DNA of 64,000 nt from an uncultured Thermoplasmata archaeon. Lineage in GTDB: Archaea > Thermoplasmatota > Thermoplasmata > Lutacidiplasmatales > UBA184. Positions within the stretch are counted from its first letter, which is position 1. Each line of letters starts with the position of its first letter. Positions 1 through 64,000 of the stretch are shown here, in pieces. Where the stretch lies: positions 121,991 to 185,990 of the forward strand of contig CAWISZ010000002.1 in the NCBI GenBank assembly GCA_963838955.1. The letters are read 5' to 3'. A program made the translations under genes and the position numbers. A model generated the notes under the pieces. That model saw only the letters and a program-made list of their open reading frames with translations. It made no database searches and had not been told where the DNA came from.

Positions 1-257
1 AGATTCGAGCCTCTTACCTCACTGACGAAGAATGCGTTCGTCTCCCCAAAGTGGACAGCCGAGCAACTCCAACAGGTGGCAGCCGCCAGGCGAGTTATGG
101 GCTTCGCTGGAGCGTTCCCGCCGTACGAATACCTGGTTCACAAACTCCGCCGAGCTCGATCTTTCGAGACGGCGTTCCGCTTGCGGAAACGGCGGGTGCA
201 CGGCCCCTCGGTCCGGCCGCGGAGGACGAGTATTCCGCGGTATGGAGGTGATTTGGA

Positions 258-662
258 TTGGCGGATGCAGAAGCAGCGAAACTTAAGGTTGGGTCGCCGC
301 TAGGTTACGCAGACAAATTCTGGCAGATCGGATCCCTAGCTCCGCCTGCTACCTGCCTCTGCTGTGGACGAGAAATCAACAAGGAGGGGCGGGAGGTCAA
401 AGGCCCGTACACCAGGGGACCGTACCGCTACGTCTGCAGCGACTGTTGGAAGCTGCCCTTCCTGTACTTTCCAGACAAGAAGCTGGCGGCCTGCGGGGAA
501 TGCTGGATCTCCCCGGATTCGAGGAGCCATCATCACATCCGTGCCACGGCCCCCCGGGGAGCACGAATTGGGCGGGCTCAAGAGGATCGGAGGCGGGCGA
601 TGGTCGCGAAACCTCGAGTAGGGAAAGTGTCCGTGCGCGCCCGTCGCCGAAAAGCGCGCTAG
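258..662 (+). CDS. Cys-rich hypothetical protein (three CxxC-like pairs, Arg-rich tail)
   Basis: ORF with CLCCG, CSDCW and CGECW motifs; moderate GC3; no family recognised. Confidence 0.3.
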   Translation: MADAEAAKLKVGSPLGYADKFWQIGSLAPPATCLCCGREINKEGREVKGPYTRGPYRYVCSDCWKLPFLYFPDKKLAACGECWISPDSRSHHHIRATAPRGARIGRAQEDRRRAMVAKPRVGKVSVRARRRKAR

Positions 663-989
663 TTGGTCCGGTCAACATAGTGTTCGTGGTTGCTGATTTC
701 ATCATTCATTTCGGCGAAAAGGGCTGTTTGAGACAAGGGCACTGAAATGATTAGGGGCGCACATTTAAACTGACTCGGGTCAAGGCAGGTGGCACCTGTC
801 GGAGCCGGTCATACGCCTGGGCGGATCGCGCGGGTTTGCAACGACTTGGGGTCTGGTTGGGAGCCTCTAACCGACGCCGCCTTTGGGCGCCGCTTAACCA
901 CCCCTCCCACGGTTGGACTGCCGTAACTGTCACTCTTGGCATTCAATGGACGACTCTCGCAGGCACAGTGAAACGCGCCCTAGTGACCT

Positions 990-1391
990 TTACGGCCGCT
1001 CCCACCTGACCGCTCCGATCCGGAACTTCGTGGGGTTGTCCTCTGCTTCGAATCCCGGGCCTACCAGCTCGATTGTGGCGCCGACGAGCTCACGAGGGGT
1101 CAGCCCCTTCGATTGCAGGTCCTCCAGGAACTTCTCCCACCCTTCGAGATCTTCCGAGTCCACTTCCCAGAGAGTGCCGCCTCGGCGCAAGACGAGCCAC
1201 CAAAGGCCGAATCCCCCCTTGGCTTCGACCAATGAGGACAGGGAAGTAACGGTGAACTCCCCCCTTCCGTCAGCCAACGACTCCCCGTCCTTTTGGAACG
1301 CGATGCCCAAGTCCTCGATGCTGGCAGGACCCTCGTTCTTCCAGAGGACGCGGGCGAGGTCCTCTCCTGTGATCACGGGAGTCGGCTTCAC
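990..1391 (-). CDS. hypothetical protein
   Basis: 133-aa ORF with high-GC3 codon usage and an acidic, Trp-containing C-terminal half; no family recognised. Confidence 0.5.
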   Translation of the reverse strand: MKPTPVITGEDLARVLWKNEGPASIEDLGIAFQKDGESLADGRGEFTVTSLSSLVEAKGGFGLWWLVLRRGGTLWEVDSEDLEGWEKFLEDLQSKGLTPRELVGATIELVGPGFEAEDNPTKFRIGAVRWERP

Positions 1392-1669
1392 CGCGTTCCA
1401 CCGTGCGCAGGCCTTGAGGGCGTGGTCCGAACCCAGCGGCTCTTCCGCAACATTTCGATCGGCACTTCAGCGAACATACAGTTGCTCCGGGGAGTGGTAA
1501 ATGAGGGCCTGCACCTCGCCCTTCGCGGTCCACATCACTTCCGCCCGGTCTCCGGCGTAGTCGGAATGTTGAGAGGCTGCACAATGGTCCGCATGTAGCG
1601 GACGTATCTAATCTGTCCGCCGATCGTCAAACGTATGTTCAATGGGCTCCCAGCCCAAATCTCCCGTAG

Positions 1670-2089
1670 GTTTCGGTCCCCCGTCCTCTTCGTGATCATA
1701 ACACCAGCCGGTGCTGTACACCAAGGACCCAGACCTGGGCCGAGGTGACGGCGCACGATCGGTCTCAGACCGGGCTGGGCTACTGGCTCCGAGGGGCGAC
1801 CGAGCAACTCATCGTTGCCGGCCGCGGCTCGCCCCGGAGGCGCTTCACGGGCCCGCACGGCGCCTCCGGGAAGGCGTGGAGCACCCTGCTGCTCGCGCGC
1901 CGCCGGGAGCACTCCCAGAAGCCCGACGAGGTCTATGCGATGGCCGAGGACATCGGCCCCATGCCTCGCTTGGAGCTGTTCGCTCGCTACCACCGGGGCG
2001 GCTGGGCGACCTGGGGCAACGTGACCCCGAAGGCGGGGCTCTACGGGCTCGGGAGCTTCGGGGCGCCGATCGCCGCGGACGCCGGGTGA
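1670..2089 (+). pseudogene. MT-A70 family N6-adenine DNA methyltransferase, C-terminal remnant only
   Basis: Translation GLGYWLRGATEQLIVAGRG...REHSQKPDEVYAMAEDIGPMPRLELFARYHRGGWATWGN matches MT-A70 C-terminal motifs. In-frame TAG just upstream (about 1667) and no DPPW-containing N-terminal half in any frame. Confidence 0.6.
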
Positions 2090-2099
2090 GCCCCTCTCC

Positions 2100-2760
2100 G
2101 TAGCGTCGACCGCACGAGGCGAGGACCGCACTGTGGACCTTCGTGGAGCTGGTGCGGAGCGGTCATCCCTCCAGGCTCAAGGAGGCGTATCCTTGAGCGT
2201 GGACGGGCTTCCACCCCGTGTTGTGGACTCGCGGCCCTCGTTCTACCACCGCCCAGGGGATGAGGAGTGGGGGGCCCAACGTTGGGGGGGAGTGGTCCCC
2301 CCTCCGCGCTCAAGGCCGCGCGGCCTTGAACCTGGAGGGGCACCTTCGGAGGGGACCCCCCCGTCCGTAAGGGGGGCGGGACGGGGGTGTAGGGGGCCCC
2401 CCTACCTTGCCCCCAACCCTGCGAAGGTTCGAGGTAGCTTCGGTCCGAGGTTCCCGTCAGAGTAAGGGACTATGGTCCCTCGAGGTACCCCGGAAGGTTC
2501 TCGTCAGAGCCGACGGACCCATGGACCTAGGTACAGCGGCCTCAGGGGAATGAGCCGCCCGGGCACCGACGACCAGTGGCGTCCCCCACGGATGACGACG
2601 TTCGGCCCTGAAGGCGCCCTGGCCCCGAGCGTACCTCGCGCGGGTGAGTTTCAATCGATGGATTACGGCCGGGATGTCTAGCGGCGCTTCGTCTGTAACT
2701 GAATACTGAGACTCGGCCCCATCATATACCTCCTCTCGAATATCACCGGAGAAGGAGACG
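2100..2760. repeat. ORF-free region rich in G-run/C-run hairpins and a short repeated motif
   Basis: Near-perfect palindrome GTAGGGGGCCCCCCTAC (about 2389-2405); G7...C6 hairpin (about 2284-2302); GGGAC-TATG-GTCCC hairpin; motif GGTTCYCGTCAGAG present twice. All six frames give only Pro/Gly/Arg low-complexity translations. Confidence 0.4.
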
Positions 2761-2764
2761 GAAA

Positions 2765-3379
2765 ATGCCGGGACTAAGTAGACTTACAAGGCAGCACCTC
2801 GAGAATCTGATACGTCGAATGCCGAACGCGTCCCTGGCTGAGCTGGCCCGTCGGACCGGGCATTCTAAGAAGGCGATCGAGAAATTCTGCCAGCTGAACG
2901 GCATTGAAGTGGCGGGCGAGGCACCCGTGAATCAAGAGCCGACTGTCATAAAGGTCACAGCTACGGTTAGTGACCCCTCCGCGGGCCGATGGGTGGAGCC
3001 TCTCCCGCCGATTCCCCTGTTGCCCGCTGACGAACTTAGATGGGCAATCGAGACCTTCCGAAGCCTTGGTCCCGGTCTGCCCGATAAGTACGCGACGTGG
3101 GGACCCTTGGGCGTCTTCGTCTGGTACAGGGACGCTTTCTGGGCGCAGCTCGACGAGCTTGGGAAGCTCGAGGACAAGGTCAAGTCGCTGGGCAGGGCCG
3201 CACAGTACCCGGAGGGCACAGCATCTCGAGCAAAAAGTCCGGGAACTCGAAATCGAGAAGGACCTGTACGATCGACCGATTCCAGCAGGAAAGTCGCTAC
3301 CTGCAGGATGAGCGCGACCGCCGCGGTCAGACCATCTCGAACTACTCGCGCAAGGACAAGGAGCAGCAAATGCAGCTGA
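2765..3379 (+). CDS. HTH-containing hypothetical protein; 3-prime part degraded across three frames up to about 3597
   Basis: N-terminal helix-turn-helix-like segment NASLAELARRTGHSKKAIEKF. Coding signal hops between frames after about 3215 (ORFs 2970..3311 and 3097..3597). Abuts IS630 left end. Confidence 0.4.
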   Translation: MPGLSRLTRQHLENLIRRMPNASLAELARRTGHSKKAIEKFCQLNGIEVAGEAPVNQEPTVIKVTATVSDPSAGRWVEPLPPIPLLPADELRWAIETFRSLGPGLPDKYATWGPLGVFVWYRDAFWAQLDELGKLEDKVKSLGRAAQYPEGTASRAKSPGTRNREGPVRSTDSSRKVATCRMSATAAVRPSRTTRARTRSSKCS

Positions 3380-3545
3380 ACGCGGCACATGCTCGCCTTC
3401 CGGCCATCGACCGGGGACTCGACCTTGAGCAGGCTCGACGAATTCACGAAGCAGAGGAAAGGGGCAGAGCCCAGGGAGAGGCACGGATGTACTCCATCCT
3501 CACACCGGAGGAGATTTCCTCTAGGGAAGCCCAGCTAGCTCGAGT

Positions 3546-4712
3546 ACGGGAAGGTCATCGAGCTAGTGTAGCGTCCTCTGAATGGCTACGGTTATAACCG
3601 GGGAGGTCTTGGGGGCCATGTGCGAGTCGCCCCACCATTGCCTCTCACGCTGGAGGAACGGGACAGCCTCGAGAGCTGGGCGAGGGGCCACTCGACCCCT
3701 CATCGCCTCGTCCTCCGGGCCAAGATCGTCCTGAGGGCCACCGAAGGGGCTCAGAACAAGCAGATCGCCGAGGAGCTCGGCGTCCAAGCCAACACCTGCG
3801 CTCTTTGGCGCCATCGCTTCCACCACCTTCGCCTTCCCGGTCTCGAACAGGACGCCCCTCGAGCCGGTGGACCGCTGCAGATTCCCGACTCCACGATTCG
3901 GTCAATCGTCCACGACACGCTGCACACCAAGCCCCCGAACGCCACTCACTGGTCCACTCGGACGATGGCCGCACGGTACGGTGTGAGCCCCAACACCATT
4001 CACCAGATCTGGAGGGCGCGACGGCTCCAGCCACATCGACTGGAGCACTACAAGCTCAGCAAGGACAAACATTTCGAGGAGAAGCTCCGGGATGTTGTCG
4101 GCCTCTACCTCAATCCCCCCGAGCATGCCCTCGTGCTGAGCGTCGACGAGAAGACCCAGATCCAGGCGCTCGATCGGACCCAATCGATCCTCCCCTTGCG
4201 CGAAGGCATCCCCGAGCGACAGACCCACGACTATCGGCGGAACGGGACCACCGACCTCTTCGCGGCGCTCGATATCCTCAGCGGAAAGATCGTGGGGGAA
4301 TGCCACAAACGGCACCGAGCGAAGGAGTTCCTGACCTTCCTCCGAACCATTGACCGCACCACTCCTCCCGAGTTGGACCTCCACCTGATCCTCGACAACC
4401 TCGCTACGCATCGCACGGCGAGAGTGAAGCGGTGGGTTCTGCGGCACCCGCGCTTTCACTTCCATTTCGTTCCGACCAGCTCGTCTTGGTTGAACCAGGT
4501 CGAGCGGTGGTTCAAGGAGATTACCGACAAGCGGATTCGTCGGGGAACCTTCCGCAGCGAACTCGAGCTGATTGGGGCCGTGAAGCTCTACATCGAGCGG
4601 TACAACGAGGTCCCGAAACCGTTCATCTGGAGGGCTACGGCCGACGCGATCTTGTCAAAGATACAGAAGCACCAGTTAAACGTAGAACTGACGAGGACAC
4701 TACACTAGGAAA
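3546..4712 (+). mobile_element. IS630 family insertion sequence (about 1.17 kb)
   Basis: Transposase flanked by imperfect terminal inverted repeats CTAGTGTAGCGTCCTC (about 3546-3561) and GAGGACACTACACTAG (about 4697-4712), 15 of 16 complementary. TA present at both junctions. Confidence 0.75.
3620..4708 (+). CDS. IS630 family transposase (DDE)
   Basis: 362 aa; N-terminal HTH region; catalytic region with DNLATH...SSWLNQVERWF typical of IS630/Tc1-mariner transposases. Confidence 0.9.
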   Translation: MRVAPPLPLTLEERDSLESWARGHSTPHRLVLRAKIVLRATEGAQNKQIAEELGVQANTCALWRHRFHHLRLPGLEQDAPRAGGPLQIPDSTIRSIVHDTLHTKPPNATHWSTRTMAARYGVSPNTIHQIWRARRLQPHRLEHYKLSKDKHFEEKLRDVVGLYLNPPEHALVLSVDEKTQIQALDRTQSILPLREGIPERQTHDYRRNGTTDLFAALDILSGKIVGECHKRHRAKEFLTFLRTIDRTTPPELDLHLILDNLATHRTARVKRWVLRHPRFHFHFVPTSSSWLNQVERWFKEITDKRIRRGTFRSELELIGAVKLYIERYNEVPKPFIWRATADAILSKIQKHQLNVELTRTLH

Positions 4713-5082
4713 GCGGTGGGATTGGGAAGTGGAGCGGGTGGGAATCGAGGCGAAGTACGAAGGACTGAAGTGGGTGCGCTCCCGCATCGACCGCCTCAAC
4801 AACTCGCCCCCGACGTCTGTTTCCCCTGGTGCTGAGCTGAAGGAGAAACTCGACAACCGGAGTGGCCCCGAGCCCCGAGCCGACTTCGAAGCGCTGGCTG
4901 CTGCCTTCCGGTCCCAAACGGCCGCCGCCGTCCAGTACATGACCGACATGGCAATGCAGGACCTAGGTCCGAATGAGACTGCACCAGACAAACACCAGAT
5001 GGGCGAAATCATTTCCCGACTCGAGGGCATCGTGAAGTCGGGCGTGATCCTCGCGAAGACCGCCTGCGAGGTCATCTCCTAA
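4713..5082 (+). CDS. hypothetical protein fragment downstream of IS630
   Basis: Continuation of ORF 4432..5082 beyond the IS630 right end; coding-like codon usage; no start codon of its own. Confidence 0.3.
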
Positions 5083-5445
5083 TCGCCAACGGCGACTTCG
5101 ATTCGGGCTTAACCGTTAGTCCGGAGCATCCCGATTCGTCGGGCCCTGACCGTTAGCATCATGCCAATGTACGCGCGCGGGAGCCGATTCAGGCACCTTT
5201 CCATAGACGTCCCCAGTGCTCGACCCCGAGGACCCCACCTACGCCGTAGCCAACGCATCGCGGCCGGCGTTTCTCATCATGACGCTCCCGGAGCCGATCG
5301 ACTGGACCGTCCCCCGAAAGTTAACAACTTGACTCGGTGGTGAACAGAGCAATCCCTCCCGACCAGCCCGTCGACTGTTCCGGTCGTCGGCAGCTAAGCG
5401 ATCATGAGACGGTAGGCACCCGCCTGCATCGACACCGGCGTCGAT

Positions 5446-5898
5446 TCATCCAGAGCCCACGTCAGCGTCATCCCAGGTTGATTCTTCGGCTTCCTCCTTC
5501 ACCCGCTCGACCCAGACCACTACCCCGGGCGTGCCGTACTCCTTCTCGGCCTCGAGTCGCACCACCTGCGCGTCGTCTCTCCACACGATCCCCGTGAGAC
5601 TGTCGAGGCAGGCCCGAACGAGCTTGTCGAGATCCGGCCGGCGCTCCGGCCACGTCCGTAGCTTCTTCGGCGCGCTCTTCGGCTTCGGCACGTAGAACAT
5701 CAGCGTCACCGCCAGCGGGCCTTCCCACAAGCTGCTCGGAGCGTGCTGCTGGGCGACGTCGGAAACGAGGCGTCGCCACGCAGCCAAGCCTCGGTTCGCG
5801 GTCGTAATGTGGACCTTCCCGCCCACGACGAACCCACGCGCACTTCCTTGGGGTGCCGGAACTCCTCGGACCTCGAAGGAGATCATCTCCGCGCTCAT
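5446..5898 (-). CDS. rusA: RusA-like Holliday junction resolvase
   Basis: RRPDLDKLVRACLDSLTGIVWRDDAQVV aligns with the E. coli RusA core [29 protein letters not shown]. Start overlaps the stop of the upstream gene (ATGA). Confidence 0.8.
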   Translation of the reverse strand: MSAEMISFEVRGVPAPQGSARGFVVGGKVHITTANRGLAAWRRLVSDVAQQHAPSSLWEGPLAVTLMFYVPKPKSAPKKLRTWPERRPDLDKLVRACLDSLTGIVWRDDAQVVRLEAEKEYGTPGVVVWVERVKEEAEESTWDDADVGSG

Positions 5899-6422
5899 GC
5901 TCGAACCCGCCCGTGGACCATCTCGCGGGTCTCTTCGACGGCGGCCAGCGCCTCCTGCACCTTGAGCAGCAGGCTCTCCCGCAGCCGCTCCGTGAACTTC
6001 GCATCCGCTTCATCGAGGGCCGAGTAGAGCGCGACCTCGGCGCGCAGCGACTCGTACTCGGCCAGCCGAAGCGTGAACCCGATCCTCGCCCAGTCCCTTC
6101 CCGCATAGGGTCCTGGCTCGCCGGGGCTCTCCTGCGCGAGGGCGAGCGACTGAGGACATGCCGCAGTCGGAGATTCCTCTGACCCATGCCGCGTCGTGCC
6201 CTGCGCGCTGCAAGGAGGGGCGTGCTTGAACCTCCGCGACTCCCGGTCCCAGAGAAGCCTGCTGATTGGGGTTCCGGCGGGTAGGACGCCCCCGCACTCC
6301 GAGCAGCGTAGATCCTTGTGCAGCAGCTCGCCGTGGCCGCTTCCCAGGCTTGACGGTGTCTTCTGTTCGGCCCCAGGCCCTGTGGCGACCCCCGTAGAGT
6401 TCGACATCACTTCCACTCTCAC
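5895..6422 (-). CDS. hypothetical protein with CxxC pair and C-terminal coiled-coil, coupled to rusA
   Basis: 175 aa; CSECGG motif; its 5-prime end plus about 80 bp upstream lie inside direct repeat copy A. Confidence 0.55.
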   Translation of the reverse strand: MRVEVMSNSTGVATGPGAEQKTPSSLGSGHGELLHKDLRCSECGGVLPAGTPISRLLWDRESRRFKHAPPCSAQGTTRHGSEESPTAACPQSLALAQESPGEPGPYAGRDWARIGFTLRLAEYESLRAEVALYSALDEADAKFTERLRESLLLKVQEALAAVEETREMVHGRVRA

Positions 6423-6500
6423 CCGCGGGAGACGACGCTACGAACGAGCGAGTCTCTTCAAGGCGGGCCCAACACAAGTGGCGCTGCCCTGAGGTGCTTC
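6214..6500. repeat. direct repeat copy A (about 287 bp)
   Basis: About 85-90% identical by eye to 8797-9082, same orientation. Confidence 0.7.
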
Positions 6501-6603
6501 CCACGCTGACCGTCAGCGGGTTTGCGATGCGACGGTGTCTCGCGCCCTCCCACCGGAGTATCAGTCTCCTCGGATCTCTCGAGGATCCTCGGGCGGCGGG
6601 GCA

Positions 6604-7002
6604 ATGACAGCGGCTCGCGGGTTTTTCGAGGTCGAGCTGAAACCGGAGTCAGACGACCGCCGCGCCGATGGAAACAGCCTCGGATGCGTGGTCGTTGAAA
6701 AGCGATTCCATGGCGATCTCGAGGGGTCTGGCCATGGCCGGATGCTAACCGGCACGACCCGCGTGGAAGGCTCCGCAGGGTACGTGCTGATTGAGCGGGT
6801 TCGGGGCAAGCTCCACGGGCACTCCGGCACCTTCCTTCTGCAACATTGGGGCGTCCTCAATCACGGTGCCGCGAAACAGACCATAGAGATTCTCCCGGAT
6901 TCCGGCACGGGGGAACTTGCAGGACTCACGGGACACATGATGGTCCATATCGCGGGCGGAAAGCACTCCTACCAGCTCGAGTACACTCTGCCCGGTCGGT
7001 GA
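6604..7002 (+). CDS. DUF3224 family protein
   Basis: Pattern FEVELKPES...GRMLT...GYVLIERV...GTFLLQH...DSGTGELAGLTG...HSYQLEY. ORF opens at 6535; the more likely start is the Met at 6604. Confidence 0.6.
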   Translation: MTAARGFFEVELKPESDDRRADGNSLGCVVVEKRFHGDLEGSGHGRMLTGTTRVEGSAGYVLIERVRGKLHGHSGTFLLQHWGVLNHGAAKQTIEILPDSGTGELAGLTGHMMVHIAGGKHSYQLEYTLPGR

Positions 7003-7353
7003 CTTGAGCGCGCCAGCGAGCATCCGCCAAGCGTCTGGCACCCGCCAGTTCGTAAGCGACGATTACCTACTCTTCGATGATGCCCGTGTTTCAAACAGGC
7101 TGAGCACAATCCTCCGGAGGTGACAGGATCCCGTTTCGCGTCAGCGGACACCCAACCCAGATCGAGCCCCCATTCCTCCCCCCTAAACGGTCAGTTACGA
7201 GAAACCGGACCGGTTCCGGTGCCGAACTGGGACCCGCTGATAGAGTGATGTCGACCCTGATCTAATTCCGGGCGACCGTTCCCTCGGGGTTCGGCGACCG
7301 GGATATTGGCTGCCGGTCCCCAAGGAATCCGTCGTCCCGGGAGGCTATTTGCG

Positions 7354-7815
7354 ATGGGGGAATCCCTGCTCCCGCAGGTAAATCACATGGTCGCCGAGAA
7401 GACGCTACGATTTCAGGGTAAGAATCGAGACCTGAGCATGCTCGGCCAGCAGATCGTCCAACAGCTCCAGAGTCAAGGGTACAAGGTCCAGTCCACCACA
7501 TCCCCGACCGGGACGGTGATCCAGGCCGCCAAGGCCGGAATCCTGCGCGATATCATCGCGGCAGATCGGGTATTCTCCATCCTGATTTCGGGCCAGCCCG
7601 ACGATTTCACCGTGCGCGTCGGCATCGGCAAGCTGATCCAGAACCTCGCGGTGACCGCCGTCGAGGCATTGCTGCTCACCGAGCTCTTCCTAGTCGTGGA
7701 CGTCCCTGAGATGCTCTGGACCGTGCATGTGGAAAAGCAGGTCATCCAGCAGATCGAGCAGATTGTGGCGAGCCCATCGACGTCGGCGCCCATCGAAGGG
7801 ACCCCTCTGAAATAG
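7354..7815 (+). CDS. hypothetical protein
   Basis: ORF 7306..7815, Gln/Ile-rich, coding-like; no family recognised; start uncertain. Confidence 0.45.
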   Translation: MGESLLPQVNHMVAEKTLRFQGKNRDLSMLGQQIVQQLQSQGYKVQSTTSPTGTVIQAAKAGILRDIIAADRVFSILISGQPDDFTVRVGIGKLIQNLAVTAVEALLLTELFLVVDVPEMLWTVHVEKQVIQQIEQIVASPSTSAPIEGTPLK

Positions 7816-8038
7816 TGAGAAACGGACGCCTTCTCCGGCTGGTCCCATGCTCGTACGATCTCCGAGAGCATTGGACCGTACGCCGTCCGAATGGCCTCGT
7901 CGAGAGAATCGACCTTAGCCAGCATAAGGCAGCAGACCTCCTCGCCCGTGTTCCAGACGACCCGCCTGCCATGGAGGAGGTGAATCGGTGCGCGTGGAAG
8001 AATGGGTTTAAGAGGAGGCGCGGGGGAGAATCAGCCCT

Positions 8039-8731
8039 ATGGCTCTCGGCAGCGCCCCGCTCCACCGCTCGGTCCGCACCGGCGCCATCTTGTTCGTCTT
8101 GGGACCGCTCGCATTCGTCGCTGCGATGATCGTGGCGCAACTCTACTACCCGAACTATTCGTTGTCGACCAACTTTATCAGCGACCTCGGTAACACGGCC
8201 AACTCGCCATTGTGGTACGTCTTCAGCGCGGGTATCATCCTGCTCGGGCTCCTCGCCATCGCTGCGATCCTGTTGCTCTGGAGCACCTTCCCCGACGGAG
8301 GGCTCCGGGTCGCAGGTCTCGGGCTGCTGTTGGTCGCCAGCGTCGGCGCGATCGTAGTCGGCTTTTTCCCGGAGAACGTGAACGGAACCGTCCATGGAAC
8401 CGCGTCCCTGGTGGTCTTCCTGCCAAGTGGCCTGGCTCTCCTGGCGCTCGGAGCCTCGATGCGCGAGACCTCGGGCTGGGAGTCGCTCCGATGGTTCTCC
8501 ATCGCCCTCGGCGCCATCACCCTCGTCTTCGTCGCCCTCTTTCACTTCACGAGCGTCGGCGCCAACCTGTACCCCGGCCTCTTCGAACGCATCGTGGTCG
8601 CGCCGGTCCTCCTCTGGTCCATCGTGGTTGGGATCTTCCTAGCGAGGTTTCCCGTGCGGGCGCCTCACTGGGTGGCTGGCCTCGCCCACGTAGCTTCGAC
8701 CCCGAGGCGCCGCTCCGGGGGTTTATTTTGA
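8039..8731 (+). CDS. DUF998-like integral membrane protein
   Basis: 230 aa, about six predicted TM helices. Confidence 0.6.
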   Translation: MALGSAPLHRSVRTGAILFVLGPLAFVAAMIVAQLYYPNYSLSTNFISDLGNTANSPLWYVFSAGIILLGLLAIAAILLLWSTFPDGGLRVAGLGLLLVASVGAIVVGFFPENVNGTVHGTASLVVFLPSGLALLALGASMRETSGWESLRWFSIALGAITLVFVALFHFTSVGANLYPGLFERIVVAPVLLWSIVVGIFLARFPVRAPHWVAGLAHVASTPRRRSGGLF

Positions 8732-8759
8732 CGTTCACGCAACCCTTCCCCTTGGTCCA

Positions 8760-8993
8760 TCAAAAGCCGCGATCTGTTACGCTCAGAACCTGACGTTTGA
8801 ACCTCCGCGAATCTCGGTCCCAAACAAGCATGCTGGTCGGGGTGCCAGTCGGTAGGACGCCGCCGCACTCCGAGCAGCGTAGATCCTTGTGCAGCAGCTC
8901 GCCGTGTCCGCTTCCCGCGCTTGGCGGTGTCTTCTGTTCGGCCTCAGGCCCTGTTGCGACCTCCGTAGAGTTCGACATCAGTTCCACTCTCAC
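8760..8993 (-). pseudogene. truncated paralog (5-prime fragment) of gene 5895..6422
   Basis: First about 66 aa (MRVELMSNSTEVATGPEAEQKTP...CSECGGVLPTGTP) closely match the N-terminus of the 5895..6422 product, then a premature stop. Lies inside direct repeat copy B. Confidence 0.55.
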
Positions 8994-9082
8994 CCGAGGG
9001 AGGCGACGCTACGAACGAGCGAGTCTCTTCGAGGTGGACCCGACACGAATGGCGCTGTCCTGACGTGCTATCCCGCGTTCGT
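8797..9082. repeat. direct repeat copy B (about 286 bp)
   Basis: Aligned by eye to 6214-6500. Confidence 0.7.
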
Positions 9083-9110
9083 TCTCAACGGGCTAACGCT
9101 GCGACGAATC

Positions 9111-9497
9111 TCACTGGGGCGGCGGTGCCTGAATGAAGCCTCCCGGAGCGGCTTCGTACACCTTGCGCGCCGCGCGCGGGTTGCCCGTCACGCGCGCGAT
9201 CCTCCAACGCGAACCCTCATCGTGGACGAGGAGAACCTGCACTCGCCCGTCTTCGGCTGCATCCGCTCGTCGCTTGATCTCCGCGATCGCCGGCCGCTTG
9301 AGGGTATCCGCATCGTGGGTCAAGCACCCGAACATGGACGTGCCGGGGATGGGCTTACCGTGCTGCTCTACGTAGATCCAGATGACGAGCGCCCCCGCCG
9401 CGAGCCGCTCCTTGCAGACGAGGCAGCCGGTTCCCTTCGGTAGGTATGTGCGGTAGCCCACCAGATGGGGCTCGGGATTCGACTCCGTGACCATCAT
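9111..9497 (-). CDS. hypothetical protein
   Basis: 128 aa, coding-like; no family recognised. Confidence 0.45.
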   Translation of the reverse strand: MMVTESNPEPHLVGYRTYLPKGTGCLVCKERLAAGALVIWIYVEQHGKPIPGTSMFGCLTHDADTLKRPAIAEIKRRADAAEDGRVQVLLVHDEGSRWRIARVTGNPRAARKVYEAAPGGFIQAPPPQ

Positions 9498-9724
9498 CCT
9501 TTATGGACGACGTTACGAAGCGGCTGCGATCACTTGCGTGCGAACAGAGGGCCGCGCTACAAACATTCACCCACCGGTGCCGGGTCTCCCTACCGAGCTG
9601 GGTCTTCGAAGGGGGGAGTCCAGCCGAATTCGACCGGTCAATGCCTAGGGAGGGCATGGACGCGGGTCGGTATCCCACTGCCCCCGTCGCGAGGCTTTTG
9701 GGGATGATGTGCTAACGGCATGCG

Positions 9725-10597
9725 ATGGCGCGCCCGCGTACGGTAACGGTTCCGGGACGCCGATCGTTCGAGTACGTCGCTCAGGGCAGAGGCCCGGCGA
9801 CGCTTCTAGTCCATCCGGGCGGACCCGGATTGAGCTACCACTACCTCCGTGGCCTCCTCAAGCTCGCGAACGCGAATCTGCGCGTGATCCTGTTCAACCC
9901 GCGTGGCGTGGGCCACAGCTGGGCCCCGAAGAACCCCCGAGAGTACACCATCGCCAACATGGCCGAGGATGTGGAGGCGATCCGTCGGGCGTTCGGCATC
10001 CGGGAGCTCCACCTGTTAGGCTACTCGGCCGGGGGGTTCGTGGCGCTCGAGTACGCCCATCGTTACGAACGCCGTCTGACGTCGCTCTTGCTCTGCGCGA
10101 CCGCCGGCAGCGCCGAGGAGATCCGAGCCGCCAACCGGATGATGCTCGCCTCCGCCTCTCCCCGACGACGAGCGCGCCTGAGGGAACTCACCAAGGCGAA
10201 GGCGTTCGAGTCGCCCGAGTACCAAAAGCTCACGGAGCAGGTCGCCCAGCCGTTCCAGACCCGATTTCTCACGTCGACGCCGGCGGATTGGAAGAGGACG
10301 AAGTCCCATCCCGTTGTTTACCATGCGATGATGACCCGCACCGGCGATGAGCTCGCGGTCGACGGAACGATTGCCTCGTGGGACGGACGGAAGTATTACT
10401 CGAAGATCGAGGTGCCCACCGTAGTCGTGGTCGGGAAATACGATTTCTTCCTCGAGCCATCGATGGAGATGGCCGAACGGATCGAGCCCGCCCACCTGCG
10501 CGTCCTCCCCCACAGCAGTCACATGGAAGTGCTCGAGCAACCTCGCGAGTTCCTGGGGACTATCCGGGAATTCCTCGAGGATGTGACGGGCGGTTGA
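9725..10597 (+). CDS. alpha/beta hydrolase (proline iminopeptidase-like)
   Basis: HPGGPGLS motif and nucleophile elbow GYSAGG; 290 aa. Confidence 0.85.
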   Translation: MARPRTVTVPGRRSFEYVAQGRGPATLLVHPGGPGLSYHYLRGLLKLANANLRVILFNPRGVGHSWAPKNPREYTIANMAEDVEAIRRAFGIRELHLLGYSAGGFVALEYAHRYERRLTSLLLCATAGSAEEIRAANRMMLASASPRRRARLRELTKAKAFESPEYQKLTEQVAQPFQTRFLTSTPADWKRTKSHPVVYHAMMTRTGDELAVDGTIASWDGRKYYSKIEVPTVVVVGKYDFFLEPSMEMAERIEPAHLRVLPHSSHMEVLEQPREFLGTIREFLEDVTGG

Positions 10598-11008
10598 CGG
10601 CCGACGCGCCCCCCGTCAAGGAACGATCCGATACAAGCAGCCCCTTTCGTCGCTGACACTATCGTGGGTTCGCCATTCGATAACTCTCAGTGCGATGCTT
10701 CGTACTTCCTCGGCGAGCGGGGCGACGGGCCATATCACGAGGTCGGGGGATGTACTCGTAGCAACTCGGCACGCTCGCTCTACACGCGAGAGACTCTGCA
10801 CATTGTTCGGCGCTCCTTCCTGAGGGGTCTGCGGATTCGACGACGCCTAGGGGTCGAGGGATCGTCGGCCGAAAGAGGGCCTTCTCTTCGCAAATGACCG
10901 ATACCGATAGTAGGCTCCTGAGTCTGCCAGACCCGTTCGTTAGGCGTTCGTTTCGCGCAGCCCAATCACCGAGGGGCGACCAAGGCGCGCCGTTATGCAA
11001 GGGCAGGT

Positions 11009-12319
11009 GTGGCCCCGCCCACCGTGGTCGAATTCACTCCTGTTCGGGCCTGGCATCCGAACCCGAAGGTCGTCGACCCCGACGAGACTGTTTGTCCGGT
11101 GTACGACACGCTCTCGGAACTGGATTTCGCCCGATTCGTTGTCCGACCGTTCAACGCCGCACGGTTCGTTCCGCGACGCCAGACCACCACGCTCCAGCGC
11201 TTCCTCGCGACGGCGAAGGAGGAGCTGGGACGCGCGCTGGAGGCCGGAGCCTACATCCGTGACGAGGCCCCCGGGTTCTACGTCTACGGCATCCAGTACC
11301 GCCCACCCCCAGACATTTCGGAGACGATCCCTACCTCGGGCCGCCGAAGCGAGTACCTCCTCCTCGGCCTTGTCGGTGCCCTGGATTTCGACAGCATCCA
11401 GCACGGTCAGGTCGCCCTGCACGAGCATACCTTCCCGGACCGGGTCGACGAGCGAGCGGCTCTGACCGATGCCACAGGCATGTCCTTCGCGCCCATCGTG
11501 GCGGGCTACAACCAACCGGGTCACGAGCTCAACGCGCTCCTCGAATCGACCCTCGGTCTCGATCGACGTCGCCTCGACTTCGGCGGTCGGCTCGCTCCGG
11601 TGGTCGAAGCGCGTCTCGATGGCACGCACCACCGCTTATGGCAGATTTCCGACCCGGCGCTCGTTCGGCAGCTGGTCGAAGCGCTCCGCCCGCTCCGGTT
11701 GCTGATCCTCGACGGACATCATCGGTTCACTGCGGCCGCCAAACGCCACTACCACGGCCGGCCGTCCGCTCCCCTTGTCATGCTCGTCGACGGACACGAC
11801 AGGGCCCTCCATGTGATGCCGTGGCACCGCGTCCTCCATGCGCGCCAGCTTGACCCCCGGGCCTTTCTCGACGCGGTCCGACGAGAGCCCGACCTCGCGG
11901 TCCGCTCGCTCGCTCCACTCACTGTGGAGGCGGCGATCGGGCAGCTCGCCGACATGGAAGCGGGTCACCGCCGGGGCTTCCTGGCCGTGACGCTGGAAGG
12001 AGCCCTCGAGGTGAATGGAGAGCCTTCCACCGACGCCGGTGCCGACTTCGACCTGCTCCACGCCTTCCTCGAAGACCGGCTCGGCATCGACGCCCATGAC
12101 CTCGAGTTTGTGCGCTCGCCGCGATGGGCGATCGAACAGATCCGGAAGGAATCCCCTGGGACTGCGCTTCTCCTCCCGGCGCTATCGGAAAGCGGCATCG
12201 AGGACCGCGCGTTCCAGCGTGGGAATGTCATGGCCCACAAGTCGACGATGTTCCTCCCTAAAGTCGTGGAGGGGCTGATCTTCGCATCTGCGGCCCCGGG
12301 CAGGGACGAAAAGGCTTGA
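11009..12319 (+). CDS. DUF1015 (COG4198)-like protein
   Basis: 436 aa; N-terminal pattern V.AWHPNP...VCPVYDTLSE resembles DUF1015. Confidence 0.55.
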   Translation: MAPPTVVEFTPVRAWHPNPKVVDPDETVCPVYDTLSELDFARFVVRPFNAARFVPRRQTTTLQRFLATAKEELGRALEAGAYIRDEAPGFYVYGIQYRPPPDISETIPTSGRRSEYLLLGLVGALDFDSIQHGQVALHEHTFPDRVDERAALTDATGMSFAPIVAGYNQPGHELNALLESTLGLDRRRLDFGGRLAPVVEARLDGTHHRLWQISDPALVRQLVEALRPLRLLILDGHHRFTAAAKRHYHGRPSAPLVMLVDGHDRALHVMPWHRVLHARQLDPRAFLDAVRREPDLAVRSLAPLTVEAAIGQLADMEAGHRRGFLAVTLEGALEVNGEPSTDAGADFDLLHAFLEDRLGIDAHDLEFVRSPRWAIEQIRKESPGTALLLPALSESGIEDRAFQRGNVMAHKSTMFLPKVVEGLIFASAAPGRDEKA

Positions 12320-13110
12320 GACGAGTATGCAGCTTCCGCTAGAATGAGCTAATCGGCAAAGGGTGGCTTGCGCACGGTGCCAGTTCGGCAACATTCGGGA
12401 GGTCGGATTGCCCAGTTTGTGGTCTGGGAGATGATATGGATACTGCTCCCTTCCGATGCCGGGGGTACGTCGTGACTGCACGGCGCCGTTGTCCGGCCTG
12501 CCTGGCCCTCCTCGCTGACGGCGAAACGCACGTCCGAACCGCCGAGCTCGACGGGATCGAGAGCGGGGAGGCAACGTACTACTGTAAGAGGTCCCGGTCC
12601 CGCGTCAGCGTACGCAAGCCCGGTGCGCCGCCCCTCCTGGCTCGAAAGGCGCGGCGGACCGTGGGTAAGATTCTCCGGGGAGGGTCCGGTCCATGAGGCG
12701 CGACCCGTTCCTTCGCACAGGGCTTCCGGCTCGACGTGCCTGCTATGGAGCACCGAGGGGACCGGCGTCGGCGCGCTCGTCCCGCCATACCGGGCCGCTC
12801 GCCATCCTGCTATTCGGTGCTCTCGCCCTGATCCTCGCTCTGCTCTACTCCACGACCGGGGGAGGAGCCGAGCATGAACCCCGACGACTTCCCTTGTCCC
12901 TTGTGCGGGCTCGACCTGGAGGCGGACCCGCATACTAGGGACGGCTTTTGGGCGATCGTCCAGGCACGGAAGGCCTGACTCCAACGTACGCGCCCTCCTC
13001 GCGGTGGTCCTCGATCGGGAGTTTTTCCGTTCATATTTCGACGGAGAGAGTGAACTAACCTGACCCAAGGAAGAGCTCCGAGCGCCGCCCTACGAAGAGC
13101 GGATTCATCG

Positions 13111-13703
13111 CTAAGTGCGGACGACGACGACCTCGCCCGGTTTGGGGGGAGGGTGCTCTTTTCCTCGGCTCGTAGTGTCATTATCTGGGCTCCAACCGTG
13201 CCATCGACGAAGTAGTTTGACGCGGACGGACAGTCGTGCGCCCCTGAAATGATGACGATAGAAGTCCAAGGTCATCGCATGTTCCTCGAAGACGACAGAC
13301 TCGTTGTACCCGCCAACCGCCTCGAACGCATCCCGGCGAACGGCGGCGAATCCCGACATGAACAGCTTGTATCCGAACACGGACGTCAACACGTTGAGCA
13401 TCGTGCTCTCGGCCCGCATCATGAATCGGTCCACCGGCGCCCGGGCCAATAGAGTTCCGCGATGGCGAACTGCCAATTCCAGGTCAACCATGTTGTCCAA
13501 TCCCAGTCGGCCACCAGATGGACATCATCGTCCAGAAACACGAACACATCACCGGACGCTGCCGCCGCTCCGATGTTGCGGGCGTGGGCAGCTCCACCCG
13601 GGGCCGAGACTACGATGAATTCTGAGCCGGTGGGGAGCATCGCCCCGATCCGGTGGATGTTGGCCGGCTCGGGACTTCGTGTGGGGGTGATGAACGATAT
13701 CAT
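13111..13703 (-). pseudogene. glycosyltransferase family 2, frameshifted
   Basis: ISFITPTR...DVFVFLDDD (DxD) in ORF 13419..13703 and SGFAAVRRDAFEAVGGYNE in ORF 13111..13500; the two frames overlap at 13419-13500. Confidence 0.7.
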
Positions 13704-13757
13704 TGGATCATCGACGGTAGGTGATCTCCCCGATCAGACCAAACAAGGCGCCGACCG

Positions 13758-13991
13758 CTACGGCTGCCACCACACCCCAGGTAGGACCGAAGCAGCGACG
13801 ACGATCACCACCACAACCCCGATGACCAGGATCCGGGTCACCCCCTTCGACATCCGCTTCGAAGGCGTGGGCGGGTGCGGCCACGCTTGAGCGCCTACCA
13901 GGTGAACTGCCGGGGGAGGTGGAGTTGGCACGGGCGCCAAGGGCGCGGTCATGGACGGGGTCCGCTTCGATAGGCCGGTTCCGTATTTCAA
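13758..13991 (-). CDS. possible small single-TM protein (weak)
   Basis: 77-aa ORF ending VTRILVIGVVVVIVVAASVLPGVWW; competes with the alternative-frame ORF 13708..14067. Confidence 0.2.
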   Translation of the reverse strand: MKYGTGLSKRTPSMTAPLAPVPTPPPPAVHLVGAQAWPHPPTPSKRMSKGVTRILVIGVVVVIVVAASVLPGVWWQP

Positions 13992-14126
13992 GCGGTTCTA
14001 GGGTGCCAGTCAGCCCCCCCGTGGCAACGCTGATAACGGACCGGAAAGGAACCTGGTGCCGAGTCATCGGACCGAGACCGTCTTCTTTTAACTAGTAGAG
14101 GATCGCTTCCTTCGGGAGGGTCGCCC

Positions 14127-14429
14127 ATGCGATTTCTAATCAAAGTGCGAATGCCCACCGAAGCCGGAAACCATGCTCTGGAGAGCCCAGACTTCGTGAA
14201 GAATCTCGAAGCCGGAGTCAAGGCGATGAACGCCGAAGCGTTTTACGGGTGCGAAATGGACGGAGATCGAACGGCCATCATCATTGCAAGCTTCGACACT
14301 CCGGACAAGATTCCCGCAATCGCGGAACCGTTCTTCCATCTGGGATTCCAGGTGAGTATGCATCCAGCAATGGTGATGGATGACCTGAAGCGCGGAGTGG
14401 CCGGGTGGAAGGCCATGGCCAAGCGGTAG
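14127..14429 (+). CDS. DUF3303-like small protein
   Basis: 100 aa, MRFLIKV start, coding-like. Confidence 0.5.
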   Translation: MRFLIKVRMPTEAGNHALESPDFVKNLEAGVKAMNAEAFYGCEMDGDRTAIIIASFDTPDKIPAIAEPFFHLGFQVSMHPAMVMDDLKRGVAGWKAMAKR

Positions 14430-14581
14430 GACTCTGCAGTCCGGGGCCCGTAGACCGCTCTCAACCCACCCGTTAAAGGACCCCCCGGATAGACAACGGT
14501 CGGAGCCATTGAAGAGCCAACCGCGGGATAGCCGACGAGCACGATGAAATAGGTCGAAACGGTTTCCGGCCCTGACCGCAG

Positions 14582-15424
14582 ATGCCTTGGAAGTACACGG
14601 ACGAGTACTATCGGGAATACACCCGAGTGACGTGGAATGATAGCGCTGAAGCCTACGTCGGACTGATGAGGAATCTCGAGCCGTTCCGTTCCGACCTCGT
14701 TGCGCGACTAGCCCCCCAGTCTGGAGAGCGGATCCTGGACATGGGTACCGGACCGGGAGAGCCCGCAATCACAATTGCCAGACATGTCGGGGCTTCCGGT
14801 CACGTGACGGGAATCGACCTGTCGGAAAACATGGTGACGATCGCCCAACGGGTGGCGCATGCCCGTGGAGTAAACAACGTCGATTTCCGAACGATGGATT
14901 GCAGCGACCTGAAGTTTCCCGACGAAACGTACGATGCCATAGTCAGCAGTTTCGGGTTCCAGATCTTCACAGATCCGGAAAAGGCAGCCAAAGAGGCTCG
15001 TCGGGTGCTTCGTCCCGGTGGTCGAATCGCTGTGACCGTCTGGAGCACTGGAGACAAGGTACCGTGGATCCATGCGATCGTAGGGCCTATGCTCGAGCGC
15101 GCCGAACCGGATGAGACGGGCTACATCCCAACTCCGTACGAGACCGGGGGGCCGGGTGAGATGGTTGCGTTCCTGGAAGGCGCGGGATTCCAGTACGCTC
15201 TGGAGGAGCGGCGGCAATACTTCCTCAAATTCGACGATGAGGAGGCCTACCTACAGGCAGTCCTGAAGGCAACACCAATCGGACATTCACTCTCCGAGGA
15301 ATCGGAGGATACTCAGAAGGAGGTCCTTCGCAAGACCCGGGAGAATCTTGTTCCGTGGAAGAGGCCCGAAGGCCTCTCGATACCAGGCGAAGGCGTAATC
15401 GTCTTCGCACGCAAGCCGGAATAG
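14582..15424 (+). CDS. class I SAM-dependent methyltransferase
   Basis: Motif I LDMGTGPGEP; 280 aa. Confidence 0.85.
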   Translation: MPWKYTDEYYREYTRVTWNDSAEAYVGLMRNLEPFRSDLVARLAPQSGERILDMGTGPGEPAITIARHVGASGHVTGIDLSENMVTIAQRVAHARGVNNVDFRTMDCSDLKFPDETYDAIVSSFGFQIFTDPEKAAKEARRVLRPGGRIAVTVWSTGDKVPWIHAIVGPMLERAEPDETGYIPTPYETGGPGEMVAFLEGAGFQYALEERRQYFLKFDDEEAYLQAVLKATPIGHSLSEESEDTQKEVLRKTRENLVPWKRPEGLSIPGEGVIVFARKPE

Positions 15425-15780
15425 GCGGCCTGTGTCGGTCGTTTGGGTCGTCGCCGGTAAGCTCCTTCTTCAATTCTCCCTGAGCCCGGAGTGGGGGAAT
15501 CGGAACCATTTCCCCCGTTGAAAACGCACCCGTTACTAGGGTGTTGTCGACACTGGCCTGATCGGGCGCGACCGCGACCTGGATAGAGGGCGCGCGGCGT
15601 CGATGACAGACAGAGAGTATCCTGCCCGTCACCTAGGTGGAAAGACTGAGCACCCTAGACCCGTTGGAGTGTCCCGGATGTCGACGACTCGTTTTGCCCA
15701 GTTTGCTAGCGCCGGAGAGTCAATCGTAGCCCCGAGGAAGGCTTAACCTCGAGGCATGATACCAATTCGCGCGGGAACCC

Positions 15781-16839
15781 ATGGCCGTCAATCCAGACAA
15801 GTTGAACCAGTTTATCGGCAGGTTTCTAGGCGATGTCGGTGCCGCGATCCACGGACCAGCCATTTTGATCGGAGAACAGCTCGGTCTCTACAAAGCCCTC
15901 GCCGCTGACGGACCACTGAACTCGGAAGGACTCGCAGAAAAGACCGGCATACCGGAACGCTACGCACGCGAGTGGCTCGCGGGGCAGGCGGCTTCAGGGT
16001 ACGTGGAGTACGACGCGGGTAGCGAACGTTATTGGATGACGCCCGAACAGGCGTTTGCCTTGACGGTCGAGGATAACCCGGTCTACATCCCGGGGGTCTA
16101 CTATACCATCGCGTCGGTCTACAAGGACCAACGGAAAATCGCCGAAGCGATCAAGTCCGGAAAAGGGTTCGGCTGGCACGAACACCACAACGACCTCTTC
16201 ATCGGCACAAAGAAGTTCTTTCGACCAGGCTATCTCGCAAACCTCGTCAGCTCCTGGCTCCCCAGTCTCGAGGGGGTCGTGCCGAAGCTCGACGCCGGTG
16301 CTCGGGTCGCCGACATCGGCTGCGGTCTCGGGGCGTCTACCATCATCATGGCCAAGGCGTTTCCAAAGTCCAGATTCATTGGCTTCGACTACCACCTGGA
16401 GTCGATCGAATGGGCGCAGAACGACGCTGTGACAGCGGGTGTGACCCAAAACACCGACTTTGAGGTTGCAACCGCGAAGGAGTTCCGGGGGAAGGACTAC
16501 GATCTCGTCTGCTTCTTCGACTGCTTGCACGACATGGGCGACCCGGTCGGTGCGGCGCGGCACACCCTCAAGACTCTGAAGCCAGATGGTACTCTGATGG
16601 CCGTCGAGCCGTTTGCACATGACCAGGTCGAGCAGAATATGACTGCGGTAGGCCGGATCTTTTACAATGCTTCCCTGTTAGTGTGCGTCCCGGCTTCCCT
16701 TTCTCAGGAGGTCGGGAAGGGTTTGGGGGCTCAGGCGAGCGATGCGAGCTTGAACGGAGTGTTCCGCGACGCGGGGTTTACTCGGGTCCGGAAAGCGATC
16801 GAGACGCCGTTCAACCGGGTGTTCGAAGCCCGCCCCTGA
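15781..16839 (+). CDS. class I SAM-dependent methyltransferase with N-terminal winged-helix/dimerisation domain
   Basis: Motif I ADIGCGLGAS; acidic motif FFDCLHDMGDP; 352 aa. Confidence 0.85.
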   Translation: MAVNPDKLNQFIGRFLGDVGAAIHGPAILIGEQLGLYKALAADGPLNSEGLAEKTGIPERYAREWLAGQAASGYVEYDAGSERYWMTPEQAFALTVEDNPVYIPGVYYTIASVYKDQRKIAEAIKSGKGFGWHEHHNDLFIGTKKFFRPGYLANLVSSWLPSLEGVVPKLDAGARVADIGCGLGASTIIMAKAFPKSRFIGFDYHLESIEWAQNDAVTAGVTQNTDFEVATAKEFRGKDYDLVCFFDCLHDMGDPVGAARHTLKTLKPDGTLMAVEPFAHDQVEQNMTAVGRIFYNASLLVCVPASLSQEVGKGLGAQASDASLNGVFRDAGFTRVRKAIETPFNRVFEARP

Positions 16840-16999
16840 ACCCACCCGATCCTAGGGATCGCCTCGATCACGAACGCTGACGATAGCCGGTAAGCCCAAT
16901 TCGCAAACCGACGCGTTTCCCGTGCTCGAAACGGACCGAGACTGTGTGAAAACTCGTGCGTAGGTTTATCCGGTAGTACTACTCTGTCAGAGCCATATG

Positions 17000-18780
17000 G
17001 CTCGAACTGTCCATCTCGAAGCGACGAACAAGCTGACCATGGAGAACATCGTCGGGTTCATCCGTCGACCTGTGGTTCCTCACGGAACTGGAGCGAAGGT
17101 CACCTGTCCGAGGGCGTTCCTGGGGAAGACCGTCTATCTGGTGATCACCGACGAGGATTGGCCCGAGGATCGACCTCGCCGAGGGAGGCGACCATGAGCG
17201 GCTACGTTCGAGCCGTTCACCGTCACCAGCAGATTCTGATGCCCGACCTTCTGGACGACTACGTGACGGAGGAGAACCCGGTGCGGTTCCTCGATGTGTT
17301 CGTCGACGGCTTGGACTTGAGCGAGCTCGGGATCACTCACGCCGAACCGAACGAGACGGGACGACCACCGTATGATCCCGCGGCTCTGCTGAAGCTCTAC
17401 CTCTATGGCTACCTCCACGGGGTGCGTTCCAGTCGGAAGCTGGAACAGGAGTGCCATCGCAACCTGGAGGTGATGTGGCTCCTGCGCAAGCTCACCCCGG
17501 ACTTCAAGACGATTGCCGACTTCCGCAAGGACAATGTCGATCGCTTCCGACCCTTGTTCCAGCGGCTCGTGGCTCTCGGCCGAGAACTCCGCCTGCTGGA
17601 GGGAGATTTGGTGGCGATCGACGGGAGTAAGTTCCGAGCGGTGAACGCGAAGGACCGCAACTTCAATCGTGCGAAGCTCGCCGACCGGACGAAGGCGATC
17701 GAGAAGAGCATCGATCGCTACCTGCGTGAGCTGGATGAGAATGACGCGAAGGAATCGGAGAATCCCGGTCTTCCGTTGCGCGTCCCGAATCTCCAGGAGA
17801 AGATCGAGCGGCTGAAGGAACGACAGCGCCGCTATCGAGGTCTGCTCGAGCAGCTGGAGACGACCGGGGCTACCGAGATCTCCCTCACCGACCCGGACAG
17901 TCGCATGATGAAAGGGAACCATGACCGGATGGAGGTCAGCTACAACGGGCAGATCGCCGTCGAGGCCGACAGCAAGCTCATTGTCGCCTACGATGTCGAC
18001 AACAAGGCGTCCGACCACCACCAGCTCGCCTCGATGGCGGAGCAGGCTCAGGCAGCTCTACGACGGTCGTCTCTACGGGCTGTCGCGGACCGCGGATACT
18101 ACGATGGCGAGCAGGTCCGTCGATGCATCGCGCGGGACATCACGCCGTACGTTCCGGAGCCCGAGAAGGGGCGAGGGGCAGCCGAACGGACCGCCATGGC
18201 TCCGGAATTCCAGCGAGACCGGTTCGTCTACGATCCCACGACCGACACGGTTCGATGCCCCGCCGGAGCTCGGTTGACCTTCCGTGGGGAGCGTCGGACC
18301 CATTGGCACCAGCGCCCGGGGGGAATTCTCGAGCGCGAATATCGGACGGACCAGTGTCCTTCCTGTCCGCACTTCATGACACGGTGCACCCACAATCCGA
18401 TGGGACGACGGTTCCATCGACGAGAGAACGATGAGCATCTGGAGGCGATGCGGAGGCGAGTGCGAACCGACGAGGGAGAGCGAATCCTCGCCGAGCGCCA
18501 ATCGGTCGTGGAACACCCGTTCGGCACGATCAAACGAGCGTTCAACCAAGGCTACCTGTTGTTGAAAGGGCTTCGGAAGGTGATGGGGGAAATGGGGCTC
18601 ACGATGATCGCGTATGACCTGAGACGGTTGCTGAGCCTGGTCGGAACCCGAGCTCTGGTGGCCCACCTATCGAGCGAACGAAGAGCTCGAGGGGCTGCGG
18701 CCTGAACTCCCCTCTTCCCCGAATTCGAACGGACAAAGGAGTGGAGGGATCTCTCGAACCGGCCGACGTTTTTACACAGT
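17000..18780 (+). mobile_element. IS1182 family insertion sequence (boundaries approximate, inverted repeats not resolved)
   Basis: Single long transposase ORF; ends inferred only from coding extent. Confidence 0.4.
17158..18705 (+). CDS. IS1182 family transposase
   Basis: 515 aa; N-terminal LLKLYLYGYLHGVRSSRKLE and C-terminal DDE region typical of IS1182; alternative start at 17194. Confidence 0.9.
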   Translation: MARGSTSPREATMSGYVRAVHRHQQILMPDLLDDYVTEENPVRFLDVFVDGLDLSELGITHAEPNETGRPPYDPAALLKLYLYGYLHGVRSSRKLEQECHRNLEVMWLLRKLTPDFKTIADFRKDNVDRFRPLFQRLVALGRELRLLEGDLVAIDGSKFRAVNAKDRNFNRAKLADRTKAIEKSIDRYLRELDENDAKESENPGLPLRVPNLQEKIERLKERQRRYRGLLEQLETTGATEISLTDPDSRMMKGNHDRMEVSYNGQIAVEADSKLIVAYDVDNKASDHHQLASMAEQAQAALRRSSLRAVADRGYYDGEQVRRCIARDITPYVPEPEKGRGAAERTAMAPEFQRDRFVYDPTTDTVRCPAGARLTFRGERRTHWHQRPGGILEREYRTDQCPSCPHFMTRCTHNPMGRRFHRRENDEHLEAMRRRVRTDEGERILAERQSVVEHPFGTIKRAFNQGYLLLKGLRKVMGEMGLTMIAYDLRRLLSLVGTRALVAHLSSERRARGAAA

Positions 18781-18785
18781 CTCGA

Positions 18786-19100
18786 CCCCTATCGGACAGC
18801 GCCGAACCTGCGCACGAACTGCCGGCCGCCGATGTGTCCCGAGCGGGGTCTTCCGGAGCCAAGTCCGCGGCACCTCGACTGGACTATCGATACTTACGAA
18901 CGGCGGCACGAAACTCCGCGTGGGTCTCGCTTGAGTCCGAACGCGACGCTCCGATTTGACGGAGGAACGCCAGCAGGTTCGGCCATGCGGAGACGGGACG
19001 CCGCGTCGGCTCTACGTACTCGAAGCACGTGACATATCTCAAGAGTTTGGTCTCAGCTTCCTCAAACCGATCGCACCGTCGAATCGCTCCCGCAGTGTCG
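18786..19100. repeat. direct repeat copy A (about 315 bp)
   Basis: About 90% identical to 20438-20757; starts a few bp after the estimated IS1182 right end. Confidence 0.7.
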
Positions 19101-19378
19101 AGGAACCAGAGGGTGAAGATGAACTCGGATTCGCCCTCGGACGTCTCGGTTCCCGGCAACCGTAGGCGTAGCTCCGCCCGCGGGACGGGGGCACGTCGGG
19201 CTTTCAATTCGGAGAGGACCTTGGCCCCATAGCCGGTCCATGACGCGAGTTCACGCTCCGTGTCGTCTAGGTCACCGTCGCCGGAGGGGGACAAATCTGC
19301 TATCGCCTTCGGAGTGAATTCCATGCCATACGCGAGCGTCCGACTTCCTGCTAAAACACGACGGGAGGGGGCATGCAA
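18884..19378 (-). CDS. hypothetical protein
   Basis: 164 aa; its 3-prime about 215 bp lie within repeat copy A. Confidence 0.5.
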   Translation of the reverse strand: MHAPSRRVLAGSRTLAYGMEFTPKAIADLSPSGDGDLDDTERELASWTGYGAKVLSELKARRAPVPRAELRLRLPGTETSEGESEFIFTLWFLDTAGAIRRCDRFEEAETKLLRYVTCFEYVEPTRRPVSAWPNLLAFLRQIGASRSDSSETHAEFRAAVRKYR

Positions 19379-19431
19379 CGCCGCCCTCGGAGGGCCGACT
19401 CATCCACCTCGAAGACGTTGAACGGGTCGGA

Positions 19432-20259
19432 GTGTTCCCGTTTCGGCACATGGAGCTCCGGATCGGCTGCTCGTCCTGGACCTCAGAAGCGTGGTGGGGT
19501 CGGCTCTATCCAACCGGCCTGAGAGACGGGGAACGACTCGCATGGTATGCGAAGCTCTACGATACCGTCGAGGTTGATTCGACGTACTACCGACCGCCCT
19601 CCGAGTTTCTAGTCCGTCGGTGGGCGTCGGTTACTCCTGAAGGATTCCTCTTCACCCTGAAGTTCCCGCGCGACCTTCTCGATCCCAAGCGGCCGGTGGA
19701 CGTTGCGAAGATCGATAGTTTCCTCGCCAGCGCGCGGCTCCTCGGCCCGAAGCTGGGTCCGATCCTCCTTCAGTTCCCTCCCTGGGTGAAGCCCGGGAAG
19801 GCTAGCGGCTTTCTCACCGAGACGCTCACCGCGCTCGACCATCAGCTTCGATACTCCGTGGAACTTCGGGATGCCGGTTGGTTCCGTGGCTCGACGTGGG
19901 ACAGCCTTTTCGCACAGCTTCGGGATCGCCGAATCGCTCTCACATGGTCCTACCTGACGTATGTCGAGGTCCCGCCCGAGCTTACGTCGGACTTCGTGTA
20001 CTTGCGGTTCATCGGCGACCATACCACGGTGCCGGAAAGCATCCACGGAGAGATGCGGATCGACCGATCCAGAGAGACTCAACGCTGGGCCAACCGAGTG
20101 AAGGCTGTTGCGAACCGCGTCCTATCGACGTTCGCATTCTTTAACAACCACTTCGCTGGGTTCGCTCCCGAGTCGGTGAACCTGTTCCGGCAGGAGATGG
20201 GGTTGGAACGGATAGATTACGCGCCGGCAGCTCACCAGCGCAGATTGGACGTTTCGTAG
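19432..20259 (+). CDS. DUF72 (UPF0759) family protein
   Basis: IGCSSW..W.G.LYP and TVEVDSTYYRPP patterns; 275 aa. Confidence 0.8.
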   Translation: MFPFRHMELRIGCSSWTSEAWWGRLYPTGLRDGERLAWYAKLYDTVEVDSTYYRPPSEFLVRRWASVTPEGFLFTLKFPRDLLDPKRPVDVAKIDSFLASARLLGPKLGPILLQFPPWVKPGKASGFLTETLTALDHQLRYSVELRDAGWFRGSTWDSLFAQLRDRRIALTWSYLTYVEVPPELTSDFVYLRFIGDHTTVPESIHGEMRIDRSRETQRWANRVKAVANRVLSTFAFFNNHFAGFAPESVNLFRQEMGLERIDYAPAAHQRRLDVS

Positions 20260-20437
20260 CTCGTCCGTTCGGTCGGAGCTTCTAGATCGATGTTGGCTCC
20301 GGAGGGTGGACGAAGTGTTGTGAGGTCGCTCGTAGGGACGCGATGGCGCTTCCGATCCGGTATCCACGCACCATGCGGTGGCATCTCCGCGGCCTCGGCC
20401 GGAAGGCATGATGTCCGCGGAACGGCGGCGAATGGGG

Positions 20438-20757
20438 ACCCCTATCGGACAGAGGCGAACCTGAGCACGAACTTCCCTACCGCCGATGGGGCCCGACCGG
20501 GGTCTTCCGGAGCCAAGTCGACGGCGCCTCGACTGGACTATCCATACTTACGCACGGCGGCACGAAACGCCGCGTGGGTCTCGCTTGAGTCCGACCGCGA
20601 CGCTCCGATTTGACGGAGGAACGCCAGCAGGTTCGGCCATGCGGAGACGGGACGCCGCGTCGGCTCTACGTACTCGAAACACGCGACATAGCTCAGGAGT
20701 TTGGTCTCAGCTTCCTCAACCCGATTGCATTGTCGAATCGCTCCGTCGGTGAAGGAG
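20438..20757. repeat. direct repeat copy B (about 320 bp); degenerate 3-prime remnant of a paralog of 18884..19378
   Basis: Sequence matches copy A but no intact minus-strand ORF remains. Confidence 0.65.
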
Positions 20758-20788
20758 CCTATATCAAGTCCCCGACGCTATTGGGCCT

Positions 20789-22254
20789 ATGTCCGTGTGG
20801 GGAGGCGGATTCACCGCTCCCCTCATCCTAGTAGGGTTCATCGCAGTCGCGGCGCTCGCCGGATTCTTTGTGCTCTGGTACGAATCGCCCGGTCACTGGA
20901 TTTGGCGCGCGTGGGTGCGCCGGGGGAGTGAACGGCTCACGGGCCGAGCGGATCTGACCTGGGTCAACGTGTGGGTTCTGACCACCGTGGCTGCCGCCGT
21001 ATTCACACTAGGCGCAGGGGTCAACTGGGCACTAGGGGTTTACGGCTGCAGTCCGGGCGGCCCTTCGGACCTCATCACCCTGTGGACGTCTGGGCACGCC
21101 TTTCTCCACGGTGGCGATCCGTTCACAATCACCGCGTGCGGGACGTCCGGGAACCCGGTGCCCGCAGGGCTGGCGTCTGTCTTCATCGATGCAGTGGGAA
21201 GCCTTGGGGGACTCGCAGGGATCCTACTCGTTTGGGGTGCGGTCTCCGTGGCGATCATACCCCTGATCTGGACGCTGAGCGAACAGACACCGGCGATCGC
21301 GACTGTGTGGGTGCTCGTGTCCCTCCTGTATTTCCCGATCGTCGCCGCCCAGGTCGATGGGGCAAGCCTTGCCCTCGTGCCCCTGGCGATCCTGCTCACC
21401 CTGTACCTGGCCCGGCTGGGCTGGGTTCGGGCGGCAGCGGTCGGAGGGTTCCTCTCAACTGGTCGGTTCCCTGCGCTGTTCCCGATTCTCGGAGCCACCG
21501 GACGCGCTGGATCTCGGCGGGCCGTGGCATTCGTGAGCTCGCTCGGTCTCTTTGCCGCGGTCACGGGGGTTTCAGTCGCGGTCTACGGAGCCAGCTTCAC
21601 GGCCCGGCCTTCTTTCTTCAGTTCACGCGGGAAGGTTTCACCCTGAACTACTGGGGGGTTCTGGAGGGACTCGGGTGGCTCGTCCCCTCGACCGGCGTCA
21701 CTATCGTGCAAACGGCCCTCACGATCGCACTGGTAGTGGTCGTCTGGGGGTGGGCGCGCTCGACTCTTGGTGCCGTTGCAATTGTTCTCACCGGGATTGT
21801 ACTCCTGGCCCAGTTCCTATCGTTCGACGAGCTGGTGTTCCTGCTGCCCGTCGCGCTAATCGGGACGCGGGCAAGGTGGTGGCTCTGGGCGATCGGTCTT
21901 GTGGCCATCTCGAACTACCTCTACCTCCTGGCATTCCAACCGGTCGCCTCAGTCGGCAATTCTGCTGTCCCCTCGTACGCGCTCGACTTCGTGTTGACCG
22001 CCCTCCTCCTCGGATTGTTGGTAGAGCTCCTCCGGACGGAGATTGAGAGGTGGCCGAAGGAGCCGGATTCGGGATTCGAGGTCCGCTCGGACTCGAAAAT
22101 CGCTGGGGCGGCAGAAGCTCGGATCCAAACGACGAACCTACGTCGTGACTCCGCGCCCGACTCCACCGCGCTCGGATTCGTGGACCCTCTTCAAACCGCT
22201 GCCTTGAGCACAGAGGCCCGATTCGTTGATTGGATGACGTCGGGAGAGCTGTAG
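20789..22254 (+). pseudogene. polytopic membrane protein (GT-C/DUF2029-like), apparent +1 frameshift near 21610
   Basis: Hydrophobic ORF 20789..21646 continues in the frame of ORF 20971..22254 (AFFLQFTREGFTLNYW...). Junction falls in a CACGGCCCGGCC run. Confidence 0.55.
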
Positions 22255-22572
22255 AACGCGGTCGAACTCGCGTCACAATCTTGAGGGGGCATCGATATCA
22301 GCACCTACGTCTGGAGCAGACAAGGTAACCTATGCCTCCGTCTCCAAGAAAGCGACCGACGCCTGCCGGCAAGAAGCGCCACCAGAAGCAACGGCAGCGA
22401 AGAATTGCGGCACGAAGACGTCAGGTCCCACTCGGTGGAAACCGGGGCGGCTGGAAAGCGAAGTAGCACTCCGCTCAACTTTCACTGCGCTCAAGCAGTC
22501 TTGAGCCAACCTCAGGTGCGTAGTCCATCGGATTTCCCTCGGACGGCAATCGGAGGGTTTGCGATCCGATGC

Positions 22573-23061
22573 TCACATCCCCGGAGGGCGTTCGATCAGG
22601 ACCATGCCGTGCCGCGCCAACGTGGCCCCGACGAGGGAGGGGTCCGGAGGAGCGCCGCCCGACTTCGCGAACAGCTCGTCGAGCTCGAAGAAGAGCTTCT
22701 CCTGCAGGTCTGCCGGGTGGAAGACGATGAACGCCCGACCCGTTGAATCGCCGACGTTCTTGAGCCCGTGGACACCCAGCGAGACGACGTGGTGCACGAC
22801 CCCCGGGCCCGCTCGGGTAGTCTCCTTCCCTTTGATCCCCTTCGAATAGATCTCGAAGGTTCCTTCCCGGATCATGACGGACTCCTGAGCCGGGTGGGCG
22901 TGCAGGAACGCCGGACCGGTACCGGGCGGGAAGATGTGTTCCATGACCGAGTACGATCCGCCGGTTTCGACACCGGCGACCCGAACGTACATGGTGATTC
23001 CCATGACCTTCAGTGGACCGCGGTTAGTGGTCACCATCGGCGACCCTGGTGGGTTTGTCAT
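22573..23061 (-). CDS. cupin domain protein
   Basis: 162 aa; cupin metal-site motif HAHP...E...H. Confidence 0.75.
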   Translation of the reverse strand: MTNPPGSPMVTTNRGPLKVMGITMYVRVAGVETGGSYSVMEHIFPPGTGPAFLHAHPAQESVMIREGTFEIYSKGIKGKETTRAGPGVVHHVVSLGVHGLKNVGDSTGRAFIVFHPADLQEKLFFELDELFAKSGGAPPDPSLVGATLARHGMVLIERPPGM

Positions 23062-23162
23062 GGAGTCTCATGATCTCATGAGGGCATAGATTTTCCGAAG
23101 CCTCCAGGCCGGGAGGATTCTCTAGTCCGTCCGGAATGGGCCCGCGGGAATCGCAGCCAATC

Positions 23163-23966
23163 CTACTTCGCGTGGAACGATCCCGAAGCCTTCGACTTGC
23201 GGGCCGAATCCTCCTGGGCAACCCATCGATTGGCTCGAACGATCCGACCGAGCCGCTCGACGAACCCCTCGAGCTGATCGCCGCGAATGCCCACGATCAT
23301 TTTGTCGATCCCAAGGTCGGTATAGATCCGCGACCCTGCGCATCCGAGCGAGATGGCGACCGGAGTGCCAGCGTTCAGGACCGGCATGATCGAGCACATC
23401 GGGCGGCTGAGCATGGGCACCGGCTGCGCGTCCGCGCCCGATTCGGCGGCTTCGGCGACTAGCATGGCGGCGGTGGGTCGGGCGAAGATCAGCACACCGG
23501 TCGGAGGGAACGGAAGCGACCCAAGGGGTCCGTAGGCCACGAAGCGGGGGGCCTCGGCGTTGTGGGGTACACGGGCTTCCTCGCCCGGGTTTAGGTAGCC
23601 TTCCTTCTGCATGGATCCTATCGTGCCCATGAGCCGACTCCCCGGTTCTCCCTTCGGTGGAATTCCGAGAACGAACGCCCCGATCTCACAGTCCTCGTGC
23701 TGGGCGGTGGGCGCGACGAAGGCGCTCTGAGTGCCATACGCGAAGAACGTGCACACGGAAGGAACACCCCCCGGATGCGCTGGGACGCCTGCGGGGGACG
23801 CGTCCAGGTAGGAGATCTGCACCGGAGGCGTATCCAACTCGAGGTAGCGAGATAGCTCGTCGGCCATCAACTGCAGTTCCTTCGTCATCGATCGAACCCA
23901 CCCGCGCATGCGGCCGCGGGTCTTGAGCCTGCCCTCCCTGGTGCCGCCCGTGATCGATCGATCCAT
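23163..23966 (-). CDS. DUF169 (COG2043)-like protein
   Basis: 267 aa; pattern-level resemblance only. Confidence 0.5.
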   Translation of the reverse strand: MDRSITGGTREGRLKTRGRMRGWVRSMTKELQLMADELSRYLELDTPPVQISYLDASPAGVPAHPGGVPSVCTFFAYGTQSAFVAPTAQHEDCEIGAFVLGIPPKGEPGSRLMGTIGSMQKEGYLNPGEEARVPHNAEAPRFVAYGPLGSLPFPPTGVLIFARPTAAMLVAEAAESGADAQPVPMLSRPMCSIMPVLNAGTPVAISLGCAGSRIYTDLGIDKMIVGIRGDQLEGFVERLGRIVRANRWVAQEDSARKSKASGSFHAK

Positions 23967-24045
23967 GGGGCTGGCTTCGGTCGGCTAACCCACCCACTGA
24001 TGCTGCGCGACCTCGGATAGGCGGCGTTGCGCTGGGTTCAGTCCC

Positions 24046-24465
24046 TCAGAGTTGGTAGACAAACATCCGGTCCGCGGAGGTCTCGGGGAGGGCCCCAGTT
24101 GACCGATAGAGACGCACCGCCGCCCGGTTGTTCGGGTCGGTCAGGACAAAGACCTCCTCAAAGCCTCGCTCGCGGCAGTAGCTCAGTAACGACCGGATGA
24201 GTTTCCCGGCGATCCCGCGTCGGCGGAATCCCTTGAGCACGCTGACCTCGTACAGGAACATCTGCGGTCGGGTTGACCTCAGTTGGCCAAGGGCCGTGCC
24301 TCGGAGGAAGCCCACCGCCCGGCCGCGTTCCATCGCCAGTAGTAGGATGTTTCGATCCTCGGCAAGGTACTCCCGCACGGCCTCCGGGTCTAGGGGCCTG
24401 TCAAACAGAGCTGGCACCGCGAGGATTTCTGTCTCCTCTCCCAGGACGAGCCGCTTGACCTGCAT
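24046..24465 (-). CDS. GNAT family N-acetyltransferase
   Basis: Acetyl-CoA motif FRRRGIAGKL; 139 aa. Confidence 0.85.
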   Translation of the reverse strand: MQVKRLVLGEETEILAVPALFDRPLDPEAVREYLAEDRNILLLAMERGRAVGFLRGTALGQLRSTRPQMFLYEVSVLKGFRRRGIAGKLIRSLLSYCRERGFEEVFVLTDPNNRAAVRLYRSTGALPETSADRMFVYQL

Positions 24466-24612
24466 CCGGTCTCCGATTCACGGCGATCGGAAGAGCTGAG
24501 TGGGGGATGAACAGACCACCCGTCTTCCGCCGGGCACCGGGACCCAGCCACATGAACCGGACCCGGTCCAGCACGGCGGTCATCTCTGAAGGGGGGCGTC
24601 TAAGGAGGGCTA

Positions 24613-25611
24613 ATGAATCCCGTCCCCTCTCAATCGGGCGTGCCCCGCCAGAAGGTCCTCGATTGGCTGCTCGAGCCGGACCAGCCGTCGATCCGGTATC
24701 TCACCCTGACGCAGCTACTCGGCCGGAAGGCATCCGACGCCGACGTTCGGGAGGCGCGGGCCCGGATCCCGTACACCGGATGGGCCGCGGAGATCCTGGC
24801 TCGGCGCGACCCCGCCGGTTGGTGGGTCCGCGAGAAGAGTCTCTACCACCCGAAGTACATCTCCACGAACTGGAACCTGCTCGCCCTATCGGACCTCGGC
24901 GCGATACGCTCCATTCCCGCGGTGCGGGCATCGTGTGAACTGTGGATGAGACGCTCGCCTTTGAAGGGAGGAGGCGTCGGCGGGTTCTCCACCGGGAAAG
25001 GACACCACTGCTACACGGGGAACATGGCCCGCGCGTTGATCCGGCTCGGCTATGGCGACGACCCGCGGGTCCGCAAGGCGCTCGACTGGTTGGTCCGGAC
25101 CGCGCATCCCAAGGGCGGATGGACATGCTGGTCGTTCACGGACGGGCCCGCTCCCGGGCGGAACCTCGACTCGTGGGAGGGGCTGAGCGCCTTCGCCGTG
25201 TACCCCCGCTCCAAATGGACCCCCAAGACGAAGGACTGCGTGGAGCGAGGGGCCGAGTTCTTCCTCGACCGGGAGCTCCATCGGCAGGGAGAGCGGTACG
25301 CCCCGTGGTACCGCTTCCATTGGCCGGTCCACTACTACTACGACCTCCTGGTCGGCCTCGACATCCTGACCGCCCTCGGCTATGGGGACGACCCGAGACT
25401 TCAGTTCTCGCTCACCCACCTTCGGAAGAGGAGACAGTCCGACGGACGATGGACCCTAGATGCGGTCCACCCGGACGTGGGACCAACGATGGACCGCTGG
25501 TACGCGCAGCATCCTGGGGACCGACCGACCCCTCTCGCTTTCGAGAAGGTCGGCCGCCCGAGCAAGATGATCACGCTCCGGGCGCTCACCGTCCTCTCTC
25601 GGCTCAGTTGA
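24613..25611 (+). CDS. alpha/alpha-toroid protein with prenyltransferase/squalene-cyclase-type repeats
   Basis: 332 aa; repeated aromatic and GGW-containing segments (HPKGGWTCW, DGRWTLD). Confidence 0.5.
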   Translation: MNPVPSQSGVPRQKVLDWLLEPDQPSIRYLTLTQLLGRKASDADVREARARIPYTGWAAEILARRDPAGWWVREKSLYHPKYISTNWNLLALSDLGAIRSIPAVRASCELWMRRSPLKGGGVGGFSTGKGHHCYTGNMARALIRLGYGDDPRVRKALDWLVRTAHPKGGWTCWSFTDGPAPGRNLDSWEGLSAFAVYPRSKWTPKTKDCVERGAEFFLDRELHRQGERYAPWYRFHWPVHYYYDLLVGLDILTALGYGDDPRLQFSLTHLRKRRQSDGRWTLDAVHPDVGPTMDRWYAQHPGDRPTPLAFEKVGRPSKMITLRALTVLSRLS

Positions 25612-25689
25612 ATCCCCGGGAGACCTCCATCAACCCACCCTCTCGCGGGAGCGGGAAGGAGAGATATCGCCCCGCGTGTCGCGAGGATC

Positions 25690-26829
25690 GTGGGGTACCG
25701 GCCGCGAGAGTACGACCGCATCGTCGTCGGCGCGGGGGCGCTGGGATCTTCGATCGCATTCTACATGTCTCATCTGCACGGACGCACCCTGGTGCTCGAG
25801 CGCTATCACGAGAATCATCCATTCGGCTCGTCCCATGGGAAGACCCGGATCCTCCGCACGGCGTACTCCGAGGGTGCTGCGTACGTCCCCTTAGTCCTTC
25901 GAGCGCGCCGCCTATGGAAACGGCTGGAGCGAGAGAACGAGCGAGAAATCTTCCGGCCCACCGGCGTGCTCATGGCCGCCAGTTCGGATTCGCCCTCGCT
26001 TGCAAGTGCCCGCGAGAGCGCTCGTCGATATGGGCTTCCGAGCGAGGTGCTCGACTCGGACGAGGCTCGCGACCGGTTTCCGGCCTTCCAATTTGATCCG
26101 CAGGACGCGATCCTTTGGGACCCGGAGGGAGGAGTGCTGTTTCCCGAGCGAGCGATCCACGCCTACCGTCGACTGGCCCACTCTCGTGGGGTCGCCTTTC
26201 GGTGGAACTCGCCGGTACGCGACTGGATACGCACTTCGAATGGACGAATCCGGGTGAGCACCCGAACCCGAGAGTATCTCACCGACTCCCTCGTACTTTG
26301 TGCCGGTGCCTGGCTCCCGACCTTGACTCCAGGTCTCTCATTACCCCTGGAGGTAGAGCAACAGACCGTGTACTGGTTCCGACCCCGTGCTCGACGGAGC
26401 TCTCCGTACCGGACGATGCCCGCCTTCGTATGGTATCTGCCGGAAGGCGGGTACTACTACGGGACGCCGGACGTCGGAGATGGCGTCAAGATCGGGGGCA
26501 ACCAGGGGCAGCGCGTTCGGAACCTCGCACGTCGCCCGCGATCCTCGGTCCGCGAACTTCGGTCCGTTCAGAGGTTCCGGCGTGATCGACTGCCCGGCCT
26601 GTCTCCCCAACCCACCCACCGCGCGCGCTGCCTGTACACCAACACTCCGGACAAGAACTTCATCGTGGACTTCCACCCCGATTGTCCGAATGTCGTCATC
26701 GTGAGCGCGTGCTCCGGTCACGGGTTCAAGTTCGCGAGCGTCTTGGGCGAGCTGATCGCGCAAGGTGTGCACACCGGAAGGCTCGCACCCCCACTCGCTT
26801 CGTTCCGTTTGCCGAAGACGCGAAGATAG
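25690..26829 (+). CDS. solA: monomeric sarcosine oxidase / N-methyl amino acid oxidase family flavoprotein
   Basis: Dinucleotide motif VVGAGALGSS; covalent-FAD cysteine region SACSGHGFKF; 379 aa. Confidence 0.85.
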   Translation: MGYRPREYDRIVVGAGALGSSIAFYMSHLHGRTLVLERYHENHPFGSSHGKTRILRTAYSEGAAYVPLVLRARRLWKRLERENEREIFRPTGVLMAASSDSPSLASARESARRYGLPSEVLDSDEARDRFPAFQFDPQDAILWDPEGGVLFPERAIHAYRRLAHSRGVAFRWNSPVRDWIRTSNGRIRVSTRTREYLTDSLVLCAGAWLPTLTPGLSLPLEVEQQTVYWFRPRARRSSPYRTMPAFVWYLPEGGYYYGTPDVGDGVKIGGNQGQRVRNLARRPRSSVRELRSVQRFRRDRLPGLSPQPTHRARCLYTNTPDKNFIVDFHPDCPNVVIVSACSGHGFKFASVLGELIAQGVHTGRLAPPLASFRLPKTRR

Positions 26830-26879
26830 AGCTAATACGTCGACCTTTTCCGGCCGATTGCAGATCGGTGAGGAGCCTA

Positions 26880-26925
26880 ACGCCGCGCCCCAGGCTTCGG
26901 ACGTCAAGACCCGATTTACTATGAA
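26880..26925. promoter_or_regulatory. putative marR promoter/operator
   Basis: AT-rich intergenic stretch; inverted repeat GATTT-N6-AAATC and TATA-like AAATATAC upstream of the marR-MFS pair. Confidence 0.3.
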
Positions 26926-26957
26926 ATCGAAATATACTGGATCGAACTAATTGCCTC

Positions 26958-27455
26958 GTGGCGAGCGTTATGCTCCGATCGAAGGATCCGCGAGCCACCG
27001 ACCTTCCAGAGGCGCCACAGGATCTTCCGTGGCAACTGCTCCGGGAGGCTTTCTTCTTGCTCCGGGAGCGCTGGACACAGCAGCTCGAGCGATTCGATCT
27101 GTCGGTCTCCGACTTCGTAGTTCTAGAGCTGTGCGCTCCGCGCCCGGCCAAGACGTCCGAGATCGCCCGGAGGATCGGCATCACCGCCGCGGGTACGACC
27201 GATGTCATCGATCGACTGGAGGCTCGGCACCTGGTTCGGCGGGTCGCCGATCCGCAGGATCGCCGGGTAGTGCTGGTTCAACTTGCGCCTGCCGGTCGGC
27301 GCCTGTACCAGGAAGCGAAGTTTACGCGACGCGAGGCCCATCGGTCTCTGGATGACGTGATGAACCGGGAGGAGCGGCGTGCGCTGGCGAAGGGACTCTC
27401 TGCGCTCACGGCCGCGCTCCGCGACGATTCTCATCGAAGTGGAGGGGGCGGCTGA
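26958..27455 (+). CDS. MarR family transcriptional regulator
   Basis: Winged-HTH region SEIARRIGITAAGTTDVIDRLEARHLVRRVADPQDRR; GTG start; 165 aa. Confidence 0.85.
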   Translation: MASVMLRSKDPRATDLPEAPQDLPWQLLREAFFLLRERWTQQLERFDLSVSDFVVLELCAPRPAKTSEIARRIGITAAGTTDVIDRLEARHLVRRVADPQDRRVVLVQLAPAGRRLYQEAKFTRREAHRSLDDVMNREERRALAKGLSALTAALRDDSHRSGGGG

Positions 27456-29255
27456 GTACGGAATACAAGTGGACCGTCCTTTCCAACACGACCCTCGGGG
27501 CCCTCCTCGCCTCGATTGACGGTACGATCATACTGATCTCGCTGCCGGTCATCTTCCGGGGCCTCGGGGTCGACCCGTTCGCCCCCTCGAGCTTCCCGAT
27601 CCTGATCTGGCTGCTGCTGGGCTACGGGGTCGTGACGGCGACCCTGCTCGTCACCGTCGGCCGGCTCTCCGACATGTGGGGCCGCGCCCGGATGTACAAC
27701 GCCGGCTTCGCGATCTTCTCGACCGCCTCGGTCCTGCTGTTCGTCGAGCCGTTCTCCGGCATGACCGGTGCATGGATGCTCGTCGGATTCCGGCTCATCC
27801 AGGGGGTCGGGGCCGCGTTCCTCTTTGCGAACTCGACCGCGCTCTTGACCGACGCATTCGGCCCGGAGGAACGAGGGAAGGCGATCGGGTTCAACCAGGT
27901 CGCGTTCATCGGCGGCTCGATGGTCGGCCTCGTGGTCGGCGGCATCCTGGCGTCGATTCCCGACATCCCGATCGGTCCGTTCGTCCTACCGACGTGGCGC
28001 CTGATCTTCCTGATCAGTGTGCCCGTCGGGGTCTTCGGGACGTTGTGGGCGTACGCTCGGCTCCGCGAGACATCGATCCGCCGGGCCAACCAGAAGATCG
28101 ACTACGTCGGGAACGGAGTGTTCGCCGCCGGGATCACGCTCATACTGATCTCCACGACCTACGGGCTCCTCCCCTACGGCTCGTCTCCGACCGGATGGTC
28201 CAACCCCTGGGTCTTCAGCCGGCCTTGGGGCGGGAATCTTGCTGCTCGTGATCTTTCCGTTCATCGAACGTCGAGTGAAGGATCCGCTGTTCCGACTTCA
28301 CTTGTTCCGTGAACGAGCGTTCTCCGCGGGGATCTCTTCCGCGCTGCTGGGCTCGATCGCGCGCGGGGGGGTCATGCTGCTGCTGGTGGTCTGGTTCCAG
28401 GGGATTTGGCTCCCTCTGCACGGCTACTCGCTCGCGCAAACTCCCCTCTGGGCGGGGATCATGATGATGCCGATGATCGCCGGGTTCCTGACGGCGGCCC
28501 CGTTGAGTGGGTGGTTATCGGATCGAAGCGGGGCTCGAACGCTCTCGACCGTGGGAATGGCAATCGCTGGCGCCACGTTCTTCTTGTTCCTCCTGATCCC
28601 GGTGGACTTCGTCTACTGGCAAGTGGGCCTGCTCCTCTACGTGCAAGGCTGCGGAATGGGAATGTTCGCCGCACCGAACGCTGCGGCCGTCATGAACTCC
28701 GTCCCTGCCGAAGAACGAGGCGCGGCCTCCGGAATGCTTGCGACGTTGCAGAACACCGGCCAGCAACTCTCGCTGGCCCTCTTCTTCACGGTCGTCATCC
28801 TGGGCCTATCGGCGGGCATCGGAAGCTCGGTGACCAACGCGCTCTCCGCCGTCCAGGTCGGACCCCCGGACCTCCAGATCCTCAGCGGCCTGATGTCGGC
28901 CAGTCCGACCGGCGCCCTCTTCGGAGCTTTCCTAGGAGAGAATCCGATGCAGACGTACCTGATCGTGGCCGCGACCATCCCGGGATGGCAGCCTCTGGCC
29001 CCCTCCGTCATGTCGGCCCTCCTGACCCCCACCTTCTTCGCGAACTCCGTCGCGCCGGCCTTTGGAGGCGCTCTGAAGGACTCGTTCCTGTTCGCGGGGG
29101 CCACGACCGCCCTCGGGGCCCTCATCTCGGCCCTGCGCGGCAGGCGGTACATCTACGGGCAGACTCGAACCGTCGCGATGGGTTCGTCCGAGTCCGGCCC
29201 GAGCGCGGCGGCTTCGACAGCCGATCGTCCGACCGTAGCGAACCGGAGCCCTTGA
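27452..29255 (+). CDS. MFS transporter, DHA2 (EmrB/QacA)-like; no canonical start codon, and a +1 frameshift near 28225
   Basis: TM1/TM2 motifs KWTVLSNTTLGALLASIDGTIILISLP and GRLSDMWGRAR. Split into ORFs 27632..28312 and 28239..29255. No ATG/GTG/TTG between the upstream stop (27353) and 27632 in this frame. Confidence 0.7.
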
Positions 29256-29280
29256 GGAGATAAACGCCCACGGTTGCGAG

Positions 29281-29372
29281 CGTCCTCGGGGAACTCATCG
29301 CACAAGGCATGCGCACAGACAAGCTTCCGCCGCTGCTCGCTCCGTTCGGTCTCCCCCGAGCACCCCGACTCG
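29281..29372 (+). pseudogene. remnant of the C-terminus of a sarcosine-oxidase paralog
   Basis: Translates VLGELIAQGMRTDKLPPLLAPFGLPRAP, versus the solA C-terminus VLGELIAQGVHTGRLAPPLASFRLPK. Confidence 0.5.
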
Positions 29373-29517
29373 ATCATGTCACATGAGGCGGGATGCGGAC
29401 GTTCCCGTCAGAGGAGGTTCGAGCATCCGACCACCCGAAAGGCAACCGAACCTCCCGCCCGCGGACGGTTCGAGAGTTTGAACGCCCCTCGAGCCGCTCT
29501 CGCGGCGTGTCGAAACG

Positions 29518-29925
29518 CTATCTCTTCTTCCCCTTCTTCGCCGTTTTCTTGACGCCGGCTGCCTTGAATCCCTTCTTCGCCCCGGAGCCCGCGCCCTTCG
29601 CGCCACCCCAGAGTTGGCTGCCGAGCTTACGGGCTTTCTGGCTCGTCTTCGGCCCCCCTTCCTTGGCGCCACCTTCCTGGAATCCTTTCTTCGCCCCGGA
29701 GCCCATGCCCTTCGCGCCGCCCCAGAGCTCACTGCCGAGTTTACTAGCCCCCTCGCCGAGCTTATCGGCCTGGGTTTTCATCTTCTGTTCCATCCCCACG
29801 TTCGTCCCTACTTCGTGTCCGCAGCCCGGACACCACTTCGCGCCCTCCGGTAGCTCTGCTCCGCATCCTTCACATTTCATGGTCGTGTCGCCTCCCTCTG
29901 CAAGCGAGCCTGAAGGGTCTTTCAC
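29518..29925 (-). CDS. zinc-ribbon protein with Gly/Lys-rich 32-aa tandem repeat
   Basis: CEGCG...CPGCG ribbon, then KLGSELWGGAKGMGSGAKKGF and KLGSQLWGGAKGAGSGAKKGF repeats. Confidence 0.6.
   Translation of the reverse strand: MKDPSGSLAEGGDTTMKCEGCGAELPEGAKWCPGCGHEVGTNVGMEQKMKTQADKLGEGASKLGSELWGGAKGMGSGAKKGFQEGGAKEGGPKTSQKARKLGSQLWGGAKGAGSGAKKGFKAAGVKKTAKKGKKR
29540..29731. repeat. two tandem copies of an about 96-bp unit inside gene 29518..29925
   Basis: Units CCTTCTTCGCCCCGGAGCC...GCGCCRCCCCAGAG...CTGCCGAG visible by eye. Confidence 0.5.
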
Positions 29926-30078
29926 TCATTAGCCCTCCCCGAACGCCCTTCTCCGCCAGGTTCACGTCGCGCACCCCGCCGACGGCCGGGCCGGACATCC
30001 CGTACCCTCCTCCGTGGAGGACGTTGCGGGTACTATCGCGCTGACCGTTTCCCGTTCACTCCCCGCGCTTCGGCTCAA

Positions 30079-30633
30079 TCACCGCCGCATTGCTTTCGAT
30101 CCAATCAGGACGTCGCGCCATCCGAAAATAAGGACCAGGATGCTCACCACCCACAATCCGATGGCGACTTCCGCTACGTCGTAGATCTGGATGGTGAAGA
30201 GGATCAGCACCGGCTCCAGCAGAAGGAGGATCAAGCTCGCGGCGAAGCATCCGTCGGCCCGTCGCAGGTAGACCCCGGCGCGAGGATGGTCCGACCGCAG
30301 GGCCTCCATCAGGAACCAGTAATTGACCGAGGCGACCGAGAGCAGGAAGATGGTCACGACAACGTTGAGCAGGGTCACCCGGAACAGCACCGAGTTGATC
30401 GCGCCGGAGGCGGCGCGGTCGTACAGGAAGATCAGCACGAACGTCAGCATGACCACGACGGTCCCCGCCAGGCCGGCGGTGAGCGTTCGGTTCGAATCGG
30501 CGTATTCAAAGCTCGGCAAGTCTGCAGCGGCTACGCCCTGCTCGCCGGCTGAATCGAGAGGGGCCGGAACTGGCTCCGAACTCACGCTCGGACCAGAAGC
30601 ACCCAACTTTAACAACCTCCCGCCCATGTTCAC
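30079..30633 (-). CDS. integral membrane protein
   Basis: 184 aa; 4-5 TM helices after about 45-aa N-terminal region. Confidence 0.55.
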   Translation of the reverse strand: MNMGGRLLKLGASGPSVSSEPVPAPLDSAGEQGVAAADLPSFEYADSNRTLTAGLAGTVVVMLTFVLIFLYDRAASGAINSVLFRVTLLNVVVTIFLLSVASVNYWFLMEALRSDHPRAGVYLRRADGCFAASLILLLLEPVLILFTIQIYDVAEVAIGLWVVSILVLIFGWRDVLIGSKAMRR

Positions 30634-30681
30634 GGGAGAACCCTAGGGCGCCCGGGCGCTCGGAGCTGGAACGAGTAGAGC

Positions 30682-30921
30682 ATGGCGGACGCGTTCGCCG
30701 CAGTGCGCAGGAATCACCGGGCCGTCACCGAGATCATCGGCCTCAGCGGCTTCGTGGCCGGGTTAGGCGGCATCATGTTCGGGGACGCTCCGCTCGCCTT
30801 GGCGGGATTTGGGGTTGCGGCCTTGGCCACGACCGATGTCGCGCTACAATGGGCATTCGTGACCGTCCCGGCCGGTCTGATCCTGATCTTCGCGGCCATC
30901 GGTGTCTATCTGATCCGCTGA
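30682..30921 (+). CDS. small membrane protein
   Basis: 79 aa, two hydrophobic helices. Confidence 0.4.
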   Translation: MADAFAAVRRNHRAVTEIIGLSGFVAGLGGIMFGDAPLALAGFGVAALATTDVALQWAFVTVPAGLILIFAAIGVYLIR

Positions 30922-30962
30922 CCTGTTGAGAAGATAAGTCTCCGTGCGGTCTCATCGGGTGG

Positions 30963-31733
30963 ATGAGTGGGGAAGTCGAGTTCGACCGGATCGCACCGGT
31001 CTACGATGAGACCCGCGAGCCACCCTCCGAAGAGGAGGTTCGGACGCTCGCGGGGATACTCGCCGGATGCCGGACAATCCTCGATGCGGGGGTGGGTACC
31101 GGTCGCTTCGCCGTACCGCTCCGCGCCCACGACTTCGAGGTGCTGGGGGTCGATCTCTCGCTCGAGATGATGCGACGGGCCCGGGCCAAGGGCGTCGCGA
31201 CCCTCGTTCGGGCTGACCTTCGGCATCTACCGTTCTCCAACCAGATCGTGGACGCGGCGTTCATGGCCCACGTCCTCCAGCTCGTTCCGGACCCACGTTC
31301 GGTGCTCGGGGAACTCGGACGGGTGGCTCGCCACTGGGTCGTCATCGTGCTTCCCGAGTGGTCCGAGCGGGGGCGGACGGGCGCCGTCCAAGAGCTTCAA
31401 CAGCGGTACCGCGAGCTAGCGGCCGAGCTCGGCTATTCGTTGCCGGAGCGGGGCACCCGATACTGGCACACGCTCGAGGAGCTCGCCGCCATCGCGCCCC
31501 CGAAGACGGTCCAAGCCGTCTCGGGACCGCCTTCCACGACGCTCACTTCCGAGGAACGGATGGCCCGCTGGGGGACCCGAATGTACGGGAGGGGTCAGGT
31601 TCCGCCCGAAGTCCATGCCGAGATCATCCGTCGGATTCGGACCGAGCATCCGGTGGACCTTTCCGTTTGGACTCGACCCCGGAACGAACGGTTCGTGGCG
31701 TGGGACCCGATCGACCTGCGAGGGATAACCTGA
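30963..31733 (+). CDS. class I SAM-dependent methyltransferase
   Basis: Motif I ILDAGVGTGRF; 256 aa. Confidence 0.85.
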   Translation: MSGEVEFDRIAPVYDETREPPSEEEVRTLAGILAGCRTILDAGVGTGRFAVPLRAHDFEVLGVDLSLEMMRRARAKGVATLVRADLRHLPFSNQIVDAAFMAHVLQLVPDPRSVLGELGRVARHWVVIVLPEWSERGRTGAVQELQQRYRELAAELGYSLPERGTRYWHTLEELAAIAPPKTVQAVSGPPSTTLTSEERMARWGTRMYGRGQVPPEVHAEIIRRIRTEHPVDLSVWTRPRNERFVAWDPIDLRGIT

Positions 31734-32257
31734 CTGTTCCTGGGGCGGAATCCGACAAGGGTTGACCGTGTGACCAACCCATCCGACGGCGGCGGCGAAC
31801 TCGCGGCCCAGGTACGGCCGGCTTCTCGGCGGACGGCGTACCTAGGGCGGGCAGGACGTGCAGCATGGGTCGCCGACCGAGCAGCATGCGCAGCACCGAC
31901 AGCACGCGGCGCAGGTGCAACAGCTGCAGGCCAGGCCCGGTCGGTTACTGGATGAGGGGGTCGTCATGATCTTCGCACCGTTCGGAGGGAGTTAACACCT
32001 GACCTCGAACGTGGGCTCCCGCTCACCCCGAACGGCAGAGGCGTGAGACCCACTCCCCAGAGGCGCCCGTTGCCATGCCACCCCTTGCTCATGCACAATC
32101 CCGGAGTTGTCCGGGGGTCGACGGCACCTATCGCCCCCAGACGTGTTCAGCGGCTCTCGGAGATACTCGGCCGGATGAAGGTCAGTCTTTCCCGAACGCC
32201 GTGCGGGCGCTGCCCGGGCTTGGGTATCGGCTGCGAATGGGTCGGGGTCCCGCGCGT

Positions 32258-32600
32258 TCACGGAGACGGTGGCAGAGATGTGCTGCCCTTCGACACATAG
32301 TCGAAGAACTTCTCGGTGACACCCTCCCGAGTCCACTCCGAGCGGAGCCGAGTCCGCTTCTCGGCGCGCCGAAGCTCGCTGAGGAGACTACGGTTCAGCT
32401 CACGAGCCGACGGACCTTCCACGTCAGCCTCGATGAGGAACCACTCCTCGGTCTCCCGAAAGGAGCCTCGCCCTTCCACGTACCGCCGGAGGATAGGGCG
32501 AATCGCTTCGTACGCATCGGTGCTAACGCGTGCGCGGAGGTGGAACCGGGGGATCCCTGCACGATTGGGGTAATGGGTGGGCCGGGCGAAAGATGTGTCG
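32258..32600 (-). CDS. hypothetical protein (3-prime part of ORF 32258..32848; start unclear)
   Basis: C-terminal about 110 aa (RFHLRARVSTDAYEAIRPILRRYVEGRGSF...) coding-like; upstream part is low-complexity. Confidence 0.3.
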
Positions 32601-32689
32601 GCCGGCCCCGAATTTAGGCGTGGATGGTCTGATGGCAGGCTGGGCCCGGCACGGCTCGCGAGGCCCACGGATTTCGGACCGGGTCTCAG

Positions 32690-32827
32690 TCGTACCGACT
32701 GTCCTCGCTCATCCGCGTTACCATCTCCCCGCACCGAAGGCACTGAGCCACGCGCCACTCGGGGTCCACGGGTATGACCGCGTGGCAGGACGGACAGAGC
32801 ACCGCCGGATCCGCTTCGGTCATCCCC
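32690..32827 (-). CDS. small zinc-ribbon ORF (45 aa)
   Basis: MTEADPAVLCPSCHAVIPVDPEWRVAQCLRCGEMVTRMSEDSRYD; shorter than the ORF-track cutoff. Confidence 0.3.
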
Positions 32828-32933
32828 ACCTGCAGACCCACAGAACACGGTGCCCGCGTAAGCTTGTGTCGTACCGGACCGCGCGGGGAATCCTACCGCC
32901 CGATACGAACGCAGCCCTTCTCAGTGCACCGGA

Positions 32934-33152
32934 CTACCCGAGGCAGTCCGCCAAAGCCTCGAAGGCGACGGTTCGGGTGGTTCGTCGCTGCTTCCATCGA
33001 TCTTGCCACGCGATTCCCGCAGCGCCGACGAACAGCGTGCCCAGCTTCTTGTCGTTCGCACCGTACACGTCGATCGTGATGCTCCTCCGGTCGCCCAGCT
33101 TGATGTTCGCGGACTTGCCCCAGATCGAGATTCCCGCGTACCGCTTGCGCAT
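32934..33152 (-). CDS. small hypothetical ORF (72 aa from MRKRYAGISIWGK)
   Basis: High-GC3 coding-like segment inside ORF 32934..33446. Confidence 0.3.
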   Translation of the reverse strand: MRKRYAGISIWGKSANIKLGDRRSITIDVYGANDKKLGTLFVGAAGIAWQDRWKQRRTTRTVAFEALADCLG

Positions 33153-33369
33153 GATCGGCAGACGGCTGTTCCTCGATAAAGCCATTCGCAAAGGGGCCAT
33201 TCTTCCCGGGCGGTCTATCCCATCCACGCGGAGGAGCGGTCGCAAACCTATACGCTCCCAACTCCACGGACAACTCAGCCAACCGCGGCGGTTTGGTCCC
33301 CGAGGGAAGCCCAGCCGTGACCCCCCGAAGAAGCCTTCCGGGGTGTCCGGAACTACCGTTTCCTCCGCC

Positions 33370-33480
33370 AGGACCCGAACAGCCACGTTCCCGCGCTTCG
33401 CCGCCAATTCTCCGACAAGATCGTGGATGCGGCGCTCGTGGCCCACGCCCTCCCGCTCGTCCCGGAACCCGCGCGTGGCG
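33370..33480 (+). pseudogene. remnant of a SAM-methyltransferase paralog
   Basis: Translates LRRQFSDKIVDAALVAHALPLVPEPARG, versus LRHLPFSNQIVDAAFMAHVLQLVPDPRSV of gene 30963..31733. Confidence 0.45.
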
Positions 33481-33578
33481 GTACTCCGTACCCGTTGAGA
33501 GACCGAACCTTCGGGGGGTAATCTCGGCTGAATTCAATCTGAGGAAGACCTTTTGAAGGTGGACTTGGATTCGAAAGC

Positions 33579-33950
33579 ATGGACGACAGCCGGCTCCCGC
33601 TGGGCGTGGCCATCCTAGCCATCCTGATCGGGATCTTCGGATTCTTCGTACTCATCAGTGGTTTGCTCCTCCTCCTCAGCGTCGCCGGCGTGTCCCTCGG
33701 AGGGTTGGCCGTAACTTCCGTCTTCGGCGCGACCGGAATCGTCGCGGCCATCATCGTACTGATCATCGGGCTGGTCATCCTCGGAACGGCGGTCGGGCTC
33801 TGGAACCAAGAGCTATGGGCGCTGGTCCTCGCCATACTCGTACTCCTCTTCTACGCGGTCATCGAGTTCGTCGGCAGCGCCTGGCTGAGCCTGGTGATCG
33901 TCGTGCTCCTCCTCGTGTATCTGCTGGCGGTCTCGAGGCATTTCTACTGA
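33579..33950 (+). CDS. small polytopic membrane protein
   Basis: 123 aa, about 4 TM helices, high-GC3. Confidence 0.6.
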   Translation: MDDSRLPLGVAILAILIGIFGFFVLISGLLLLLSVAGVSLGGLAVTSVFGATGIVAAIIVLIIGLVILGTAVGLWNQELWALVLAILVLLFYAVIEFVGSAWLSLVIVVLLLVYLLAVSRHFY

Positions 33951-34055
33951 CCGGCGAGCTCCCAGCGGGCGCGACCTGCTTCCACGGTACGATGCTTCAC
34001 CCGCAGGGAGGGGTCACCGAGGGTACGTCTCGCGCAGCGCAGGGATCGGCCTGCC

Positions 34056-35207
34056 TTACGGAGCTTTCCCGAATGCCGGGAGCAGTTGGACCGGGGACGG
34101 TAGCTCGACGGGTGGGTGATATTGCGAGGGAGGGCGACCTCCGATCCGAACGACCTTCTCCGCGACCATCCCGCAGTAGCCGCACTCCTCGCAGGAACGG
34201 TGTTCGCACTCGGTAGCCGCTATCCGTCGAAGGAAGCCGGGCGGGAACGCGTCGTTGTCGATGGTCACATCGTCGAACGCGGCGAACGCTTGGCGAAGCG
34301 GCTCGACCACCTCTGGGGCCACCCCGCGGTGGGCGAGCGTCGCGAGCGCCCGGGAGGGCCCCTTGATCTGGACGGAGCTGAGGAGGTCGAGCAGGTTCCC
34401 GTGGTACGTTCGGTTGGTGTAGGCCCGAGCCGTGGCTGCGAGCCATTCGGTGGACCGATTTCGTCCGGAGATCTTGAAGCGGTGGACACCCGCCTCTTCG
34501 TAGAACGCTAGGTCCTCGGGGCGTACCCAGATCGAGGAGATGAGCTTCTGGGGATCGCGGATCACCTCGAGGCCGCATTGAAGGATCGGGAACTCGAACC
34601 AGATGCGATCCTCTCCCGACTGCGAGCACAGGGAGCTCGTGTTCAGATGGTGCGCGCGGAACGGGCACTCTCGGATGCACGTCTGATTCGTGAGCACCTC
34701 GATACGCGCACCCGTCCGGGCGAGCCCGCGGATGAGCGGAAAGTTCCGGTCCTCCTCTTCGAGGATCACCGTGTCCGCACCGAGCCGGAGGAAGTACTCG
34801 GCCTGGGTCACCGACCGGATGCGCGCGAAGGAGGAGACCGAGATCGGGATCTCGGGATAGGCGCGGTGGACCGCATCGATGAGCGCGGGGATCGCGATCA
34901 CGAATCCGTCGACTCCCAGGTCGAGGAACTCCGCGACCTCCTGTAGGAAGGCATCGAGGTAGCCCGACCGGTACTCCTTCAAGCCGAGATCGTTGCTGTT
35001 CAGGGTTGCGTAGAACTCGCGTCCTCCGCTATGGATGATCCGCAGGTGGCGACGGAACCCTTCGCGGTCCACCTCGGGAATGATGTACGGAGGGCGCCCG
35101 GCTCCCGTCAGAGAGACGGGAAAGCCCCCGAAGAACGAGCGGACGGGCAGCTCCGAAACCTGCTCTGGGAGGGCGTCGTCGAAATTCGTTGCGAGTACGA
35201 TCTCCAT
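34056..35207 (-). CDS. peptidase U32 family protein
   Basis: 383 aa; U32 core and Cys-rich C-terminal segment CEHRSCEECGYCG. Confidence 0.8.
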   Translation of the reverse strand: MEIVLATNFDDALPEQVSELPVRSFFGGFPVSLTGAGRPPYIIPEVDREGFRRHLRIIHSGGREFYATLNSNDLGLKEYRSGYLDAFLQEVAEFLDLGVDGFVIAIPALIDAVHRAYPEIPISVSSFARIRSVTQAEYFLRLGADTVILEEEDRNFPLIRGLARTGARIEVLTNQTCIRECPFRAHHLNTSSLCSQSGEDRIWFEFPILQCGLEVIRDPQKLISSIWVRPEDLAFYEEAGVHRFKISGRNRSTEWLAATARAYTNRTYHGNLLDLLSSVQIKGPSRALATLAHRGVAPEVVEPLRQAFAAFDDVTIDNDAFPPGFLRRIAATECEHRSCEECGYCGMVAEKVVRIGGRPPSQYHPPVELPSPVQLLPAFGKAP

Positions 35208-35289
35208 CCGCCCTCGGAGACCTCCCGCTCACGTCAGTGTACCCCCGCACCGGTGCGGCACAAGACGAATCCACCGTCGCAGTTTTCAC

Positions 35290-35697
35290 ATGGGCGTGTC
35301 TGCGGACGAGCACGACCGCGATCTTCTGGATCGACTGCGTCAGGAGATCGAGAGCGTGGATCGATCGATCGTCCTGATGCTCGCTGCTCGTCTCGACGCC
35401 GCCCAGCGCGCCCTTCAGTTGCGGGCCGGACGCGATCGGAATCTCACGGACCCCAAGCAGGAGCGGCGGGTCCTCGCACGGAGCCGGAAGTGGGCCCGGA
35501 ATCTGGGCGTGCCGCCAGCGCTCGTCGAAGCCTTGTTCCGATCGCTCATCGAGGAAGGCAAGGTGCGCTTCCAGGCGGCCGCGAGCACTCCTGAAGGGTC
35601 CGTGGTCACGGTGCTGTTGGTGGACCCGGCTCTCGCGTCGTCCGCTTCAGGGGGAACGCCGGACCTGCAGCTCGTCGCCGTACCGACGTCCCGCTAG
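35290..35697 (+). CDS. chorismate mutase (AroQ class)
   Basis: Helix-1 motif LRQEIESVDRSIVLMLAARLDAAQRALQLR. Confidence 0.7.
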   Translation: MGVSADEHDRDLLDRLRQEIESVDRSIVLMLAARLDAAQRALQLRAGRDRNLTDPKQERRVLARSRKWARNLGVPPALVEALFRSLIEEGKVRFQAAASTPEGSVVTVLLVDPALASSASGGTPDLQLVAVPTSR

Positions 35698-36392
35698 CTT
35701 CGCGGTCGCCCGACGGAGCAGCTCCAGAGTCGTGGAGCGACGGGTCCCAAGGACGCGGGCGACGTCTCCGAGCGACCCGCGTCGCGGGTAGGCAAAGTAC
35801 CCCATATCGTGGGCGACCCGCAAGGCGCGGTCCTGCGCGGGCGTGAGGCTGGTCTTGGAGCGATACGACCTCACCGGACGATCGCAGGTTGAGGGGCGTT
35901 CCCCCGTGGAAGCTCCCGGAGGAAGGCTCTGGTTTGAGCTCCGCGAGGAAGGACCACCCGCCACTCCGTTCGCTCCCCCCGGGCGTGGAGCGGGCAGGTC
36001 ACACAGATCCCACCGGCACGATAGGTGACCGTACACGTCGGCGGGGCCGGCTCACTCACTCGCACCAGCACCCGCCCCGGCCCGAGCTGTGCGAGCGCCA
36101 ACTGCCGATGGGGGAGCCGCTGTCGGAGTGTGTGAAGGAGGTGGTCCATCCGCTCCGGCTCAACCTCGACATCGAGCCATCGGAGCAACCGCGGTGGGGT
36201 CTGGCTGGTCAAGCGACATGCGATTAGGTGCGGCTCGGCGCCGTCTCGGCGAAGGACCTCGGAGAGGAAGTGGTCACCCGGGCGATGATCGACTCGGACT
36301 TCGAGGAGTGGCACCCCGGGGACGTTCGGATGCTTTCGAACCCGGCGCTGGATGCCACGGCCCGGATGAGGGGGGGTGCTTGCCACGGGCAT
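35647..36392 (-). pseudogene. HTH_10 (Bat-type) transcriptional regulator, frameshifted
   Basis: N-terminal domain in ORF 35871..36392; C-terminal HTH LTPAQDRALRVAHDMGYFAYPRRGSLGDVARVLG in ORF 35647..36036; junction near CCGGTGAGGTCG. Confidence 0.55.
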
Positions 36393-36498
36393 GCTCAGAC
36401 CGTCTCGCTAGGTCGCGGGTTCGCTATGAACGTACCGTCGAGTCTCGTCGTGGAAACCCACCCACCGACGCAGGGGGCCGCGTGGCTAGATATTTCGG

Positions 36499-36914
36499 TC
36501 ATCGGACTCGAGCCGCTTTCCCATGCTCACGACCTCGTCCGTCGAGTGGCCGATGCGTCGGTAGCATTCGACCGCTTCCGCGTTGGAGGCCCGAACCTGC
36601 AGGTTGACCTTCGGGCAGCCGGACTCGCGTAGCCGGCGCTCGGCCCCCACGACGATGGCACGCGCGAGCCCCTAGCGCTGGTGGTCGGGATTGACGGCCA
36701 GGTAGTTGAGCCACCCGCGGTGGCCCTCGTACCCTGCCATGACGGACGCAACGATGGTGCCATCGAGCACGCCGACCAGGAAAAGATCGGGTCGAACCTT
36801 CCGCTTGCGTTGAATGTCCTTTCGGGGATCGTTCGAAGGTCGAACGAGATGGCATCGTTGCCAGAGCGCAACGATCGTCTCCTCGTCCTGCGGCTGGAAC
36901 GGGCGGATCTGCAC
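36499..36914 (-). pseudogene. YpeA-like GNAT acetyltransferase with in-frame TAG after codon 80
   Basis: MQIRPFQPQDEETIVALWQRC...GYEGHRGWLNYLAVNPDHQR, then TAG (36672-36674), then in-frame GLARAIVVGAERRLRESGCPKVNLQVRASNAEAVECYRRIGH...SMGKRL. Collinear with E. coli YpeA. Confidence 0.7.
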
Positions 36915-37028
36915 GGGCGGGCGATCCTCCGAACAACTAAGAGGTGCGCGCGTCCGGGCGGAAGGTACCTTCCCGGAAAGTCGAGCTGGATCCGAATCCC
37001 CGGCGAAACCGCAGGGGCCGCTGGAGCG

Positions 37029-37205
37029 TCAGGGCCGAGGAATGCGCTTCGCAAACACGCCGGGATCGAGGGCCTGCCACGTCGTGCCCGCCCCCAGCGG
37101 CATGTCGGCGCGGAGCAGGATCAGCGCCTGCTTCGCGTTCAGTGCCTCCTCGAGCGCGACCCGGAGCTCGTCGAGGTCGGCCGGCTCATGGGTGTAAACG
37201 CTCAT
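37029..37205 (-). CDS. small hypothetical protein (58 aa)
   Basis: MSVYTHEPADLDELRVALEEALNAKQALILLR...; high-GC3; immediately upstream of the GNAT on the same strand. Confidence 0.35.
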   Translation of the reverse strand: MSVYTHEPADLDELRVALEEALNAKQALILLRADMPLGAGTTWQALDPGVFAKRIPRP

Positions 37206-37443
37206 TTCCAAATCCTTTCCAACGACCACCGTCAGCACGTAGAAACAGGTCGTTCCGGTGATAGGGACTGTCGAGGAATTCCCGTCTTCGATGTCGACCG
37301 CCAAGCCGATCCCCTCCGGCGGCCGGAGGACCCATCGCCCCTATCACGTTCGCGCTAGGGATCCTGGCCTCCTTCCGAGAGCGCGGACCGCACTTCCTCC
37401 CCCTCCTCGGATCGTTATATCGACGGACGCACTCGGACCGAAG

Positions 37444-38223
37444 GTGTTCGACCGAGAGAAGATCCTGGCCCTCTACGACGCCGAGATGCGTCGGAACCCG
37501 ATCCCTGAGCCAGGCACGCGCGCGGAACGGGTCGGCACGGTCGTGCGGATCGTCGGCTCGGACAACTATGTGGTGTTCTCGGATCTTTCGGAGACCGACG
37601 CTAGCGAGGTGGTGGCCTCGCAGGCGGAGTTCTTTCGACGCGCGGGGGTGCAGGCAGAGTGGAAGACCTTCGGGCATGACCGGCCGAAGGATCTCGCCAA
37701 GATCCTCGCGGAGGAGGGGTTCGTTCCGGACGAACCGGAGACCCTCGTCGTTTTCGATCTGCGCGAAGAACTGTTCGGTGAAACGTCGATGCCCGGACTG
37801 GAGATTCGACAGGTCATCGACGAGGCCCAGCTCCGCGATGCCCTACGGGCGAGCGAATCGGCGTTCGGACCGAACACGCATCGATTCATGGACCGATACC
37901 GAGGTCGCCTCGCCGACCCGACGATTGCCTTGTTCGTCGCGTACATCGACGGATCCTCGGTCGCGACGGGGCGACTCGAGATGTTCCCCGGTCGGTCGTT
38001 CGCCGGCCTCTATGGAGGGGGCACCTCGCCCGAGTTCCGGCACCGGGGAATCTACCGGAGCCTCGTGGCGGCTCGAGCGGCCCTCGCTCAGCGGCGTGGT
38101 TACTCCTTCCTCACAGTGGACGCCGGAGCCATGAGCCTCCCGATCCTGGAGCGGCTCGGCTTCGTACCCTTGACCACGACTCGCGGTTGGATCCTTCACC
38201 CACCACAGAAGTCTCCGCCGTGA
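37444..38223 (+). CDS. GNAT family N-acetyltransferase (two-domain)
   Basis: C-terminal acetyl-CoA motif GLYGGGTSPEFRHRGIYRSL; ORF opens at 37258, start chosen at in-frame GTG. Confidence 0.7.
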   Translation: MFDREKILALYDAEMRRNPIPEPGTRAERVGTVVRIVGSDNYVVFSDLSETDASEVVASQAEFFRRAGVQAEWKTFGHDRPKDLAKILAEEGFVPDEPETLVVFDLREELFGETSMPGLEIRQVIDEAQLRDALRASESAFGPNTHRFMDRYRGRLADPTIALFVAYIDGSSVATGRLEMFPGRSFAGLYGGGTSPEFRHRGIYRSLVAARAALAQRRGYSFLTVDAGAMSLPILERLGFVPLTTTRGWILHPPQKSPP

Positions 38224-38274
38224 GCGAGCGGAGAGAGTCAAAATAACCGGCGGGCCTGAGTTACCCCACTCGCG

Positions 38275-40269
38275 ATGGGGGCTTCCGACACTCTCCGTGC
38301 GCTGGTCGATACGCTCTTGCCGGCGAGCCCGGCGGACGAGCAAGGGCCCGGATATCCCGCTGCGACTTCGGTCGGGCTGGATCGGGATATCGCCGAGATC
38401 GTGACCGATCTCTCTAAGGGAGAACAGGCCGATTTCGCGAGACTCCTGTCGGCGCTCGATTCTCGCTTCGCGAACCTCGTGCTCACCGGCCGCCCCGTGC
38501 AGCTCCATCGCCTGGACGCTGCCGCTCGAGAGCGCTACCTCCTCGGTTGGGCGACCAGTCGACTCGCGGTGAAACGCAAGGGGTTCCACGCGATGAAACG
38601 GCTCGCCGCCGGTCAGTACTTCTCCGGGCCGCTCGCGGGTACGCCGAACCCGCTCTGGAACCGGATTCACTACGGCCCGCCGAGCGTCCCGTCGGGCCTT
38701 CCCGATCCGCTCGACGGTCTCTCCCCGGTGCGCCCGGACCGCGATGTCGAGGAAGAGGTCGACGCCTGCGTCATCGGAAGCGGGGCGGGGGGCGGTGTGA
38801 TCGCCGAGCGGCTCGTTCGGGCGGGGTACTCGACCGTCGTGCTCGAAGCGGGTGCCTGGTTCACCCATCGATCGTACCCCCGAGTGGAGCGGGATGCACA
38901 GCGCCAGCTCTTCGCGGGCGGAGGACTGCTCACGACCCGGAACGGGGCGATCGGCATTCTCGCCGGGGCGACGGTTGGTGGGGGGACCGCGATCAACTGG
39001 ATGACGTGCCTATCGCCTCGCCCCGAGGCCCGCGCGGAGTGGGCACGGGACGGAGGGATGGAAGGGATCGATGGGGCCGATTTCGATCGCCACCTCCAAG
39101 CGGTCGCCGAGCGGCTCCATGTCTCGACGGCGGAAAGCCAGATCAACGCCAACAACGACTCCCTCCGCCGGGGTTGCATCGCGCTCGGCTTCCGTCAAGG
39201 CATCGATTGGGATGTGATTCCGCGCAACGCGGTCGGTTGCCAAGAGCGCTGCGGGTTCTGTAGTTTCGGCTGTCCCTACGCCGCCCGGCAATCGGGGCCG
39301 GTGACCTTCCTTCTGGACGCGCTCCGAGGGGGCGCGCGATTGTATTCGTCGACTCGGGCGGACTTCGTCGAGGTGGAGCAGGGGCGGGTGACCGGGGTCC
39401 GCGCGACCTTCCGGGAGGGATCGCTCACTCGCAACGTTCACGTCCGCGCACGGACGACGGTCGTGGCAGCCGGTGCGCTGCAGACCCCCGCTCTACTCCT
39501 ACGCTCGGGCATCCGCCACGCCGGCGTGGGGGCAGGTCTCCGGCTCGATCCGACCACAGCCCTGGCCGGGGAGTTCCCAGCGCCGGTTCGGACCTGGGTC
39601 GGGCCCCCTCAAACGATCGGCGTCTACCGATTCCAGACGTGCGATGCGGGCGCGCACGGACCGTGGATGGAGGTCGCCCCGGCGCATCCCGGCCTTTCCG
39701 CGATCGCCCTCCCGTGGGCTGGGGCGCGCGACTTCCATCGCCTCCTGGGGCGGAGCGAGTACGTCGCCTCCCCCATCGTGCTCGTCCGCGACGTCGGTGA
39801 GGGTCGTGTCACCATCGACACCGAGGGTCGACCTCGGTTCGATTACGTTCTCACCCCGCGGGATCGGCAGAATCTTCTGAGAGGCATGGTCGAGACCGCT
39901 CGACTCCTGCATGCGGGGGGCGCCACCCGACTGCTCTCGCTTCAGACCTCCTATGCGGAGGTGGGCGATGGGAGGCGACCGCTCTCGGAAGGGGAGCTGG
40001 ATCGGTTCATCGCCCAGGTGGAGCACGTCGGTGTTCGGGACAATGCGATCGCGCTCTTCTCGGCGCACCCGATCGGAAGCGCGCGTGCCGGGCGCGACCC
40101 CCGCACGTCCGCAACGCGACCATCCGGGGAAGTCCACGGGGTCGAAGGCCTGTGGATCGGAGATGGGAGCCTCCTGCCGTCGGCCCCGGGAGCCAACCCG
40201 ATGATGTCGATCCTCGCGGTCGCGCAGCGCACCGCCGACCACCTATTGGCGAAGCTCCGTGCGATCTGA
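38275..40269 (+). CDS. GMC family FAD-dependent oxidoreductase with about 140-aa N-terminal extension
   Basis: Rossmann motif CVIGSGAGGGVIAERL; 664 aa. Confidence 0.9.
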   Translation: MGASDTLRALVDTLLPASPADEQGPGYPAATSVGLDRDIAEIVTDLSKGEQADFARLLSALDSRFANLVLTGRPVQLHRLDAAARERYLLGWATSRLAVKRKGFHAMKRLAAGQYFSGPLAGTPNPLWNRIHYGPPSVPSGLPDPLDGLSPVRPDRDVEEEVDACVIGSGAGGGVIAERLVRAGYSTVVLEAGAWFTHRSYPRVERDAQRQLFAGGGLLTTRNGAIGILAGATVGGGTAINWMTCLSPRPEARAEWARDGGMEGIDGADFDRHLQAVAERLHVSTAESQINANNDSLRRGCIALGFRQGIDWDVIPRNAVGCQERCGFCSFGCPYAARQSGPVTFLLDALRGGARLYSSTRADFVEVEQGRVTGVRATFREGSLTRNVHVRARTTVVAAGALQTPALLLRSGIRHAGVGAGLRLDPTTALAGEFPAPVRTWVGPPQTIGVYRFQTCDAGAHGPWMEVAPAHPGLSAIALPWAGARDFHRLLGRSEYVASPIVLVRDVGEGRVTIDTEGRPRFDYVLTPRDRQNLLRGMVETARLLHAGGATRLLSLQTSYAEVGDGRRPLSEGELDRFIAQVEHVGVRDNAIALFSAHPIGSARAGRDPRTSATRPSGEVHGVEGLWIGDGSLLPSAPGANPMMSILAVAQRTADHLLAKLRAI

Positions 40270-40623
40270 ACCACCCGAGGTGGATCCTCCGGGCGGCGGG
40301 AGCTTTTCGAAGCGCAGGAGGCCGCCTTCGGGGTTGAACGTCACGCGCGCTCGAAACGTCTCGGCGCCCGCCTGGGCGACGCACGTTCGGCCTCGTCGAT
40401 CGCCGGCGATCTCGAGGGCCTCGATGAGGGACCAGCCCGTTTCCTGCTTGATCCGTTCCACCAACTGGTGGAACTGGGTGGCGCAGATCGCACAGCAGAA
40501 GAACATTCGCTCTCCGTCGACCTCTTCCCAGAGGTTCCCCCACGTCGAGTCACAGATGGCGCAGCCGGAATAGTTACGCTTCAAACTGGCCTGCCCTCTC
40601 GAGCCGGGCGATGAGGTAGTCAT
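40243..40623 (-). CDS. Ta0938-like zinc-binding protein (CxxC...CCxxC)
   Basis: GCAICDS...FFCCAICA; 126 aa; overlaps the 3-prime end of the upstream gene by about 50 nt. Confidence 0.5.
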   Translation of the reverse strand: MTTSSPGSRGQASLKRNYSGCAICDSTWGNLWEEVDGERMFFCCAICATQFHQLVERIKQETGWSLIEALEIAGDRRGRTCVAQAGAETFRARVTFNPEGGLLRFEKLPPPGGSTSGGSDRTELRQ

Positions 40624-41488
40624 CGAACAGGTCGATCGATCGTAGGAACGTGGACTGCACGGCCTCGCGGAGCCCGGCTCCGTCCTCGAACTCGGTCACC
40701 AGGTCCAACGCCTCGTCCGAATGCTCTACGTCGGCTTCGTACCCCTCCCGGAGGAAGTCCCTCGCGGCGTTTGTGATCTCCGTCCCCTCGAGGATGGACG
40801 GGTCGAAGTATCGCATCACGGCCCCGTCGTTCACTAGATTGCGGTTCGCAATGAGTTCCAGGCTGTGCATCGCGGCGACCACCGATAGCCAGTGCTCGCG
40901 GGAGGCGATCTCGTTCCACGCTTCGATCGCATGACGCGTCGCCGGTAGAGGAGGAGTTACGAGCACCTGCGCCCGGTCGACACCGAGGCTCTCCCCCATC
41001 CGGAGCAGCAGCTCGTAGTGCGATACGCGCTCCAAGCCGAACCCACCGAACTCCGTGTTGAGGTTGTCGAGCTCATAGAGGACGACCTTCGACTGATCGG
41101 TGCGTGCCATGATGTAGGAGCAGGAGCGAACCCATTGACGAAGGAAATGTTGATGCTCGATCACATACCCGAGCAGAGTGGCCCGCGACGGGTGTTGGAG
41201 CGCGACGACGAAGGAGTGGGGGTTCTTTCCGTAGAACTTCGCAATGAACCTTGACTTGATCCATCCCTTGATCCCGCCCGGGCCCACCTCGTAGAGCTCC
41301 TGCAGACCCGGAACCAGCTCGGCCGCTTCGGACTTCCGCCGAGTCAGGTTCTGGTTCAGCCATCGAACGTGGTTCGTGTTGCTTTCCTCCGCCTGGTCGA
41401 CCAGGTGGCGGGCGAGGGCCGGAAGGTCATCGTCGCCGAGGCCGAGGAGGCATGCCGGACACTTGGTCACGGATCCCTTCCCCTTCAA
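40574..41488 (-). CDS. heme-oxygenase-like di-iron enzyme family (PqqC/CADD/TenA fold) with N-terminal CPAC-containing extension
   Basis: ExxH-type motifs YVIEHQHF, SHYELLLRMGE, AMHSLELIA; 304 aa. Confidence 0.65.
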   Translation of the reverse strand: MKGKGSVTKCPACLLGLGDDDLPALARHLVDQAEESNTNHVRWLNQNLTRRKSEAAELVPGLQELYEVGPGGIKGWIKSRFIAKFYGKNPHSFVVALQHPSRATLLGYVIEHQHFLRQWVRSCSYIMARTDQSKVVLYELDNLNTEFGGFGLERVSHYELLLRMGESLGVDRAQVLVTPPLPATRHAIEAWNEIASREHWLSVVAAMHSLELIANRNLVNDGAVMRYFDPSILEGTEITNAARDFLREGYEADVEHSDEALDLVTEFEDGAGLREAVQSTFLRSIDLFDDYLIARLERAGQFEA

Positions 41489-41709
41489 AGCGGGAACGAG
41501 TTCGGCAGACGACTCCGGAGTGCCTGATATTCCGGGTCGCCGTGATGCATGTTCCGCAGTCGGTTCAGGGTCGCCTTGACTTCGTCGGTCTCCCGGTGTC
41601 GGGAGTTGGCGACCATCCGAACGGTCCCCTCAAAATCCTCCCCGCACGCCTCGTAGCAGTTCCCCATTCCGGTGAGTAGCTCGCGGTCCCGGGGATTCAC
41701 GATCTCCAA
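41485..41709 (-). CDS. small hypothetical protein (74 aa)
   Basis: Start of the downstream heme-oxygenase-like gene overlaps its stop (ATGA); contains CYEACGEDFEG. Confidence 0.45.
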   Translation of the reverse strand: MEIVNPRDRELLTGMGNCYEACGEDFEGTVRMVANSRHRETDEVKATLNRLRNMHHGDPEYQALRSRLPNSFPL

Positions 41710-41823
41710 ATCTCGGCAACTCCCTTAAGGTTTCAGCCAGGGGCGGATCTCCCACCGGCGATGGTCAACCGCGGTTGACTTATGGCTTAAGGAGGGGAAG
41801 ACCCCCCGGATTCGTCGTAGGCC

Positions 41824-42910
41824 ATGCTCGGAGCCGCTGACGCGAACTCGAGGAGTAGCCGCGCCTCCCTCGCTATCGAGGCGCTGCGCGTTGGGGTCGG
41901 TGTCGTCTGGGCGCTGAACTTCATCTTCATCGTCGCGCCGGCGAACGATTTCTTCGGCAATTTCGGAGCGGTCGTGCTCTCGCTCGGTCCGACCTCGCTC
42001 GGCGGCTCGGGGCTGGAGACGTTCGTAGCGGCGAACGCTGCGATCTTTTCCTGGATGGTCGCGCTCGTCACGGGGTACCTCGCGGTTGCATTCATCCTCG
42101 GTCTGACGACACGCTGGGCGTGCATCATCGGAGGGATCTTCTCCGCCGTGCTTCTCGGTGCTCAGATCGGGACCATCTACGTGTTCCCGGGCGGGACCGA
42201 CGTCGGGGAGCACCCCCTGTACTTGGTGATCTACGTCGCCCTGGTGCTCGGAGGCGCGGGCGCGGCGTACTCCTTGGACCACCGGATCGCCGAGGCATGG
42301 GCACGACGCCGCGCCTACCGGGCGACGTTGGGTGAGGCGGCGCCTCGGGGTGTGTGGGCGGCCGGCTCTACCTCGCGGATCGCCCTTACCTACTTCATCG
42401 CGGGAACCGTCATTTCCTTCGGAATGGGCATGGGGCTCATGATCGCCATCCCGGCGAGCCCCACTCCGGGCCCAACGCCGATCCAGTACTCGGTACGAGA
42501 ATCTGACGATCTCGATCAATGCGACCAACGGCTGGCCAATATACTCGCCCGCCAATCTCACGGTGAGTACGGGACATGTCATCTTCACGATTACCGATTT
42601 CGACTCTCCGGTGGCTTGGTCGCCGTGTCCGTGCGTCGTGGCGGGCACAGACGCCGGCGTCGAATTAATCAATGGAACTCCGTATCATGTCGTTCCGTCG
42701 ACCAACGTCGCCCATACGTTCAACATCCCGGCCCTGGGCCTCGACATCTACACCCCGGGGTTCAGCGTCGTTCAGTTCACCGTCGATCTCATCAACCCGG
42801 GATCCTTCGATTGGTTCTGTACCGCACCCTGCGGAGCCGGAGCCAACCCCTATTCTACCCCGCCGATGGGGACCCCCGGTTTCATGACGGGGACGATGAT
42901 CATCACCTAA
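41824..42910 (+). pseudogene. membrane-anchored cupredoxin-like protein, apparent +1 frameshift near 42470
   Basis: About 6-TM N-domain in the frame of 41824, then cupredoxin-like domain in the frame of 42563 with VAHTFNIP, FCTAPCG and Met-rich tail, resembling the CoxII CuA region. Three N-x-S/T sequons in the linker. Confidence 0.55.
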
Positions 42911-43024
42911 CGGACTTGCGTCCGCTCGGAGACCGGACCAGAGATGTGCGATGCGTCCCGGGGTCGTTGTTAATGTCGTCGCGGTCCTCCACGGGCCTGC
43001 CGGCAGGAGGAGATCGGGATCTCG

Positions 43025-44011
43025 ATGCGCGCGATGGTCCTAGACTCGGCCGGCTCCTCGCTTCGTCTGGAGGAGCACAAGGAGACCCCTCCCCCCGGCC
43101 CTCACGAGATACGGATCGAGGTTCACGCCTGTGGGGTATGCCGTACGGATCTTCACATCGTCGACGGGGAGCTTCGCCGACCCAAGCTCCCTCTCGTCCC
43201 AGGACACGAAATCGTCGGGCGTGTGGCCGGGGTGGGATCGGAGGTTTCCCGGTATCGGCCCGGGGATCGGGTAGGAGTACCGTGGCTCGCGTGGACGTGC
43301 GGCGCGTGCGCGTACTGCCGGACGGACCGGGAAAACCTGTGCGACCGCGCTCGGTTCACCGGCTATGACGTGGACGGAGGATACGCCGAGTTCGCGGTGG
43401 CGGACGCGCGATTCGCCTTTACCATTCCCTCGGGTCTGGACGACGTTCAAGCCGCCCCCTTGCTCTGCGCGGGCCTGATCGGATATCGAGCGCTGCGGCT
43501 CTCCGGAGAGGGCCAGCGCGTCGGGTTCTACGGCTTCGGGGCCGCGGCCCACATCGCGGTGCAAGTCGCGCGCTACCGGGGACAGACCGTGTACGCGTTT
43601 ACTCGACCGGGGGACGCTCGGGGTCAAGAGTTCGCTCGGAGCCTCGGAGCTGAGTGGGCGGGAGGGTCGGATGAACGCCCCCCGGAACCGCTCGATGCGG
43701 CGCTGATCTTCGCCCCGGTGGGTGCCCTTGTGCCGACGGCTCTCGCCGCGACGGCCAAGGGCGGTACGGTGGTCTGCGCGGGGATCCACATGAGCGACAT
43801 CCCGAGCTTTCCGTACGCGATCCTCTGGGAGGAACGCGTCGTGCGGTCCGTCGCGAACCTCACCCGGAAGGACGGCGAGGAGTTCTTTGCGATCGTGACG
43901 GAAGCCAAGGTGCGCACCGTGACGAAGCCCTTCCCGCTGCGCGACGCCAACGTGGCATTGGCCGAGCTCCGGGAAGGACGCCTCGAGGGCGCCGCCGTGC
44001 TCGTACCGTAG
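43025..44011 (+). CDS. zinc-dependent alcohol dehydrogenase (MDR family)
   Basis: GHEIVGRV; catalytic and structural zinc Cys motifs; 328 aa. Confidence 0.9.
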   Translation: MRAMVLDSAGSSLRLEEHKETPPPGPHEIRIEVHACGVCRTDLHIVDGELRRPKLPLVPGHEIVGRVAGVGSEVSRYRPGDRVGVPWLAWTCGACAYCRTDRENLCDRARFTGYDVDGGYAEFAVADARFAFTIPSGLDDVQAAPLLCAGLIGYRALRLSGEGQRVGFYGFGAAAHIAVQVARYRGQTVYAFTRPGDARGQEFARSLGAEWAGGSDERPPEPLDAALIFAPVGALVPTALAATAKGGTVVCAGIHMSDIPSFPYAILWEERVVRSVANLTRKDGEEFFAIVTEAKVRTVTKPFPLRDANVALAELREGRLEGAAVLVP

Positions 44012-44062
44012 CTCTCCCCTTCGCAGGGATCGATCGGTCTCTTCGCGGGACGGACGCAACGA

Positions 44063-44839
44063 TCAATCCATCGAGACGTCCGATCGCATGTACGCCCGGA
44101 CGGCGAGGACGAGAACGACCGCGGTCTCGGCGCAGAGAGCGAGGACCTCGTAGCCCACGGTCGCCGTGTACGTTCCGAAGTATCCCGCGCGCGCCGCGTC
44201 GGCGATGTAGGTAAGCGGGTTCACCGCGAACAGGACCCGGATCGCGGCCGGCAGTCCAGAGCTGTACGGGTAGAACACGGTGCTCGCGAAGTTCACCAGG
44301 AAGATCACCAGGATCTGGATGCTGTTGTACGTGGTGTTGGACTTGACCTTCGCCGCAATGAGGAGCATAAGCGATCCGAAGAAGATCGAACCCACGGTGA
44401 TGATCGCCAAGATCACCCCGATTCCGACGAGGGTCACCGGGAGCGTGCCGAGGAGGAGGTAGGCGATGCCGAGCATGACGAGCGCACCGGCGAGCCCGAA
44501 AGCGACCGCCGTGAGCATGATGCCGAGGAGATACTGGAGGCGGGTGAACGGACCGACGAGGAGTTGGGCGAGCATGCCCCACCGGCGGTCGGCCCACAGC
44601 ATGCCGCCTCCCACCGTCCCGGCCATCACGGCTTGGAATGCCATGAGCCCCGGGGTGAGGAACGATAGATAGCTCGCTCCTCCGCCGGACGTGGACTCGA
44701 GCGAGGCGAACCCGAACCCGAAGAAGACGAGGTACATCGCCGGGAGGCCGATGAGGATCGTGAGGCTTCCCGGATCGGTATTGACCTTGATGTTCCGATA
44801 GATGAGGCGAGTGATGTTAGGCGCTTCCAAGAGGCTCAC
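44063..44839 (-). CDS. ABC-2 type transporter permease
   Basis: 258 aa, 6 TM. Confidence 0.85.
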   Translation of the reverse strand: MSLLEAPNITRLIYRNIKVNTDPGSLTILIGLPAMYLVFFGFGFASLESTSGGGASYLSFLTPGLMAFQAVMAGTVGGGMLWADRRWGMLAQLLVGPFTRLQYLLGIMLTAVAFGLAGALVMLGIAYLLLGTLPVTLVGIGVILAIITVGSIFFGSLMLLIAAKVKSNTTYNSIQILVIFLVNFASTVFYPYSSGLPAAIRVLFAVNPLTYIADAARAGYFGTYTATVGYEVLALCAETAVVLVLAVRAYMRSDVSMD

Positions 44840-45776
44840 CTCCGTGGCTGACCGAGCGCAGGAAGACGTCCTCGAGCGTGTTCTTGCGCACGCTGATCCA
44901 TTCCAGCTGGACCCCCATCTTCTGCGAGAGATCGAGGATCTTCGCGAGGGAGTCCTTGGGATCGTCGGTGAGGATGACCACCGAGTCGCCGTTCGGGGTC
45001 ACGCTCGTCCCGGCGCCGAGTCGCTCGGCGAGCGCAGGAATGAACGTAGCCACGCTCCCCGGATCGACGGTCAGGTCGATGGTCTTCTTCCCCCCGTAGA
45101 GCCGCTTGAGGTTCTCGACCTCGTCCAGGACGAGGAGCTTCCCCTCGTCAATGACCGCGATCCGGTCGCAGACGTAGTCCGCCTCCTCCAGATTGTGCGT
45201 CGTGAACACGACTGTGAGCCCGCGCTTCGCCTCCTCCCGGATCGAGTCGAGGAGCGTGCGCCGCATGATCACGTCCATTCCGACGGTCGGCTCGTCCAGG
45301 AACAGGATGTCCATGTCGTGGATGAACTCGCGAGCGACCTGGACCCGGCGTTTCTGGCCCCCCGAGACATCGAACGAACGGCGGTGTCGGATCTCTTCGA
45401 GACCGAACTTCTGGATCAGGGCCTCGCGACGTTCCCGCCGCTGCTCCCGAGGAACTCCCCACAGCACTCCGTACACGTCGAAGTTCCCTTCGACGGTCGT
45501 AAAGTCGAACGATTCACCCTGCTGGACGACCCCGATGCGGGACCGGATCTTCTTCCCCTCCTTCGCCGGATCCATCCCGAATATGCGGAGCGTTCCGGAA
45601 CTCGGGCGGATCAGCGTGGTCATCGCCTTAATGAGCGTCGACTTTCCGGCGCCGTTCTTGCCGAGCAGCCCGAAGATCTCTCCCTTGCGGATTGTGAAGC
45701 TCACACCGTTCAGCGCGAAGCGCTTGCCATCGTACGAATGGCGAAGGTCCTCTGCCCGCACGATGGGGTCGGCCAT
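44817..45776 (-). CDS. ABC transporter ATP-binding protein
   Basis: Walker A GKNGAGKST, signature SGGQKRR, Walker B ILFLDEP. Start MADPIV at 45776 (ORF extends to 46172). Confidence 0.9.
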   Translation of the reverse strand: MADPIVRAEDLRHSYDGKRFALNGVSFTIRKGEIFGLLGKNGAGKSTLIKAMTTLIRPSSGTLRIFGMDPAKEGKKIRSRIGVVQQGESFDFTTVEGNFDVYGVLWGVPREQRRERREALIQKFGLEEIRHRRSFDVSGGQKRRVQVAREFIHDMDILFLDEPTVGMDVIMRRTLLDSIREEAKRGLTVVFTTHNLEEADYVCDRIAVIDEGKLLVLDEVENLKRLYGGKKTIDLTVDPGSVATFIPALAERLGAGTSVTPNGDSVVILTDDPKDSLAKILDLSQKMGVQLEWISVRKNTLEDVFLRSVSHGGEPLGSA

Positions 45777-45964
45777 GAACGGCGAGAGCGAGGGAGACGG
45801 GCGGTTAAAGGGCGCGTCACTCGCGAAACTCTCCGGAAGTGGGTGAACCTCGGAGAGCGGCCCGTCGCGAGCGGGCGCGTTCTCGGCGTCGTCGAGCGAT
45901 AGCCTTCGCAGCCGGGGCGCGGCGGGCCCGAATTCCAAGGGGAAGTGGTTGCGATCGGAGGTGC

Positions 45965-46357
45965 TCAGACGAATACGCGGACGTTCCCGCTGACCTGCTC
46001 TACCGGAAGCGGCGTCAGCGGACGGCACTCGGTTCGTGCGAAGATCGGGGCCATCCGCGCCATCGCTTCCATAAACTCCGGAGGGAGCTTGTCCATCCCG
46101 GGCATCGACAGGACGGGCGGACCCCGTACGTCTCCGGTCCGGGCGTCGAAGACCGCGTTGTGCTGGGCGCATTTCAGCACCCCGCTCTTGAACGTACCCA
46201 GATCGAGCGGCGCGTTCATGTGGCCGCAGCGGTTGATGAAGGCGCGCAGCTCGCCGGCGTTATTGACTACGAGGACGTCTTCGCCTCCGGCTCGTCCGTG
46301 GGTCATTTCACCATGCTTCAGATCCTTCGCTTCGGGGACGTTGTGCCATGCTTGCAT
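45965..46357 (-). CDS. Rieske [2Fe-2S] domain protein
   Basis: CGH...CAQH cluster-binding boxes; 130 aa. Confidence 0.8.
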   Translation of the reverse strand: MQAWHNVPEAKDLKHGEMTHGRAGGEDVLVVNNAGELRAFINRCGHMNAPLDLGTFKSGVLKCAQHNAVFDARTGDVRGPPVLSMPGMDKLPPEFMEAMARMAPIFARTECRPLTPLPVEQVSGNVRVFV

Positions 46358-46397
46358 CGGAGGTTCCTCGACCTACCAGTTTTCGCGCGCACTTAAG

Positions 46398-46415
46398 CTT
46401 TGAATAATAAAGTGC
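46398..46415 (-). promoter_or_regulatory. putative archaeal TATA box for the Rieske gene
   Basis: TTTATTATT on the minus strand about 50 nt upstream of the ATG, in an AT-rich intergenic stretch. Confidence 0.3.
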
Positions 46416-46470
46416 TGGGCCCCGGGGGGCCCGTTCGTCCGGAGCGTGCCGCCCTGCGCGAGGAGGAGCG

Positions 46471-47028
46471 TCACTTGCCCCGTCGGCTGCGATGCGGCCG
46501 AGAACGACCGGCGTTCGCCGTGCCGCGGGATCCCTTCTTCAGAAGTCCCATCCGGCGCGCCAACCTGCGATGGTCGTTCGCATCGACCCATTCGACCTCG
46601 AGATAGGTGAGAAGCTCGGTCTCCGTCATGCTCAGTCGCTTCCCTTCCTGGACGGTGAATGCATACGCCTCGATCTCGGTCGGAGTGTCGACGTACTTCT
46701 TCTTCCGATCGAACAAGGGTCGTCCGGCGCGGAACTGCTTGACGTGACAGAGCTCGTGAACGATGTCAAGGTAGAGCGTGCGCAGATCGCTGGTCTTGAG
46801 GTGATGACTACTGACGATGAGGTGGCCATCGACGTCGCTTGTCCCCATGTACCCGAAGGGCGGTGAGAAGAACTCGACCTTGAGCGCGCGAAGGATCTTT
46901 CCCGCGTTCTTCCCGAACAAATCCCGGATCGGCGGAGTGTTCTCGAACCCTTGGAAGAACTGCTCGAATCGATATAGTCGGATGGGAGCTTTCCTCTGGA
47001 TCCGAACTCCTTGGTACGACTCGAACAT
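46471..47028 (-). CDS. putative zinc metallopeptidase (HExxH...E)
   Basis: IVHELCHVKQ plus downstream TEIEAYAF; sits in a lower-GC patch. Confidence 0.55.
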   Translation of the reverse strand: MFESYQGVRIQRKAPIRLYRFEQFFQGFENTPPIRDLFGKNAGKILRALKVEFFSPPFGYMGTSDVDGHLIVSSHHLKTSDLRTLYLDIVHELCHVKQFRAGRPLFDRKKKYVDTPTEIEAYAFTVQEGKRLSMTETELLTYLEVEWVDANDHRRLARRMGLLKKGSRGTANAGRSRPHRSRRGK

Positions 47029-47228
47029 TTCTCTCTCGATCCCGGAATCGCGGACCTACAGATCGTCACCTTGCCTTATCGACTTCGCCGCGGCAGTGTT
47101 CGTTTCCCGTGGGACGGGCCCGAATCGATCCCCCTCCGGAGCTTCTGCGGTGGTACGTGCGGGTAGACGGGCCAAAGTTCGAGGAAGGGGTATCAGGACG
47201 CTCGACTCATGCTCCCGGTAGTTGGCCC

Positions 47229-47750
47229 ATGCCGACCCCCGATGCGATCTCGATCCGCCGGATCCACCCCGAGGACTGGGATGCGCTCCGTGCCGTCCGG
47301 CTCGCTGCCCTGGAGTCCGATCCCCTGGCTTTTGGGAGCAACCTCCGTCGGGAACAAGAATCCGACCCGGTCAAGTGGAAGAACTGGGCCACCCGTGGGA
47401 GCTCGGGAACTCGGGAGGCGATCTACGTCGCCGTGAACGAGCCGGGCCAGATGGTGGGCATGATCGGGACCTTCACCGAGGACGAGCAGCCCCACGTTTG
47501 GGGAATGTGGGTCCACCCCAAGAGTCGAGGGAAAGGGGTCGGCGGCCGGCTGCTAGACTCGCTCCTGAGTTGGCTCGCTTCGGTCGCACCCTCGCGAACG
47601 ATCCTCTTAGAGGTCAACCCGACTCAGATAGCGGCGACCGCGCTCTACGTCGGACGAGGTTTCGTACGTACGGGCCGAACGCGCCCTCTAGGGCACAGCC
47701 CTCCCGCGATCGTCGAGGAGATGGCCCGGAAGCCACCCGCCCAAGGGTAA
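47229..47750 (+). CDS. GNAT family N-acetyltransferase
   Basis: WVHPKSRGKGVGGRLL acetyl-CoA motif. Confidence 0.8.
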   Translation: MPTPDAISIRRIHPEDWDALRAVRLAALESDPLAFGSNLRREQESDPVKWKNWATRGSSGTREAIYVAVNEPGQMVGMIGTFTEDEQPHVWGMWVHPKSRGKGVGGRLLDSLLSWLASVAPSRTILLEVNPTQIAATALYVGRGFVRTGRTRPLGHSPPAIVEEMARKPPAQG

Positions 47751-47834
47751 TCGTGCGACGCGGCGATCTTTCAGCTCCGTGCGAGAGATTCGGATTCCGG
47801 CAGGTTTATCTTGGTTATCGCCTCGACCTCATCG

Positions 47835-48230
47835 ATGGCCCCGGTCAAAGTCGATTTCGTTTACAGCGGCCTGCGTACTCGCAACCTCCCTCGGTCCCTT
47901 CGATTCTACCGGAAGCTCGGCTTTCGCGTCTACAAGCGAGGGAAGATGGGGCACGGTGGTCTGTGGGTTCAGCTCTCATTCCCGGGGGCCGTCCAGCGAG
48001 TGGAACTGAACTTCTATCCTCGGACGAACCCGTTCTATGAGCCCATTCGCAAGGGCACCGAGTTCGATCACCTCGGCTTCCGCGTCTCCGACGTGGAGAC
48101 CTGGGAGAAGGAGCTGCGCCGCCGAAAGCTTCCGATCGTGGCTCGGATTCGTGAGAAGCACGAGAGCCTCGTGTACACGCGGGACCCGGACGGGAACTGG
48201 ATCGAGTTCTTCGGTCCGGTCCCGGAGTAG
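47835..48230 (+). CDS. VOC (glyoxalase/bleomycin resistance) family protein
   Basis: Paired beta-alpha-beta-beta-beta module pattern; DHLGFRVSD. Confidence 0.8.
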   Translation: MAPVKVDFVYSGLRTRNLPRSLRFYRKLGFRVYKRGKMGHGGLWVQLSFPGAVQRVELNFYPRTNPFYEPIRKGTEFDHLGFRVSDVETWEKELRRRKLPIVARIREKHESLVYTRDPDGNWIEFFGPVPE

Positions 48231-48232
48231 CC

Positions 48233-49245
48233 TCAGCGTCCGACGTCGGATCGCGTCGGCGGGCATGATATCATTCGAGCGCCGCCCCCGGGGAGGCGGG
48301 CGAGGTACTGCCGCATCGCGAGCGGTCGCAGAGGCCGGTCGGCGAGCGCGAGGTCGAGCACCTCGTCGAACGAATGCAACCGCACATCGATCAGCGCACG
48401 GATATCGTTCTCCCGACACGTCGCTTCAGTGTTCATGCCATCGACCAGCAGTCTCGCCATGCGCGCCGGCACGGTGGTGATGAACCCGACCCAGTGGGAG
48501 GAGAGGCGGGGGGTCAGCAGCGGCGTCGAGATGATCCAGGATCTGCTTCCGAGACGATTTCCGATGCGGTCGAGCATCTCGTAGTACCGCAGGATCTCCG
48601 GACCCCTACGTCGAACCCGCGCCCTGAGGTTCGCGGCTCGCGTAGGCAACCGACGAGGTAGGCGACGAGGTCGTCGAGCGCGATCGGTTGGCAGCGCGTC
48701 CGGATCCACTGAGGGCAGATCATCGCGGGGAGACGCTCGACCAGCTGCACCACCATCTGGAAAGATGCGCCGCCGGCGCCAAGGACGATCGCCGCGCGCA
48801 ACGTCGTCAGCGAGGGTGCACTTTCCGCAAGGATCCCCTCCACCTCCTGCCGACTCTCGAGATGCGCGGAGGACTCGGTCGATCCCCGTTGGAGGCCGCC
48901 CACGTAGATGATCCGCTCCACGCCCGCGTCGGCGGCGGCCCGGACAGTGTTGTTCGCAATCTCTCGATCGAGATGCACGAAATCTATCGATCAATCGCGA
49001 CTCGCCATCGAGTGGACGAGGTAGTACACCGTTCCGACGCCCTCGAACGCTTGCGCCAACCCGGTCGGATCGAGCAGGTCCCCCGTTACGCACGCAAGTC
49101 CGGGGGGAGTGGGACGAGGAGCGGGATGCGGACGAACGAGCGCCCGAACGGACTCCCCCTGGGCCAGCAGGGCCTCCGTGAGGCGGCGCCCGACGAAGCC
49201 GGTCGCGCCGAGAACCAAGACCACCTTCGCTCGTGGTTCGGGCAC
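48233..49245 (-). pseudogene. NmrA-like NAD(P)H-binding protein (DUF2867-type C-terminus) with in-frame TGA plus a frameshift
   Basis: Rossmann motif GATGFVGRRL; YYLVHSMASRD-TGA-SIDFVHLDREIANN in one frame; C-terminal EILRYYEMLDRIGN...HWVGF in another frame. Confidence 0.65.
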
Positions 49246-49353
49246 GATCGGGCCACCCCATCGAAGCGGATGGCCTGTCGGGGGCGAGAAGGGTGAGGAT
49301 CGAGCTACGCGAACCGAGGAGAACTGCGGTGAGAACGTACGCCGGCCGCGCTT

Positions 49354-49671
49354 CTACAGCTTCTTCAGTGCATCGGAAACGTCGCTCACGAGTGAATTGA
49401 TATCCCTCTTCAACCGGTCGAGGGCCTTCCTCGTGGTCCCCGAGGGATCCTTCACCGCGGCATCTGCGTGCGCGGCCACTCGTTTCGAGAGCTTCGCAGT
49501 CGCCTCCGCAAGATCCTTCACCGCTCGCTTGGTTTCCCGAAGGATCTCGTCGACCGGATCGGGAGAGTTCGATCCCGGTCGGACGGGCGATGGCGCCTTC
49601 GTTGTGAATCCACAAGAGGCACAGACGACCGATCCCGCGGGAAGTTCCGTTCCACAGTGAGCACAGTACAT
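49354..49671 (-). CDS. zinc-ribbon plus coiled-coil small protein
   Basis: CAHCG...CASCG; 105 aa. Confidence 0.6.
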   Translation of the reverse strand: MYCAHCGTELPAGSVVCASCGFTTKAPSPVRPGSNSPDPVDEILRETKRAVKDLAEATAKLSKRVAAHADAAVKDPSGTTRKALDRLKRDINSLVSDVSDALKKL

Positions 49672-49825
49672 CGGTCTCTCCGACGAAGTAGGGCGTCGGG
49701 ATTACTTACCGACAGCGGGAATCCATGAGAGGCAAAATCGCGGGAGTGCAGGGAAGGGTGGCGGGACCGCCGGGCTCGAAATGGTCAAGCCGCGCTTGAT
49801 TTGCCGGAGCTACCACCGAGCGACC

Positions 49826-50875
49826 ATGCCTTCCGATCAGATTGCCCTGCAGACGTTCGATCTCGGATACGCGTACGCTCCGGGACGGTTTGCCATTCGG
49901 CATCTCAACCTCGATCTGCACCGGGGAGAGGTGCTGGGGCTGCTTGGGCGCAACGGCGCGGGCAAGACCACGACCGTACGGCTCCTCACGACGCTGCTGC
50001 CTCCGACCGAGGGAACCGCCATCGTCCTAGGTCAGGATGTTCGGCACGGCGGTCGCGCGCTCCGCGCGCGTCTGGGAGTCGTGCTTCAGGCGGAATCGCT
50101 CGACTTCGTGACGGTGGAAAGGAATCTCACGCTCTACGCATTCCTCTGGGGAGTACCGCGCGAAGTAGCGAAGACCCGGGCGGAGGAGATGATCGAGCTC
50201 TTCGAGCTCCGAGAGGCTCGGCGTCGCAAGCCGTGGGCCCTCTCCGGCGGGGAGCGCCGCCGTTTCCAGGTGGCGCGAGAGCTGATGCACGACATGGAGA
50301 TCCTGTTCTTGGATGAGCCGACCGTCGGCTTGGACGCGATCGCGCGCCGCAGGATCCTCCGCTACCTGAAGGAGCGGGCCCGCCGCGGCCTCTCGATCGT
50401 GTTCACCACGCATATCCTCCACGAGGCGGACATGCTGTGCGATCGGATCGCGGTGCTCCATCTCGGCCGGCTCCTCGCCCTCGATACGGCCGAAGAGCTC
50501 AAGCGCAAGCACGCCGGGGCGCGCGAGGTATCGGTCACGTTCGCTGCCCCGCCGGCGCCCGCGCTCCGGACCGAGCTCGCGCGCGAGCTCGAAGTCCGCG
50601 GTGCGGTCCTCCTGGAACGGGAGGAGGATCTCTCGGCTCCCGATACCAAGCTCGCGTTCTTGGCACCGCACGCCGAGGAGATGCTGCCGTGGCTCAGCCA
50701 CTGGGCTCAGTCCCACGCGCTCGAGCTCGAGCGGATGTCCGTTGAGGAGGCGACGCTCGAGGCGGCATTTCTGGGGATGATCGGAGACCTGGACGAGAAT
50801 CTCGCCGGCGAAACGAACGACCGCGATCGATCCTCTGGCGCGCTCCCCCCGGGGCGCATCGGGGGACTCACGTGA
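49826..50875 (+). CDS. ABC transporter ATP-binding protein (paralog of 44817..45776)
   Basis: GRNGAGKTT, SGGERRR, ILFLDEP; shares LWGVPRE and HDM(D/E)ILFLDEPTVG with the other copy. Confidence 0.9.
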   Translation: MPSDQIALQTFDLGYAYAPGRFAIRHLNLDLHRGEVLGLLGRNGAGKTTTVRLLTTLLPPTEGTAIVLGQDVRHGGRALRARLGVVLQAESLDFVTVERNLTLYAFLWGVPREVAKTRAEEMIELFELREARRRKPWALSGGERRRFQVARELMHDMEILFLDEPTVGLDAIARRRILRYLKERARRGLSIVFTTHILHEADMLCDRIAVLHLGRLLALDTAEELKRKHAGAREVSVTFAAPPAPALRTELARELEVRGAVLLEREEDLSAPDTKLAFLAPHAEEMLPWLSHWAQSHALELERMSVEEATLEAAFLGMIGDLDENLAGETNDRDRSSGALPPGRIGGLT

Positions 50876-51645
50876 AGCTTCCGCCGGTACTCCGATTGGT
50901 GGTCCGGAACTTCGCTTCGAACTTGGACCCTCTGACCATCATCATCCGCTTCGGCCAACCGGTCATCACGATCGTCGTGCTGGGCACGATGTTCAGCTCG
51001 ATCATCTCCACCAACGCGACCGGCGGCGGGTCGTACACCGCATTCCTGGTTCCCGGTATGATCGCCTTTCAGATGATCACCGGGGGCGTCGTCTCCGGGA
51101 ATCTGTTCTGGCTCGATCGCCGCTGGGCGATGGTCGAGCAGATCTTTTCCGGGCCGTTCCGCCGCTCGGAGTACCTCGGCGGGCTCGTGCTCACCACGCT
51201 CCTCTTCGCGCTGGTGGGCGTCGGCATCATGATGCTGGTCGGGCTTCCGTTCATCGGCATCCCATCGCTCTCTCCGCTGGGTGTGGGCACCGTCCTCCTG
51301 ACGGTCGCGCTCGGGAGCATCTTCTTCGCCGGGCTTCTGATCGCGCTCGGGACCCGGCTGCGTTCGGCGAACGCCTACTTCACGATCCAGTCGTTCCTCC
51401 AGCTGTTCGTCATCTTTCTCTCCACCGTGTACTACCCCATCACCTCGAGCACCCCGAAGGCTCTCGCGGTGGTCTTCTATGCGAATCCGCTCACCTACGC
51501 CGCGAACACGATCCGAGACGCGTTCGGCGGCACCCTAGGAGGTACCGACCTCGAGTCGCTCGGCATCCTCGGCGCGCTCGCTATCTTGGCCTTCGGGGCC
51601 GCCATTTGGGGCTTCCGCACCATGGATCTCGGTCCGATCCAATGA
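50872..51645 (+). CDS. ABC-2 type transporter permease (paralog of 44063..44839)
   Basis: 257 aa, 6 TM; NPLTY motif shared with the other copy. Confidence 0.85.
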   Translation: MKLPPVLRLVVRNFASNLDPLTIIIRFGQPVITIVVLGTMFSSIISTNATGGGSYTAFLVPGMIAFQMITGGVVSGNLFWLDRRWAMVEQIFSGPFRRSEYLGGLVLTTLLFALVGVGIMMLVGLPFIGIPSLSPLGVGTVLLTVALGSIFFAGLLIALGTRLRSANAYFTIQSFLQLFVIFLSTVYYPITSSTPKALAVVFYANPLTYAANTIRDAFGGTLGGTDLESLGILGALAILAFGAAIWGFRTMDLGPIQ

Positions 51646-51677
51646 AGGACCTCGGGAGCGGTTCCGTTTGAAACAAA

Positions 51678-51688
51678 TGTTTAAGTAT
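51678..51688 (+). promoter_or_regulatory. putative TATA box upstream of ftsZ
   Basis: TTTAAGTA about 70 nt upstream of the ATG; GAGGA about 8 nt upstream of the ATG. Confidence 0.3.
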
Positions 51689-51753
51689 CGAACAGCAAAC
51701 TGCTCCTCAGAGCGTATGACGCTCGTCTGACAAACGGGAACGAGGAACCAACG

Positions 51754-52893
51754 ATGAAGTCCATTATCCAGGAAGCGATCGCGAAGCACCAGGAGAACCA
51801 GACCCTGGTGGACGACCGACCCAAGCCCGCGAGCCCATTGTATGCAAGTGCTGACGATGCCGAGCTCGCGAAGCTCGCGGACACGTTGCGGGTCAACATC
51901 CGCATTGTAGGCTGCGGCGGCGGCGGGTCGAACACTATCAACCGCTGCACCGAGGAAGGGATCCAGGGCGCCGAGATGTGCGCCATCAACACGGATGCAA
52001 AACACCTGTTGACCATCCACTCCCCGCGCAAGATCCTCATCGGTCGCCGGGCCACGAAGGGCCTCGGCGCCGGCGCTCGCCCGGAGATCGGGGAAGAAGC
52101 GGCCCGAGAGAACGAGGAGGAGATTCGCCAGTTCATCCAGGGAGCACACATCGTCTTCATTACCGCCGGCATGGGCGGCGGAACCGGAACGGGTTCCGCG
52201 CACCTCGTCGCGCGCCTGGCTAAGGAAGCCGGCGCACTGACGATGGGCGTGGTCACGCTCCCCTTCCCCGGCGAGGGGACCAACCGCATGGAGCAGGCCC
52301 GCGACGGACTGGAGCGCCTGCGCCGCGTCTGTGACACCACGATCGTCATTCAGAACGAGAAGTTGCTCGAACTGGTTCCGCGCATGCCGCTCGATGCGGC
52401 CTTCAAGCTCGCGGATGCGGTCTTGATGACCGGAATCAAGGGGATCGCCGAAATCGTCACCCGCCCGGGCCTCGTGAACCTCGATTATTCTGATATCCTG
52501 ACCGTCATGAAGGACGGCGGAGTCGCCCTGATCGGGCTCGGCGAGAGCGAGAGCGCGACCGACCGAGTCACCGAGGCGGTGACCGAGGCGCTTACCTCTC
52601 CGCTACTCGGCAACGTGGACCTCAAGGACGCCACGGGCGCCCTCGTCCGCGTGATCGGCGGACCCACCATGACCGTCTCCGAGGCCGAGAAGGCTGCGGC
52701 GCTGGTCGGCGCCAAGATCTCCAAGCGCGCCCGGATCATCTGGGGCTGCACGATCGAGAACTCTCCTGAGATGGAGAACACCATCAAGGTGCTCCTGATT
52801 ATCACGGGCGTACGCGCGGCGAGCCTCCTCGGCCAGAAGGGCGGAGGGTACGCCAGTGGACAGTCCGAGGAAGTCATCGACCTCGTCCGGTAA
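51754..52893 (+). CDS. ftsZ: cell division GTPase FtsZ
   Basis: Tubulin/FtsZ signature GCGGGGSN, T7 loop; 379 aa. Confidence 0.95.
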   Translation: MKSIIQEAIAKHQENQTLVDDRPKPASPLYASADDAELAKLADTLRVNIRIVGCGGGGSNTINRCTEEGIQGAEMCAINTDAKHLLTIHSPRKILIGRRATKGLGAGARPEIGEEAARENEEEIRQFIQGAHIVFITAGMGGGTGTGSAHLVARLAKEAGALTMGVVTLPFPGEGTNRMEQARDGLERLRRVCDTTIVIQNEKLLELVPRMPLDAAFKLADAVLMTGIKGIAEIVTRPGLVNLDYSDILTVMKDGGVALIGLGESESATDRVTEAVTEALTSPLLGNVDLKDATGALVRVIGGPTMTVSEAEKAAALVGAKISKRARIIWGCTIENSPEMENTIKVLLIITGVRAASLLGQKGGGYASGQSEEVIDLVR

Positions 52894-53230
52894 GGCGAAC
52901 CCGTCACGCCCCCGCTACCTCGGGATCGAGGTGGCGGGGACGTTCAATCTGCGGACCTCGCCGCCCTGGTGGCAGTCGATCCTTTCGAGCTTTCAGCCCC
53001 CGAGCCCCGCTCCGCCTCCGTTCCGCGTCATCCGTTTCGATCGGGACCGCGCTATCGTGGAGGTCGGGCACCGCGCCGTCCCATCGGCGCGGGCGGCGTG
53101 GAACGCGACGGTGTCCGGGCCCGATGGCCAAAGCTACTCGATACGCACCGTCCGGAGCTGGGGGACGCTCGTCGGTGCGAAGGCGTGGCTGCGTGGATAC
53201 GCCCGCGGACCGCCTCGAATGGCCCAGTGA
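52856..53230 (+). CDS. RNase P protein component 2 (Pop5/Rnp2)-like
   Basis: RYLGIEV...FRVIRFDRDRAIVEVGHRAV...SIRTVRSWGTLVGAK parallels Pop5 (RYIAFEVI...FIKFDETTQTGIIRC...IKVLGVSGTIKRLK); overlaps the ftsZ 3-prime end by 38 nt. Confidence 0.5.
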   Translation: MDSPRKSSTSSGKANPSRPRYLGIEVAGTFNLRTSPPWWQSILSSFQPPSPAPPPFRVIRFDRDRAIVEVGHRAVPSARAAWNATVSGPDGQSYSIRTVRSWGTLVGAKAWLRGYARGPPRMAQ

Positions 53231-53283
53231 ACTCCCCCGCGAAAGTTATCTTCATTCCCCCCTCGCTATGCAGGGTAAGGCTG

Positions 53284-54846
53284 GTGGCGCCGGAATCCGA
53301 TCGACAGGTGCGGATCGCGCGGGCCCTGCTCTCGGTCGACGATAAGGCTGGCCTGGTCGACCTCGCACGCGCCCTTGCTCTTCAGCGCATCGAGCTGTGG
53401 GCGACCGGAGGGACCCAGCGCTCGATCTCCTCGGCCGGTATCCCGGTCCGCCCGGCAGAGGAGCTCACGGGCATCGGCTCCTGGTTCGGCGGACGCGTCA
53501 AGACGCTCCACCCCGCCATCCTCGGTGGCGTGCTCGCTCCGCGGACGGAAGAGGGGACCCGGGAGCTGGCCGATCGCAAGCTCCTCCCGTTCGATCTCGT
53601 GGTCGTGAACTTCTACCCGTTCGAACGCCACCTCACCGAGCATCCTCACGCGAAGGATCGCGAGGAGTTCGTGGACATCGGCGGCGTCACGCTCGCTCGA
53701 GCCGCGGCCAAGAACCACCAGGACGTAGCGATCGTGGTCGACCCGGCCGATTACCCGGGGATCGTTTCCGAGCTGGGGGCGCGCTCCGGAGCCCTTTCGG
53801 ACGCGACTCGCCTGCGTCTCGCGCTGAAGGCGTTCGCGCGAACGGCGGCGTACGACGCAGCGATCGCCCGCGGACTCGCTCCCGCCGTCGCGCCCTCCTC
53901 GGACCCGTTCCCGTCCGAGGTCACCTTCCGTCGTGAACCGCTCAAGCTTCGCTACGGCGAGAACCCCCACCAGCGTGCTGCCGTCTACTCTGCGGTCGGC
54001 TCGGGGCTCCCCTCCACCCCGTTCGAGCTGGTGAAAGGGGACTCTCTCTCCTTCACGAACCTTCTGGATCTCGAGACCGCGCTCGGTACGGTCGCGGAGT
54101 TCCCCGGACCCAGCGCCGCCGTGGTCAAGCATGCCACGCCGTGCGGGGTCGCTTCGGGGGCCACGGTGAAGGAGGCTCTCGAACGGGCCGTTGCGAGCGA
54201 CCCGGTCGCGCGGTACGGTTGTGCCATCGCGGTCAATCGGCCGCTCGGCGCCGACGACGCGGGCGCGCTCGCGGGCATCTTCGTCGATCTCCTCTCGGCC
54301 CCGTCCTTCGATGAAGTGAGCCGGGAGCGCCTCGCCCACCGCCCCAAGATCAAACTGGTTCGGATCGAAACGCCCTCGATCGAGGTCGACCGCTGGGAGG
54401 CCCACAGCGGCCTCGGCCGCCTCCTGCTCCAAGAGGTCGATCGGCGCGAGCTCGCTCCGCCCGATCTTCGTCTCGTGACCGGCACGGCCGTGAGCCCGGA
54501 GGAGCTCTGCTCTCTCGACTTCGCCTGGCGAGTCGTGCGGCATGCGAAATCCAACGCGATCGTCCTCGCCCATGGGTCCCGGACCGTGGGGATCGGTTCC
54601 GGTCAGCCGACCCGGGCCCGATCGGTCGAGCTGGCCTGCGGGGTGGCCGGCCCTCGGGCCAAGGGCGCGATCCTGGCTTCGGACGCCTTCTTCCCGTTCG
54701 CCGACGGCGTCGAGATCGCCGGGAAAGCGGGGGTCCGCGCGATCGTCCAGCCCGGAGGCAGCCTGCGCGACCCGGAAGTGATCGCGATGGCCGACAAGTT
54801 CGGGATGTCGATGTACTTCACCGGGTGGCGGGTCTTCCGCCACTAG
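53284..54846 (+). CDS. purH: bifunctional AICAR transformylase / IMP cyclohydrolase
   Basis: MGS-like N-terminus RALLSVDDKAGLV...LWATGGT; AICARFT C-terminal domain; alternative GTG start at 53308. Confidence 0.9.
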   Translation: MAPESDRQVRIARALLSVDDKAGLVDLARALALQRIELWATGGTQRSISSAGIPVRPAEELTGIGSWFGGRVKTLHPAILGGVLAPRTEEGTRELADRKLLPFDLVVVNFYPFERHLTEHPHAKDREEFVDIGGVTLARAAAKNHQDVAIVVDPADYPGIVSELGARSGALSDATRLRLALKAFARTAAYDAAIARGLAPAVAPSSDPFPSEVTFRREPLKLRYGENPHQRAAVYSAVGSGLPSTPFELVKGDSLSFTNLLDLETALGTVAEFPGPSAAVVKHATPCGVASGATVKEALERAVASDPVARYGCAIAVNRPLGADDAGALAGIFVDLLSAPSFDEVSRERLAHRPKIKLVRIETPSIEVDRWEAHSGLGRLLLQEVDRRELAPPDLRLVTGTAVSPEELCSLDFAWRVVRHAKSNAIVLAHGSRTVGIGSGQPTRARSVELACGVAGPRAKGAILASDAFFPFADGVEIAGKAGVRAIVQPGGSLRDPEVIAMADKFGMSMYFTGWRVFRH

Positions 54847-54860
54847 TACGCCCTACGGCC

Positions 54861-55208
54861 CTAAGTGAAATCGAAGAACTTCTTCAGGATCGTCCGGAAC
54901 TCCCCGGGCTCGACGGGCCCGATCTCCCGTCCCTTCTCCTTCCCCTGGTCGAGGAAGAGGTAGGCCGGGATCGAGTGGATCCCGTAGGACTGGGTCACCG
55001 CGCTCGACTCGTCCACGATCACCTTCGCGAACTTGACCCGGCCGACCCAATGCTCGCTCAGTTCGCGCATGAGCGGCTCGGTGGCGCGGCAGGGAGCGCA
55101 CCAGTCCGCGTAGAAATCGACCACGACCGGGAGGTCCGAGTGGATCACCTCTTGATCGAAGTTCTCATCGTTGACGATGACGACGGTTCCGGGCACCGGC
55201 TTCGACAC
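54861..55208 (-). CDS. trxA: thioredoxin
   Basis: WCAPCR active site; 115 aa. Confidence 0.9.
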   Translation of the reverse strand: MSKPVPGTVVIVNDENFDQEVIHSDLPVVVDFYADWCAPCRATEPLMRELSEHWVGRVKFAKVIVDESSAVTQSYGIHSIPAYLFLDQGKEKGREIGPVEPGEFRTILKKFFDFT

Positions 55209-55271
55209 GCTAGCGCTTCGAACTCCGGGCGGGCTTTAAGCCTGTTCTCCGTGCCGCCGGCCGGGAACCCC

Positions 55272-56408
55272 GTGAGCGGACGCCGCGCATCTGCGAAGGC
55301 GCCCGACGCAGCCACCGCCCGGGCCCTGCTCGCTTGGTTCCGAAACACTCGCCGGGCGCTCCCCTGGAGAGACGATCGGGACCCGTACCACATCTGGGTG
55401 GCGGAAGTCCTGCTCCAGCAGACCCGGGTCGATCAGGCGGTTCCTTACTTCGAACGGTTCGTCGCTCGGTTCCCGACCGTCCGTTCGCTCGCCCGGGCAC
55501 GAGAATCACAGATCCTCAAGGCCTGGGAGGGGGCCGGGTACTATGCTCGGGCCCGCAACCTCGGGAAGGCCGCCCGGCAACTCGCCCGTCGACCCCACGG
55601 AACGCTCCCCCGGACCGTTCCTGAGCTCGAAGAGCTCCCGGGGGTCGGCCCATACATTGCCCGGGCTGTGGCCAGTCTCGCATTCGGCGCGCCGGTACTC
55701 GCCCTAGAGGCAAACGGGCGGCGCGTCGGCGCCCGATGGTGGGCGGAGATGGGTGACGTACGGACCCCCGCCATCGCCCGCGTGCTCGATCGGCACCTCA
55801 CGGAACTTCTTCCACGGGACTCCCCTGGAGAGTTCAACGAAGCCTTGATGGAGCTCGGCGAGACCGTTTGCCTCCCTACCTCCCCGCGATGCAATCGCTG
55901 CCCGGTCTCGGCGACGTGTCGGGCGTACGCGACGCTCGACGTTCCGGGATCGATCCCTCTTCGGTCCCCTCGGCGGCGGAAGCCTCACTTCCGGGCCGCC
56001 GTCCTCGTCGTGCAGGCCGCCGACCGGTTCCTCATCCAGCGGAGGGGACCGAACGGCCTCCTCGCGGGTCTTTACGAATTCCCGGGAGGGAAGATCGAGC
56101 GGGGAGAGTCTCCCGAAGCCGCGGCACGACGGGAGCTCGAGGAGGAGACGGGACTCCGAACCCTCGAGCGCCTCGAAGCGATTGGGATCGTTCACCACAG
56201 CTACAGCCACTTCAGCGTCGATCTGCACGTCTACCGCGCTCGCCTACCCCGTGTTCGGCGAGTACGAACCGATCATGATCGCCGGTGGGCTTCCCGAAGC
56301 CAGATCCGGCGGCTGCCGCTTCCGAAGGCCACCGCTAAGATCCTCGACCTGCTTCGCCGAATCGACGAGGAGCGGAGCCGGACGCGATCGATTCCACGGA
56401 ACGTGTGA
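55272..56408 (+). CDS. mutY: A/G-specific adenine DNA glycosylase MutY (HhH-GPD, 4Fe-4S, NUDIX)
   Basis: HhH-GPD region; Cys cluster CLPTSPRCNRCPVSATC; NUDIX box GKIERGESPEAAARRELEEETG; GTG start. Confidence 0.85.
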   Translation: MSGRRASAKAPDAATARALLAWFRNTRRALPWRDDRDPYHIWVAEVLLQQTRVDQAVPYFERFVARFPTVRSLARARESQILKAWEGAGYYARARNLGKAARQLARRPHGTLPRTVPELEELPGVGPYIARAVASLAFGAPVLALEANGRRVGARWWAEMGDVRTPAIARVLDRHLTELLPRDSPGEFNEALMELGETVCLPTSPRCNRCPVSATCRAYATLDVPGSIPLRSPRRRKPHFRAAVLVVQAADRFLIQRRGPNGLLAGLYEFPGGKIERGESPEAAARRELEEETGLRTLERLEAIGIVHHSYSHFSVDLHVYRARLPRVRRVRTDHDRRWASRSQIRRLPLPKATAKILDLLRRIDEERSRTRSIPRNV

Positions 56409-56703
56409 ATTTGAGCGAGTTCGGGTGCGCATTCTGACCCGGCCTATATTGTCCGGCTGCGCGATTCTGGAACCGGGTTTGCTACCACGCTCAGGCGTGA
56501 TTTTCCATCCGGAAGGGGTCAAATTCCATCACCCGGGCCTCCTGGAAACTATATAGCTGGTTGAGCGGTTATGTACAATGGCCTCGGGCATCGGCGAACC
56601 GGCCCCCTGGTGGCACCGTCCAACAGGCCAGGGGGGTGGGGCGCCGGTGCCTTCCCCGTTCCCACGAACACTTCGGAGGCGCACGCGCACGGGAGAGGTG
56701 TCC

Positions 56704-58230
56704 CTAGAATCGGACTTCGGTGCGCACACGCTGGACGAACGAGCCATCGGCGATTCCCTGGGCGACCCGCTCGATATCGGGGGCAGGGCTTCGATCCTGA
56801 GACCAGGGCGCGACCTTCTCCCGGAGCACCCGCAGGGCGGCTTCGCTCCCACGGCCGCCCGAGAGCGGGCGGCGGAGTTCGAGTGCCTGACCGGCAACGA
56901 TCCACTCGATCCCGATGACGCGCTGGGTGTTGGAAATGATGCGGCGAAGCTTGGCGCCGGCCCAAGGACCCATGCTCACGAAGTCCTCCTGATCGGCCGA
57001 AGTGGAGATGCTGGTCGCGCTGGCGGGATGGACCAAGGTCGCGTTCTCGTTGACGAGCGCTGCGGCGAGATATTGGGGGACCATGAGCCCCGAGGTCATT
57101 CCCGGCTCCGAGGCCAGGAACGCGGGCAAGCCCCGGTTCTGGGCGGGGTGCAGGATCCGGGCGGTCCGGCGCTCGCTGAACGCCGCCAGATACTGGACGG
57201 GAAGGGCGAGCGTATCGAGCGCGAGCGCGAGGGGTTGTCCGTGGAAGTTCCCTCCGCTGATGAACTCGTCCCCCTCGAAGACGAGCGGATTGTCGGTCAC
57301 TGCGTTCAGTTCGCCTCGGGCGATCCCGTCCGCGAACTCGATCGCCAGCTCGACCGCGGCGAAGACCTGAGGGATGCAGCGTAGCGTGTACGGATCCTGT
57401 CCTTGCCAGGTGGCTCGTGCGAGGGAGAGCTTGCTGTAGGCGAGGAGCGCACGCATCGATCGGGCGGCCCCGCGTTGGGCCGGCAGGTTCCGCGCCTCAC
57501 CCAATCGATCGTCCAACGACTCCGGGTTGCCCTCGAGGGCATCGAACGAGAGGGCCGCCGCGACCTTGGCCGCGTCGTATAACTCGCGGGTGTCCGTGAC
57601 GGCGAGCGCCAGATACGAGCCCATCAACGCGGTCCCGTTGATGAGACCGACCCCCTCCTTTTCCACGAAGGACAATGGAGTGATCCCCTCGGCTTGAAGC
57701 ACGGTCGAGGCGGCCACCCGGTTGCCGGCTCGGTCGATGAATTCGCCTTCTCCCATCATCGCGAGGCCGAGATGGGCGAGCGGTGCGAGATCGCCGGAAG
57801 CCCCGACCGACCCCTGCTCGGGGATGAACGGGACCATGCCGCGGTTCAGGAGCTCGATGAGGAGTTCGACGAGCTCGCCGCGGACGCCCGAGTGCCCTCG
57901 CACGAGGGAGTTGACCCGGAGGAGGATCATTCCGCGTACGACATCCCGGGGTAGTGCGGGTCCGGTCCCACTCGTGTGGCTTCGGATAAGGGAGGCTTGG
58001 AGCTCCCGAGCCCGGGCCGGAGGGATCGGGTGGTTGGACATCGCGCCGAAGCCCGTGGTCACGCCGTACACGGGACGACCGGCCGCGACGGCCCGTTCCA
58101 CGACCCGGCGGCTCTGCGCGACCGCTTGCCGGGCCTCGGGGGTCAGGGAAACGGTGCACCCGTCCCGTACGACCGCGAGGAACTGCTCGAGCGTGAGGGA
58201 ACGGCCGTCCAGGGGGAGTGTCTCGGTCAT
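56704..58230 (-). CDS. hutH: histidine ammonia-lyase family (MIO-dependent ammonia-lyase)
   Basis: ASGDL MIO-forming triad; 508 aa. Confidence 0.9.
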   Translation of the reverse strand: MTETLPLDGRSLTLEQFLAVVRDGCTVSLTPEARQAVAQSRRVVERAVAAGRPVYGVTTGFGAMSNHPIPPARARELQASLIRSHTSGTGPALPRDVVRGMILLRVNSLVRGHSGVRGELVELLIELLNRGMVPFIPEQGSVGASGDLAPLAHLGLAMMGEGEFIDRAGNRVAASTVLQAEGITPLSFVEKEGVGLINGTALMGSYLALAVTDTRELYDAAKVAAALSFDALEGNPESLDDRLGEARNLPAQRGAARSMRALLAYSKLSLARATWQGQDPYTLRCIPQVFAAVELAIEFADGIARGELNAVTDNPLVFEGDEFISGGNFHGQPLALALDTLALPVQYLAAFSERRTARILHPAQNRGLPAFLASEPGMTSGLMVPQYLAAALVNENATLVHPASATSISTSADQEDFVSMGPWAGAKLRRIISNTQRVIGIEWIVAGQALELRRPLSGGRGSEAALRVLREKVAPWSQDRSPAPDIERVAQGIADGSFVQRVRTEVRF

Positions 58231-58277
58231 CGCAAGGCCGGCGATCGGAGCCGTCTGGCCCTATTGAACGATGCGCC

Positions 58278-58811
58278 CTACGGAGGTACCGGCACCACGA
58301 TCTCGCCGCCCGGCTTCTGGAGCGAGGGCTGGCGTTTGGAGGTGGCTCCCTTCGTCTTCCAGAAGATCTCCGCGAACTCCTGGACCTGCTTCAGCAGTTC
58401 CTGGGCGTCCGCGATGTTCGTTCCTTGGCGAGCCTTGGAGGCCTGCTTCAGGATCTTCCAGGTAAGGTCGTGGATCCCGGGGTGCTGCTTCGCGTGGTCG
58501 GGGGTGAAGTAGTCGCCCCAGATGACCCGGATCTCCTGCTTCAGCCGCTCGGCGTGCTGTTCCTTGACGAGCTGGTAGCGCCCGAGCTTCGCGACGTAGG
58601 CGTCGACCTCCTCCGGCTTGCTGGTCGGGGTCGGCCGCGGAAGCTCGCCGATGAGCTGGTCCATGCGGATGATGGTTAGGGCCGCGATCTGGGCCTCGTG
58701 CGGGTCATAAATACCGCACGGAATGTCGCAGTGGGCGTACACGGGTTCGGGGTCCTGGACGACGTCTCGGATCGCGTCGACCCATTCACGGATTCTCGAG
58801 GAGGCAGACAT
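58278..58811 (-). CDS. sodN: nickel superoxide dismutase precursor
   Basis: Ni-hook HCDIPCGIYDP after a 26-aa propeptide; rest collinear with Streptomyces Ni-SOD. Confidence 0.9.
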   Translation of the reverse strand: MSASSRIREWVDAIRDVVQDPEPVYAHCDIPCGIYDPHEAQIAALTIIRMDQLIGELPRPTPTSKPEEVDAYVAKLGRYQLVKEQHAERLKQEIRVIWGDYFTPDHAKQHPGIHDLTWKILKQASKARQGTNIADAQELLKQVQEFAEIFWKTKGATSKRQPSLQKPGGEIVVPVPP

Positions 58812-58901
58812 GGCTCGATATACCGCACGCGGAGGATAAGGTTGCCGGAACCGACGTACTCCGCGATCGCTCGATTCCACCGTTGGTGGAGAAGCCGGCG
58901 C

Positions 58902-59258
58902 GTGATCGTACGGGACCGGTCGATGGAACCGACGCTCCGCCCCGGGGATAGGCTCTACCTCGATCCCGCGCCCGCCCGTGCCGGTCGACTCGCCCGCGGG
59001 GACATCGTCGTGCTCCGGGACCCCACCCGCTCGGTCGAACGCCTGGTCAAGCGTGTTACCGGGATCCCGGGAGACCCGATACCACCGAACGGCCCGACGA
59101 TCCCGCCCGCTCGGCTCTACGTCGAGGGAGACGCGGGAGAGGGAAGCCGAGACAGCTCGGTCTTCGGGGCGGTCGACCTCCGCGAGGTCGAAGGCGTCGT
59201 CTGGTTCCGCTACGCGCCGACCGAACGGCGCGGGCCGATCGGCCCAACGCTTAAGTGA
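58902..59258 (+). CDS. sodX: SodX-like S26 signal-peptidase-family maturation protease
   Basis: Catalytic Ser motif RSMEPTL; box D VKRVTGIPGD; start uncertain (ORF opens at 58698 inside sodN). Confidence 0.65.
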   Translation: MIVRDRSMEPTLRPGDRLYLDPAPARAGRLARGDIVVLRDPTRSVERLVKRVTGIPGDPIPPNGPTIPPARLYVEGDAGEGSRDSSVFGAVDLREVEGVVWFRYAPTERRGPIGPTLK

Positions 59259-60349
59259 TGTTGGTATTTCCAACATCGATGCGTCCGGTCGCTCGAAACA
59301 TCGCGGTCATCGGGATCGTCGTGATCGCCGTGGGGGCCGGATTCGTGGGGGGATGGTACGCCGACCCCGCCGGATCGACCTCCTCGAGGGGCACCACCTC
59401 CACGCTCGCCGTCATCGCCGCGGGAACCCTCGGACCGAACCTGCCGTCGTTCGCTTCGAACTTCGCTAACCAGACTCCCGGAGTGCAGGCGCCGCTCTCG
59501 GCGCAGCTCTACGAAGGGAGTCTCGCCGCCGCCACGGCCCTGACCCAGCTCGGCCAGCCGTACGACGCCTTCGTCGCGGCGGACTTCCGGGTCATCCCCC
59601 AGCATCTCGAGCCCACTACCGCAAGCTGGGAGGTCGTCTTCGCGGCGGACCCGATGGTGCTCGCCTACGATCCGAGCGTCCCGGCGCTCGCCGGCATCAA
59701 TACCTCGAACTGGGCGAGCGTCATCGTCCAGCCCGGCATCACGCTCGGAACTCCCAACGCGAGTTCGGATCCCCTCGGGTACAACGCGATCTTCTCCATC
59801 GAGCTGGAGGACTCGCTCGACGACGCGCGAGGATCGTTCTACTCCCACTTCTACACGGGGAGCATGGGAAGCTTTGCGGGTCCGGTGACCGCGGTGACGA
59901 AGATCGTCCCCGAGACGCAGGCCTCCGCGGTCCTCTCCACGGGCACGGCGGACACCTACCTCATCTACCGCTCCTACGCGATCGCGGACCATCTTTCGTA
60001 CGTCGAACTCTCCCCCCACGTCAACCTCGCGGCGTACGATCCGACGTCCGTGACCAACGACACCGAGGCGTCGACCACGATCCTGTCGGGAACGACGACC
60101 AAGACCGTCGAGGGCGCACCGGTGCTGTTCGCCGCGACGGTGCCGAACACGGCTCCGAACGTTCCGCTCGGCGTCGCGTTCATCGCCTACCTGCTATCGA
60201 ACCAGACCTCGGCGACCTGGGCCGCCGACGGCTTCTCCGTCATCTCCCCGGCATGGACCGATCATCCGAACGCGATCCCCGCGGCGCTCGCCGGCTTCGC
60301 TCCCGAGTCCTTGCCGACGGTGCCGGCGTATCTCGCCGCGCTCTACTAG
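59255..60349 (+). CDS. wtpA: tungstate/molybdate ABC transporter substrate-binding protein (WtpA/ModA family)
   Basis: N-terminal TM/signal anchor, then periplasmic binding-protein fold; 364 aa. Confidence 0.75.
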   Translation: MMLVFPTSMRPVARNIAVIGIVVIAVGAGFVGGWYADPAGSTSSRGTTSTLAVIAAGTLGPNLPSFASNFANQTPGVQAPLSAQLYEGSLAAATALTQLGQPYDAFVAADFRVIPQHLEPTTASWEVVFAADPMVLAYDPSVPALAGINTSNWASVIVQPGITLGTPNASSDPLGYNAIFSIELEDSLDDARGSFYSHFYTGSMGSFAGPVTAVTKIVPETQASAVLSTGTADTYLIYRSYAIADHLSYVELSPHVNLAAYDPTSVTNDTEASTTILSGTTTKTVEGAPVLFAATVPNTAPNVPLGVAFIAYLLSNQTSATWAADGFSVISPAWTDHPNAIPAALAGFAPESLPTVPAYLAALY

Positions 60350-60364
60350 GGGCGGTTTCGACTC

Positions 60365-61222
60365 ATGACCGAGGACACGGTGGGGGACCGCGCGGCTCCG
60401 GTGCGACGCGCGGTGGGAGCGGTCCTCGCCGCGTCCCTGATCGGCCTGTTCGTCCTTCCGATCCTCGCGCTGTTCCTGTACGCGGGCTATGGCAACATCG
60501 CCAGTGCCGCGGGGAGCGCCGGGTTCCAGACGGCGCTGTACTTCACGCTCCTCGCCTCCGGGATCGCGGTCTGCTTCGGGATCCTCCTCGGCGTGCCCCT
60601 CGGCTACATCCTCGCACGTTACCGGTTCCCCGGCCGATCCATCGTCGAGTCGATCGTCCTCGTTCCCGTGATGATCCCCCACCTTATCGTCGGGATCTCG
60701 CTGCTCGTCCTCTTCGCACCGACGAACCCGTTCGGGGCGTGGGTCGCCGGGCTCGGGATCCCGATCTTCGATGCGATCTGGGGCGTCGTGCTGGTGATGG
60801 TGTACGTCGGCGCCTCGTACGTGGTGCTCACCAGCGAGCTCGCGTTCCGCTCGGTCGATAGGGAGGCGATAGAGGCCGCGCGATCGCTCGGAGCCTCGCC
60901 GACCGAGGCGTTCGCGACCGTGACGTTGCCTCAGGCCTTCCGCGGGATCGTGACCGGAAGCCTGCTGATGTGGGCCCGGGGGGTCAGCGAGATCGGCGGG
61001 TTCCTCATCCTCGCCTACGCCATCTACCCGAGCTTCCCGTACGGGGGGCCGGTGACGAATACGGCATCCGTGTACATCTACAACCTCTACTCCACGGCCG
61101 GCGTGCAGGCCGCCGCCGGGGCCTCGGCGCTCCTCGTGCTGGTCGCTCTCGCGGTCTTCGTCGGGGTCCGCCTCTTGGACCGCACGGGCATGGCGTGGAC
61201 GAAGGTGGGGTGGTTCGCCTGA
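60365..61222 (+). CDS. wtpB: tungstate/molybdate ABC transporter permease
   Basis: EAA-like loop region; 6 TM; 285 aa. Confidence 0.85.
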   Translation: MTEDTVGDRAAPVRRAVGAVLAASLIGLFVLPILALFLYAGYGNIASAAGSAGFQTALYFTLLASGIAVCFGILLGVPLGYILARYRFPGRSIVESIVLVPVMIPHLIVGISLLVLFAPTNPFGAWVAGLGIPIFDAIWGVVLVMVYVGASYVVLTSELAFRSVDREAIEAARSLGASPTEAFATVTLPQAFRGIVTGSLLMWARGVSEIGGFLILAYAIYPSFPYGGPVTNTASVYIYNLYSTAGVQAAAGASALLVLVALAVFVGVRLLDRTGMAWTKVGWFA

Positions 61223-62241
61223 CCGATGTGATTCTCTCGAACGTCGTGGTCGACCGGGATCGCTTCCGCATCGGCCCGATCGACCTCGAGCTCCGATCCG
61301 GCTCGGCGACGGTGCTCTTGGGCCCGTCCGGCGCCGGTAAGACCAGCCTATTGCGAGGGATCGCCGGATTCCTCCCGCTCCGTCGGGGCACCGTGCGCGT
61401 GGACGGCGCCGCCGTCGAGCGCTCCCCTCCGGAACGACGAGGATTCGGGTTCGTTCCTCCGGGTCTCGGACTGCTTCCCCACCGTCGGGTCCGCCAGAAC
61501 GTGAGCTATCCGCTCGATCTCCGCGGAGTCCCGGATGCGCGGGCCCGGGCGAAGCGCTGGATCGATCACTTCGAGCTTTCCGAATTCGCCGAGCGCTATC
61601 CCGCGCAGCTGAGCTCGGGCCAACGTCAACGCGTGGCGATGGCCCGCGCGCTCGCGGCGGAACCGCGCGCGCTCCTTTGGGACGAACCGCTCGCGGCCCT
61701 CGATGTGGAGAGCCGAGACGTACTGCTCCGACTCCTGCGCGATCTCATCGAGTCCGAGGGGATCCCGCTGCTGTTGGTCACGCACGACCCGGCGACCGCA
61801 TTCGCGCTCGCGTCGAACGTCGTGGTGCTGGAAGCCGGACGGGTCCGGTTCCAGGGAGAGGTGGCCGCTCTTCCGCACGCGCCCCTCGATCGGTTCATGG
61901 CGCGGTTCCTCGGCTTCGAGAATCTCTTCTCGCGGGGAGAACTCCTCGCCTCGGGCGATACCTCCCTCTCGCGCACCCTTCTCGGAGAGTCCGGCCCGGG
62001 CGGGATCGTGGTGCCCGACGACGCCTTGGGCTGGACCGACGCCGCTTCCGGCTCCGATCTCGCCCGGATCACCTCCGTACGATGGGCTCCGAGAGGTTGG
62101 ACGCTCACCGTACGTCAGGATGGGCTAACCTTGTTCGTGCACTCGCCAGCGAATTCCGTGCGCCTGCGGGTCGGAGATTCCGTCCGGCTGAGCCTCGATC
62201 CGACCCGGCTTCGGCCGCTCACCCTGGAGGGCGCGTCCTAG
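61210..62241 (+). CDS. wtpC: tungstate/molybdate ABC transporter ATP-binding protein with C-terminal TOBE domain
   Basis: GPSGAGKTS, LSSGQRQRV, LLWDEP; GTG start overlapping the wtpB stop. Confidence 0.85.
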   Translation: MVRLTDVILSNVVVDRDRFRIGPIDLELRSGSATVLLGPSGAGKTSLLRGIAGFLPLRRGTVRVDGAAVERSPPERRGFGFVPPGLGLLPHRRVRQNVSYPLDLRGVPDARARAKRWIDHFELSEFAERYPAQLSSGQRQRVAMARALAAEPRALLWDEPLAALDVESRDVLLRLLRDLIESEGIPLLLVTHDPATAFALASNVVVLEAGRVRFQGEVAALPHAPLDRFMARFLGFENLFSRGELLASGDTSLSRTLLGESGPGGIVVPDDALGWTDAASGSDLARITSVRWAPRGWTLTVRQDGLTLFVHSPANSVRLRVGDSVRLSLDPTRLRPLTLEGAS

Positions 62242-62243
62242 CG

Positions 62244-62879
62244 ATGGAACGGTGGCTGACCCCGATGGACGTCCGACTGCTGGCCCGACTTTCGACCACC
62301 CCGAACGTAGTTCGCGCCTCCCGCTCGTTGGGGATCCCGCGCGATCGCGCGGTCTATCGGCTCGCTCGGCTACACCGGCTCTACGGAGCTCCTGTGGTGC
62401 GCGCTCGCCGCGGGGGATCGACCCCCGGCGAGACCCAGCTCACGGCGCTCGGACGCCGACTCTTGCGCGACGCGCGTGAGGACCGGGCCGAGCCGCACTT
62501 CAACCGGTTCTCCGGCGTGTACCGTGCCGGTCGATCCCCGAAGGTCGATCTCGGCGAGGGACGCGAGCTCGAGGTCGGCTTCCGTGGGCGGGAAGGAGCG
62601 CCGGTGGAGGTCGCCATCGATCCTAGTTCGATCGTCATCGCCCGTCGTCCGGCGGAATTGAGTGCTCGCAATGCCCTCGCCGCCACGGTAGATTCCACCC
62701 ACGAGCACAATGCCCAGAGCGCGGAGCTCCGGGCCCTCTGGAGGGGGCTCGTCGTACGGGTGGGGATCACCCCGGGGTCGATCCGCCGACTCGCGCTGGT
62801 GCCGGGAGCGCGGGTGTACCTCTACGTGAAGGCCGTGTCCGTTCGTCGCGTCGCTACTCGCGGATCCCCTCGCTCGTGA
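62244..62879 (+). CDS. ModE-like molybdate-responsive regulator (HTH plus TOBE)
   Basis: N-terminal [32 protein letters not shown]; C-terminal TOBE-like barrel. Confidence 0.7.
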
Positions 62880-63852
62880 GCGAGTAGACCGCCTCCCCCT
62901 CGGGGAGGTTCGGCGAGTCGATGAGGCGCGCGATGCGCTTGGGGGGCTTGGACTTGCGCAGGTAGAGTCGGTAGGTCGACGCGTGCGCGACGATGTTGCC
63001 TCCGATGGGACGGGTCGGATCGCCGAAGAGGATGTCGGGGCGCGACATGACCTGGTTCGTGACCACGACCGCCGCGTTGTAGATGTCGGCGAAGCGCAGG
63101 AGCTCGTGCAGGTGCTTGTTCAGGAGCTGCTGTCGGCGGGCGAGCTCGCCCCGTCCGGCGTACTCGGAGCGGAAGTGCGCGGTAAGGGAGTCGACCACGA
63201 GGAGGCGGATCGGACGCCGTCGCGCGAGCTCCTGGGCCTTCTGGACGAGGAGCATCTGGTGGCTCGAATTGAACGCCCGGGCGACGTGGATCTTGGTGAG
63301 GGCCTCCTGCGGATCGAGGCCGACGGCCTTCGACATGTCGATGATCCGCTCGGGCCGGAACGTGCTCTCGGTGTCGATGTAGACCGTCTCCCCGAGCAGT
63401 CCTCCCTGGGCTACGGGCAGTTGGACGTCCACCGCGATCTGGTGGGCGATCTGGGTCTTGCCGGTGCCGAACTCGCCCGCGAACTCGGTGATCGCCTGGG
63501 TCTCGACCCCGCCCCCGAGGAGCTCGTCCAGCGCTTTCGCGTTGAGCGTGATACGGCCCAGTTTCTTGCGCCGCTCGAGCACCTGGGTCCCGAGCTCGAA
63601 CCCGCCGACGTCGGCCTTACGGCGCGCCTCGCCGATGATCTTCTGGGCGGTGGCCAGTCCGATGTCCGCGGCCTCCGCGATATCTCCGGGGGAGGCGACG
63701 GCGAGTTCCATGAGGTCGGTATAGCCGGCCTCCCGCAGCTTGTCGGCCGTCGTAGTCCCGACGCCGGGGAGGTCCTCGAGCGCGGTCTCGGTCTTTTCGG
63801 GAACGGCCGGCTCCGCCGGCGGGGCTACGCGGACGATGGGTTTGGGCGACAC
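62854..63852 (-). CDS. radA: DNA repair and recombination protein RadA
   Basis: N-terminal HhH domain; Walker [10 protein letters not shown]; 332 aa; TAG stop. Confidence 0.95.
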
Positions 63853-64000
63853 AATGCGATGAGTCGCGCCGGGGGAGATAAGGGTGGGGGAGGGGTCACG
63901 AAACGGCGGAATCTGCCGTCACGCGGACGGAGTGAACGGCTGCCCGGTCAGCCGCTGGTAGACGGTCGTGTACAAGCGACTGACCTCATCGACCAGGAGC

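Follow-up and report, generated by a model that had tools for sequence, protein, structure and literature searches.

Private one-base errors beside CCGG and GTAC very probably explain most disrupted genes in a 64-kb Thermoplasmata assembly window

Are the many broken genes in a stretch of 64,000 nucleotides from an uncultured Thermoplasmata archaeon (assembly GCA_963838955.1; hereafter the window) broken in the organism, or only in its assembly? An earlier note, made from the sequence alone, had reported seven frameshifted genes and two in-frame stops. All are present within about 45 nt of where it had placed them, and the long genes that it took to be intact (a 664-aa GMC gene, purH, an aromatic-lyase/hutH-like gene and radA) are intact. 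With 8 of about 60 genes broken, the density is indeed above the ordinary, but it falls to three once indels found only in the window are removed. The disruptions are very probably for the most part an artefact of assembly, not biology, and the overall finding is an ordinary one.

We located the lesions base by base against near-identical assemblies and orthologues. The comparison set consisted of the NCBI MAG GCA_049280295.1 (three contigs; hereafter the MAG) and Logan contigs of separate runs (SRR28062071, SRR28011880, SRR28062068, ERR10509552 and ERR10509554). All relatives recovered for the window are uncultured Thermoplasmata MAGs, for which reason we rejected a haloarchaeal origin, at first suggested by high GC, HTH_10 and radA. 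An allele is called private if only the window carries it and shared if it also occurs in other assemblies. This comparison with related loci, which the earlier note had proposed, separates private indels, at which the genes are intact elsewhere, from shared lesions.

Over about 59.5 kb the private differences from the MAG amount to nine 1-bp indels and four substitutions. All other bases are identical, and positions 50365-64000 match the MAG at 100% identity. Five of the indels are insertions (3208, 3265, 3541, 28216 and 42492) and four are deletions (13440, 21599, 32548 and 48603). The MAG covers all 13 private sites, and for 3208-3541, 28216, 32548, 37945-38246, 42492 and 48603 there is coverage by one to three Logan assemblies as well; at junctions 13440 and 21599 the comparison is with the MAG only, the nearest Logan contigs ending 153 bp and 574 bp before them. 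At every private indel within a gene the window has the broken allele and the other assemblies have one long ORF. The features concerned, with the lengths of the intact alleles in the other assemblies, are these (the NmrA-like gene with the deletion at 48603 follows further below):

2765..3571, + strand, HTH/coiled-coil gene of unassigned family; three private 1-bp insertions, intact allele 267 aa
13111..13703, - strand, GT2-like ORF; private loss of one C (C4→C3) at 13440, MAG allele a single 197-aa ORF
20789..22254, + strand, polytopic membrane protein; private loss of one C at 21599, MAG allele a single 488-aa ORF
27452..29255, + strand, MFS transporter; private C insertion at 28216 (between CTT and AGCCGG, non-homopolymer), MAG allele 600 aa
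41824..42910, + strand, membrane protein with a C-terminal cupredoxin-like part; private G insertion at 42492 (CTCGTAC→CTCGGTAC), intact allele 361 aa
32548, no strand, private loss of one G (G6→G5), in a stretch of about 1.8 kb that lacks a credible gene
2673, no strand, private substitution (C in the MAG, G in the window), 1 nt from CCGG
37945, 38049 and 38246, no strand, three private G→A substitutions (G in the MAG and in two Logan assemblies)

The frame switches are visible in the codon-usage map of the window alone, and in the Pfam search adjacent segments of a model are matched by separate pieces of the broken genes. The MFS transporter is a clear example. Its MAG allele matches MFS_1 positions 2-342 of 347 in one stretch (E 1.5e-38), whereas the two halves in the window match positions 2-187 and then 176-342; in a Logan contig the ORF runs for 540 residues to the contig end and, by coordinate arithmetic, passes through the 28216 junction. 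The insertion at 42492 is missing from the MAG and two Logan assemblies. Residues 1-361 of the intact protein align in one frame to an orthologue (in L009) at 80% identity, and the tblastx alignment of the window's gene breaks exactly at 42492. The label cupredoxin-like is that of the earlier note, and no significant Pfam domain was found in this protein. In the membrane protein at 20789..22254 the codon score changes frame at 21592-21604, around a deletion that falls within ACCGG of the intact allele; the protein, which had been called GT-C-like, has no Pfam match. For the GT2-like ORF the match of the intact allele is weak and partial, covering only positions 60-91 of 168 of the Glycos_transf_2 model.

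The HTH gene received three insertions, a C at 3208 (CC→CCC), a T at 3265 and a C at 3541. These and one substitution are the only differences between window positions 1-3768 and the MAG contig JBAPPW010000029.1 (L040). Intact HTH proteins come from NCBI (P0001, 249 aa) and from Logan (P0003, 267 aa). The truncated 204-aa product of the window (P0002) is on record from a contig of 294,305 bp, hence the errors belong to the deposited assembly. The count of seven frameshifted genes stands, but it hid the three insertions of the HTH gene and missed the deletion at 32548.

That deletion is missing from the MAG and from Logan run SRR28062071. A 474-aa ORF called around it in a Logan contig was considered as an eighth broken gene and rejected: it scores low for codon usage, its translation looks like junk, and neither Pfam nor the search for relatives gave a match. 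The window ORFs flanking the deletion likewise have junk-like translations and neither Pfam matches nor relatives. Scanning all of the window with Rfam and for tRNAs, this gene-free stretch included, revealed no non-coding RNA. As for the three G→A substitutions, the one at 37945 changes Val to Ile and adjoins GTAC, the one at 38049 is synonymous and lies 3 nt from CCGG, and the one at 38246 is intergenic and adjoins CCGG.

The window is continuous through two IS elements at which the contigs of the MAG break:

3620..4708, + strand, IS630-like transposase (DDE_3 plus HTH_23)
17158..18705, + strand, IS1182/IS5-like transposase (DUF772, DDE_Tnp_1_6, DDE_Tnp_1)

The MAG contigs stop at window position 3768 and resume at 4583, within the first element, and a second gap (17065-20745) extends over the second transposase.

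Not all lesions are private. Three genes carry lesions that are each found in at least two other assemblies, and these lesions are therefore real:

35647..36392, - strand, HTH_10 regulator; real 1-bp deletion at 35873 (an A on the + strand) that puts the HTH_10 domain out of frame
36489..36914, - strand, small GNAT acetyltransferase; real nonsense TAG at 36672-36674 (AAG→TAG)
48233..49245, - strand, NmrA-like NAD(P)-binding gene; private loss of one C (C5→C4) at 48603; the in-frame TGA at 48991-48993 is real

At the HTH_10 locus the window has the same sequence as the MAG (L001) and a Logan contig (L002). Orthologues in two relatives (L009 and L028) have TT on the coding strand and one continuous ORF with the N-domain and HTH_10; a single gap appears in the nucleotide alignment, the window gets an immediate TGA, and Pfam matches HTH_10 only in the downstream frame. 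The TAG in the GNAT gene is common to the window, the MAG and the same Logan contig. It hits the acetyl-CoA motif, where orthologues have Lys (HQRKGLG), and it divides the Acetyltransf_1 match into positions 6-73 before and 75-115 after the stop; in L009 and L028 the gene is a single ORF each. The NmrA-like gene combines both kinds of lesion. Its deletion at 48603 is missing from the MAG and from Logan run SRR28062068, whereas its TGA is present in both (Logan L044), the gene being called there as 84 or 77 aa plus 248 aa. NAD_binding_10 is matched in the window at positions 1-68 before the TGA and 74-125 after it, and the 248-aa piece aligns in one frame across the 48603 junction to the sole homologue recovered (L010, 50% identical), which lacks a stop where the window has its TGA and carries an in-frame stop elsewhere.

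Judged by their sequences, the HTH_10 deletion, the GNAT TAG and the NmrA-like TGA read as ordinary pseudogenes or split genes, and three of these in 64 kb are unremarkable. The suspicion that the nonsense codons are genuine was thus borne out. The suspicion of assembly indels proved right for six of the seven frameshifted genes, in which they are private, but wrong for HTH_10, whose 1-bp deletion, evident from the comparison with two orthologues, also occurs in the MAG and in a Logan contig. Decay of genes in an accessory region, which the earlier note had also entertained, is not needed to account for the excess; the three real lesions sit in a block that is syntenic with a sister species.

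Where do the private differences fall? Twelve of the 13 lie at most 3 nt from CCGG or GTAC in window coordinates, as against 14.6% of all positions (P = 1e-9). The thirteenth lies within a CCGG of the intact allele, so all 13 are within about 3 nt of one of the two motifs. Among the 120 possible pairs of palindromic 4-mers no other does as well as CCGG and GTAC, and in a control with 2000 random position sets the minimum P was 9e-6. Four of the five insertions and one substitution adjoin GTAC, while three of the four deletions lie in C/G homopolymers of at least four bases, which make up 4.8% of the window. The association with CCGG is partly confounded with these homopolymers, that with GTAC is not.

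The regularity is therefore not the one first proposed, that all frameshifts lie at short G/C runs. We rejected an enrichment in such runs, because G/C-only runs of at least four bases cover 33% of the window and hold five of the nine private indels, which is not significant; what HTH_10 lost is a T/A. The description homopolymer-type fits the deletions but not the insertions, among which those at 3541 and 28216 are non-homopolymer and that at 3265 is a T. Since all 13 private differences lie beside CCGG or GTAC, the pattern points to motif-associated, probably DNA-modification-associated, miscalls as opposed to pure homopolymer slippage. The real HTH_10 deletion abuts CCGG too, so proximity to a motif is by itself no proof of error.

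What has to be explained is which lesions are private and which shared, the intact alternative alleles and the association with the two motifs, all of which are observed. Most breaks are best read as one-base consensus errors, since the genes concerned are intact in other assemblies of this organism. We consider it very probable, on these sequence comparisons, that the private indels and substitutions are long-read consensus errors at CCGG/GTAC and C/G homopolymers, and that three lesions are real. The contig from which the window comes would be long, lightly polished and probably Nanopore-only. If CCGG and GTAC are methylated in the host, basecalling would be systematically unreliable beside both, and C/G homopolymers would form a second class of unreliable sites. 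Each indel in a gene would then shift the frame of an otherwise perfect gene and inflate the apparent density of pseudogenes. The pattern of errors suggests modification of CCGG and GTAC in this Thermoplasmata population; among the genes of the window we found no methyltransferase specific for either motif, only an MT-A70 remnant.

One could also argue that the window represents a distinct strain in which the private indels arose recently as real mutations, its genes decaying rapidly, for example in a mismatch-repair-poor lineage under relaxed selection. Homopolymer indels are the commonest natural frameshift mutations too, and deletions in C/G homopolymers match the natural slippage spectrum. 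The window also holds three real lesions and several gene remnants (the MT-A70 fragment and a partial GT2), and its 28-34 kb part is not syntenic with the sister species. Nevertheless, we regard this as unlikely, for the following reasons. First, nine indels stand against four substitutions in 59.5 kb, at a divergence of about 7e-5, a ratio opposite to the one that natural divergence gives; extrapolated to a whole genome of a few Mb, hundreds of genes would be inactivated. Second, natural mutation would have to place 13 of 13 differences at CCGG or GTAC, and to hit one gene three times in 335 bp. Third, the broken allele is always the window's and is found in no other assembly, and downstream of the indels the reading frames match the intact alleles at 100% identity.

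Every private difference adjoins a 4-bp palindrome, CCGG or GTAC, and both are of a kind typical of Type II restriction-modification systems. The indels could hence be repair scars, left where self-restriction at CCGG/GTAC was followed by imprecise end joining, but this is very unlikely. Substitutions are among the changes, whose distance from the motifs varies between 0 and 3 nt with no fixed position, restriction-modification genes are not seen in the window, such a frameshift load would be lethal genome-wide, and the pattern resembles methylation-induced basecalling errors. We give equally little credence to the broader idea that the 1-bp changes are a real burst of frameshifts, caused in one strain by mutagenesis at CCGG/GTAC, with imprecise repair after self-restriction or after loss of a methyltransferase as one possible mechanism.

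Two further possibilities are barely credible. Some Thermoplasmata (Methanomassiliicoccales) read TAG as pyrrolysine, and programmed frameshifting or the recoding of stop codons (Pyl or Sec) might allow the frameshifts and stops to be read through. Recoding should leave the same lesion conserved and the stop codon rare as a terminator; the private frameshifts are missing from sister assemblies and hence not conserved, TAG terminates 15 and TGA 26 of 46 window genes, and orthologues have Lys at the TAG position. It is just as implausible that the window has the right sequence and that errors, or a repaired consensus, are on the side of the MAG and Logan contigs, given that several assemblies of different runs concur and that their alleles are full-length ORFs matching a complete Pfam model and a sister-species orthologue.

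If the private differences are consensus errors, six genes (HTH, GT2-like, membrane protein, MFS, cupredoxin-like and, in part, NmrA-like) should not be taken as pseudogenes or as genome decay, and analyses of pseudogene density, dN/dS or accessory-region decay in assembly GCA_963838955.1 would mislead. Ordinary prokaryotic pseudogenes are represented by the HTH_10, GNAT and NmrA-like lesions, which are single-nucleotide and present in all assemblies, with intact sister-species orthologues for HTH_10 and GNAT; however, only 3 of the 11 lesions in recognised genes fit this kind.

The others resemble known Nanopore errors. Consensus errors of this technology occur mostly at methylation motifs and next at homopolymers (Wick et al. 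2019, PMC6591954), and a purine ambiguity has been described for methylation-induced errors (Lohde et al. 2024, 10.1101/2023.09.15.556300), with which the G→A change in three of the four private substitutions agrees. Like these, the window has 1-bp indels and purine/pyrimidine miscalls at short methylation-type motifs and homopolymers, and fragmented gene calls in an otherwise accurate, repeat-spanning long contig. It differs in its motifs, CCGG and GTAC, whose methylation we infer, whereas the published Nanopore cases concern Dcm or Dam motifs. In such assemblies indels produce gene calls with frameshifts, and polishing is required for bins below about 40x (Sereika et al. 2022, PMC9262707). 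With 13 differences in 59.5 kb, or about 1 per 4.6 kb, the rate in the window is of the order expected of an unpolished low-coverage bin.

The excess of disrupted genes that the earlier note reported is, judging from the comparison of assemblies, mainly an assembly artefact. That the disruptions are really present in the sequence (G+C 61–69%) is clear from two observations. First, the coding signal in a codon-usage map built from the clearest ORFs switches frame at every site named in that note. Second, Pfam finds consecutive parts of one domain in the split pieces. The MFS pieces match MFS_1 positions 2–187 and then 176–342; the GNAT pieces match Acetyltransf_1 positions 6–73 and 75–115, with one codon between them across a TAG; and the NmrA-like pieces match NAD_binding_10 positions 1–68 and 74–125 across a TGA. 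The HTH_10 domain is found in the downstream frame only.

When the intact GMC oxidoreductase was searched for as an exact protein match, the same locus turned up in a MAG (GCA_049280295.1, labelled Thermoplasmata archaeon at NCBI) and in Logan assemblies of separate runs. The MAG covers 1–3768, 4583–17064 and 20746–64000 of the window. Over these ~59.5 kb a base-by-base comparison yields only 13 differing positions, and from 50365 to 64000 the two are 100% identical.

Differences private to the window, relative to the MAG
3208, insertion of C (CC to CCC), HTH gene
3265, insertion of T, HTH gene
3541, insertion of C, HTH gene
28216, insertion of C, MFS gene
42492, insertion of G, cupredoxin-like gene
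13440, deletion (C4 to C3), GT2-like gene
21599, deletion (CC to C), membrane protein gene
32548, deletion (G6 to G5), no credible gene
48603, deletion (C5 to C4), NmrA-like gene
2673, substitution, C to G
37945, 38049 and 38246, substitutions, G to A each

The affected genes are single ORFs in the MAG. The GT2-like ORF has 197 aa, the membrane protein 488 aa, and the MFS protein 600 aa, with an unbroken match along the full Pfam model. The intact cupredoxin-like protein (361 aa) is colinear with its orthologue in the sister species L009 at 80% identity, and the translated alignment of the window to L009 is interrupted exactly at 42492. The HTH protein has 249 aa in the MAG, where an internal start is called. 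This gene is indeed disrupted in the window, but by three private insertions and not by the single frameshift originally described. Overlapping Logan contigs side with the MAG against the window at 32548, 37945–38246, 42492 and 48603 and in the HTH gene (intact 267-aa product); at 28216, by coordinate arithmetic, a Logan gene call of 540 residues runs on past the junction.

We conclude that the private differences are errors and not mutations, for the following reasons. First, there are nine indels to four substitutions at a divergence of about 7 × 10−5, a ratio opposite to that of natural divergence; if the private-indel rate held genome-wide, hundreds of genes would be disabled. Second, the broken allele is always on the window side. 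Third, 12 of the 13 differences are no more than 3 nt away from CCGG or GTAC, a property of 14.6% of all window positions (P = 1 × 10−9); for the remaining one, at 21599, the intact allele has a CCGG that includes the site. This closeness is the decisive pattern for error over mutation. Of the 120 pairs that palindromic 4-mers can form, CCGG with GTAC scores best, and when 13 positions were drawn at random 2000 times, no P lower than 9 × 10−6 was reached. One substitution and all but one of the five insertions adjoin GTAC, as do 3.4% of all positions. The G/C runs proposed earlier as the sequence context are an imprecise description: three of the four deletions do fall in homopolymers of 4 or more bases (4.8% of the window), but closeness to the two motifs is the main pattern. 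Of the two motif associations, the one with CCGG overlaps C/G homopolymers and the one with GTAC is free of such overlap. Three of the four substitutions are G to A.

Three disruptions are shared, base for base, by the window and other assemblies and are real. Error, which the earlier note put first, broadly accounts for the frameshifts of six of the seven genes, which are private to the window, but not for that of the HTH_10 regulator. Here one base is missing at 35873 relative to the orthologues in L009 and L028 (GGTTG to GGTG, coding strand). A TGA follows at once, and the HTH_10 domain is no longer in frame; in the orthologue, a single ORF of 240 aa ends with HTH_10. Both nonsense codons are likewise real, and on these the earlier note was right. 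The small GNAT gene has a TAG at 36672–36674 where both orthologues have Lys (motif HQRKGLG), a single AAG to TAG change, and the TGA of the NmrA-like gene at 48991–48993 is common to the window, the MAG and Logan run SRR28062068. Recoding is not indicated, since TAG ends 15 and TGA 26 of 46 confident genes. Three single-hit pseudogenes in a set of ~60 genes are unremarkable. The HTH_10 deletion, although real, also adjoins CCGG, so closeness to a motif is by itself no proof of error; it is the comparison between assemblies that tells the two classes of lesion apart. The NmrA-like homologue in L010, a related MAG from a Nanopore-only study (MFD03323.bin.2.126; ~2923–3807, minus strand), has an in-frame stop elsewhere (…SRREV*ALLRRG…); this stop, too, could be an error of the consensus or a real lesion.

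Scanning species-representative genomes returned only uncultured Thermoplasmata MAGs as relatives; in the closest, the GMC protein shares 83% of its amino acids with that of the window. Hence, the organism is a soil or sediment-type Thermoplasmata and no haloarchaeon. Essentially identical sequence occurs in two run series (SRR280…, ERR105…) and in the NCBI MAG, with differences only at the 13 suspect sites, which suggests repeated sampling of one very clonal population, or related samples. The last ~90 bp of Logan contig L008 (4214–4301, window 62923–63009), inside radA, diverge sharply from both window and MAG; a variant path or a chimeric end of the contig is the probable cause, not a real difference.

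The left end of the window (1–10000) resembles a mobile or provirus-like region, with a SNF2 helicase directly upstream on MAG contig L040.

1670–2086, MT-A70 methyltransferase fragment, N-terminally truncated (Pfam positions 74–171 of 172)
3620–4708, IS630-like transposase
5446–5898, RusA resolvase

A direct repeat of ~278 bp (89% identity) lies at 6226–6502 and 8797–9074. The first copy overlaps the 5' part and upstream region of a 170-aa gene (5895–6407, minus strand); the second is without a corresponding long ORF and may be a paralogue remnant. The indel at 32548 lies within ~1.8 kb without a credible gene (31765–33540), for which no Pfam match, Rfam match or relative was found and which sits in a ~28–34 kb block not syntenic with L009. 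At 58278–59258 a nickel superoxide dismutase gene (Sod_Ni, 177 aa) adjoins an S26-type peptidase gene. SodN and its maturation protease are a usual gene pair; its presence in a Thermoplasmata lineage is noteworthy.

The disruptions themselves hold no new biology. The one side result that may be of use is the suggestion, from the error pattern, that CCGG and GTAC are modified in this archaeon.

The window crosses an IS630-like and an IS1182/IS5-like element uninterrupted, and the MAG contigs break at both. The truncated 204-aa product of the window has a database entry, from a contig of 294,305 bp (NCBI and ENA). Both points are in keeping with long-read sequencing. Among the relatives from the species scan, several are Nanopore-only MAGs polished by a single Medaka round (PMC12313526), a set to which the window may or may not belong. 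In Nanopore assemblies, consensus errors fall mostly in methylation motifs and next in homopolymers (PMC6591954), unknown methylation motifs lead to purine/pyrimidine ambiguity (10.1101/2023.09.15.556300), and in bins below ~40x gene calls are fragmented by indels (PMC9262707). The private changes of the window behave as these published Nanopore consensus errors do.

Follow-up and report, generated by a model that had tools for sequence, protein, structure and literature searches.

Single-crossover integration of the Campbell type is familiar from suicide-plasmid integrants and from some natural insertions. Among described chromosomal loci, a diverged second copy of the 3′ end of icd, 163 bp long, flanks the e14 prophage (PMC6379469), and Rhs, CDI, and T6SS effector loci have been described as sites of homology-facilitated illegitimate recombination with “orphan” arrays (PMC5361080). 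We compared with these systems a locus in which two direct repeats bracket a block of three genes, located in a 64-kb stretch of DNA from a Thermoplasmata archaeon (64,000 nucleotides, referred to here as the window). The structure represents a recombination scar of an ordinary kind, not a novel type of element. The features of the locus are as follows.

5446 to 5898, minus strand: rusA, Holliday-junction resolvase family; 4 nt at its start are shared with the end of the Zn-ribbon/helical gene.
5895 to 6422, minus strand: intact Zn-ribbon/helical gene (Zn gene), 175 amino acids from a GTG; annotated with 170 amino acids from the ATG at 6407.
6226 to 6534, minus strand: repeat copy A, an intergenic stretch plus the first 66 codons of the intact Zn gene (61 from the ATG at 6407).
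6535 to 8796: inserted block of about 2.26 kb between the repeat copies, without terminal repeats or a recombinase gene.
6604 to 7002, plus strand: DUF3224 gene (Pfam, E=8.5e-37); annotated start at 6604, longest open reading frame from 6535.
7354 to 7815, plus strand: gene for a conserved hypothetical protein without a Pfam match; 1624 family hits, 80 to 92% identical across many Thermoplasmata.
8039 to 8731, plus strand: DUF998 membrane protein gene (Pfam, E=3.3e-26), convergent with the stub open reading frame.
8760 to 8993, minus strand: stub open reading frame of 77 amino acids, made up of 66 codons homologous to the Zn gene and 11 unrelated ones; not called in the public annotation.
8797 to 9106, minus strand: repeat copy B, the same stretch as copy A, joined to orf128 at the 3′ end of that gene and truncated after codon 66.
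9111 to 9497, minus strand: orf128, 128 amino acids, located directly upstream of the Zn gene in the related loci L011 and L012.

Self-blastn aligned positions 6226 to 6534 with 8797 to 9106 over 310 nt at 86.1% identity with gaps (E=4e-100), and a repeat search of the window recovered the ungapped part (6226 to 6498 against 8797 to 9069, 273 nt) at 89%. Both copies have the same orientation, and their identity is far above chance. A 56-nt core (6280 to 6335 and 8851 to 8906) occurs exactly twice in the window, with none expected from 100 shuffles, and only two copies of the repeat are present in the 64 kb; a dispersed repeat family would show more than two in the genome as a whole. The original prediction, a direct repeat of about 286 bp (6214 to 6500 and 8797 to 9082) with an estimated identity of 85 to 90%, agrees well with these alignments, the true outer end lying about 25 to 35 nt further out in sequence of lower identity. 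With respect to gene content, the repeat begins at the stop codon of orf128 and reaches codon 66 of the Zn gene. The window also contains a second pair of direct repeats, of about 308 nt and with gene-end content, at 18784 to 19090 and 20437 to 20744.

Two strain variants of the locus stitched together during metagenome assembly could produce a similar picture, given that the sequence is from a MAG and that the divergence of the copies is comparable to that between related strains or species. However, a de Bruijn graph would keep copies of 86 to 89% identity apart, without collapse or cross-joining, unique sequence flanks each copy on both sides, and a second assembly (GCA_049280295.1, locus L001), which may share reads with the first, has the identical structure and is 99.99% identical over 11.8 kb spanning both copies and both junctions. 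We thus regard an assembly artifact as exceedingly improbable.

The 4-nt overlap bears out the coupling to rusA that had been proposed for the minus-strand gene whose 5′ end lies in copy A. The rusA product belongs to the RusA family, as judged by a full-length profile match (Pfam RusA PF05866, E=1.4e-21, profile positions 6 to 123 of 124; PHROG 140, E=9e-37), and resolvase activity is predicted. The Zn gene encodes an N-terminal CxxC...HxxxC zinc ribbon, a variable disordered linker, and a conserved two-helix C-terminal domain. In the AlphaFold model (pTM 0.30), ribbon residues 30 to 70 have pLDDT values above 90, the linker is disordered, and residues 107 to 174 form two long helices, in support of the earlier description as a Zn-ribbon/coiled-coil protein. 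The protein is 100% identical to P0001 from a Thermoplasmata archaeon; its best remaining homologue in the protein collection shows 64% identity. Searches with the Zn protein and the orf128 product against Pfam, PHROGs, PADLOC, and NCBIfam gave no match, the Zn family profile matched no PDB sequence, and IMG/VR viral contigs yielded neither a relative of the protein nor the Zn-rusA pair. The Zn-ribbon/helical protein is a Thermoplasmata-specific, uncharacterized protein. The pairing with rusA is kept in every relative with enough sequence; GTDB genomes gave two loci and JGI metagenomes four, too few for population-level inference.

The repeat had also been suggested to contain a promoter, in a context assumed to be bacterial, whereas the source is a Thermoplasmata archaeon. 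Neither upstream copy contains a hexamer with at least five A/T positions, and the duplicated upstream stretch therefore has no TATA-like box in either copy, so that the suggested promoter remains putative in this archaeon. When the upstream regions of ten family members were aligned, only a Shine-Dalgarno (SD)-like motif near the start codon was conserved, and no regulatory element could thus be defined.

Copy B had been described as a truncated paralog at 8760 to 8993 in which 66 homologous codons are followed by a stop. The 66 codons were confirmed and show 85% amino acid identity to the Zn gene, but the stop is not immediate, as the 11 unrelated codons precede it. The stub has kept the CxxC motif and has lost the His and Cys ligands (two zinc ligands) as well as the entire C-terminal domain. 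Judged by this coding content, copy B is a dead, non-functional gene fragment, and the open reading frame at 8760 to 8993 should be treated as a pseudogene stub in annotation.

The domain search agrees with the predicted order of DUF3224, a hypothetical protein, and DUF998 between the copies. The nearest non-self homologue of the DUF3224 protein is 68% identical and lies in a different gene context, and in relatives the gene for the conserved hypothetical protein adjoins neither DUF3224 nor DUF998. In none of the relatives examined do the three genes neighbor a Zn-rusA module or one another. The ends of the insert share no match of 8 nt or more in either direct or inverted orientation, and microhomology at the junction does not exceed about 3 nt. 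Pfam searches detected no integrase, transposase, or other recombinase in the bracketed segment, and none of the neighbors of the block, namely rusA, orf128, and an alpha/beta hydrolase gene, encodes a tyrosine or serine recombinase. Across the whole window, searches for tRNAs and, at gathering thresholds, for Rfam families returned no tRNA and no structured RNA, indicating that neither a structured RNA nor a tRNA attachment site is involved.

Two kinds of element were considered and rejected. A transposon, MITE, or insertion sequence does not fit an insert without terminal repeats or a transposase, a repeat present in only two copies in the 64-kb window, and a duplication of 310 nt. A diversity-generating retroelement (DGR) does not fit either, as the 20 coding mismatches between the copies involve all four bases and no reverse transcriptase is encoded between or beside the repeats.

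To place the insertion, we compared the locus with relatives. In L011 and L012, orf128, the Zn gene, and rusA are contiguous, and the block is absent from the homologous position. The orf128 product is 59% identical to its counterpart in L011 and 70% identical to that in L012. With about 93% identity between L011 and L012, the comparator is effectively one lineage. In three- and four-way alignments, copy A is homologous to L011 and L012 past codon 66 and not upstream of about position 6541; copy B, in turn, is homologous to them upstream into the 3′ end of orf128, and its homology ends right after ...CGGAGGTTCAA (8797). The upstream ancestral junction, with orf128, has thus been kept by copy B and the downstream one, with the rest of the Zn gene, by copy A. 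Gene order and alignment in these relatives show that the orf128/Zn/rusA module was once contiguous. The original prediction of a segmental duplication or recombination scar is therefore supported, each copy keeping one ancestral junction, while the suggestion that the repeats mark the edge of a RusA-bearing element was not upheld: because L011 and L012 have orf128, which lies beyond copy B here, in synteny with Zn-rusA, the 2.26-kb block is an insertion within the module and not its edge.

We tentatively interpret this structure as the scar left when two diverged versions of the orf128/Zn-ribbon/rusA module underwent homology-anchored recombination, a reading whose probability we place a little short of even. 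In its favor are the presence of the repeat in both assemblies, the contiguous module of L011 and L012, and the lack of an integrase, transposase, terminal repeats, or tRNA associated with the insert. The incoming DNA would have carried the three genes beside its own, already diverged copy of the 310-nt stretch and would have entered by a crossover within the shared stretch, either through a single crossover with a circular molecule (Campbell type) or with one homologous and one illegitimate end. A crossover of this kind would necessarily leave two copies of the homologous stretch, one on either side of the insert. Copy A heads the working Zn-rusA pair, and copy B remains with orf128 as a dead stub. 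Recombination between A and B could still release the block in the form of a 2.57-kb circle and thereby restore the module. However, a circle of 2.57 kb made up of cellular genes and a gene fragment would be an odd donor. This counts against the proposed route, as do the use of what is effectively a single comparator lineage and the lack of visible microhomology beyond about 3 nt at the junction. Neither a donor nor an insert-free strain of the same species was found, as exact look-ups with the Zn protein and orf128 matched the same organism only. Nor did the surroundings of the nearest homologues of the three genes reveal a donor arrangement; as the genes adjoin neither a Zn-rusA module nor one another in any relative examined, the postulated arrangement is unobserved.

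The divergence of the copies bears on whether they arose in place. By this account, a break or replication error in the resident module doubled about 310 nt, and 2.26 kb of ectopic DNA became trapped between the copies, which then diverged in situ to 86 to 89% identity, with B a pseudogene from the start. This is the simplest reading of direct repeats around an insert, and it is consistent with the loss of two zinc ligands from the stub and with A and B being each other's closest relatives (dS of 0.25, compared with 0.44 to 0.55 for A or B against L011). Yet A and B are about as diverged as the orthologues in L011 and L012 (dS of 0.205), and most of their differences are synonymous. If B had been neutral, a dN/dS of about 0.6 to 0.65 would be expected, whereas the values observed, from 20 substitutions only, are 0.31 for the full comparison and 0.18 for the ribbon part; that of L011 against L012 is 0.24. 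Neutral evolution over the whole path between A and B was rejected (P = 0.016 and 0.006), and a half-neutral path, with B dead at duplication, was borderline (P = 0.11 and 0.04). Moreover, B is not more derived than A (5 derived changes compared with 8), and its amino acid replacements fall at family-variable positions by inspection of the family alignment. To our knowledge, no process routinely yields target duplications of 310 nt. Duplication in place is thus an unlikely origin, and the synonymous bias in these sequences weakly favors recombination between two diverged module versions over a fresh duplication. Divergence from L011 and L012 is also mosaic along the module, with dS values of 0.18 to 0.24 in the Zn C-terminal domain, 0.5 at the N terminus, about 1 in the linker, and 0.76 in rusA, as expected if recombination between lineages occurs at this module.

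The bias toward synonymous differences would also fit two formerly functional copies that decayed where they stood. In this case, two related modules would once have been neighbors, for example because related elements integrated one after the other, and the three genes would have lain between them or upstream of the second module. Deletions would then have taken away everything past codon 66 in the first module and orf128 in the second. Relatives do contain such litter: L007, L008, L014, and L015 carry additional Zn or rusA fragments of about 100 to 460 nt, 67 to 87% identical, within a few kilobases of an intact module, and diverged versions of the module therefore co-occur and break up in these genomes, which is also in line with the homology-anchored scar. 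However, decay would require at least two deletions, one of which would have ended almost exactly at the orf128 stop codon, and no second rusA, Zn C-terminal, or orf128 fragment is present in the 64-kb window. We consider this alternative possible, at a clear minority of the probability.

A further alternative is site-specific integration at codon 66 of the Zn gene by an element that supplied a surrogate 5′ end and upstream region, as in the e14/icd case, so that the gene stayed intact and copy B is the displaced original 5′ end. The topology mirrors icd/e14/icd′, and a 14-nt block identical in both copies, TCGCGGAGGTTCAA (minus strand), lies exactly at the end of the homology. This terminal 14-mer is not distinctive, because longer identical blocks, of up to 56 nt, lie inside the repeat. 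The 2.57-kb unit has no integrase or other recombinase inside or adjoining it, its cargo consists of three cellular-type genes, and the window lacks a tRNA, all of which make site-specific integration very unlikely. The original prediction that the repeat is not an attachment site was thus probably right, given the lack of a recombinase, a tRNA, and terminal repeats, but the argument given for it, that the repeat is long, diverged, and includes coding sequence, is weak, as the e14 case demonstrates that such repeats can flank integrated elements.

For annotation, the DUF3224, hypothetical, and DUF998 genes are best taken as inserted into a RusA-linked module and not as parts of it. A bolder proposal is that the Zn-ribbon/rusA module is a recurrent recombination hotspot in these Thermoplasmata that captures and releases gene blocks via its conserved 5′ stretch. 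We give this only a slight chance of being correct. If it were, it would explain the module fragments in L007, L008, L014, and L015, the 2.57-kb unit would be excisable as a circle that switches orf128-Zn-rusA between split and intact forms, and the repeat pair beginning at 18784 and 20437 would point to a genome-wide process duplicating about 66 codons plus about 100 nt of flank. Beyond annotation, the locus has little significance. The Zn-ribbon/helical and RusA pair has been rearranged and fragmented repeatedly in these archaea, and this pattern could serve studies of archaeal mobile elements or recombination.

Among known structures, the window resembles decayed remnants of prophages and integrated elements in containing rusA, insertions of the IS630 and IS1182 types, and gene fragments, including one feature outside the locus:

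1745 to 2089: truncated MT-A70 methyltransferase fragment.

Unlike in such remnants, no integrase, capsid gene, or attachment site was identified in the window. As at e14/icd′ of Escherichia coli, a diverged coding duplicate of a gene end flanks the insert, and a surrogate end keeps the gene intact; e14, however, has its own integrase and targets a 3′ end, whereas the present unit involves a 5′ end, is 2.57 kb long, and contains no recombinase. The orphans of Rhs, CDI, and T6SS loci share with this locus a conserved anchor, an illegitimate other end, and displaced fragments beside an active gene, and relatives of the module accumulate fragments as well. There, the displaced pieces are 3′ toxin or immunity parts with a selective role, while the piece displaced here is a 5′ Zn-ribbon stub, with no toxin or immunity logic evident. 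In contrast to Campbell-type integrants, no circular donor is known for this insert, its copies are 11 to 14% diverged, and the host is an uncultured archaeon. As in those integrants, the homologous segment is directly repeated around the insert with one copy in each flanking context, a truncated gene stub is left behind, and the arrangement would be reversible by recombination between the repeats.

A repeat search of the window recovered the direct repeat of the original prediction at 6226 to 6498 and 8797 to 9069 (273 nt, 89% identical without gaps), confirming that it is real, and self-blastn of the window extended the pair to 310 nt with 86.1% identity (E = 4e-100). We refer to 6226 to 6534 as copy A and to 8797 to 9106 as copy B; both lie on the minus strand. 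A 56-nt core of the repeat occurs exactly twice in the 64-kb window, versus zero occurrences expected from shuffled sequences. The corresponding locus in a second assembly of the same organism (L001, GCA_049280295.1) is 99.99% identical across 11.8 kb spanning both copies, and it is scarcely credible that the pair is an assembly artefact. Scans of the whole window detected no Rfam families and no tRNA. Read along the minus strand, the locus consists of orf128, copy B, an insert of 2.26 kb (6535 to 8796) with plus-strand genes, copy A with the Zn gene, which encodes a Zn-ribbon/helical protein, and rusA:

1745-2089, plus strand, MT-A70/phage-type DNA methyltransferase fragment, truncated, matching the C-terminal half of the profile only
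3620-4708, plus strand, IS630-family transposase
5446-5898, minus strand, rusA; its start overlaps the Zn gene stop by 4 nt
5895-6422, minus strand, Zn gene (175 aa), headed by copy A; the annotated start is the ATG at 6407
6604-7002, plus strand, DUF3224 gene
7354-7815, plus strand, conserved hypothetical gene
8039-8731, plus strand, DUF998 gene
8760-8993, minus strand, stub ORF (77 aa) in copy B
9111-9497, minus strand, orf128

The orf128 stop codon forms one end of the repeat and Zn codon 66 the other. Identity between the copies rises from 62% over the 45 nt beside orf128 to 85% over the following 78 nt and 90% over the 197 nt of coding sequence, and the homology stops after ...CGGAGGTTCAA. 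Beyond codon 66, the stub continues for 11 unrelated codons and then stops; according to the family alignment, it lacks the ribbon His and Cys ligands and the entire C-terminal domain. The promoter that had been placed within the repeat is unproven: a TATA-like box is absent, because neither upstream copy contains a hexamer with five or more A/T, and the source is an archaeal MAG, so bacterial promoter logic is inapplicable. An SD-like motif beside the start codon is the only conserved element upstream of the Zn gene in ten family members.

The closest protein match, P0001 (100% identity), carries an annotation as Thermoplasmata archaeon MAG, and homologues of the Zn protein come without exception from similar metagenomic archaea, making up a small family restricted to such organisms. 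The family alignment and an AlphaFold model revealed a CxxC...HxxxC zinc ribbon (residues 30 to 70, pLDDT >90), a disordered variable linker, and a conserved long-helix pair. The protein had no matches in Pfam, PHROGs, PADLOC, NCBIfam, or PDB sequences and no relatives in IMG/VR viral contigs. RusA follows it at every locus with enough sequence.

We then compared the locus with those of relatives. At L011 and L012, which are ~93% identical to each other and represent one comparator lineage, an orf128 homologue (59% and 70% amino acid identity, respectively) lies immediately 5' of the Zn gene and rusA, with no intervening gene; in other relatives, the genes upstream of Zn-rusA differ. In multiple alignments with L011/L012, homology carries on into the orf128 3' end for copy B only and past codon 66 for copy A only. 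Because each copy keeps a different L011/L012 junction, the module of orf128, the Zn gene, and rusA was formerly contiguous. On the evidence of these alignments, the 2.26-kb block is an insertion during which the 310-nt stretch was duplicated. The block sits within the module and not at its border, which contradicts the proposal of a RusA-bearing element with its edge at the repeats.

Of 197 coding positions, 20 distinguish copy A from copy B (10 third, five first, and five second codon positions). Over 61 codons from the ATG, the Nei-Gojobori method gave a dS of 0.25, a dN of 0.077, and a dN/dS of 0.31 (0.18 in the ribbon part); the L011-L012 orthologues have a dS of 0.205 and a dN/dS of 0.24. 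Neutrality of the whole path between A and B was rejected (p = 0.016 and 0.006), and the dN/dS of ~0.6 to 0.65 expected of a copy B that was a pseudogene from the outset was only weakly disfavoured (p = 0.11 and 0.04). With L011/L012 as the outgroup, eight derived changes fall on A and five on B, and inspection of the family alignment placed the amino acid replacements of B at positions that vary within the family. Taken together, the dN/dS values, derived-change counts, and replacement sites favour, without proving, the view that the copies diverged mainly as parts of working genes; two diverged module versions would then have been joined by recombination. We consider duplication in place followed by divergence improbable.

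Extra Zn or rusA fragments (~100 to 460 nt, 67 to 87% identity, both orientations) lie no more than a few kb from the intact module at four loci of relatives: L007 (2749-2902, 3872-4241), L008 (4578-5039, 8550-8672, 11586-11683), L014 (1721-1961), and L015 (25-189, 1130-1327, 4293-4418). In two of these cases, L014 and L015, a fragment from the rusA 3' end lies in reverse orientation directly against one from the Zn C-terminus. The dS against L011/L012 is mosaic: within the Zn gene it is 0.5 for the N-terminus, ~1 for the linker, and 0.18 to 0.24 for the C-terminal domain, and orf128 and rusA have values of 0.55 and 0.76, respectively. The C-terminal helical domain (5895-6120, 93 to 97% nucleotide identity) is two to four times below the flanking N-terminus, linker, rusA, and orf128, suggesting recent inter-lineage exchange or nucleotide-level constraint. 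The fragments and the mosaic dS indicate that the module has undergone repeated recombination and decay. That the present locus is what deletion left of two neighbouring module copies is possible, if unlikely. To the left of rusA lie the IS630-type transposase, within which the second assembly's contig terminates, and the MT-A70 fragment; together with rusA, they suggest a degraded mobile-element neighbourhood, although the Zn protein lacks IMG/VR relatives. Just downstream of the L007 module is a tandem array (9561-13562) of about four 930-bp units, 99% mutually identical, each with overlapping 129-aa (plus) and 102-aa (minus) ORFs.

A second direct-repeat pair, 18784-19090 and 20437-20744 (308 nt, 91.9% identical, 1653 nt apart), resembles copies A and B in size and content (~66 codons plus ~100 nt) and is unexplained. 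Its left copy comprises the last ~66 to 68 codons of a minus-strand ORF (18884-19378) plus 100 nt of downstream flank, and its right copy consists of a lone fragment from the 3' part of the gene, preceded by stop codons; the pair brackets the 5' half of the ORF and a DUF72 gene (19432-20259), with an IS1182-type transposase gene (17158-18705) just to its left. We regard as highly improbable the reading in which the module is a hotspot of recurrent capture and release, or in which, as this pair hints, a process in this genome makes ~310-nt gene-end duplications. Elsewhere in the window are a short tandem duplication (29545-29630 and 29659-29744, 86 nt, 84% identity) and an inverted pair (45103-45533 and 50075-50505, 433 nt, 68% identity) that probably represents paralogous genes.

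All three insert genes are members of ordinary cellular families: there are 5566 homologues of DUF3224, of which the closest other than itself is 68% identical, and 1624 of the conserved hypothetical, which are 80 to 92% identical across many Thermoplasmata. At the loci of its relatives, including L016 and L018, the homologue of this highly conserved 128-aa protein has genes of defence type (TIR domain, reverse transcriptase, DarT) close by in some Thermoplasmata and lies among housekeeping genes in others. In the relatives examined, the insert genes adjoin neither one another nor the Zn-rusA module. GC content is unremarkable, the two ends of the insert share no inverted or direct match of at least 8 nt, and the insert contains no recombinase genes. 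The absence of a recombinase disfavours an alternative that we think very unlikely, in which site-specific integration would have supplied a surrogate 5' end, mirroring the case of e14 in icd (PMC6379469).

The best explanation of the insert and the duplicated stretch, held tentatively, is a homology-anchored insertion. Beyond the observed junction anatomy and comparative synteny, we infer its donor, crossover type, and timing. Incoming DNA that had its own version of the 310-nt stretch beside the three genes would have recombined with resident DNA inside that stretch. In one route, a circle would have integrated by a Campbell-type single crossover; in the other, one end would have been homologous and the other illegitimate, the pattern described for homology-facilitated illegitimate recombination (PMC5361080). 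By either route, the stretch would be duplicated and the resident 5' end reduced to a stub. The scar reading of the original prediction, unlike its element edge, is upheld: an uncharacterised module of archaeal genes here bears a recombination scar of an ordinary sort, complete with a pseudogene stub, and provides one more case of a known kind of event.

Follow-up and report, generated by a model that had tools for sequence, protein, structure and literature searches.

Three short minus-strand genes of an uncultured Thermoplasmata archaeon, which encode a small TPR-like protein (gene 1), a heme-oxygenase-like enzyme with a zinc finger (gene 2) and a protein of the Ta0938 family (gene 3), form a unit that is strictly co-inherited across archaea. 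We surveyed 80 related loci from other genomes. The trio was collinear, in the same order and on the same strand, in 78 of them, and was cut by contig ends in the other two. Gene 1 lies directly upstream of the enzyme gene in those 78 loci (44-75% identity) and gene 3 downstream of it in all 80. The trio is found in at least five lineages (Thermoplasmata, Bathyarchaeia, Nitrososphaerales, Heimdall- and Thorarchaeota), the three proteins diverge in step (r=0.72-0.78 between their identities; 0.76 for gene 1 and the enzyme), and all three proteins have invariant Cys. Such co-occurrence is far beyond chance. Ta0938 and Ta0939 (PQQC-like), which carry adjacent locus tags in Thermoplasma acidophilum, were listed earlier as common to Thermoplasmata and Sulfolobus (PMC1852104). 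A previous sequence-only reading of this DNA had proposed that the genes are obligately co-expressed and that their neighbourhood should be compared between genomes; the comparison, with the short spacer and the overlap described below, reveals an obligately co-inherited and tightly coupled unit. No further flanking family occurs in more than 8 of the 80 loci, and the gene context gives no hint of the substrate. The searchable literature holds no functional study of the module, and we, like the earlier reading, found no described pathway to which it belongs. We give even odds to the reading that the trio works as a two-metal, O2-dependent oxidase whose two partner proteins are obligate and bind metal; here we infer metal binding, O2 chemistry, the physical association of the three proteins and what each partner does.

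The window, i.e., the whole stretch of 64,000 nucleotides that was analysed, contains the three co-directional ORFs where they had been placed (40243-43000), and their sizes and junctions had to be revised (Table 1). The 74- and 304-aa products reported before correspond to maximal, TTG-initiated ORFs. Since homology begins at residue 4 of the 74-aa ORF in all relatives, and database gene calls give 71 and 298 aa, the real starts are the GTG codons at 41700 and 41470. The first two genes are then separated by a spacer rather than joined by an 'ATGA' overlap (the junction of the long ORFs in fact reads TTGA), with the purine-rich, Shine-Dalgarno-like GGGGAAGGGA just 5' of the GTG of gene 2. The spacers of relatives measure 5-30 nt and have GGAGG/GGGGG runs. 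The conserved start of gene 3 lies seven codons 5' of the first Cys and is often the sole candidate start in relatives. In the window it is the TTG at 40584, within the last codons of the enzyme gene, which shortens the product from the 126 aa proposed to 113 and the overlap from about 50 nt to 11 nt (TTGAAGCGTAA; 11-14 nt with a conserved start codon among the relatives compared). A conserved TATA-like element precedes gene 1 only. Its CTTAAGG has its centre some 26 nt 5' of the GTG, most Thermoplasmata relatives have a GAAyCCTTA[AT]GG element at the same distance, and other lineages have A/T-rich TATA-like boxes at the corresponding position. Given the known position of archaeal TATA boxes, CTGAAACCTTAAGGG is a putative promoter, and its distance from the GTG implies that gene 1 is leaderless or nearly so.

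Table 1. Features of the three-gene unit (window coordinates).
Feature	Position	Strand	Details
Promoter-like element	41722..41736	-	CTGAAACCTTAAGGG, TATA-like CTTAAGG
Gene 1 (small protein)	41485..41700	-	71 aa, GTG start
Spacer between genes 1 and 2	41471..41484	-	14 nt, GAAGGGGAAGGGATCC; Shine-Dalgarno-like GGGGAAGGGA
Gene 2 (enzyme)	40574..41470	-	298 aa, GTG start
C2H2-type zinc finger of the enzyme	~41291-41470	-	C4, C7, H22, H34
Heme-oxygenase-like seven-helix domain of the enzyme	~40601-41260	-	
Gene 3 (Ta0938-like)	40243..40584	-	113 aa, TTG start

The enzyme matches PF03070 TENA_THI-4 (E=1.3e-32; 113.7 bits for a cut-off of 22) and, as the earlier reading had anticipated, PF14518 (E=8.5e-16). 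It has the seven-helix heme-oxygenase-like fold that characterises the HDO superfamily, and keeps Glu, His or Asp at most of the two-metal positions of CADD, in agreement with the PqqC/CADD/TenA fold suggested for it. The unusual N-terminal 'CPAC' extension is indeed present and is a zf-C2H2_9 zinc finger (PF16293; E=4e-9; 36.7 bits for a cut-off of 29) whose two Cys and two His are invariant or nearly so. C117, the sole Cys outside the finger, is not conserved in 4LQX.

The candidate two-metal site comprises E140, H151, (H202) E205, (E242, G243) D247 and H250. The invariant E140 and H151 (alpha1), E205 (alpha2), and D247 and H250 (alpha3) align to E81, H88, E142, D178 and H181 of CADD, i.e., five of its six metal ligands are kept. 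The sixth, H174, which is the first His of alpha3, aligns to the invariant G243. The ExxH pairs singled out before therefore included only part of the right residues, and a search for lost di-iron ligands, which had been proposed as a way to refute the idea, gives a divided answer: five positions are retained and a His is replaced by Gly. The canonical HDO set has three His and three carboxylates on the core helices alpha1-alpha3, and one variant that lost its alpha3 ligands is mononuclear (PMC13108848). The Gly at the position of H174 makes the nuclearity of the predicted site less certain. The invariant H202 and E242 are possible substitute ligands.

These residues bear on an alternative that we consider unlikely, in which the enzyme is of a metal-free TenA/PqqC type, i.e., a vitamin-salvage hydrolase or a cofactor-less oxidase whose conserved Glu and His bind substrate, and in which the finger and the Cys proteins are structural zinc modules or adaptors. 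The match to PF03070 does not make the enzyme a TenA thiaminase II, because this model is an umbrella that also covers PqqC. TenA structures are 10-11% identical to the enzyme, the family profile retrieved no TenA chain from the PDB at E<=10, and no TenA NCBIfam model matched at E<=0.1; by sequence, it is not the TenA-type thiaminase that the earlier reading had named as a possible refutation. PqqC (PQQ synthase, 1OTV) is metal-free and, at the two positions compared, has His/Gly where the enzyme family has a Glu/His ligand pair, whereas all five CADD ligand positions are invariant (E/H/E/D/H) in the family. The PqqC model (TIGR02111) scores 17.2 bits for a cut-off of 240, and neither pqqA/B/D/E nor thiamine genes are conserved near the trio among the surveyed loci. 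We thus reject an identification as PqqC, and the JGI name, pyrroloquinoline-quinone synthase, is almost certainly an over-annotation.

The product of gene 3 was correctly described as a Ta0938-like Cys4 protein: it matches PF11494 (E=2.5e-30; 105.1 bits for a cut-off of 27) and the Ta0938 structure 2FQH (E=2e-13). Without exception, 35 sequences have C8, C11, C30, C31 and C34. These Cys form the CxxC...CCxxC pattern (CCxxC at C30-C31-x2-C34) that is shared with Ta0938; the C-terminal tail of the window protein exceeds that of Ta0938 by about 15 aa. The arrangement C8-x2-C11-x18-C30-x3-C34 is TRASH-like, one residue short in the long spacer of the consensus C-x2-C-x19-22-C-x3-C, and the TRASH model PF24273 stays below threshold (21.3 bits for a cut-off of 27; E=3e-4). 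The Cys sites may also be purely structural, since sources describe the solved structure of Ta0938 as that of a zinc-binding protein. The Ta0938 family had no assigned function; its unvarying pairing with the enzyme is shown here in 80 loci.

The product of gene 1 is an acidic (median pI 5.3), TPR-like protein of four helices (AF2 pLDDT 96.3), conserved over its entire length, with invariant M12, C15-x3-C19 and M29 and a C-terminal LRxRLPxxFP tail. A set of 1.8 billion proteins contains just 52 representative clusters of its family, each of them a stand-alone protein, and this partner of the enzyme has no description in the searchable literature. NCBI names it 'tetratricopeptide repeat protein'. 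No Pfam family matches at threshold; TPR_19 reaches 22.4 bits for a cut-off of 25, and the consensus TPR protein 7OBI gives E=0.003 only when repeats are summed. Being folded, acidic and TPR-like, it suits a protein-binding role. A helix-turn-helix regulator was rejected, because the protein is acidic and its most variable helix is the one at the position of the recognition helix. We also rejected a RiPP-type precursor peptide, one of the options raised before: conservation over the full length, a pLDDT of 96 and evolution with the enzyme (r=0.76) make it unlikely, and no radical-SAM, RRE or protease genes occur among the conserved flanks.

The Cys proteins could instead belong to a module for Cu/Zn/Fe trafficking or for metal or redox sensing, where the small proteins would handle a thiophilic metal and the heme-oxygenase-like protein would be the binding, storage or sensor part. 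We find this improbable. It would account for the TRASH-like motif with its sub-threshold score, for the two Cys and two Met that are invariant in the small protein, for the many invariant His and Glu of the enzyme and for the autonomy of the module, which lacks pathway context. Yet transporters, P-type ATPases and metal regulators are not conserved neighbours, the Cys and Met of the small protein, on the a/d-type face of helix 1, may just belong to its core or to an interface, and a buried CADD-type site that is as deeply conserved as in an enzyme speaks for catalysis.

Among proteins of known function, the nearest relative of the enzyme is CADD (CT610; 1RCW, 8VA9), an HDO and Fe/Mn p-aminobenzoate synthase. 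It is self-sacrificial, with its Tyr27 in the peptide HTFY27VK (PMC9522330). This raises the rather remote alternative of a sacrificial or protein-substrate system, where the enzyme would oxidatively alter or remove a residue of a partner (e.g., a Cys of the CxxxC), and a cofactor derived from the protein, or a small metabolite, would result. In line with such a system, the partners are co-translated at fixed stoichiometry and have invariant Cys. However, the sacrificial Tyr27 corresponds to Val88 of the enzyme (HPFV88, at least 90% Val; mapped by motif, just outside the HMM-aligned stretch), and the position aligned to Lys152, the amine-donor candidate, varies. In the small protein a single Tyr is near-invariant (Y58), with Phe in its place in some members, and conservation extends across the full folded length, unlike in leader/core precursors. 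The enzyme is not a CADD-type p-aminobenzoate synthase either: neither Tyr27 nor Lys152 is kept, and TIGR04305 scores 26.4 bits for a cut-off of 200. In addition, CADD is bacterial and has neither zinc finger nor partner proteins.

The sequence-only reading had joined the trio, a convergent GMC flavoprotein oxidoreductase, a membrane cupredoxin-like protein and a Zn-ADH in one oxidative pathway, which is hardly tenable: the genes are adjacent in this genome and all products are of redox type, but the three neighbours adjoin the trio in none of the 80 loci of other genomes, lie on the opposite strand, and include a cupredoxin whose assignment is below threshold (COX2, E=0.15). These neighbouring genes are unrelated to the trio. 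The identifications of the plus-strand GMC oxidoreductase (GMC_oxred_N/C) and of the Zn-ADH were confirmed with Pfam, leaving the membrane cupredoxin as the weak one. In the window a frameshift divides its gene: relative to the GenBank record, where there is one 361-aa ORF, an extra G stands at 42492.

Under the preferred reading, an oxidase with two metal-binding partners, the three genes would encode one self-contained protein machine, widespread in archaea. The enzyme would be a distant sister of CADD and PqqC with an added N-terminal zinc finger, probably carrying Fe/Fe or Mn/Fe, and would work with the two small Cys proteins made from one short, probably leaderless transcript. The partners may be stoichiometric subunits that load the labile metal site, stabilise it or supply it with electrons; the TPR-like CxxxC protein would be an adaptor, and the Ta0938/TRASH-like Cys4 protein a module resembling a rubredoxin or a chaperone. 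The reaction would be the oxidation of a small molecule, most plausibly to make or salvage a cofactor building block. A dimetal O2-activating enzyme with small accessory proteins has analogues in the multicomponent diiron monooxygenases and in the HDO MboA with its redox partner MboB (PMC13108848); the monooxygenases differ in their four-helix ferritin-like catalytic fold and in partner folds unrelated to those of the trio. None of the HDOs examined to date requires a protein effector (PMC13108848); an HDO with two partners would thus be organised in a new way, and the proposed partner roles have little precedent.

A bolder version, which we think has a slim chance of being right, is that the enzyme represents an archaeal lineage in which the ligand set has been rearranged, and that it makes an aromatic building block of a cofactor by an O2-dependent route. 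The alpha3 His would have been replaced by Gly, with the alpha2 His as a possible substitute, and such a lineage may have been missed by HDO censuses based on ligand motifs. We raise this route because CADD has no closer archaeal relative than the enzyme, which could supply a missing route, e.g., to the p-aminobenzoate/arylamine unit of archaeal pterin cofactors. If so, the partner proteins might take over, or assist in, reactions that CADD carries out on residues of its own.

The names 'Pyrroloquinoline-quinone synthase', 'TenA' and 'tetratricopeptide repeat protein' given in databases are unsupported as functional assignments and are corrected here. SSO2700 of Sulfolobus solfataricus (4LQX, 'TENA/THI-4 domain-containing protein') is an orthologue of the enzyme; like Ta0939 it is a structural- or comparative-genomics entry without assigned function, and searchable papers mention neither 4LQX, SSO2700 nor their neighbours. 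The function of the module is directly testable, since two of its three components have solved homologues (4LQX, 2FQH) and genetically amenable hosts, Sulfolobus among them, carry the enzyme. Functions are known for only about a dozen HDOs, which have been described as enzymes of bacterial natural-product or cofactor metabolism (PMC13108848). Here, an HDO-like enzyme has been kept from Sulfolobus and Thermoplasma to soil Thermoplasmata, Bathyarchaeia, ammonia-oxidising Nitrososphaerales and Asgard archaea, always tied to the same two small predicted metal-binding proteins, one of them an unannotated family. This broad distribution among archaea points to a housekeeping role rather than one in secondary metabolism.

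A scan for relatives of the enzyme (the 298-aa heme-oxygenase-like protein), with each species represented by one genome, gave 130 matches; 80 loci among them were retrieved and analysed. The sequence-only reading had staked its module on the three genes occurring together in other genomes, and this they do: the small gene, the enzyme gene and the Ta0938-like gene (hereafter the trio) keep their order and strand in 78 of the 80 loci, and in the other two a contig end precedes the small gene. These loci come from Thermoplasmata, Bathyarchaeia, Nitrososphaerales, Heimdall- and Thorarchaeota, and one MAG labelled Methanomassiliicoccales. Identity to the window protein ranges across loci from 52% to 83% for the enzyme, from 44% to 75% for the small protein and from 38% to 78% for the Ta0938-like protein, and the three co-vary (r=0.72-0.78). 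The trio is inherited together. One locus is labelled 'MAG: bacterium Centralia_MAG_577' (L038), and its upstream sequence is nearly the same as that of two Bathyarchaeota/archaeon loci (L040 and L042). The label probably stems from faulty binning or taxonomy, in which case the trio is confined to Archaea among the 80 loci. The Thermoplasmata MAG CAVSTD01 carries two whole copies on separate contigs (L021 and L024), and the module can therefore duplicate as a unit. The locus tags Ta0938 and Ta0939 follow one another in Thermoplasma acidophilum, and a 2007 survey (PMC1852104) counted Ta0938 and the PQQC-like Ta0939 among the proteins found mainly in both Thermoplasmata and Sulfolobus.

The window comes from a Thermoplasmata MAG and shares 99.97% identity with GenBank JBAPPW010000042.1 across the 20.9 kb that were compared; its ORF list has three co-directional minus-strand ORFs between 40243 and 41709. 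The ORFs of 74, 304 and 126 aa reported earlier are thus real, but these lengths are those of maximal ORFs and the true starts lie further in. Similarity to the small protein begins at residue 4 of the 74-aa ORF in every relative and the database calls are 71 aa long, which places the start at GTG 41700. The enzyme start is set at GTG 41470 because about 110 of the 120 database clusters listed have 298 aa. In about 75 of the 80 loci, the Ta0938-like gene has a start codon, frequently the sole candidate, precisely 7 codons ahead of its first Cys; in the window the start is TTG 40584, giving 113 aa. With these starts, the proposed ATGA overlap between the small gene and the enzyme gene gives way to a 14-nt purine-rich spacer (the junction of the long ORFs reads TTGA), and the overlap of about 50 nt between the enzyme and Ta0938-like genes shrinks to 11 nt (TTGAAGCGTAA) at the enzyme stop codon. 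Here and at the counterpart junctions (L005-L084), the Ta0938-like start is mostly TTG and sits inside the conserved C-terminal ...QFE codons of the enzyme (cagTTTGAAgcgTAA), so that start codon and C-terminus are mutually constrained. In lineages with another enzyme C-terminus, the start is ATG.

Features in and around the trio, in window coordinates
Feature	Position	Strand	Remarks
GMC oxidoreductase	38275-40269	+	664 aa; convergent with the Ta0938-like gene, the two sharing 27 nt at their 3' ends
Ta0938-like gene	40243-40584	-	113 aa
Enzyme/Ta0938-like junction	40574-40584	-	11-nt overlap
Enzyme gene	40574-41470	-	298 aa
Small gene	41485-41700	-	71-aa CxxxC protein
Palindrome GTCAACCGCGGTTGAC	41764-41779		perfect, 16 bp; divergent intergenic region between membrane-protein gene and small gene
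Membrane-protein gene	41824-42910	+	361 aa, multi-pass; between GMC oxidoreductase and Zn-ADH
Extra G	42492		relative to JBAPPW010000042.1
Zn-ADH			TIGR02822, 1e-107
Type-2 chorismate mutase, peptidase-U32 family protein, small Rieske protein	roughly 34-36 kb and 46 kb		15774-17415 and 5115-5507 in L001 (same genome)

A TATA-like element (CTGAAACCTTAAGGG) is present upstream of the first gene only, with its centre about 26 nt ahead of the start codon, and is found at equal distance in related Thermoplasmata. We infer that the trio is carried on one short, probably leaderless transcript. In 78 related loci the palindrome is missing from the region upstream of the trio; it is therefore probably specific to the window genome or belongs with the membrane-protein gene. 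Automatic gene callers often shorten the small genes of the trio (P0241 and P0368-P0411 among database calls), e.g., an 87-aa Ta0938-like call without the first CxxC, and calls of 43 and 60 aa for the 71-aa protein, begun at internal Met codons.

To the reading that we prefer we give an even chance: the trio would be a three-subunit, O2-dependent heme-oxygenase-like dimetal oxidase (HDO) acting on a small molecule, with two small Cys proteins serving its metal site. The enzyme matches Pfam families PF03070 (TENA/THI-4/PQQC; 1.3e-32) and PF14518 ('iron-containing redox enzyme'; 8.5e-16), the latter being one of the two trio families anticipated from sequence; the other, PF11494 (Ta0938), matches the third ORF (E=2.5e-30). 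The N-terminal 'CPAC' extension noted earlier is real and corresponds to a PF16293 zinc finger (4e-9). Structural neighbours of the enzyme are CtCADD (score 20.9, 20% identity), TenA proteins (19-21, 10-11% identity), and HrmI, UndA and PqqC (about 18 each, PqqC with 19% identity). The best out-of-family profile matches are the CADD-type 4-aminobenzoate synthases 1RCW, 8VA9 and 9PJ4 (E=4e-4 to 7e-4), followed by PqqC (about 3e-3). The curated models for both families were missed widely (26 bits vs a cut-off of 200 for CADD, 17 vs 240 for PqqC), which makes the enzyme family a separate branch of the fold, outside the CADD and PqqC families. The JGI name of the enzyme, 'pyrroloquinoline-quinone synthase', is unsupported by the curated PqqC model.

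The CADD metal ligands, which from the 1RCW paper we take to be E81, H88, E142, H174, D178 and H181, provide the closest comparison for the candidate metal site. Five of them (all except H174) align to the invariant E140, H151, E205, D247 and H250 of the enzyme, and the motif EADVxH is common to both, whereas H174 is replaced by an invariant Gly (G243). The expected carboxylate/His ligands are thus conserved at five positions and lost at the sixth; HDOs as a rule have a 3His/3carboxylate set (PMC13108848). H202, likewise invariant, precedes E205 by one helical turn, and E242 adjoins G243; either could complete the site. A metal-free TenA/PqqC-like enzyme whose partners hold structural Zn is an unlikely alternative, since the family profile recovers no genuine TenA chain even at E<=10, and PqqC, which is metal-free, has His and Gly where the enzyme has E140 and H151. 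CADD itself sacrifices Tyr27 within HTFY27VK (PMC9522330). This residue corresponds by motif to Val88 of the enzyme (HPFV88), and CADD Lys152 aligns to a variable position; because both equivalents are missing, we rejected a CADD-style self-sacrificial p-aminobenzoate synthase as the default reading.

The small protein has no Pfam match above threshold (TPR_19 is sub-threshold) and weakly resembles consensus TPR repeats. Structure prediction, using an alignment built from database matches, gave four helices with a pLDDT of 96.3. Invariant residues are found in helix 1 (E7, L8, M12, C15 and C19), at T26, M29 and R34, and in the C-terminal tail LRxRLPxxFP; the protein is acidic (median pI 5.3) and most variable in helix 3. 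We read it as a protein-binding adaptor subunit with a putative two-Cys (possibly Cys2Met2) site. Given its acidity and variable helix 3 we do not take it for a regulator, and given its confident four-helix fold the earlier precursor-peptide idea is unlikely. The Ta0938-like protein clearly belongs to its family (2FQH, E=2e-13), and its five invariant Cys are spaced in a TRASH-like manner. When 1.8 billion representatives were searched by profile, the small-protein family appeared in 52 representative clusters, always stand-alone, so there are no fusions to serve as evidence of linkage; the Ta0938-like protein has none either, all matches being single-domain and about 100 aa long. That the trio is a metal-trafficking or sensing module is quite improbable, and a sacrificial protein-substrate system is very doubtful.

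When 3,872 flanking ORFs from the 80 loci were clustered all against all, no family besides the trio occurred in more than 8 loci, and those recurring in up to 8 reflect lineage-limited synteny. The trio is thus an autonomous module. The sequence-only reading had joined it in one oxidative pathway with a GMC oxidoreductase, a membrane cupredoxin and a Zn-ADH. The neighbours are present in the window, but all three are missing from the trio's surroundings throughout the 80 loci of other genomes, and we regard such a pathway as barely credible. The membrane protein exists, but its cupredoxin label is weak (C-terminal COX2 match, E=0.15, below threshold). The extra G splits its gene into two frames, of which the listed 514-aa and 115-aa ORFs are artefacts, and is either an assembly/consensus difference or a real frameshift variant. 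The N-terminal stretch of the GMC oxidoreductase resembles gluconate 2-dehydrogenase subunit 3 (PF13618, E=2.8e-5), suggesting that a small subunit has been fused to it. The chorismate mutase, peptidase-U32 and Rieske genes, all within 6 kb of the trio in the window genome, are not conserved neighbours in other loci.

If the trio is a dimetal oxidase, the three subunits would form a complex using O2 at a two-metal site, and the metal site, notoriously labile in HDOs, would be stabilised or loaded by the two Cys proteins or, alternatively, receive electrons from them. The substrate would be a small molecule; since the enzyme is akin to CADD and PqqC, a cofactor precursor is plausible. Gene structure, co-inheritance, fold and conserved ligands are established by the analysis, and metal binding, complex formation, the roles of the partners and O2 chemistry are inferred. 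Two points weigh against the dimetal oxidase: its ligand set is incomplete, and an HDO with protein partners would be without precedent. According to a recent review (PMC13108848), no HDO examined so far depends on a protein effector, and the superfamily is bacterial.

Searches of the literature for Ta0938, 4LQX (the structure of the enzyme orthologue SSO2700), SSO2700, the neighbouring locus tags, and HDO with archaea returned only the 2007 phylogenomic table. Structures lacking an assigned function were already on record for two trio components, and the pairing of Ta0938 with Ta0939 could be seen in 2007. The searchable literature appears to contain no description of the third partner, of a strict three-gene architecture kept across archaeal phyla, of the CADD-like but rearranged ligand set or of the independence from pathway context. 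The trio would thus represent an HDO-type enzyme with obligate accessory proteins, one that is widespread and directly testable.

Follow-up and report, generated by a model that had tools for sequence, protein, structure and literature searches.

Two stretches of coding sequence, 41824–42492 in frame 1 and 42494–42910 in frame 2, together make up one gene for a membrane protein of 361 aa in a 64,000 nt stretch of DNA from an uncultured Thermoplasmata archaeon (hereafter the window; the gene and its parts lie on the + strand). The protein couples a DoxX-like membrane module to an extracellular cupredoxin domain of the CuA lineage, and the nucleotide that splits its reading frame is private to this assembly. 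On the sequence and the structural models, we lean modestly towards reading the protein as a copper-thiolate redox centre that would be wired to the quinone pool.

The membrane-protein frame opens at ATG 41824, according to the ORF list and translation, and the 5' part of the gene (41824–42492, residues 1–223) encodes the N-terminus, the DoxX-like module, a cytoplasmic helix, a fifth transmembrane (TM) helix and a Pro/Thr linker. The 3' part (42494–42910, residues 224–361 and the stop codon) encodes the extracellular domain, a β-domain that ends at TAA 42908–42910 and is in frame 2, +1 relative to frame 1. The initial annotation had noted two frames and a +1 shift, and that much holds, but it placed the shift near CCGGGCCCAACGCC (42467–42480). 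The site is instead a single extra G (TCGG) inside ACTCGGTACG at 42492/42493, where the window has GG and both the sibling assemblies described below and relatives with 80 % identity have a single G. Frame 2 has only one start codon, GTG 42563, and the 115 aa ORF that runs from it (42563–42910) is a by-product of the frameshift. It has been called as a protein (P0291) on the public contig of 294,305 bp, and this fragment is all that the public record holds for the window's copy. Independent translation of the 115 aa ORF was considered and rejected, as its product would have no signal or anchor and would be missing the first two strands of the domain. A scan for promoters and terminators yielded nothing informative for an archaeon.

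The same population is represented by three further assemblies (L003, L004 and L005), one an NCBI MAG and two independent assemblies of SRA runs, which were located via the neighbouring ADH protein. They share 99.96 % identity with the window over 6.8–13 kb and, inside the gene, differ from it by nothing but the extra G; their copy is otherwise 100 % identical and encodes an intact protein of 361 aa (MFZ0699980.1); residues 1–223 are the same as those encoded by frame 1 of the window. The extra G is also absent from the two 80 %-identical relatives (L001 and L002) in a DNA alignment. At least 155 homologues of 345–408 aa cover 95–100 % of the repaired protein, more than 150 Thermoplasmata homologues are intact, and the only other frame-broken copies among 46 species-representative loci were in two long-read Microflora Danica (MFD) assemblies. 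A second private 1 nt indel, in a run of C 6 kb away in the window, breaks the ORF of an SDR gene. Neither form of the junction, with the extra G or lacking it, had an exact match in the genome and metagenome contig collections that were scanned. Since the siblings are intact, a second private indel is present and the other breaks are confined to long-read assemblies, the frameshift most probably arose in assembly and is otherwise no more than a rare variant, as judged by comparison with the other assemblies. The suggestion that the gene might be decayed was not borne out, because the same locus is intact in three other assemblies and so are the more than 150 homologues.

Were the frameshift real in the sampled organism, the gene would be one that was recently inactivated, with the cupredoxin severed from its TM anchor and never exported. 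The G is there in the window, the resulting ORF was called on the public contig, and GG is too short to count as a long homopolymer. However, not only is the G missing from the three sibling assemblies, but there are no other substitutions in 1086 nt, hence no sign of relaxed selection, and the second ORF-breaking indel and the restriction of the remaining broken copies to long-read assemblies also speak against a real inactivation, which we regard as improbable. A programmed +1 ribosomal frameshift might be suspected from overlapping frames that each code for conserved protein, but a single frame runs through the gene in the identical siblings and in every other homologue, and a conserved shift site is absent. 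This explanation was rejected as vanishingly improbable, being effectively refuted by the single-frame sibling sequences. Where a gene in a long contig looks split, a one-base consensus error may be all that lies behind it.

The membrane part begins with a DoxX/DoxD-like module of four helices (residues 7–143, 41842–42252), with a fold like that of a solved DoxX-family protein. Its outward loop, F121-PGGTDVGEHP-131 (42184–42216), was recognized from conservation and a positive-inside analysis, and P122, G123, T125, D126, G128, H130 and P131 within it are invariant in 121/121 family members. The only conserved Cys of the membrane part, Cys100 (115 of 121 members), is within a helix. An Arg-rich amphipathic helix on the cytoplasmic side (residues 151–168, 42274–42327), seen in the AF2 model and in the K/R counts, lies near the point at which natural split forms are broken (genes in L009, L016 and L047–L050). 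The fifth TM helix (residues 184–208, 42373–42447; AF2) leads the chain outside and is the counterpart of the N-terminal anchor in stand-alone cupredoxins, P0286 and P0277 both starting with it. The full-length AF2 model (pLDDT 85.5) thus has five TM helices and a cytoplasmic amphipathic helix in place of the approximately six TM helices initially proposed, though the accompanying observation that the anchor is not the two-helix type of CoxII is supported, as the helices are DoxX-like. The N-terminus is cytoplasmic and the cupredoxin domain is outside, because the distribution of K/R and that of sequons (5.0 in the C-domain vs 0.23 in the membrane part) both indicate this topology, in agreement with the extracellular location suggested before.

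The extracellular domain starts at Y224 and is approximately 138 aa long; the 115 aa assigned to it previously correspond to the GTG ORF, which is without the first two strands. Structure prediction (pLDDT 89.5, pTM 0.85) gave a Greek-key β-sandwich superimposable on known cupredoxins, and the best Foldseek matches of the model were Cupredoxin_1, ba3 CuA and NosZ CuA domains, so that the cupredoxin-like fold originally put forward, with structure prediction named as its test, is confirmed at the level of the model. The Cys-Met loop is the lowest-confidence part of both the domain and the full-length models (pLDDT 60–81). Three N-glycosylation sequons (N-x-S/T), N226-L-T (42500–42508), N244-L-T (42554–42562) and N283-G-T (42671–42679), are found in 121/121 homologues. 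The first two had been listed earlier together with an NAT, now N232, as sequons of a linker; the NLT pair is indeed invariant, but the positions are inside the cupredoxin domain and only 36/121 homologues have a sequon at N232, while N283 was missing from that list.

The domain carries the motif VAH(297)TF...W-x-C(332)-x-x-P-C(336)-G...M(348)...M(354). His297 (42713–42715) lies on the first CuA histidine, Cys332-x-x-Pro-Cys336 (42818–42832) lies on the Cys-x-Glu-x-Cys of CuA, and Met348...Met354 (42866–42886) follow in a loop without His; these residues are invariant in 121/121 members and superfamily-wide, including distant relatives. In only one of the 121 does any His occur in the segment from the Cys pair to the Met residues. 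Hence, the initial description of a site that keeps the first His, the CxxxC pair and a Met and is missing the second His is accurate for the family as a whole. A further Cys268-Pro-Cys270 (42626–42634) is on a 33-residue insertion directly before the His strand, and its two cysteines are invariant throughout the Thermoplasmata branch but missing from bacterial relatives. Hand and HMMER alignments map the 33 residues before His297 differently onto COX2, and the segment was treated as an insertion because one relative is without it. The domain family comprises approximately 475 clusters in archaea and bacteria and is unnamed, with no Pfam or NCBIfam model matching above threshold.

When the domain profile was compared to the PDB, COX2 chains and CyoA chains engineered to carry CuA were retrieved with E values of 5e-5 to 1e-2, and His and both Cys fall on CuA ligands, as had been anticipated from the pattern of the CuA region of subunit II. 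Weak matches to Pfam COX2 were obtained for 58 of the 121 members (best E value 1.2e-4), and no member reached the Pfam or NCBIfam COX2 threshold (PF00116, 14.7 bits vs a cut-off of 22; TIGR02866, 17.7 vs 147.7). The resemblance to CuA, as measured by these profiles, exceeds chance, and the domain belongs to the cupredoxins of the CuA (COX2/NosZ) lineage but has an incomplete set of CuA ligands. It shares with COX2 (PF00116) and the CuA domain of NosZ the fold, the motif (D/N)V(I/A)H(S/T)F..P.LG...PG, the first His, and a Cys-x3-Cys-Gly loop on the CuA cysteines. However, in the full CuA set, His...Cys-x-Glu-x-Cys-x3-His-x2-Met, Ala, Thr, Ser or Gly here takes the place of the second His and Tyr343 that of the Met, whereas the two Met of the window protein lie 12 and 18 residues past the second Cys. 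The insertion with Cys-Pro-Cys also sets it apart, as does a DoxX-like anchor with neither subunit I nor the NosZ propeller. The type 1 (blue) copper set, His...Cys-xn-His-xm-Met, does not describe it either, the loop His being missing, and resemblance to plastocyanin is limited to the N-terminal strands (E value 4e-4). The Bacillus anthracis Cupredoxin_1 protein (PDB 4hcf/4hcg; PF13473) and nitrosocyanin share 14–19 % identity with the domain, have other ligand sets, and possess neither the insertion nor the long Cys-Met loop. The pneumococcal Cu(I) chaperone CupA (Streptococcus pneumoniae, PDB 4f2e), a match by fold, is likewise a TM-anchored extracytoplasmic cupredoxin with Cys and Met ligands, but these are placed differently, as C...CxMxM, a motif absent from the family alignment, and CupA has no DoxX partner.

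A divergent subunit II of a heme-copper oxidase, in which the DoxX module substitutes for the two-helix anchor, was considered, given that COX2 is the nearest sequence family and that one fragment bears the JGI label 'heme/copper-type cytochrome/quinol oxidase subunit 2'. This is very improbable and was rejected, as neither the surroundings of the inspected copies nor the window contain a subunit I gene, the window has no HPEVY or CuA motif elsewhere, the ligand set is incomplete at the second His and at Tyr343, every score is under the COX2 and CoxB thresholds, and the constant partner is DoxX rather than CoxI.

DoxX proteins occur very widely, in bacteria and as far as humans (TMEM35A), and turn up repeatedly in loci for oxidative, copper and sulfur stress. 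The window protein itself does not match PF07681, PF04173 or PF05090, though weak matches to HTTM (40), DoxX (14) and DoxD (3) occur among the 121 members, and none of the Thermoplasmata members passes the Pfam DoxX threshold. In an Actinomycetota genome (L060), the homologous gene next to the cupredoxin is the only neighbour gene to reach the DoxX threshold (25.5 vs 23.6 bits) and also scores 30 bits against the HMM of the window family's N-domain. Most genomes encode the DoxX-like and cupredoxin modules as a fusion; elsewhere the two are adjacent genes, co-directional or divergent (L009/L010, L016/L017, L047, L049, L050, L056, L057 and L062). That they are fused, adjacent in either orientation, and neighbours also in Actinomycetota argues that DoxX and cupredoxin function together.

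Compared to the DoxX proteins of PF07681 (BufD1, lpg2105 of the GIG operon and TMEM35A/NACHO), the window protein is fused to an extracellular redox-type domain via an extra TM helix and is marked, like its family, by a separate invariant loop, PGGTDVG(E/A)H. VKOR-thioredoxin fusions and DsbB-DsbA belong to a different membrane family, and conserved loop Cys pairs are missing from the membrane part of the window protein. A parallel in architecture is thiosulfate:quinone oxidoreductase (TQO) of Acidianus ambivalens (DoxD and DoxA) with the bacterial DoxDA fusions, where a membrane module of the DoxD/DoxX clan is paired with or fused to a second module (PMC8551704). In the window protein, however, the partner is a cupredoxin and not DoxA, and none of the 121 members matches DoxA (PF07680) at E≤0.1. 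TQO uses caldariellaquinone (PMC8551704), and quinone binding by DoxX proteins is established for TQO only. In the bufferin system BufD1, a DoxX protein, is dispensable, and DoxX genes are located in Cu/Au-induced, copper-stress operons (PMC11626156, PMC5413113).

No recurring operon partner (oxidase, Cu exporter or sulfur enzyme) was found in the neighbourhoods inspected, beyond DoxX-like and cupredoxin paralogues, and no CopA, CopZ, CopY or other copper-resistance gene was present in any of them, approximately 12 in all. Because the neighbourhood is not conserved beyond the DoxX/cupredoxin pair, it indicates no donor or acceptor. ArsR-type HTH genes adjoin the gene in L007 and in L009/L010, and an ArsR-HTH/DUF7521 pair recurs in two loci. 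An Actinomycetota relative, P0273, lies directly upstream of DsrE2-TusA-DsrE-TusA-FlpD-HdrA-like genes, in one locus only. In a sister subfamily, this DoxX module is fused to a different β domain containing GCF-x-C (CxxC), encoded after two cupredoxin genes. The CxxC domain of this subfamily and the sulfur-gene context of P0273 are as compatible with thiol or sulfur chemistry as with copper.

The modestly favoured reading places copper in the cupredoxin domain, at a thiolate-based site derived from CuA, where methionine would substitute for the second histidine of a binuclear site or, alternatively, a mononuclear His-Cys2-Met site would form. Through the DoxX module, electrons would then be exchanged between the membrane quinone pool and an external donor or acceptor, making the protein a small cupredoxin:quinone oxidoreductase built like TQO (DoxD plus DoxA). 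The earlier suggestion of a novel copper or electron-transfer protein therefore remains live and is fairly well founded, as the family is conserved, has no Pfam or NCBIfam model above threshold and was not met in the literature searched: no paper was found on DoxX plus cupredoxin, and this family was absent from what was retrieved on CuA variants without the second His and on cupredoxins together with TusA/DsrE. The more specific proposal, an undescribed CuA-derived centre with Met for the second His (His1-Cys2-Met2, with an accessory Cys-Pro-Cys in archaea) hard-wired to quinone by DoxX, is put forward only tentatively, as rather less likely than not.

The Cys residues could instead form the active site of a thiol or sulfur redox enzyme that transfers no electrons by copper, with CxxxC (plus CPC in archaea) acting either in a disulfide relay to quinone, cf. 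DsbB or VKOR-thioredoxin, or in the oxidation of thiosulfate or sulfane sulfur, cf. the proposal for TQO (DoxDA), and with the DoxX module handing electrons to quinone. The sister subfamily, the genes downstream of P0273 and the ArsR-type genes would suit such an enzyme, ArsR-type repressors being able to sense sulfane sulfur according to one report (PMC12423496). It is nonetheless rather unlikely, in that His297, Met348 and Met354 are equally invariant, lie at or near CuA ligand positions and have no obvious need in a thiol enzyme, the DoxA model is unmatched in all members, and the sulfur-gene context comes from a single locus. Alternatively, the protein might handle copper without carrying electrons, binding, buffering or chaperoning extracellular Cu(I) in the manner of pneumococcal CupA, with DoxX as an anchor or as a reductase/oxidase that maintains the right Cys/Cu state. 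We consider this unlikely: the soft ligand set (2–4 Cys, 2 Met and 1 His) is typical for Cu(I) sites, DoxX genes do occur in the Cu/Au-induced operons cited above, ArsR is a metal-sensor family, and the hosts come from acid soil, peat and mine drainage with soluble Cu (record titles), yet copper-resistance genes are missing from the neighbourhoods, as is the CupA motif from the family, and plain buffering leaves the tight, repeatedly evolved pairing with DoxX unexplained.

The DoxX family is enigmatic outside TQO. In the present case, fusion and two kinds of gene adjacency link DoxX to a single defined partner, and they do so in archaea and bacteria alike. As that partner is a cupredoxin, in which ligands can be mutated and metal can be measured, the function of DoxX becomes a tractable experiment. 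A naturally occurring CuA-lineage site built from one His, two Cys and two Met would fill a new position intermediate between type 1, CuA and Cu(I)-chaperone sites. If the copper-thiolate reading is correct, acid-soil Thermoplasmata would possess a minimal cupredoxin:quinone oxidoreductase, present as two genes in some Actinomycetota, and the DoxX family would have its first defined redox partner outside TQO.

The gene at 41824–42910 (+) was initially annotated as lying in two frames, and this is correct: an ATG at 41824 opens the hydrophobic part in frame 1, and the beta-rich domain is in frame 2, ending at a TAA at 42908–42910. The only start codon past the last frame-2 stop is a GTG at 42563, and the 115 aa ORF that it opens lacks the first strands of the beta domain. 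This ORF is the version that public protein records contain, as P0291, predicted on a 294,305 bp NCBI/ENA contig from which the window presumably derives. Alignment of the repaired protein with its homologues placed the frame junction at ...I-Q-Y-S / Y-E-N-L-T..., where the DNA of the window reads ACTCGGTACG and that of two 80 % identical relatives (L001 and L002) reads ACTC-GTACG. The lesion is a single extra G at 42492/42493, 12–26 nt further downstream than CCGGGCCCAACGCC, where the shift had been located originally.

Three sibling assemblies from the same population as the window were reached through the neighbouring alcohol dehydrogenase protein, namely the NCBI MAG GCA_049280295.1 (L003, contig JBAPPW010000042.1) and the Logan assemblies of SRR28062071 (L004) and SRR28062068 (L005). 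All share 99.96 % identity with the window over 6.8–13 kb, the missing G is the sole difference inside the 1086 nt gene, and each encodes an intact protein of 361 aa (MFZ0699980.1, 'hypothetical protein WAN74_07335 [Thermoplasmata archaeon]'). Hence, the frameshift is no sign of decay, which had been raised as an alternative, and programmed frameshifting is ruled out because the otherwise identical sibling sequences run in one frame. A second private 1 nt indel of the window, at 48602, leaves it one C short in a C-run and disrupts an NmrA-like SDR gene in its C-terminal half, where the L003 copy stays open, making two private ORF-breaking indels in 13 kb. This NmrA/epimerase-like SDR gene (48233–49245, −) also contains an in-frame TGA at 48991–48993 (…HSMASRD*SIDF…) common to the window and L003, which could reflect a pseudogene or read-through.

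When frame status was scored with local HMMs in 46 loci of species-representative genomes, the fused gene was a single ORF in approximately 30. The only other frame-broken copies, L046 (4790–6052) and L048 (4830–6057), are both in Microflora Danica long-read MAGs, one of which is a 2.18 Mb 'chromosome', and all of the short-read copies (NODE_/k141) were intact. The two broken copies suggest residual indel errors in the Microflora Danica data set. The frameshift that drew attention to the gene is most probably an artefact, namely a consensus error of long-read assembly; otherwise, it is a rare variant. Natural splits of the protein fall in the cytoplasmic segment ahead of the fifth helix, with a membrane anchor on each half. 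The frameshift in the window lies after the fifth TM helix, so that the cupredoxin could not reach the outside, and a functional split was therefore rejected.

An AlphaFold2 model of the repaired protein, built with 121 homologues (mean pLDDT 85.5), has predicted helices at 7–37, 72–92, 96–119 and 129–143, an amphipathic helix at 151–168, a fifth TM helix at 184–208 and a beta domain at 222–360. Lys and Arg are present only at the N-terminus, in the 93–97 turn and in the 144–183 segment, with none in the 38–62 and 119–130 loops or in the C-terminal 153 residues, and the topology is accordingly N-in, five-TM, C-out. The C-terminal domain has a mean of 5.0 N-x-S/T sequons per protein, compared to 0.23 in the membrane part, and those at N226, N244 and N283 are found in 121 of 121 members. 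The NLT, NAT and NLT sequons that had been assigned to the linker are real, but lie inside the domain; NAT is not conserved, and the third conserved sequon, NGT (N283), had been overlooked. The extracellular part (209–361, window 42450–42910) is 153 residues long and has eight Asp/Glu but neither Lys nor Arg, which fits an acid-exposed surface; the host habitats are acid soils, peat and mine drainage.

The best Foldseek matches of a domain-only model (pLDDT 89.5, pTM 0.85) were Cupredoxin_1, ba3 CuA and NosZ CuA domains, with TM-scores of 0.50–0.56 when normalised by the query and as high as 0.78 when normalised by the target, and the cupredoxin fold, on which the initial proposal had been made to depend, was thus recovered. 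Pfam COX2 and TIGR CoxB were matched below threshold only, by 58 of the 121 members, and the domain profile matched CuA-engineered CyoA (E 5e-5) and COX2 chains (E 1.7e-4 to 1e-2) in the PDB. In this profile alignment, His297 falls on the first CuA His and Cys332 and Cys336 on the CuA cysteines, confirming the incomplete CuA site that had been proposed. The position of the absent second His is occupied by Ala, Thr, Ser or Gly, that of the CuA Met by the nearly invariant Tyr343, and only one of the 121 members has a His anywhere between Cys336 and Met354. The C-terminal domain comes down from CuA-type cupredoxins and probably works like them, though it differs from COX2 in falling below the threshold and in lacking the full ligand set, the anchor and the subunit I partner.

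Residues D258, D260, C268, C270, E280, H297, W330, C332, P335, C336, G337, M348, G352, M354 and G356 are invariant in the 121 fused homologues. The Cys268-Pro-Cys270 (CPC) motif sits on a 33-residue segment running from the strand 'VIFTITDFD' to the His strand, and because a relative without it reads TIVNKTPMPHTFTVP, the segment is recognisable as inserted sequence at the sandwich's ligand end. When the domain profile was run against 1.84 billion representative proteins, 475 clusters were recovered at E<=1e-3, including 190 at E<=1e-10. Most family members are 190–230 aa long and combine a TM or lipoprotein signal with a linker and the cupredoxin domain, with tandem duplications of the domain in a few. 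Only the archaeal branch has the CPC pair, and the residues invariant across distant relatives (D260, H297, T298, W330, C332, C336, M348, G352, M354 and G356) define a core site of His + Cys-x3-Cys + Met-x5-Met, with C-x4-M-x5-M in the shortest loops. This is compatible with a Met in place of the second CuA His. When ten relatives were compared with models of specific named families, not one reached a cut-off, and all of their NCBIfam matches were far under it. Generic domain models were the most that they matched: P0127 exceeds the Pfam gathering thresholds of both COX2 (35.5 bits, 22 required) and Cupredoxin_1 (29.5, 27 required), and a second relative, P0135, barely reaches the latter (27 vs 27). 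Literature searches found no description of this cupredoxin family.

The membrane part is DoxX/DoxD-like and the constant partner of the cupredoxin; it has the DoxX fold and falls short of the DoxX sequence threshold. In L009 and L010, an anchored cupredoxin encoded on its own (P0277, 68 % identical, CPC present) is followed after 42 nt by a 176 aa gene that shares 56 % identity (E 5e-58) with the N-domain of the window, FPGGTDVGPHP included. L016 and L017, both syntenic with the window, encode the DoxX-like module in a gene of its own (192 aa) on the opposite strand, divergent from a 211 aa anchor-plus-cupredoxin gene. A genome scan found more divergent pairs (L047 and L049), a co-directional pair (L050) and operons of two cupredoxin genes then a DoxX-like gene (L056, L057 and L062), and adjacent extra paralogues of either module are present in L018, L029, L032, L042 and L043. 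L060, from an Actinomycetota MAG, has a family cupredoxin of lipoprotein type ahead of a gene passing the Pfam DoxX threshold. The modules are thus found fused, in both types of adjacency and in more than one domain of life, a pattern that classically indicates joint action of the two.

In a sister subfamily (L052 4890–6005, L058 4884–5993, L056 5391–6545, L057 and L062), the same DoxX-like module and fifth helix are joined to another type of extracellular beta domain, approximately 130 aa long, with a conserved GCF-x-C (CxxC) motif and no Pfam match; in the last three loci this gene comes after a tandem pair of family cupredoxin genes.

No conserved neighbourhood beyond the DoxX/cupredoxin pairing was found in the neighbourhoods inspected. 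Genes for an ArsR-type HTH protein and a small DUF7521 membrane protein adjoin the gene in two unrelated Thermoplasmata loci (L007 5959–6698; L009/L010 5670–6439), in differing orientations. In an Actinomycetota MAG locus (L013 5480–12999), two family cupredoxins are immediately followed by DsrE2-TusA-DsrE-TusA-FlpD-HdrA-like genes, which form a sulfur-trafficking/sHdr-like cluster, and a two-component system is encoded on their other side. Neither subunit I of a heme-copper oxidase nor a Cu-ATPase nor a further copy of the gene is encoded in the 64 kb window, which also lacks any tRNA gene or Rfam family at the gathering threshold (1–64000). Upstream of the gene and divergent from it is a cluster (40243–41709, −) encoding a Ta0938-domain protein (PF11494, Cys-rich metal-binding type), a 304 aa protein with a C2H2 zinc finger and a TENA/PQQC/haem-oxygenase-like iron redox domain, and a 74 aa product; it is kept in the siblings and replaced by a stand-alone DoxX-like paralogue in L001. 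A 664 aa GMC oxidoreductase with a fused N-terminal Gluconate_2-dh3-like domain (38275–40269, +) is syntenic in L001, L003 and L016.

Cupredoxins that lose copper (e.g. CyoA) lose their ligands too. That one His, two Cys and two Met are strictly kept at the ligand end of this domain is therefore an argument that a metal is bound there. The metal at this conserved His/Cys2/Met2 set is most likely copper and, judging by the residues retained, the domain probably binds it. Thiosulfate:quinone oxidoreductase (TQO), the one biochemically defined DoxD-clan enzyme, reduces caldariellaquinone (PMC8551704), and DoxX genes go along with copper-stress systems (PMC11626156, PMC5413113). The overall architecture of the protein is like that of TQO, though DoxA is lacking. 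Taking these together with ligand retention, we propose that the cupredoxin domain may carry an extracellular copper-thiolate centre, which would trade electrons with the quinone pool through the DoxX module; as a complete mechanism this is tentative, its chances falling somewhat short of even. As the main alternatives, the protein might perform Cys-based thiol or sulfur redox chemistry, which appears unlikely, or serve in copper handling, which appears slightly less likely again; the readings do not wholly exclude each other.

Though the kinds of component are known, the ligand set of this unnamed, CuA-derived cupredoxin family is new, as is its union with DoxX. The gene family is of moderate interest, as it gives DoxX a defined partner that can be tested and may hold a new copper site.
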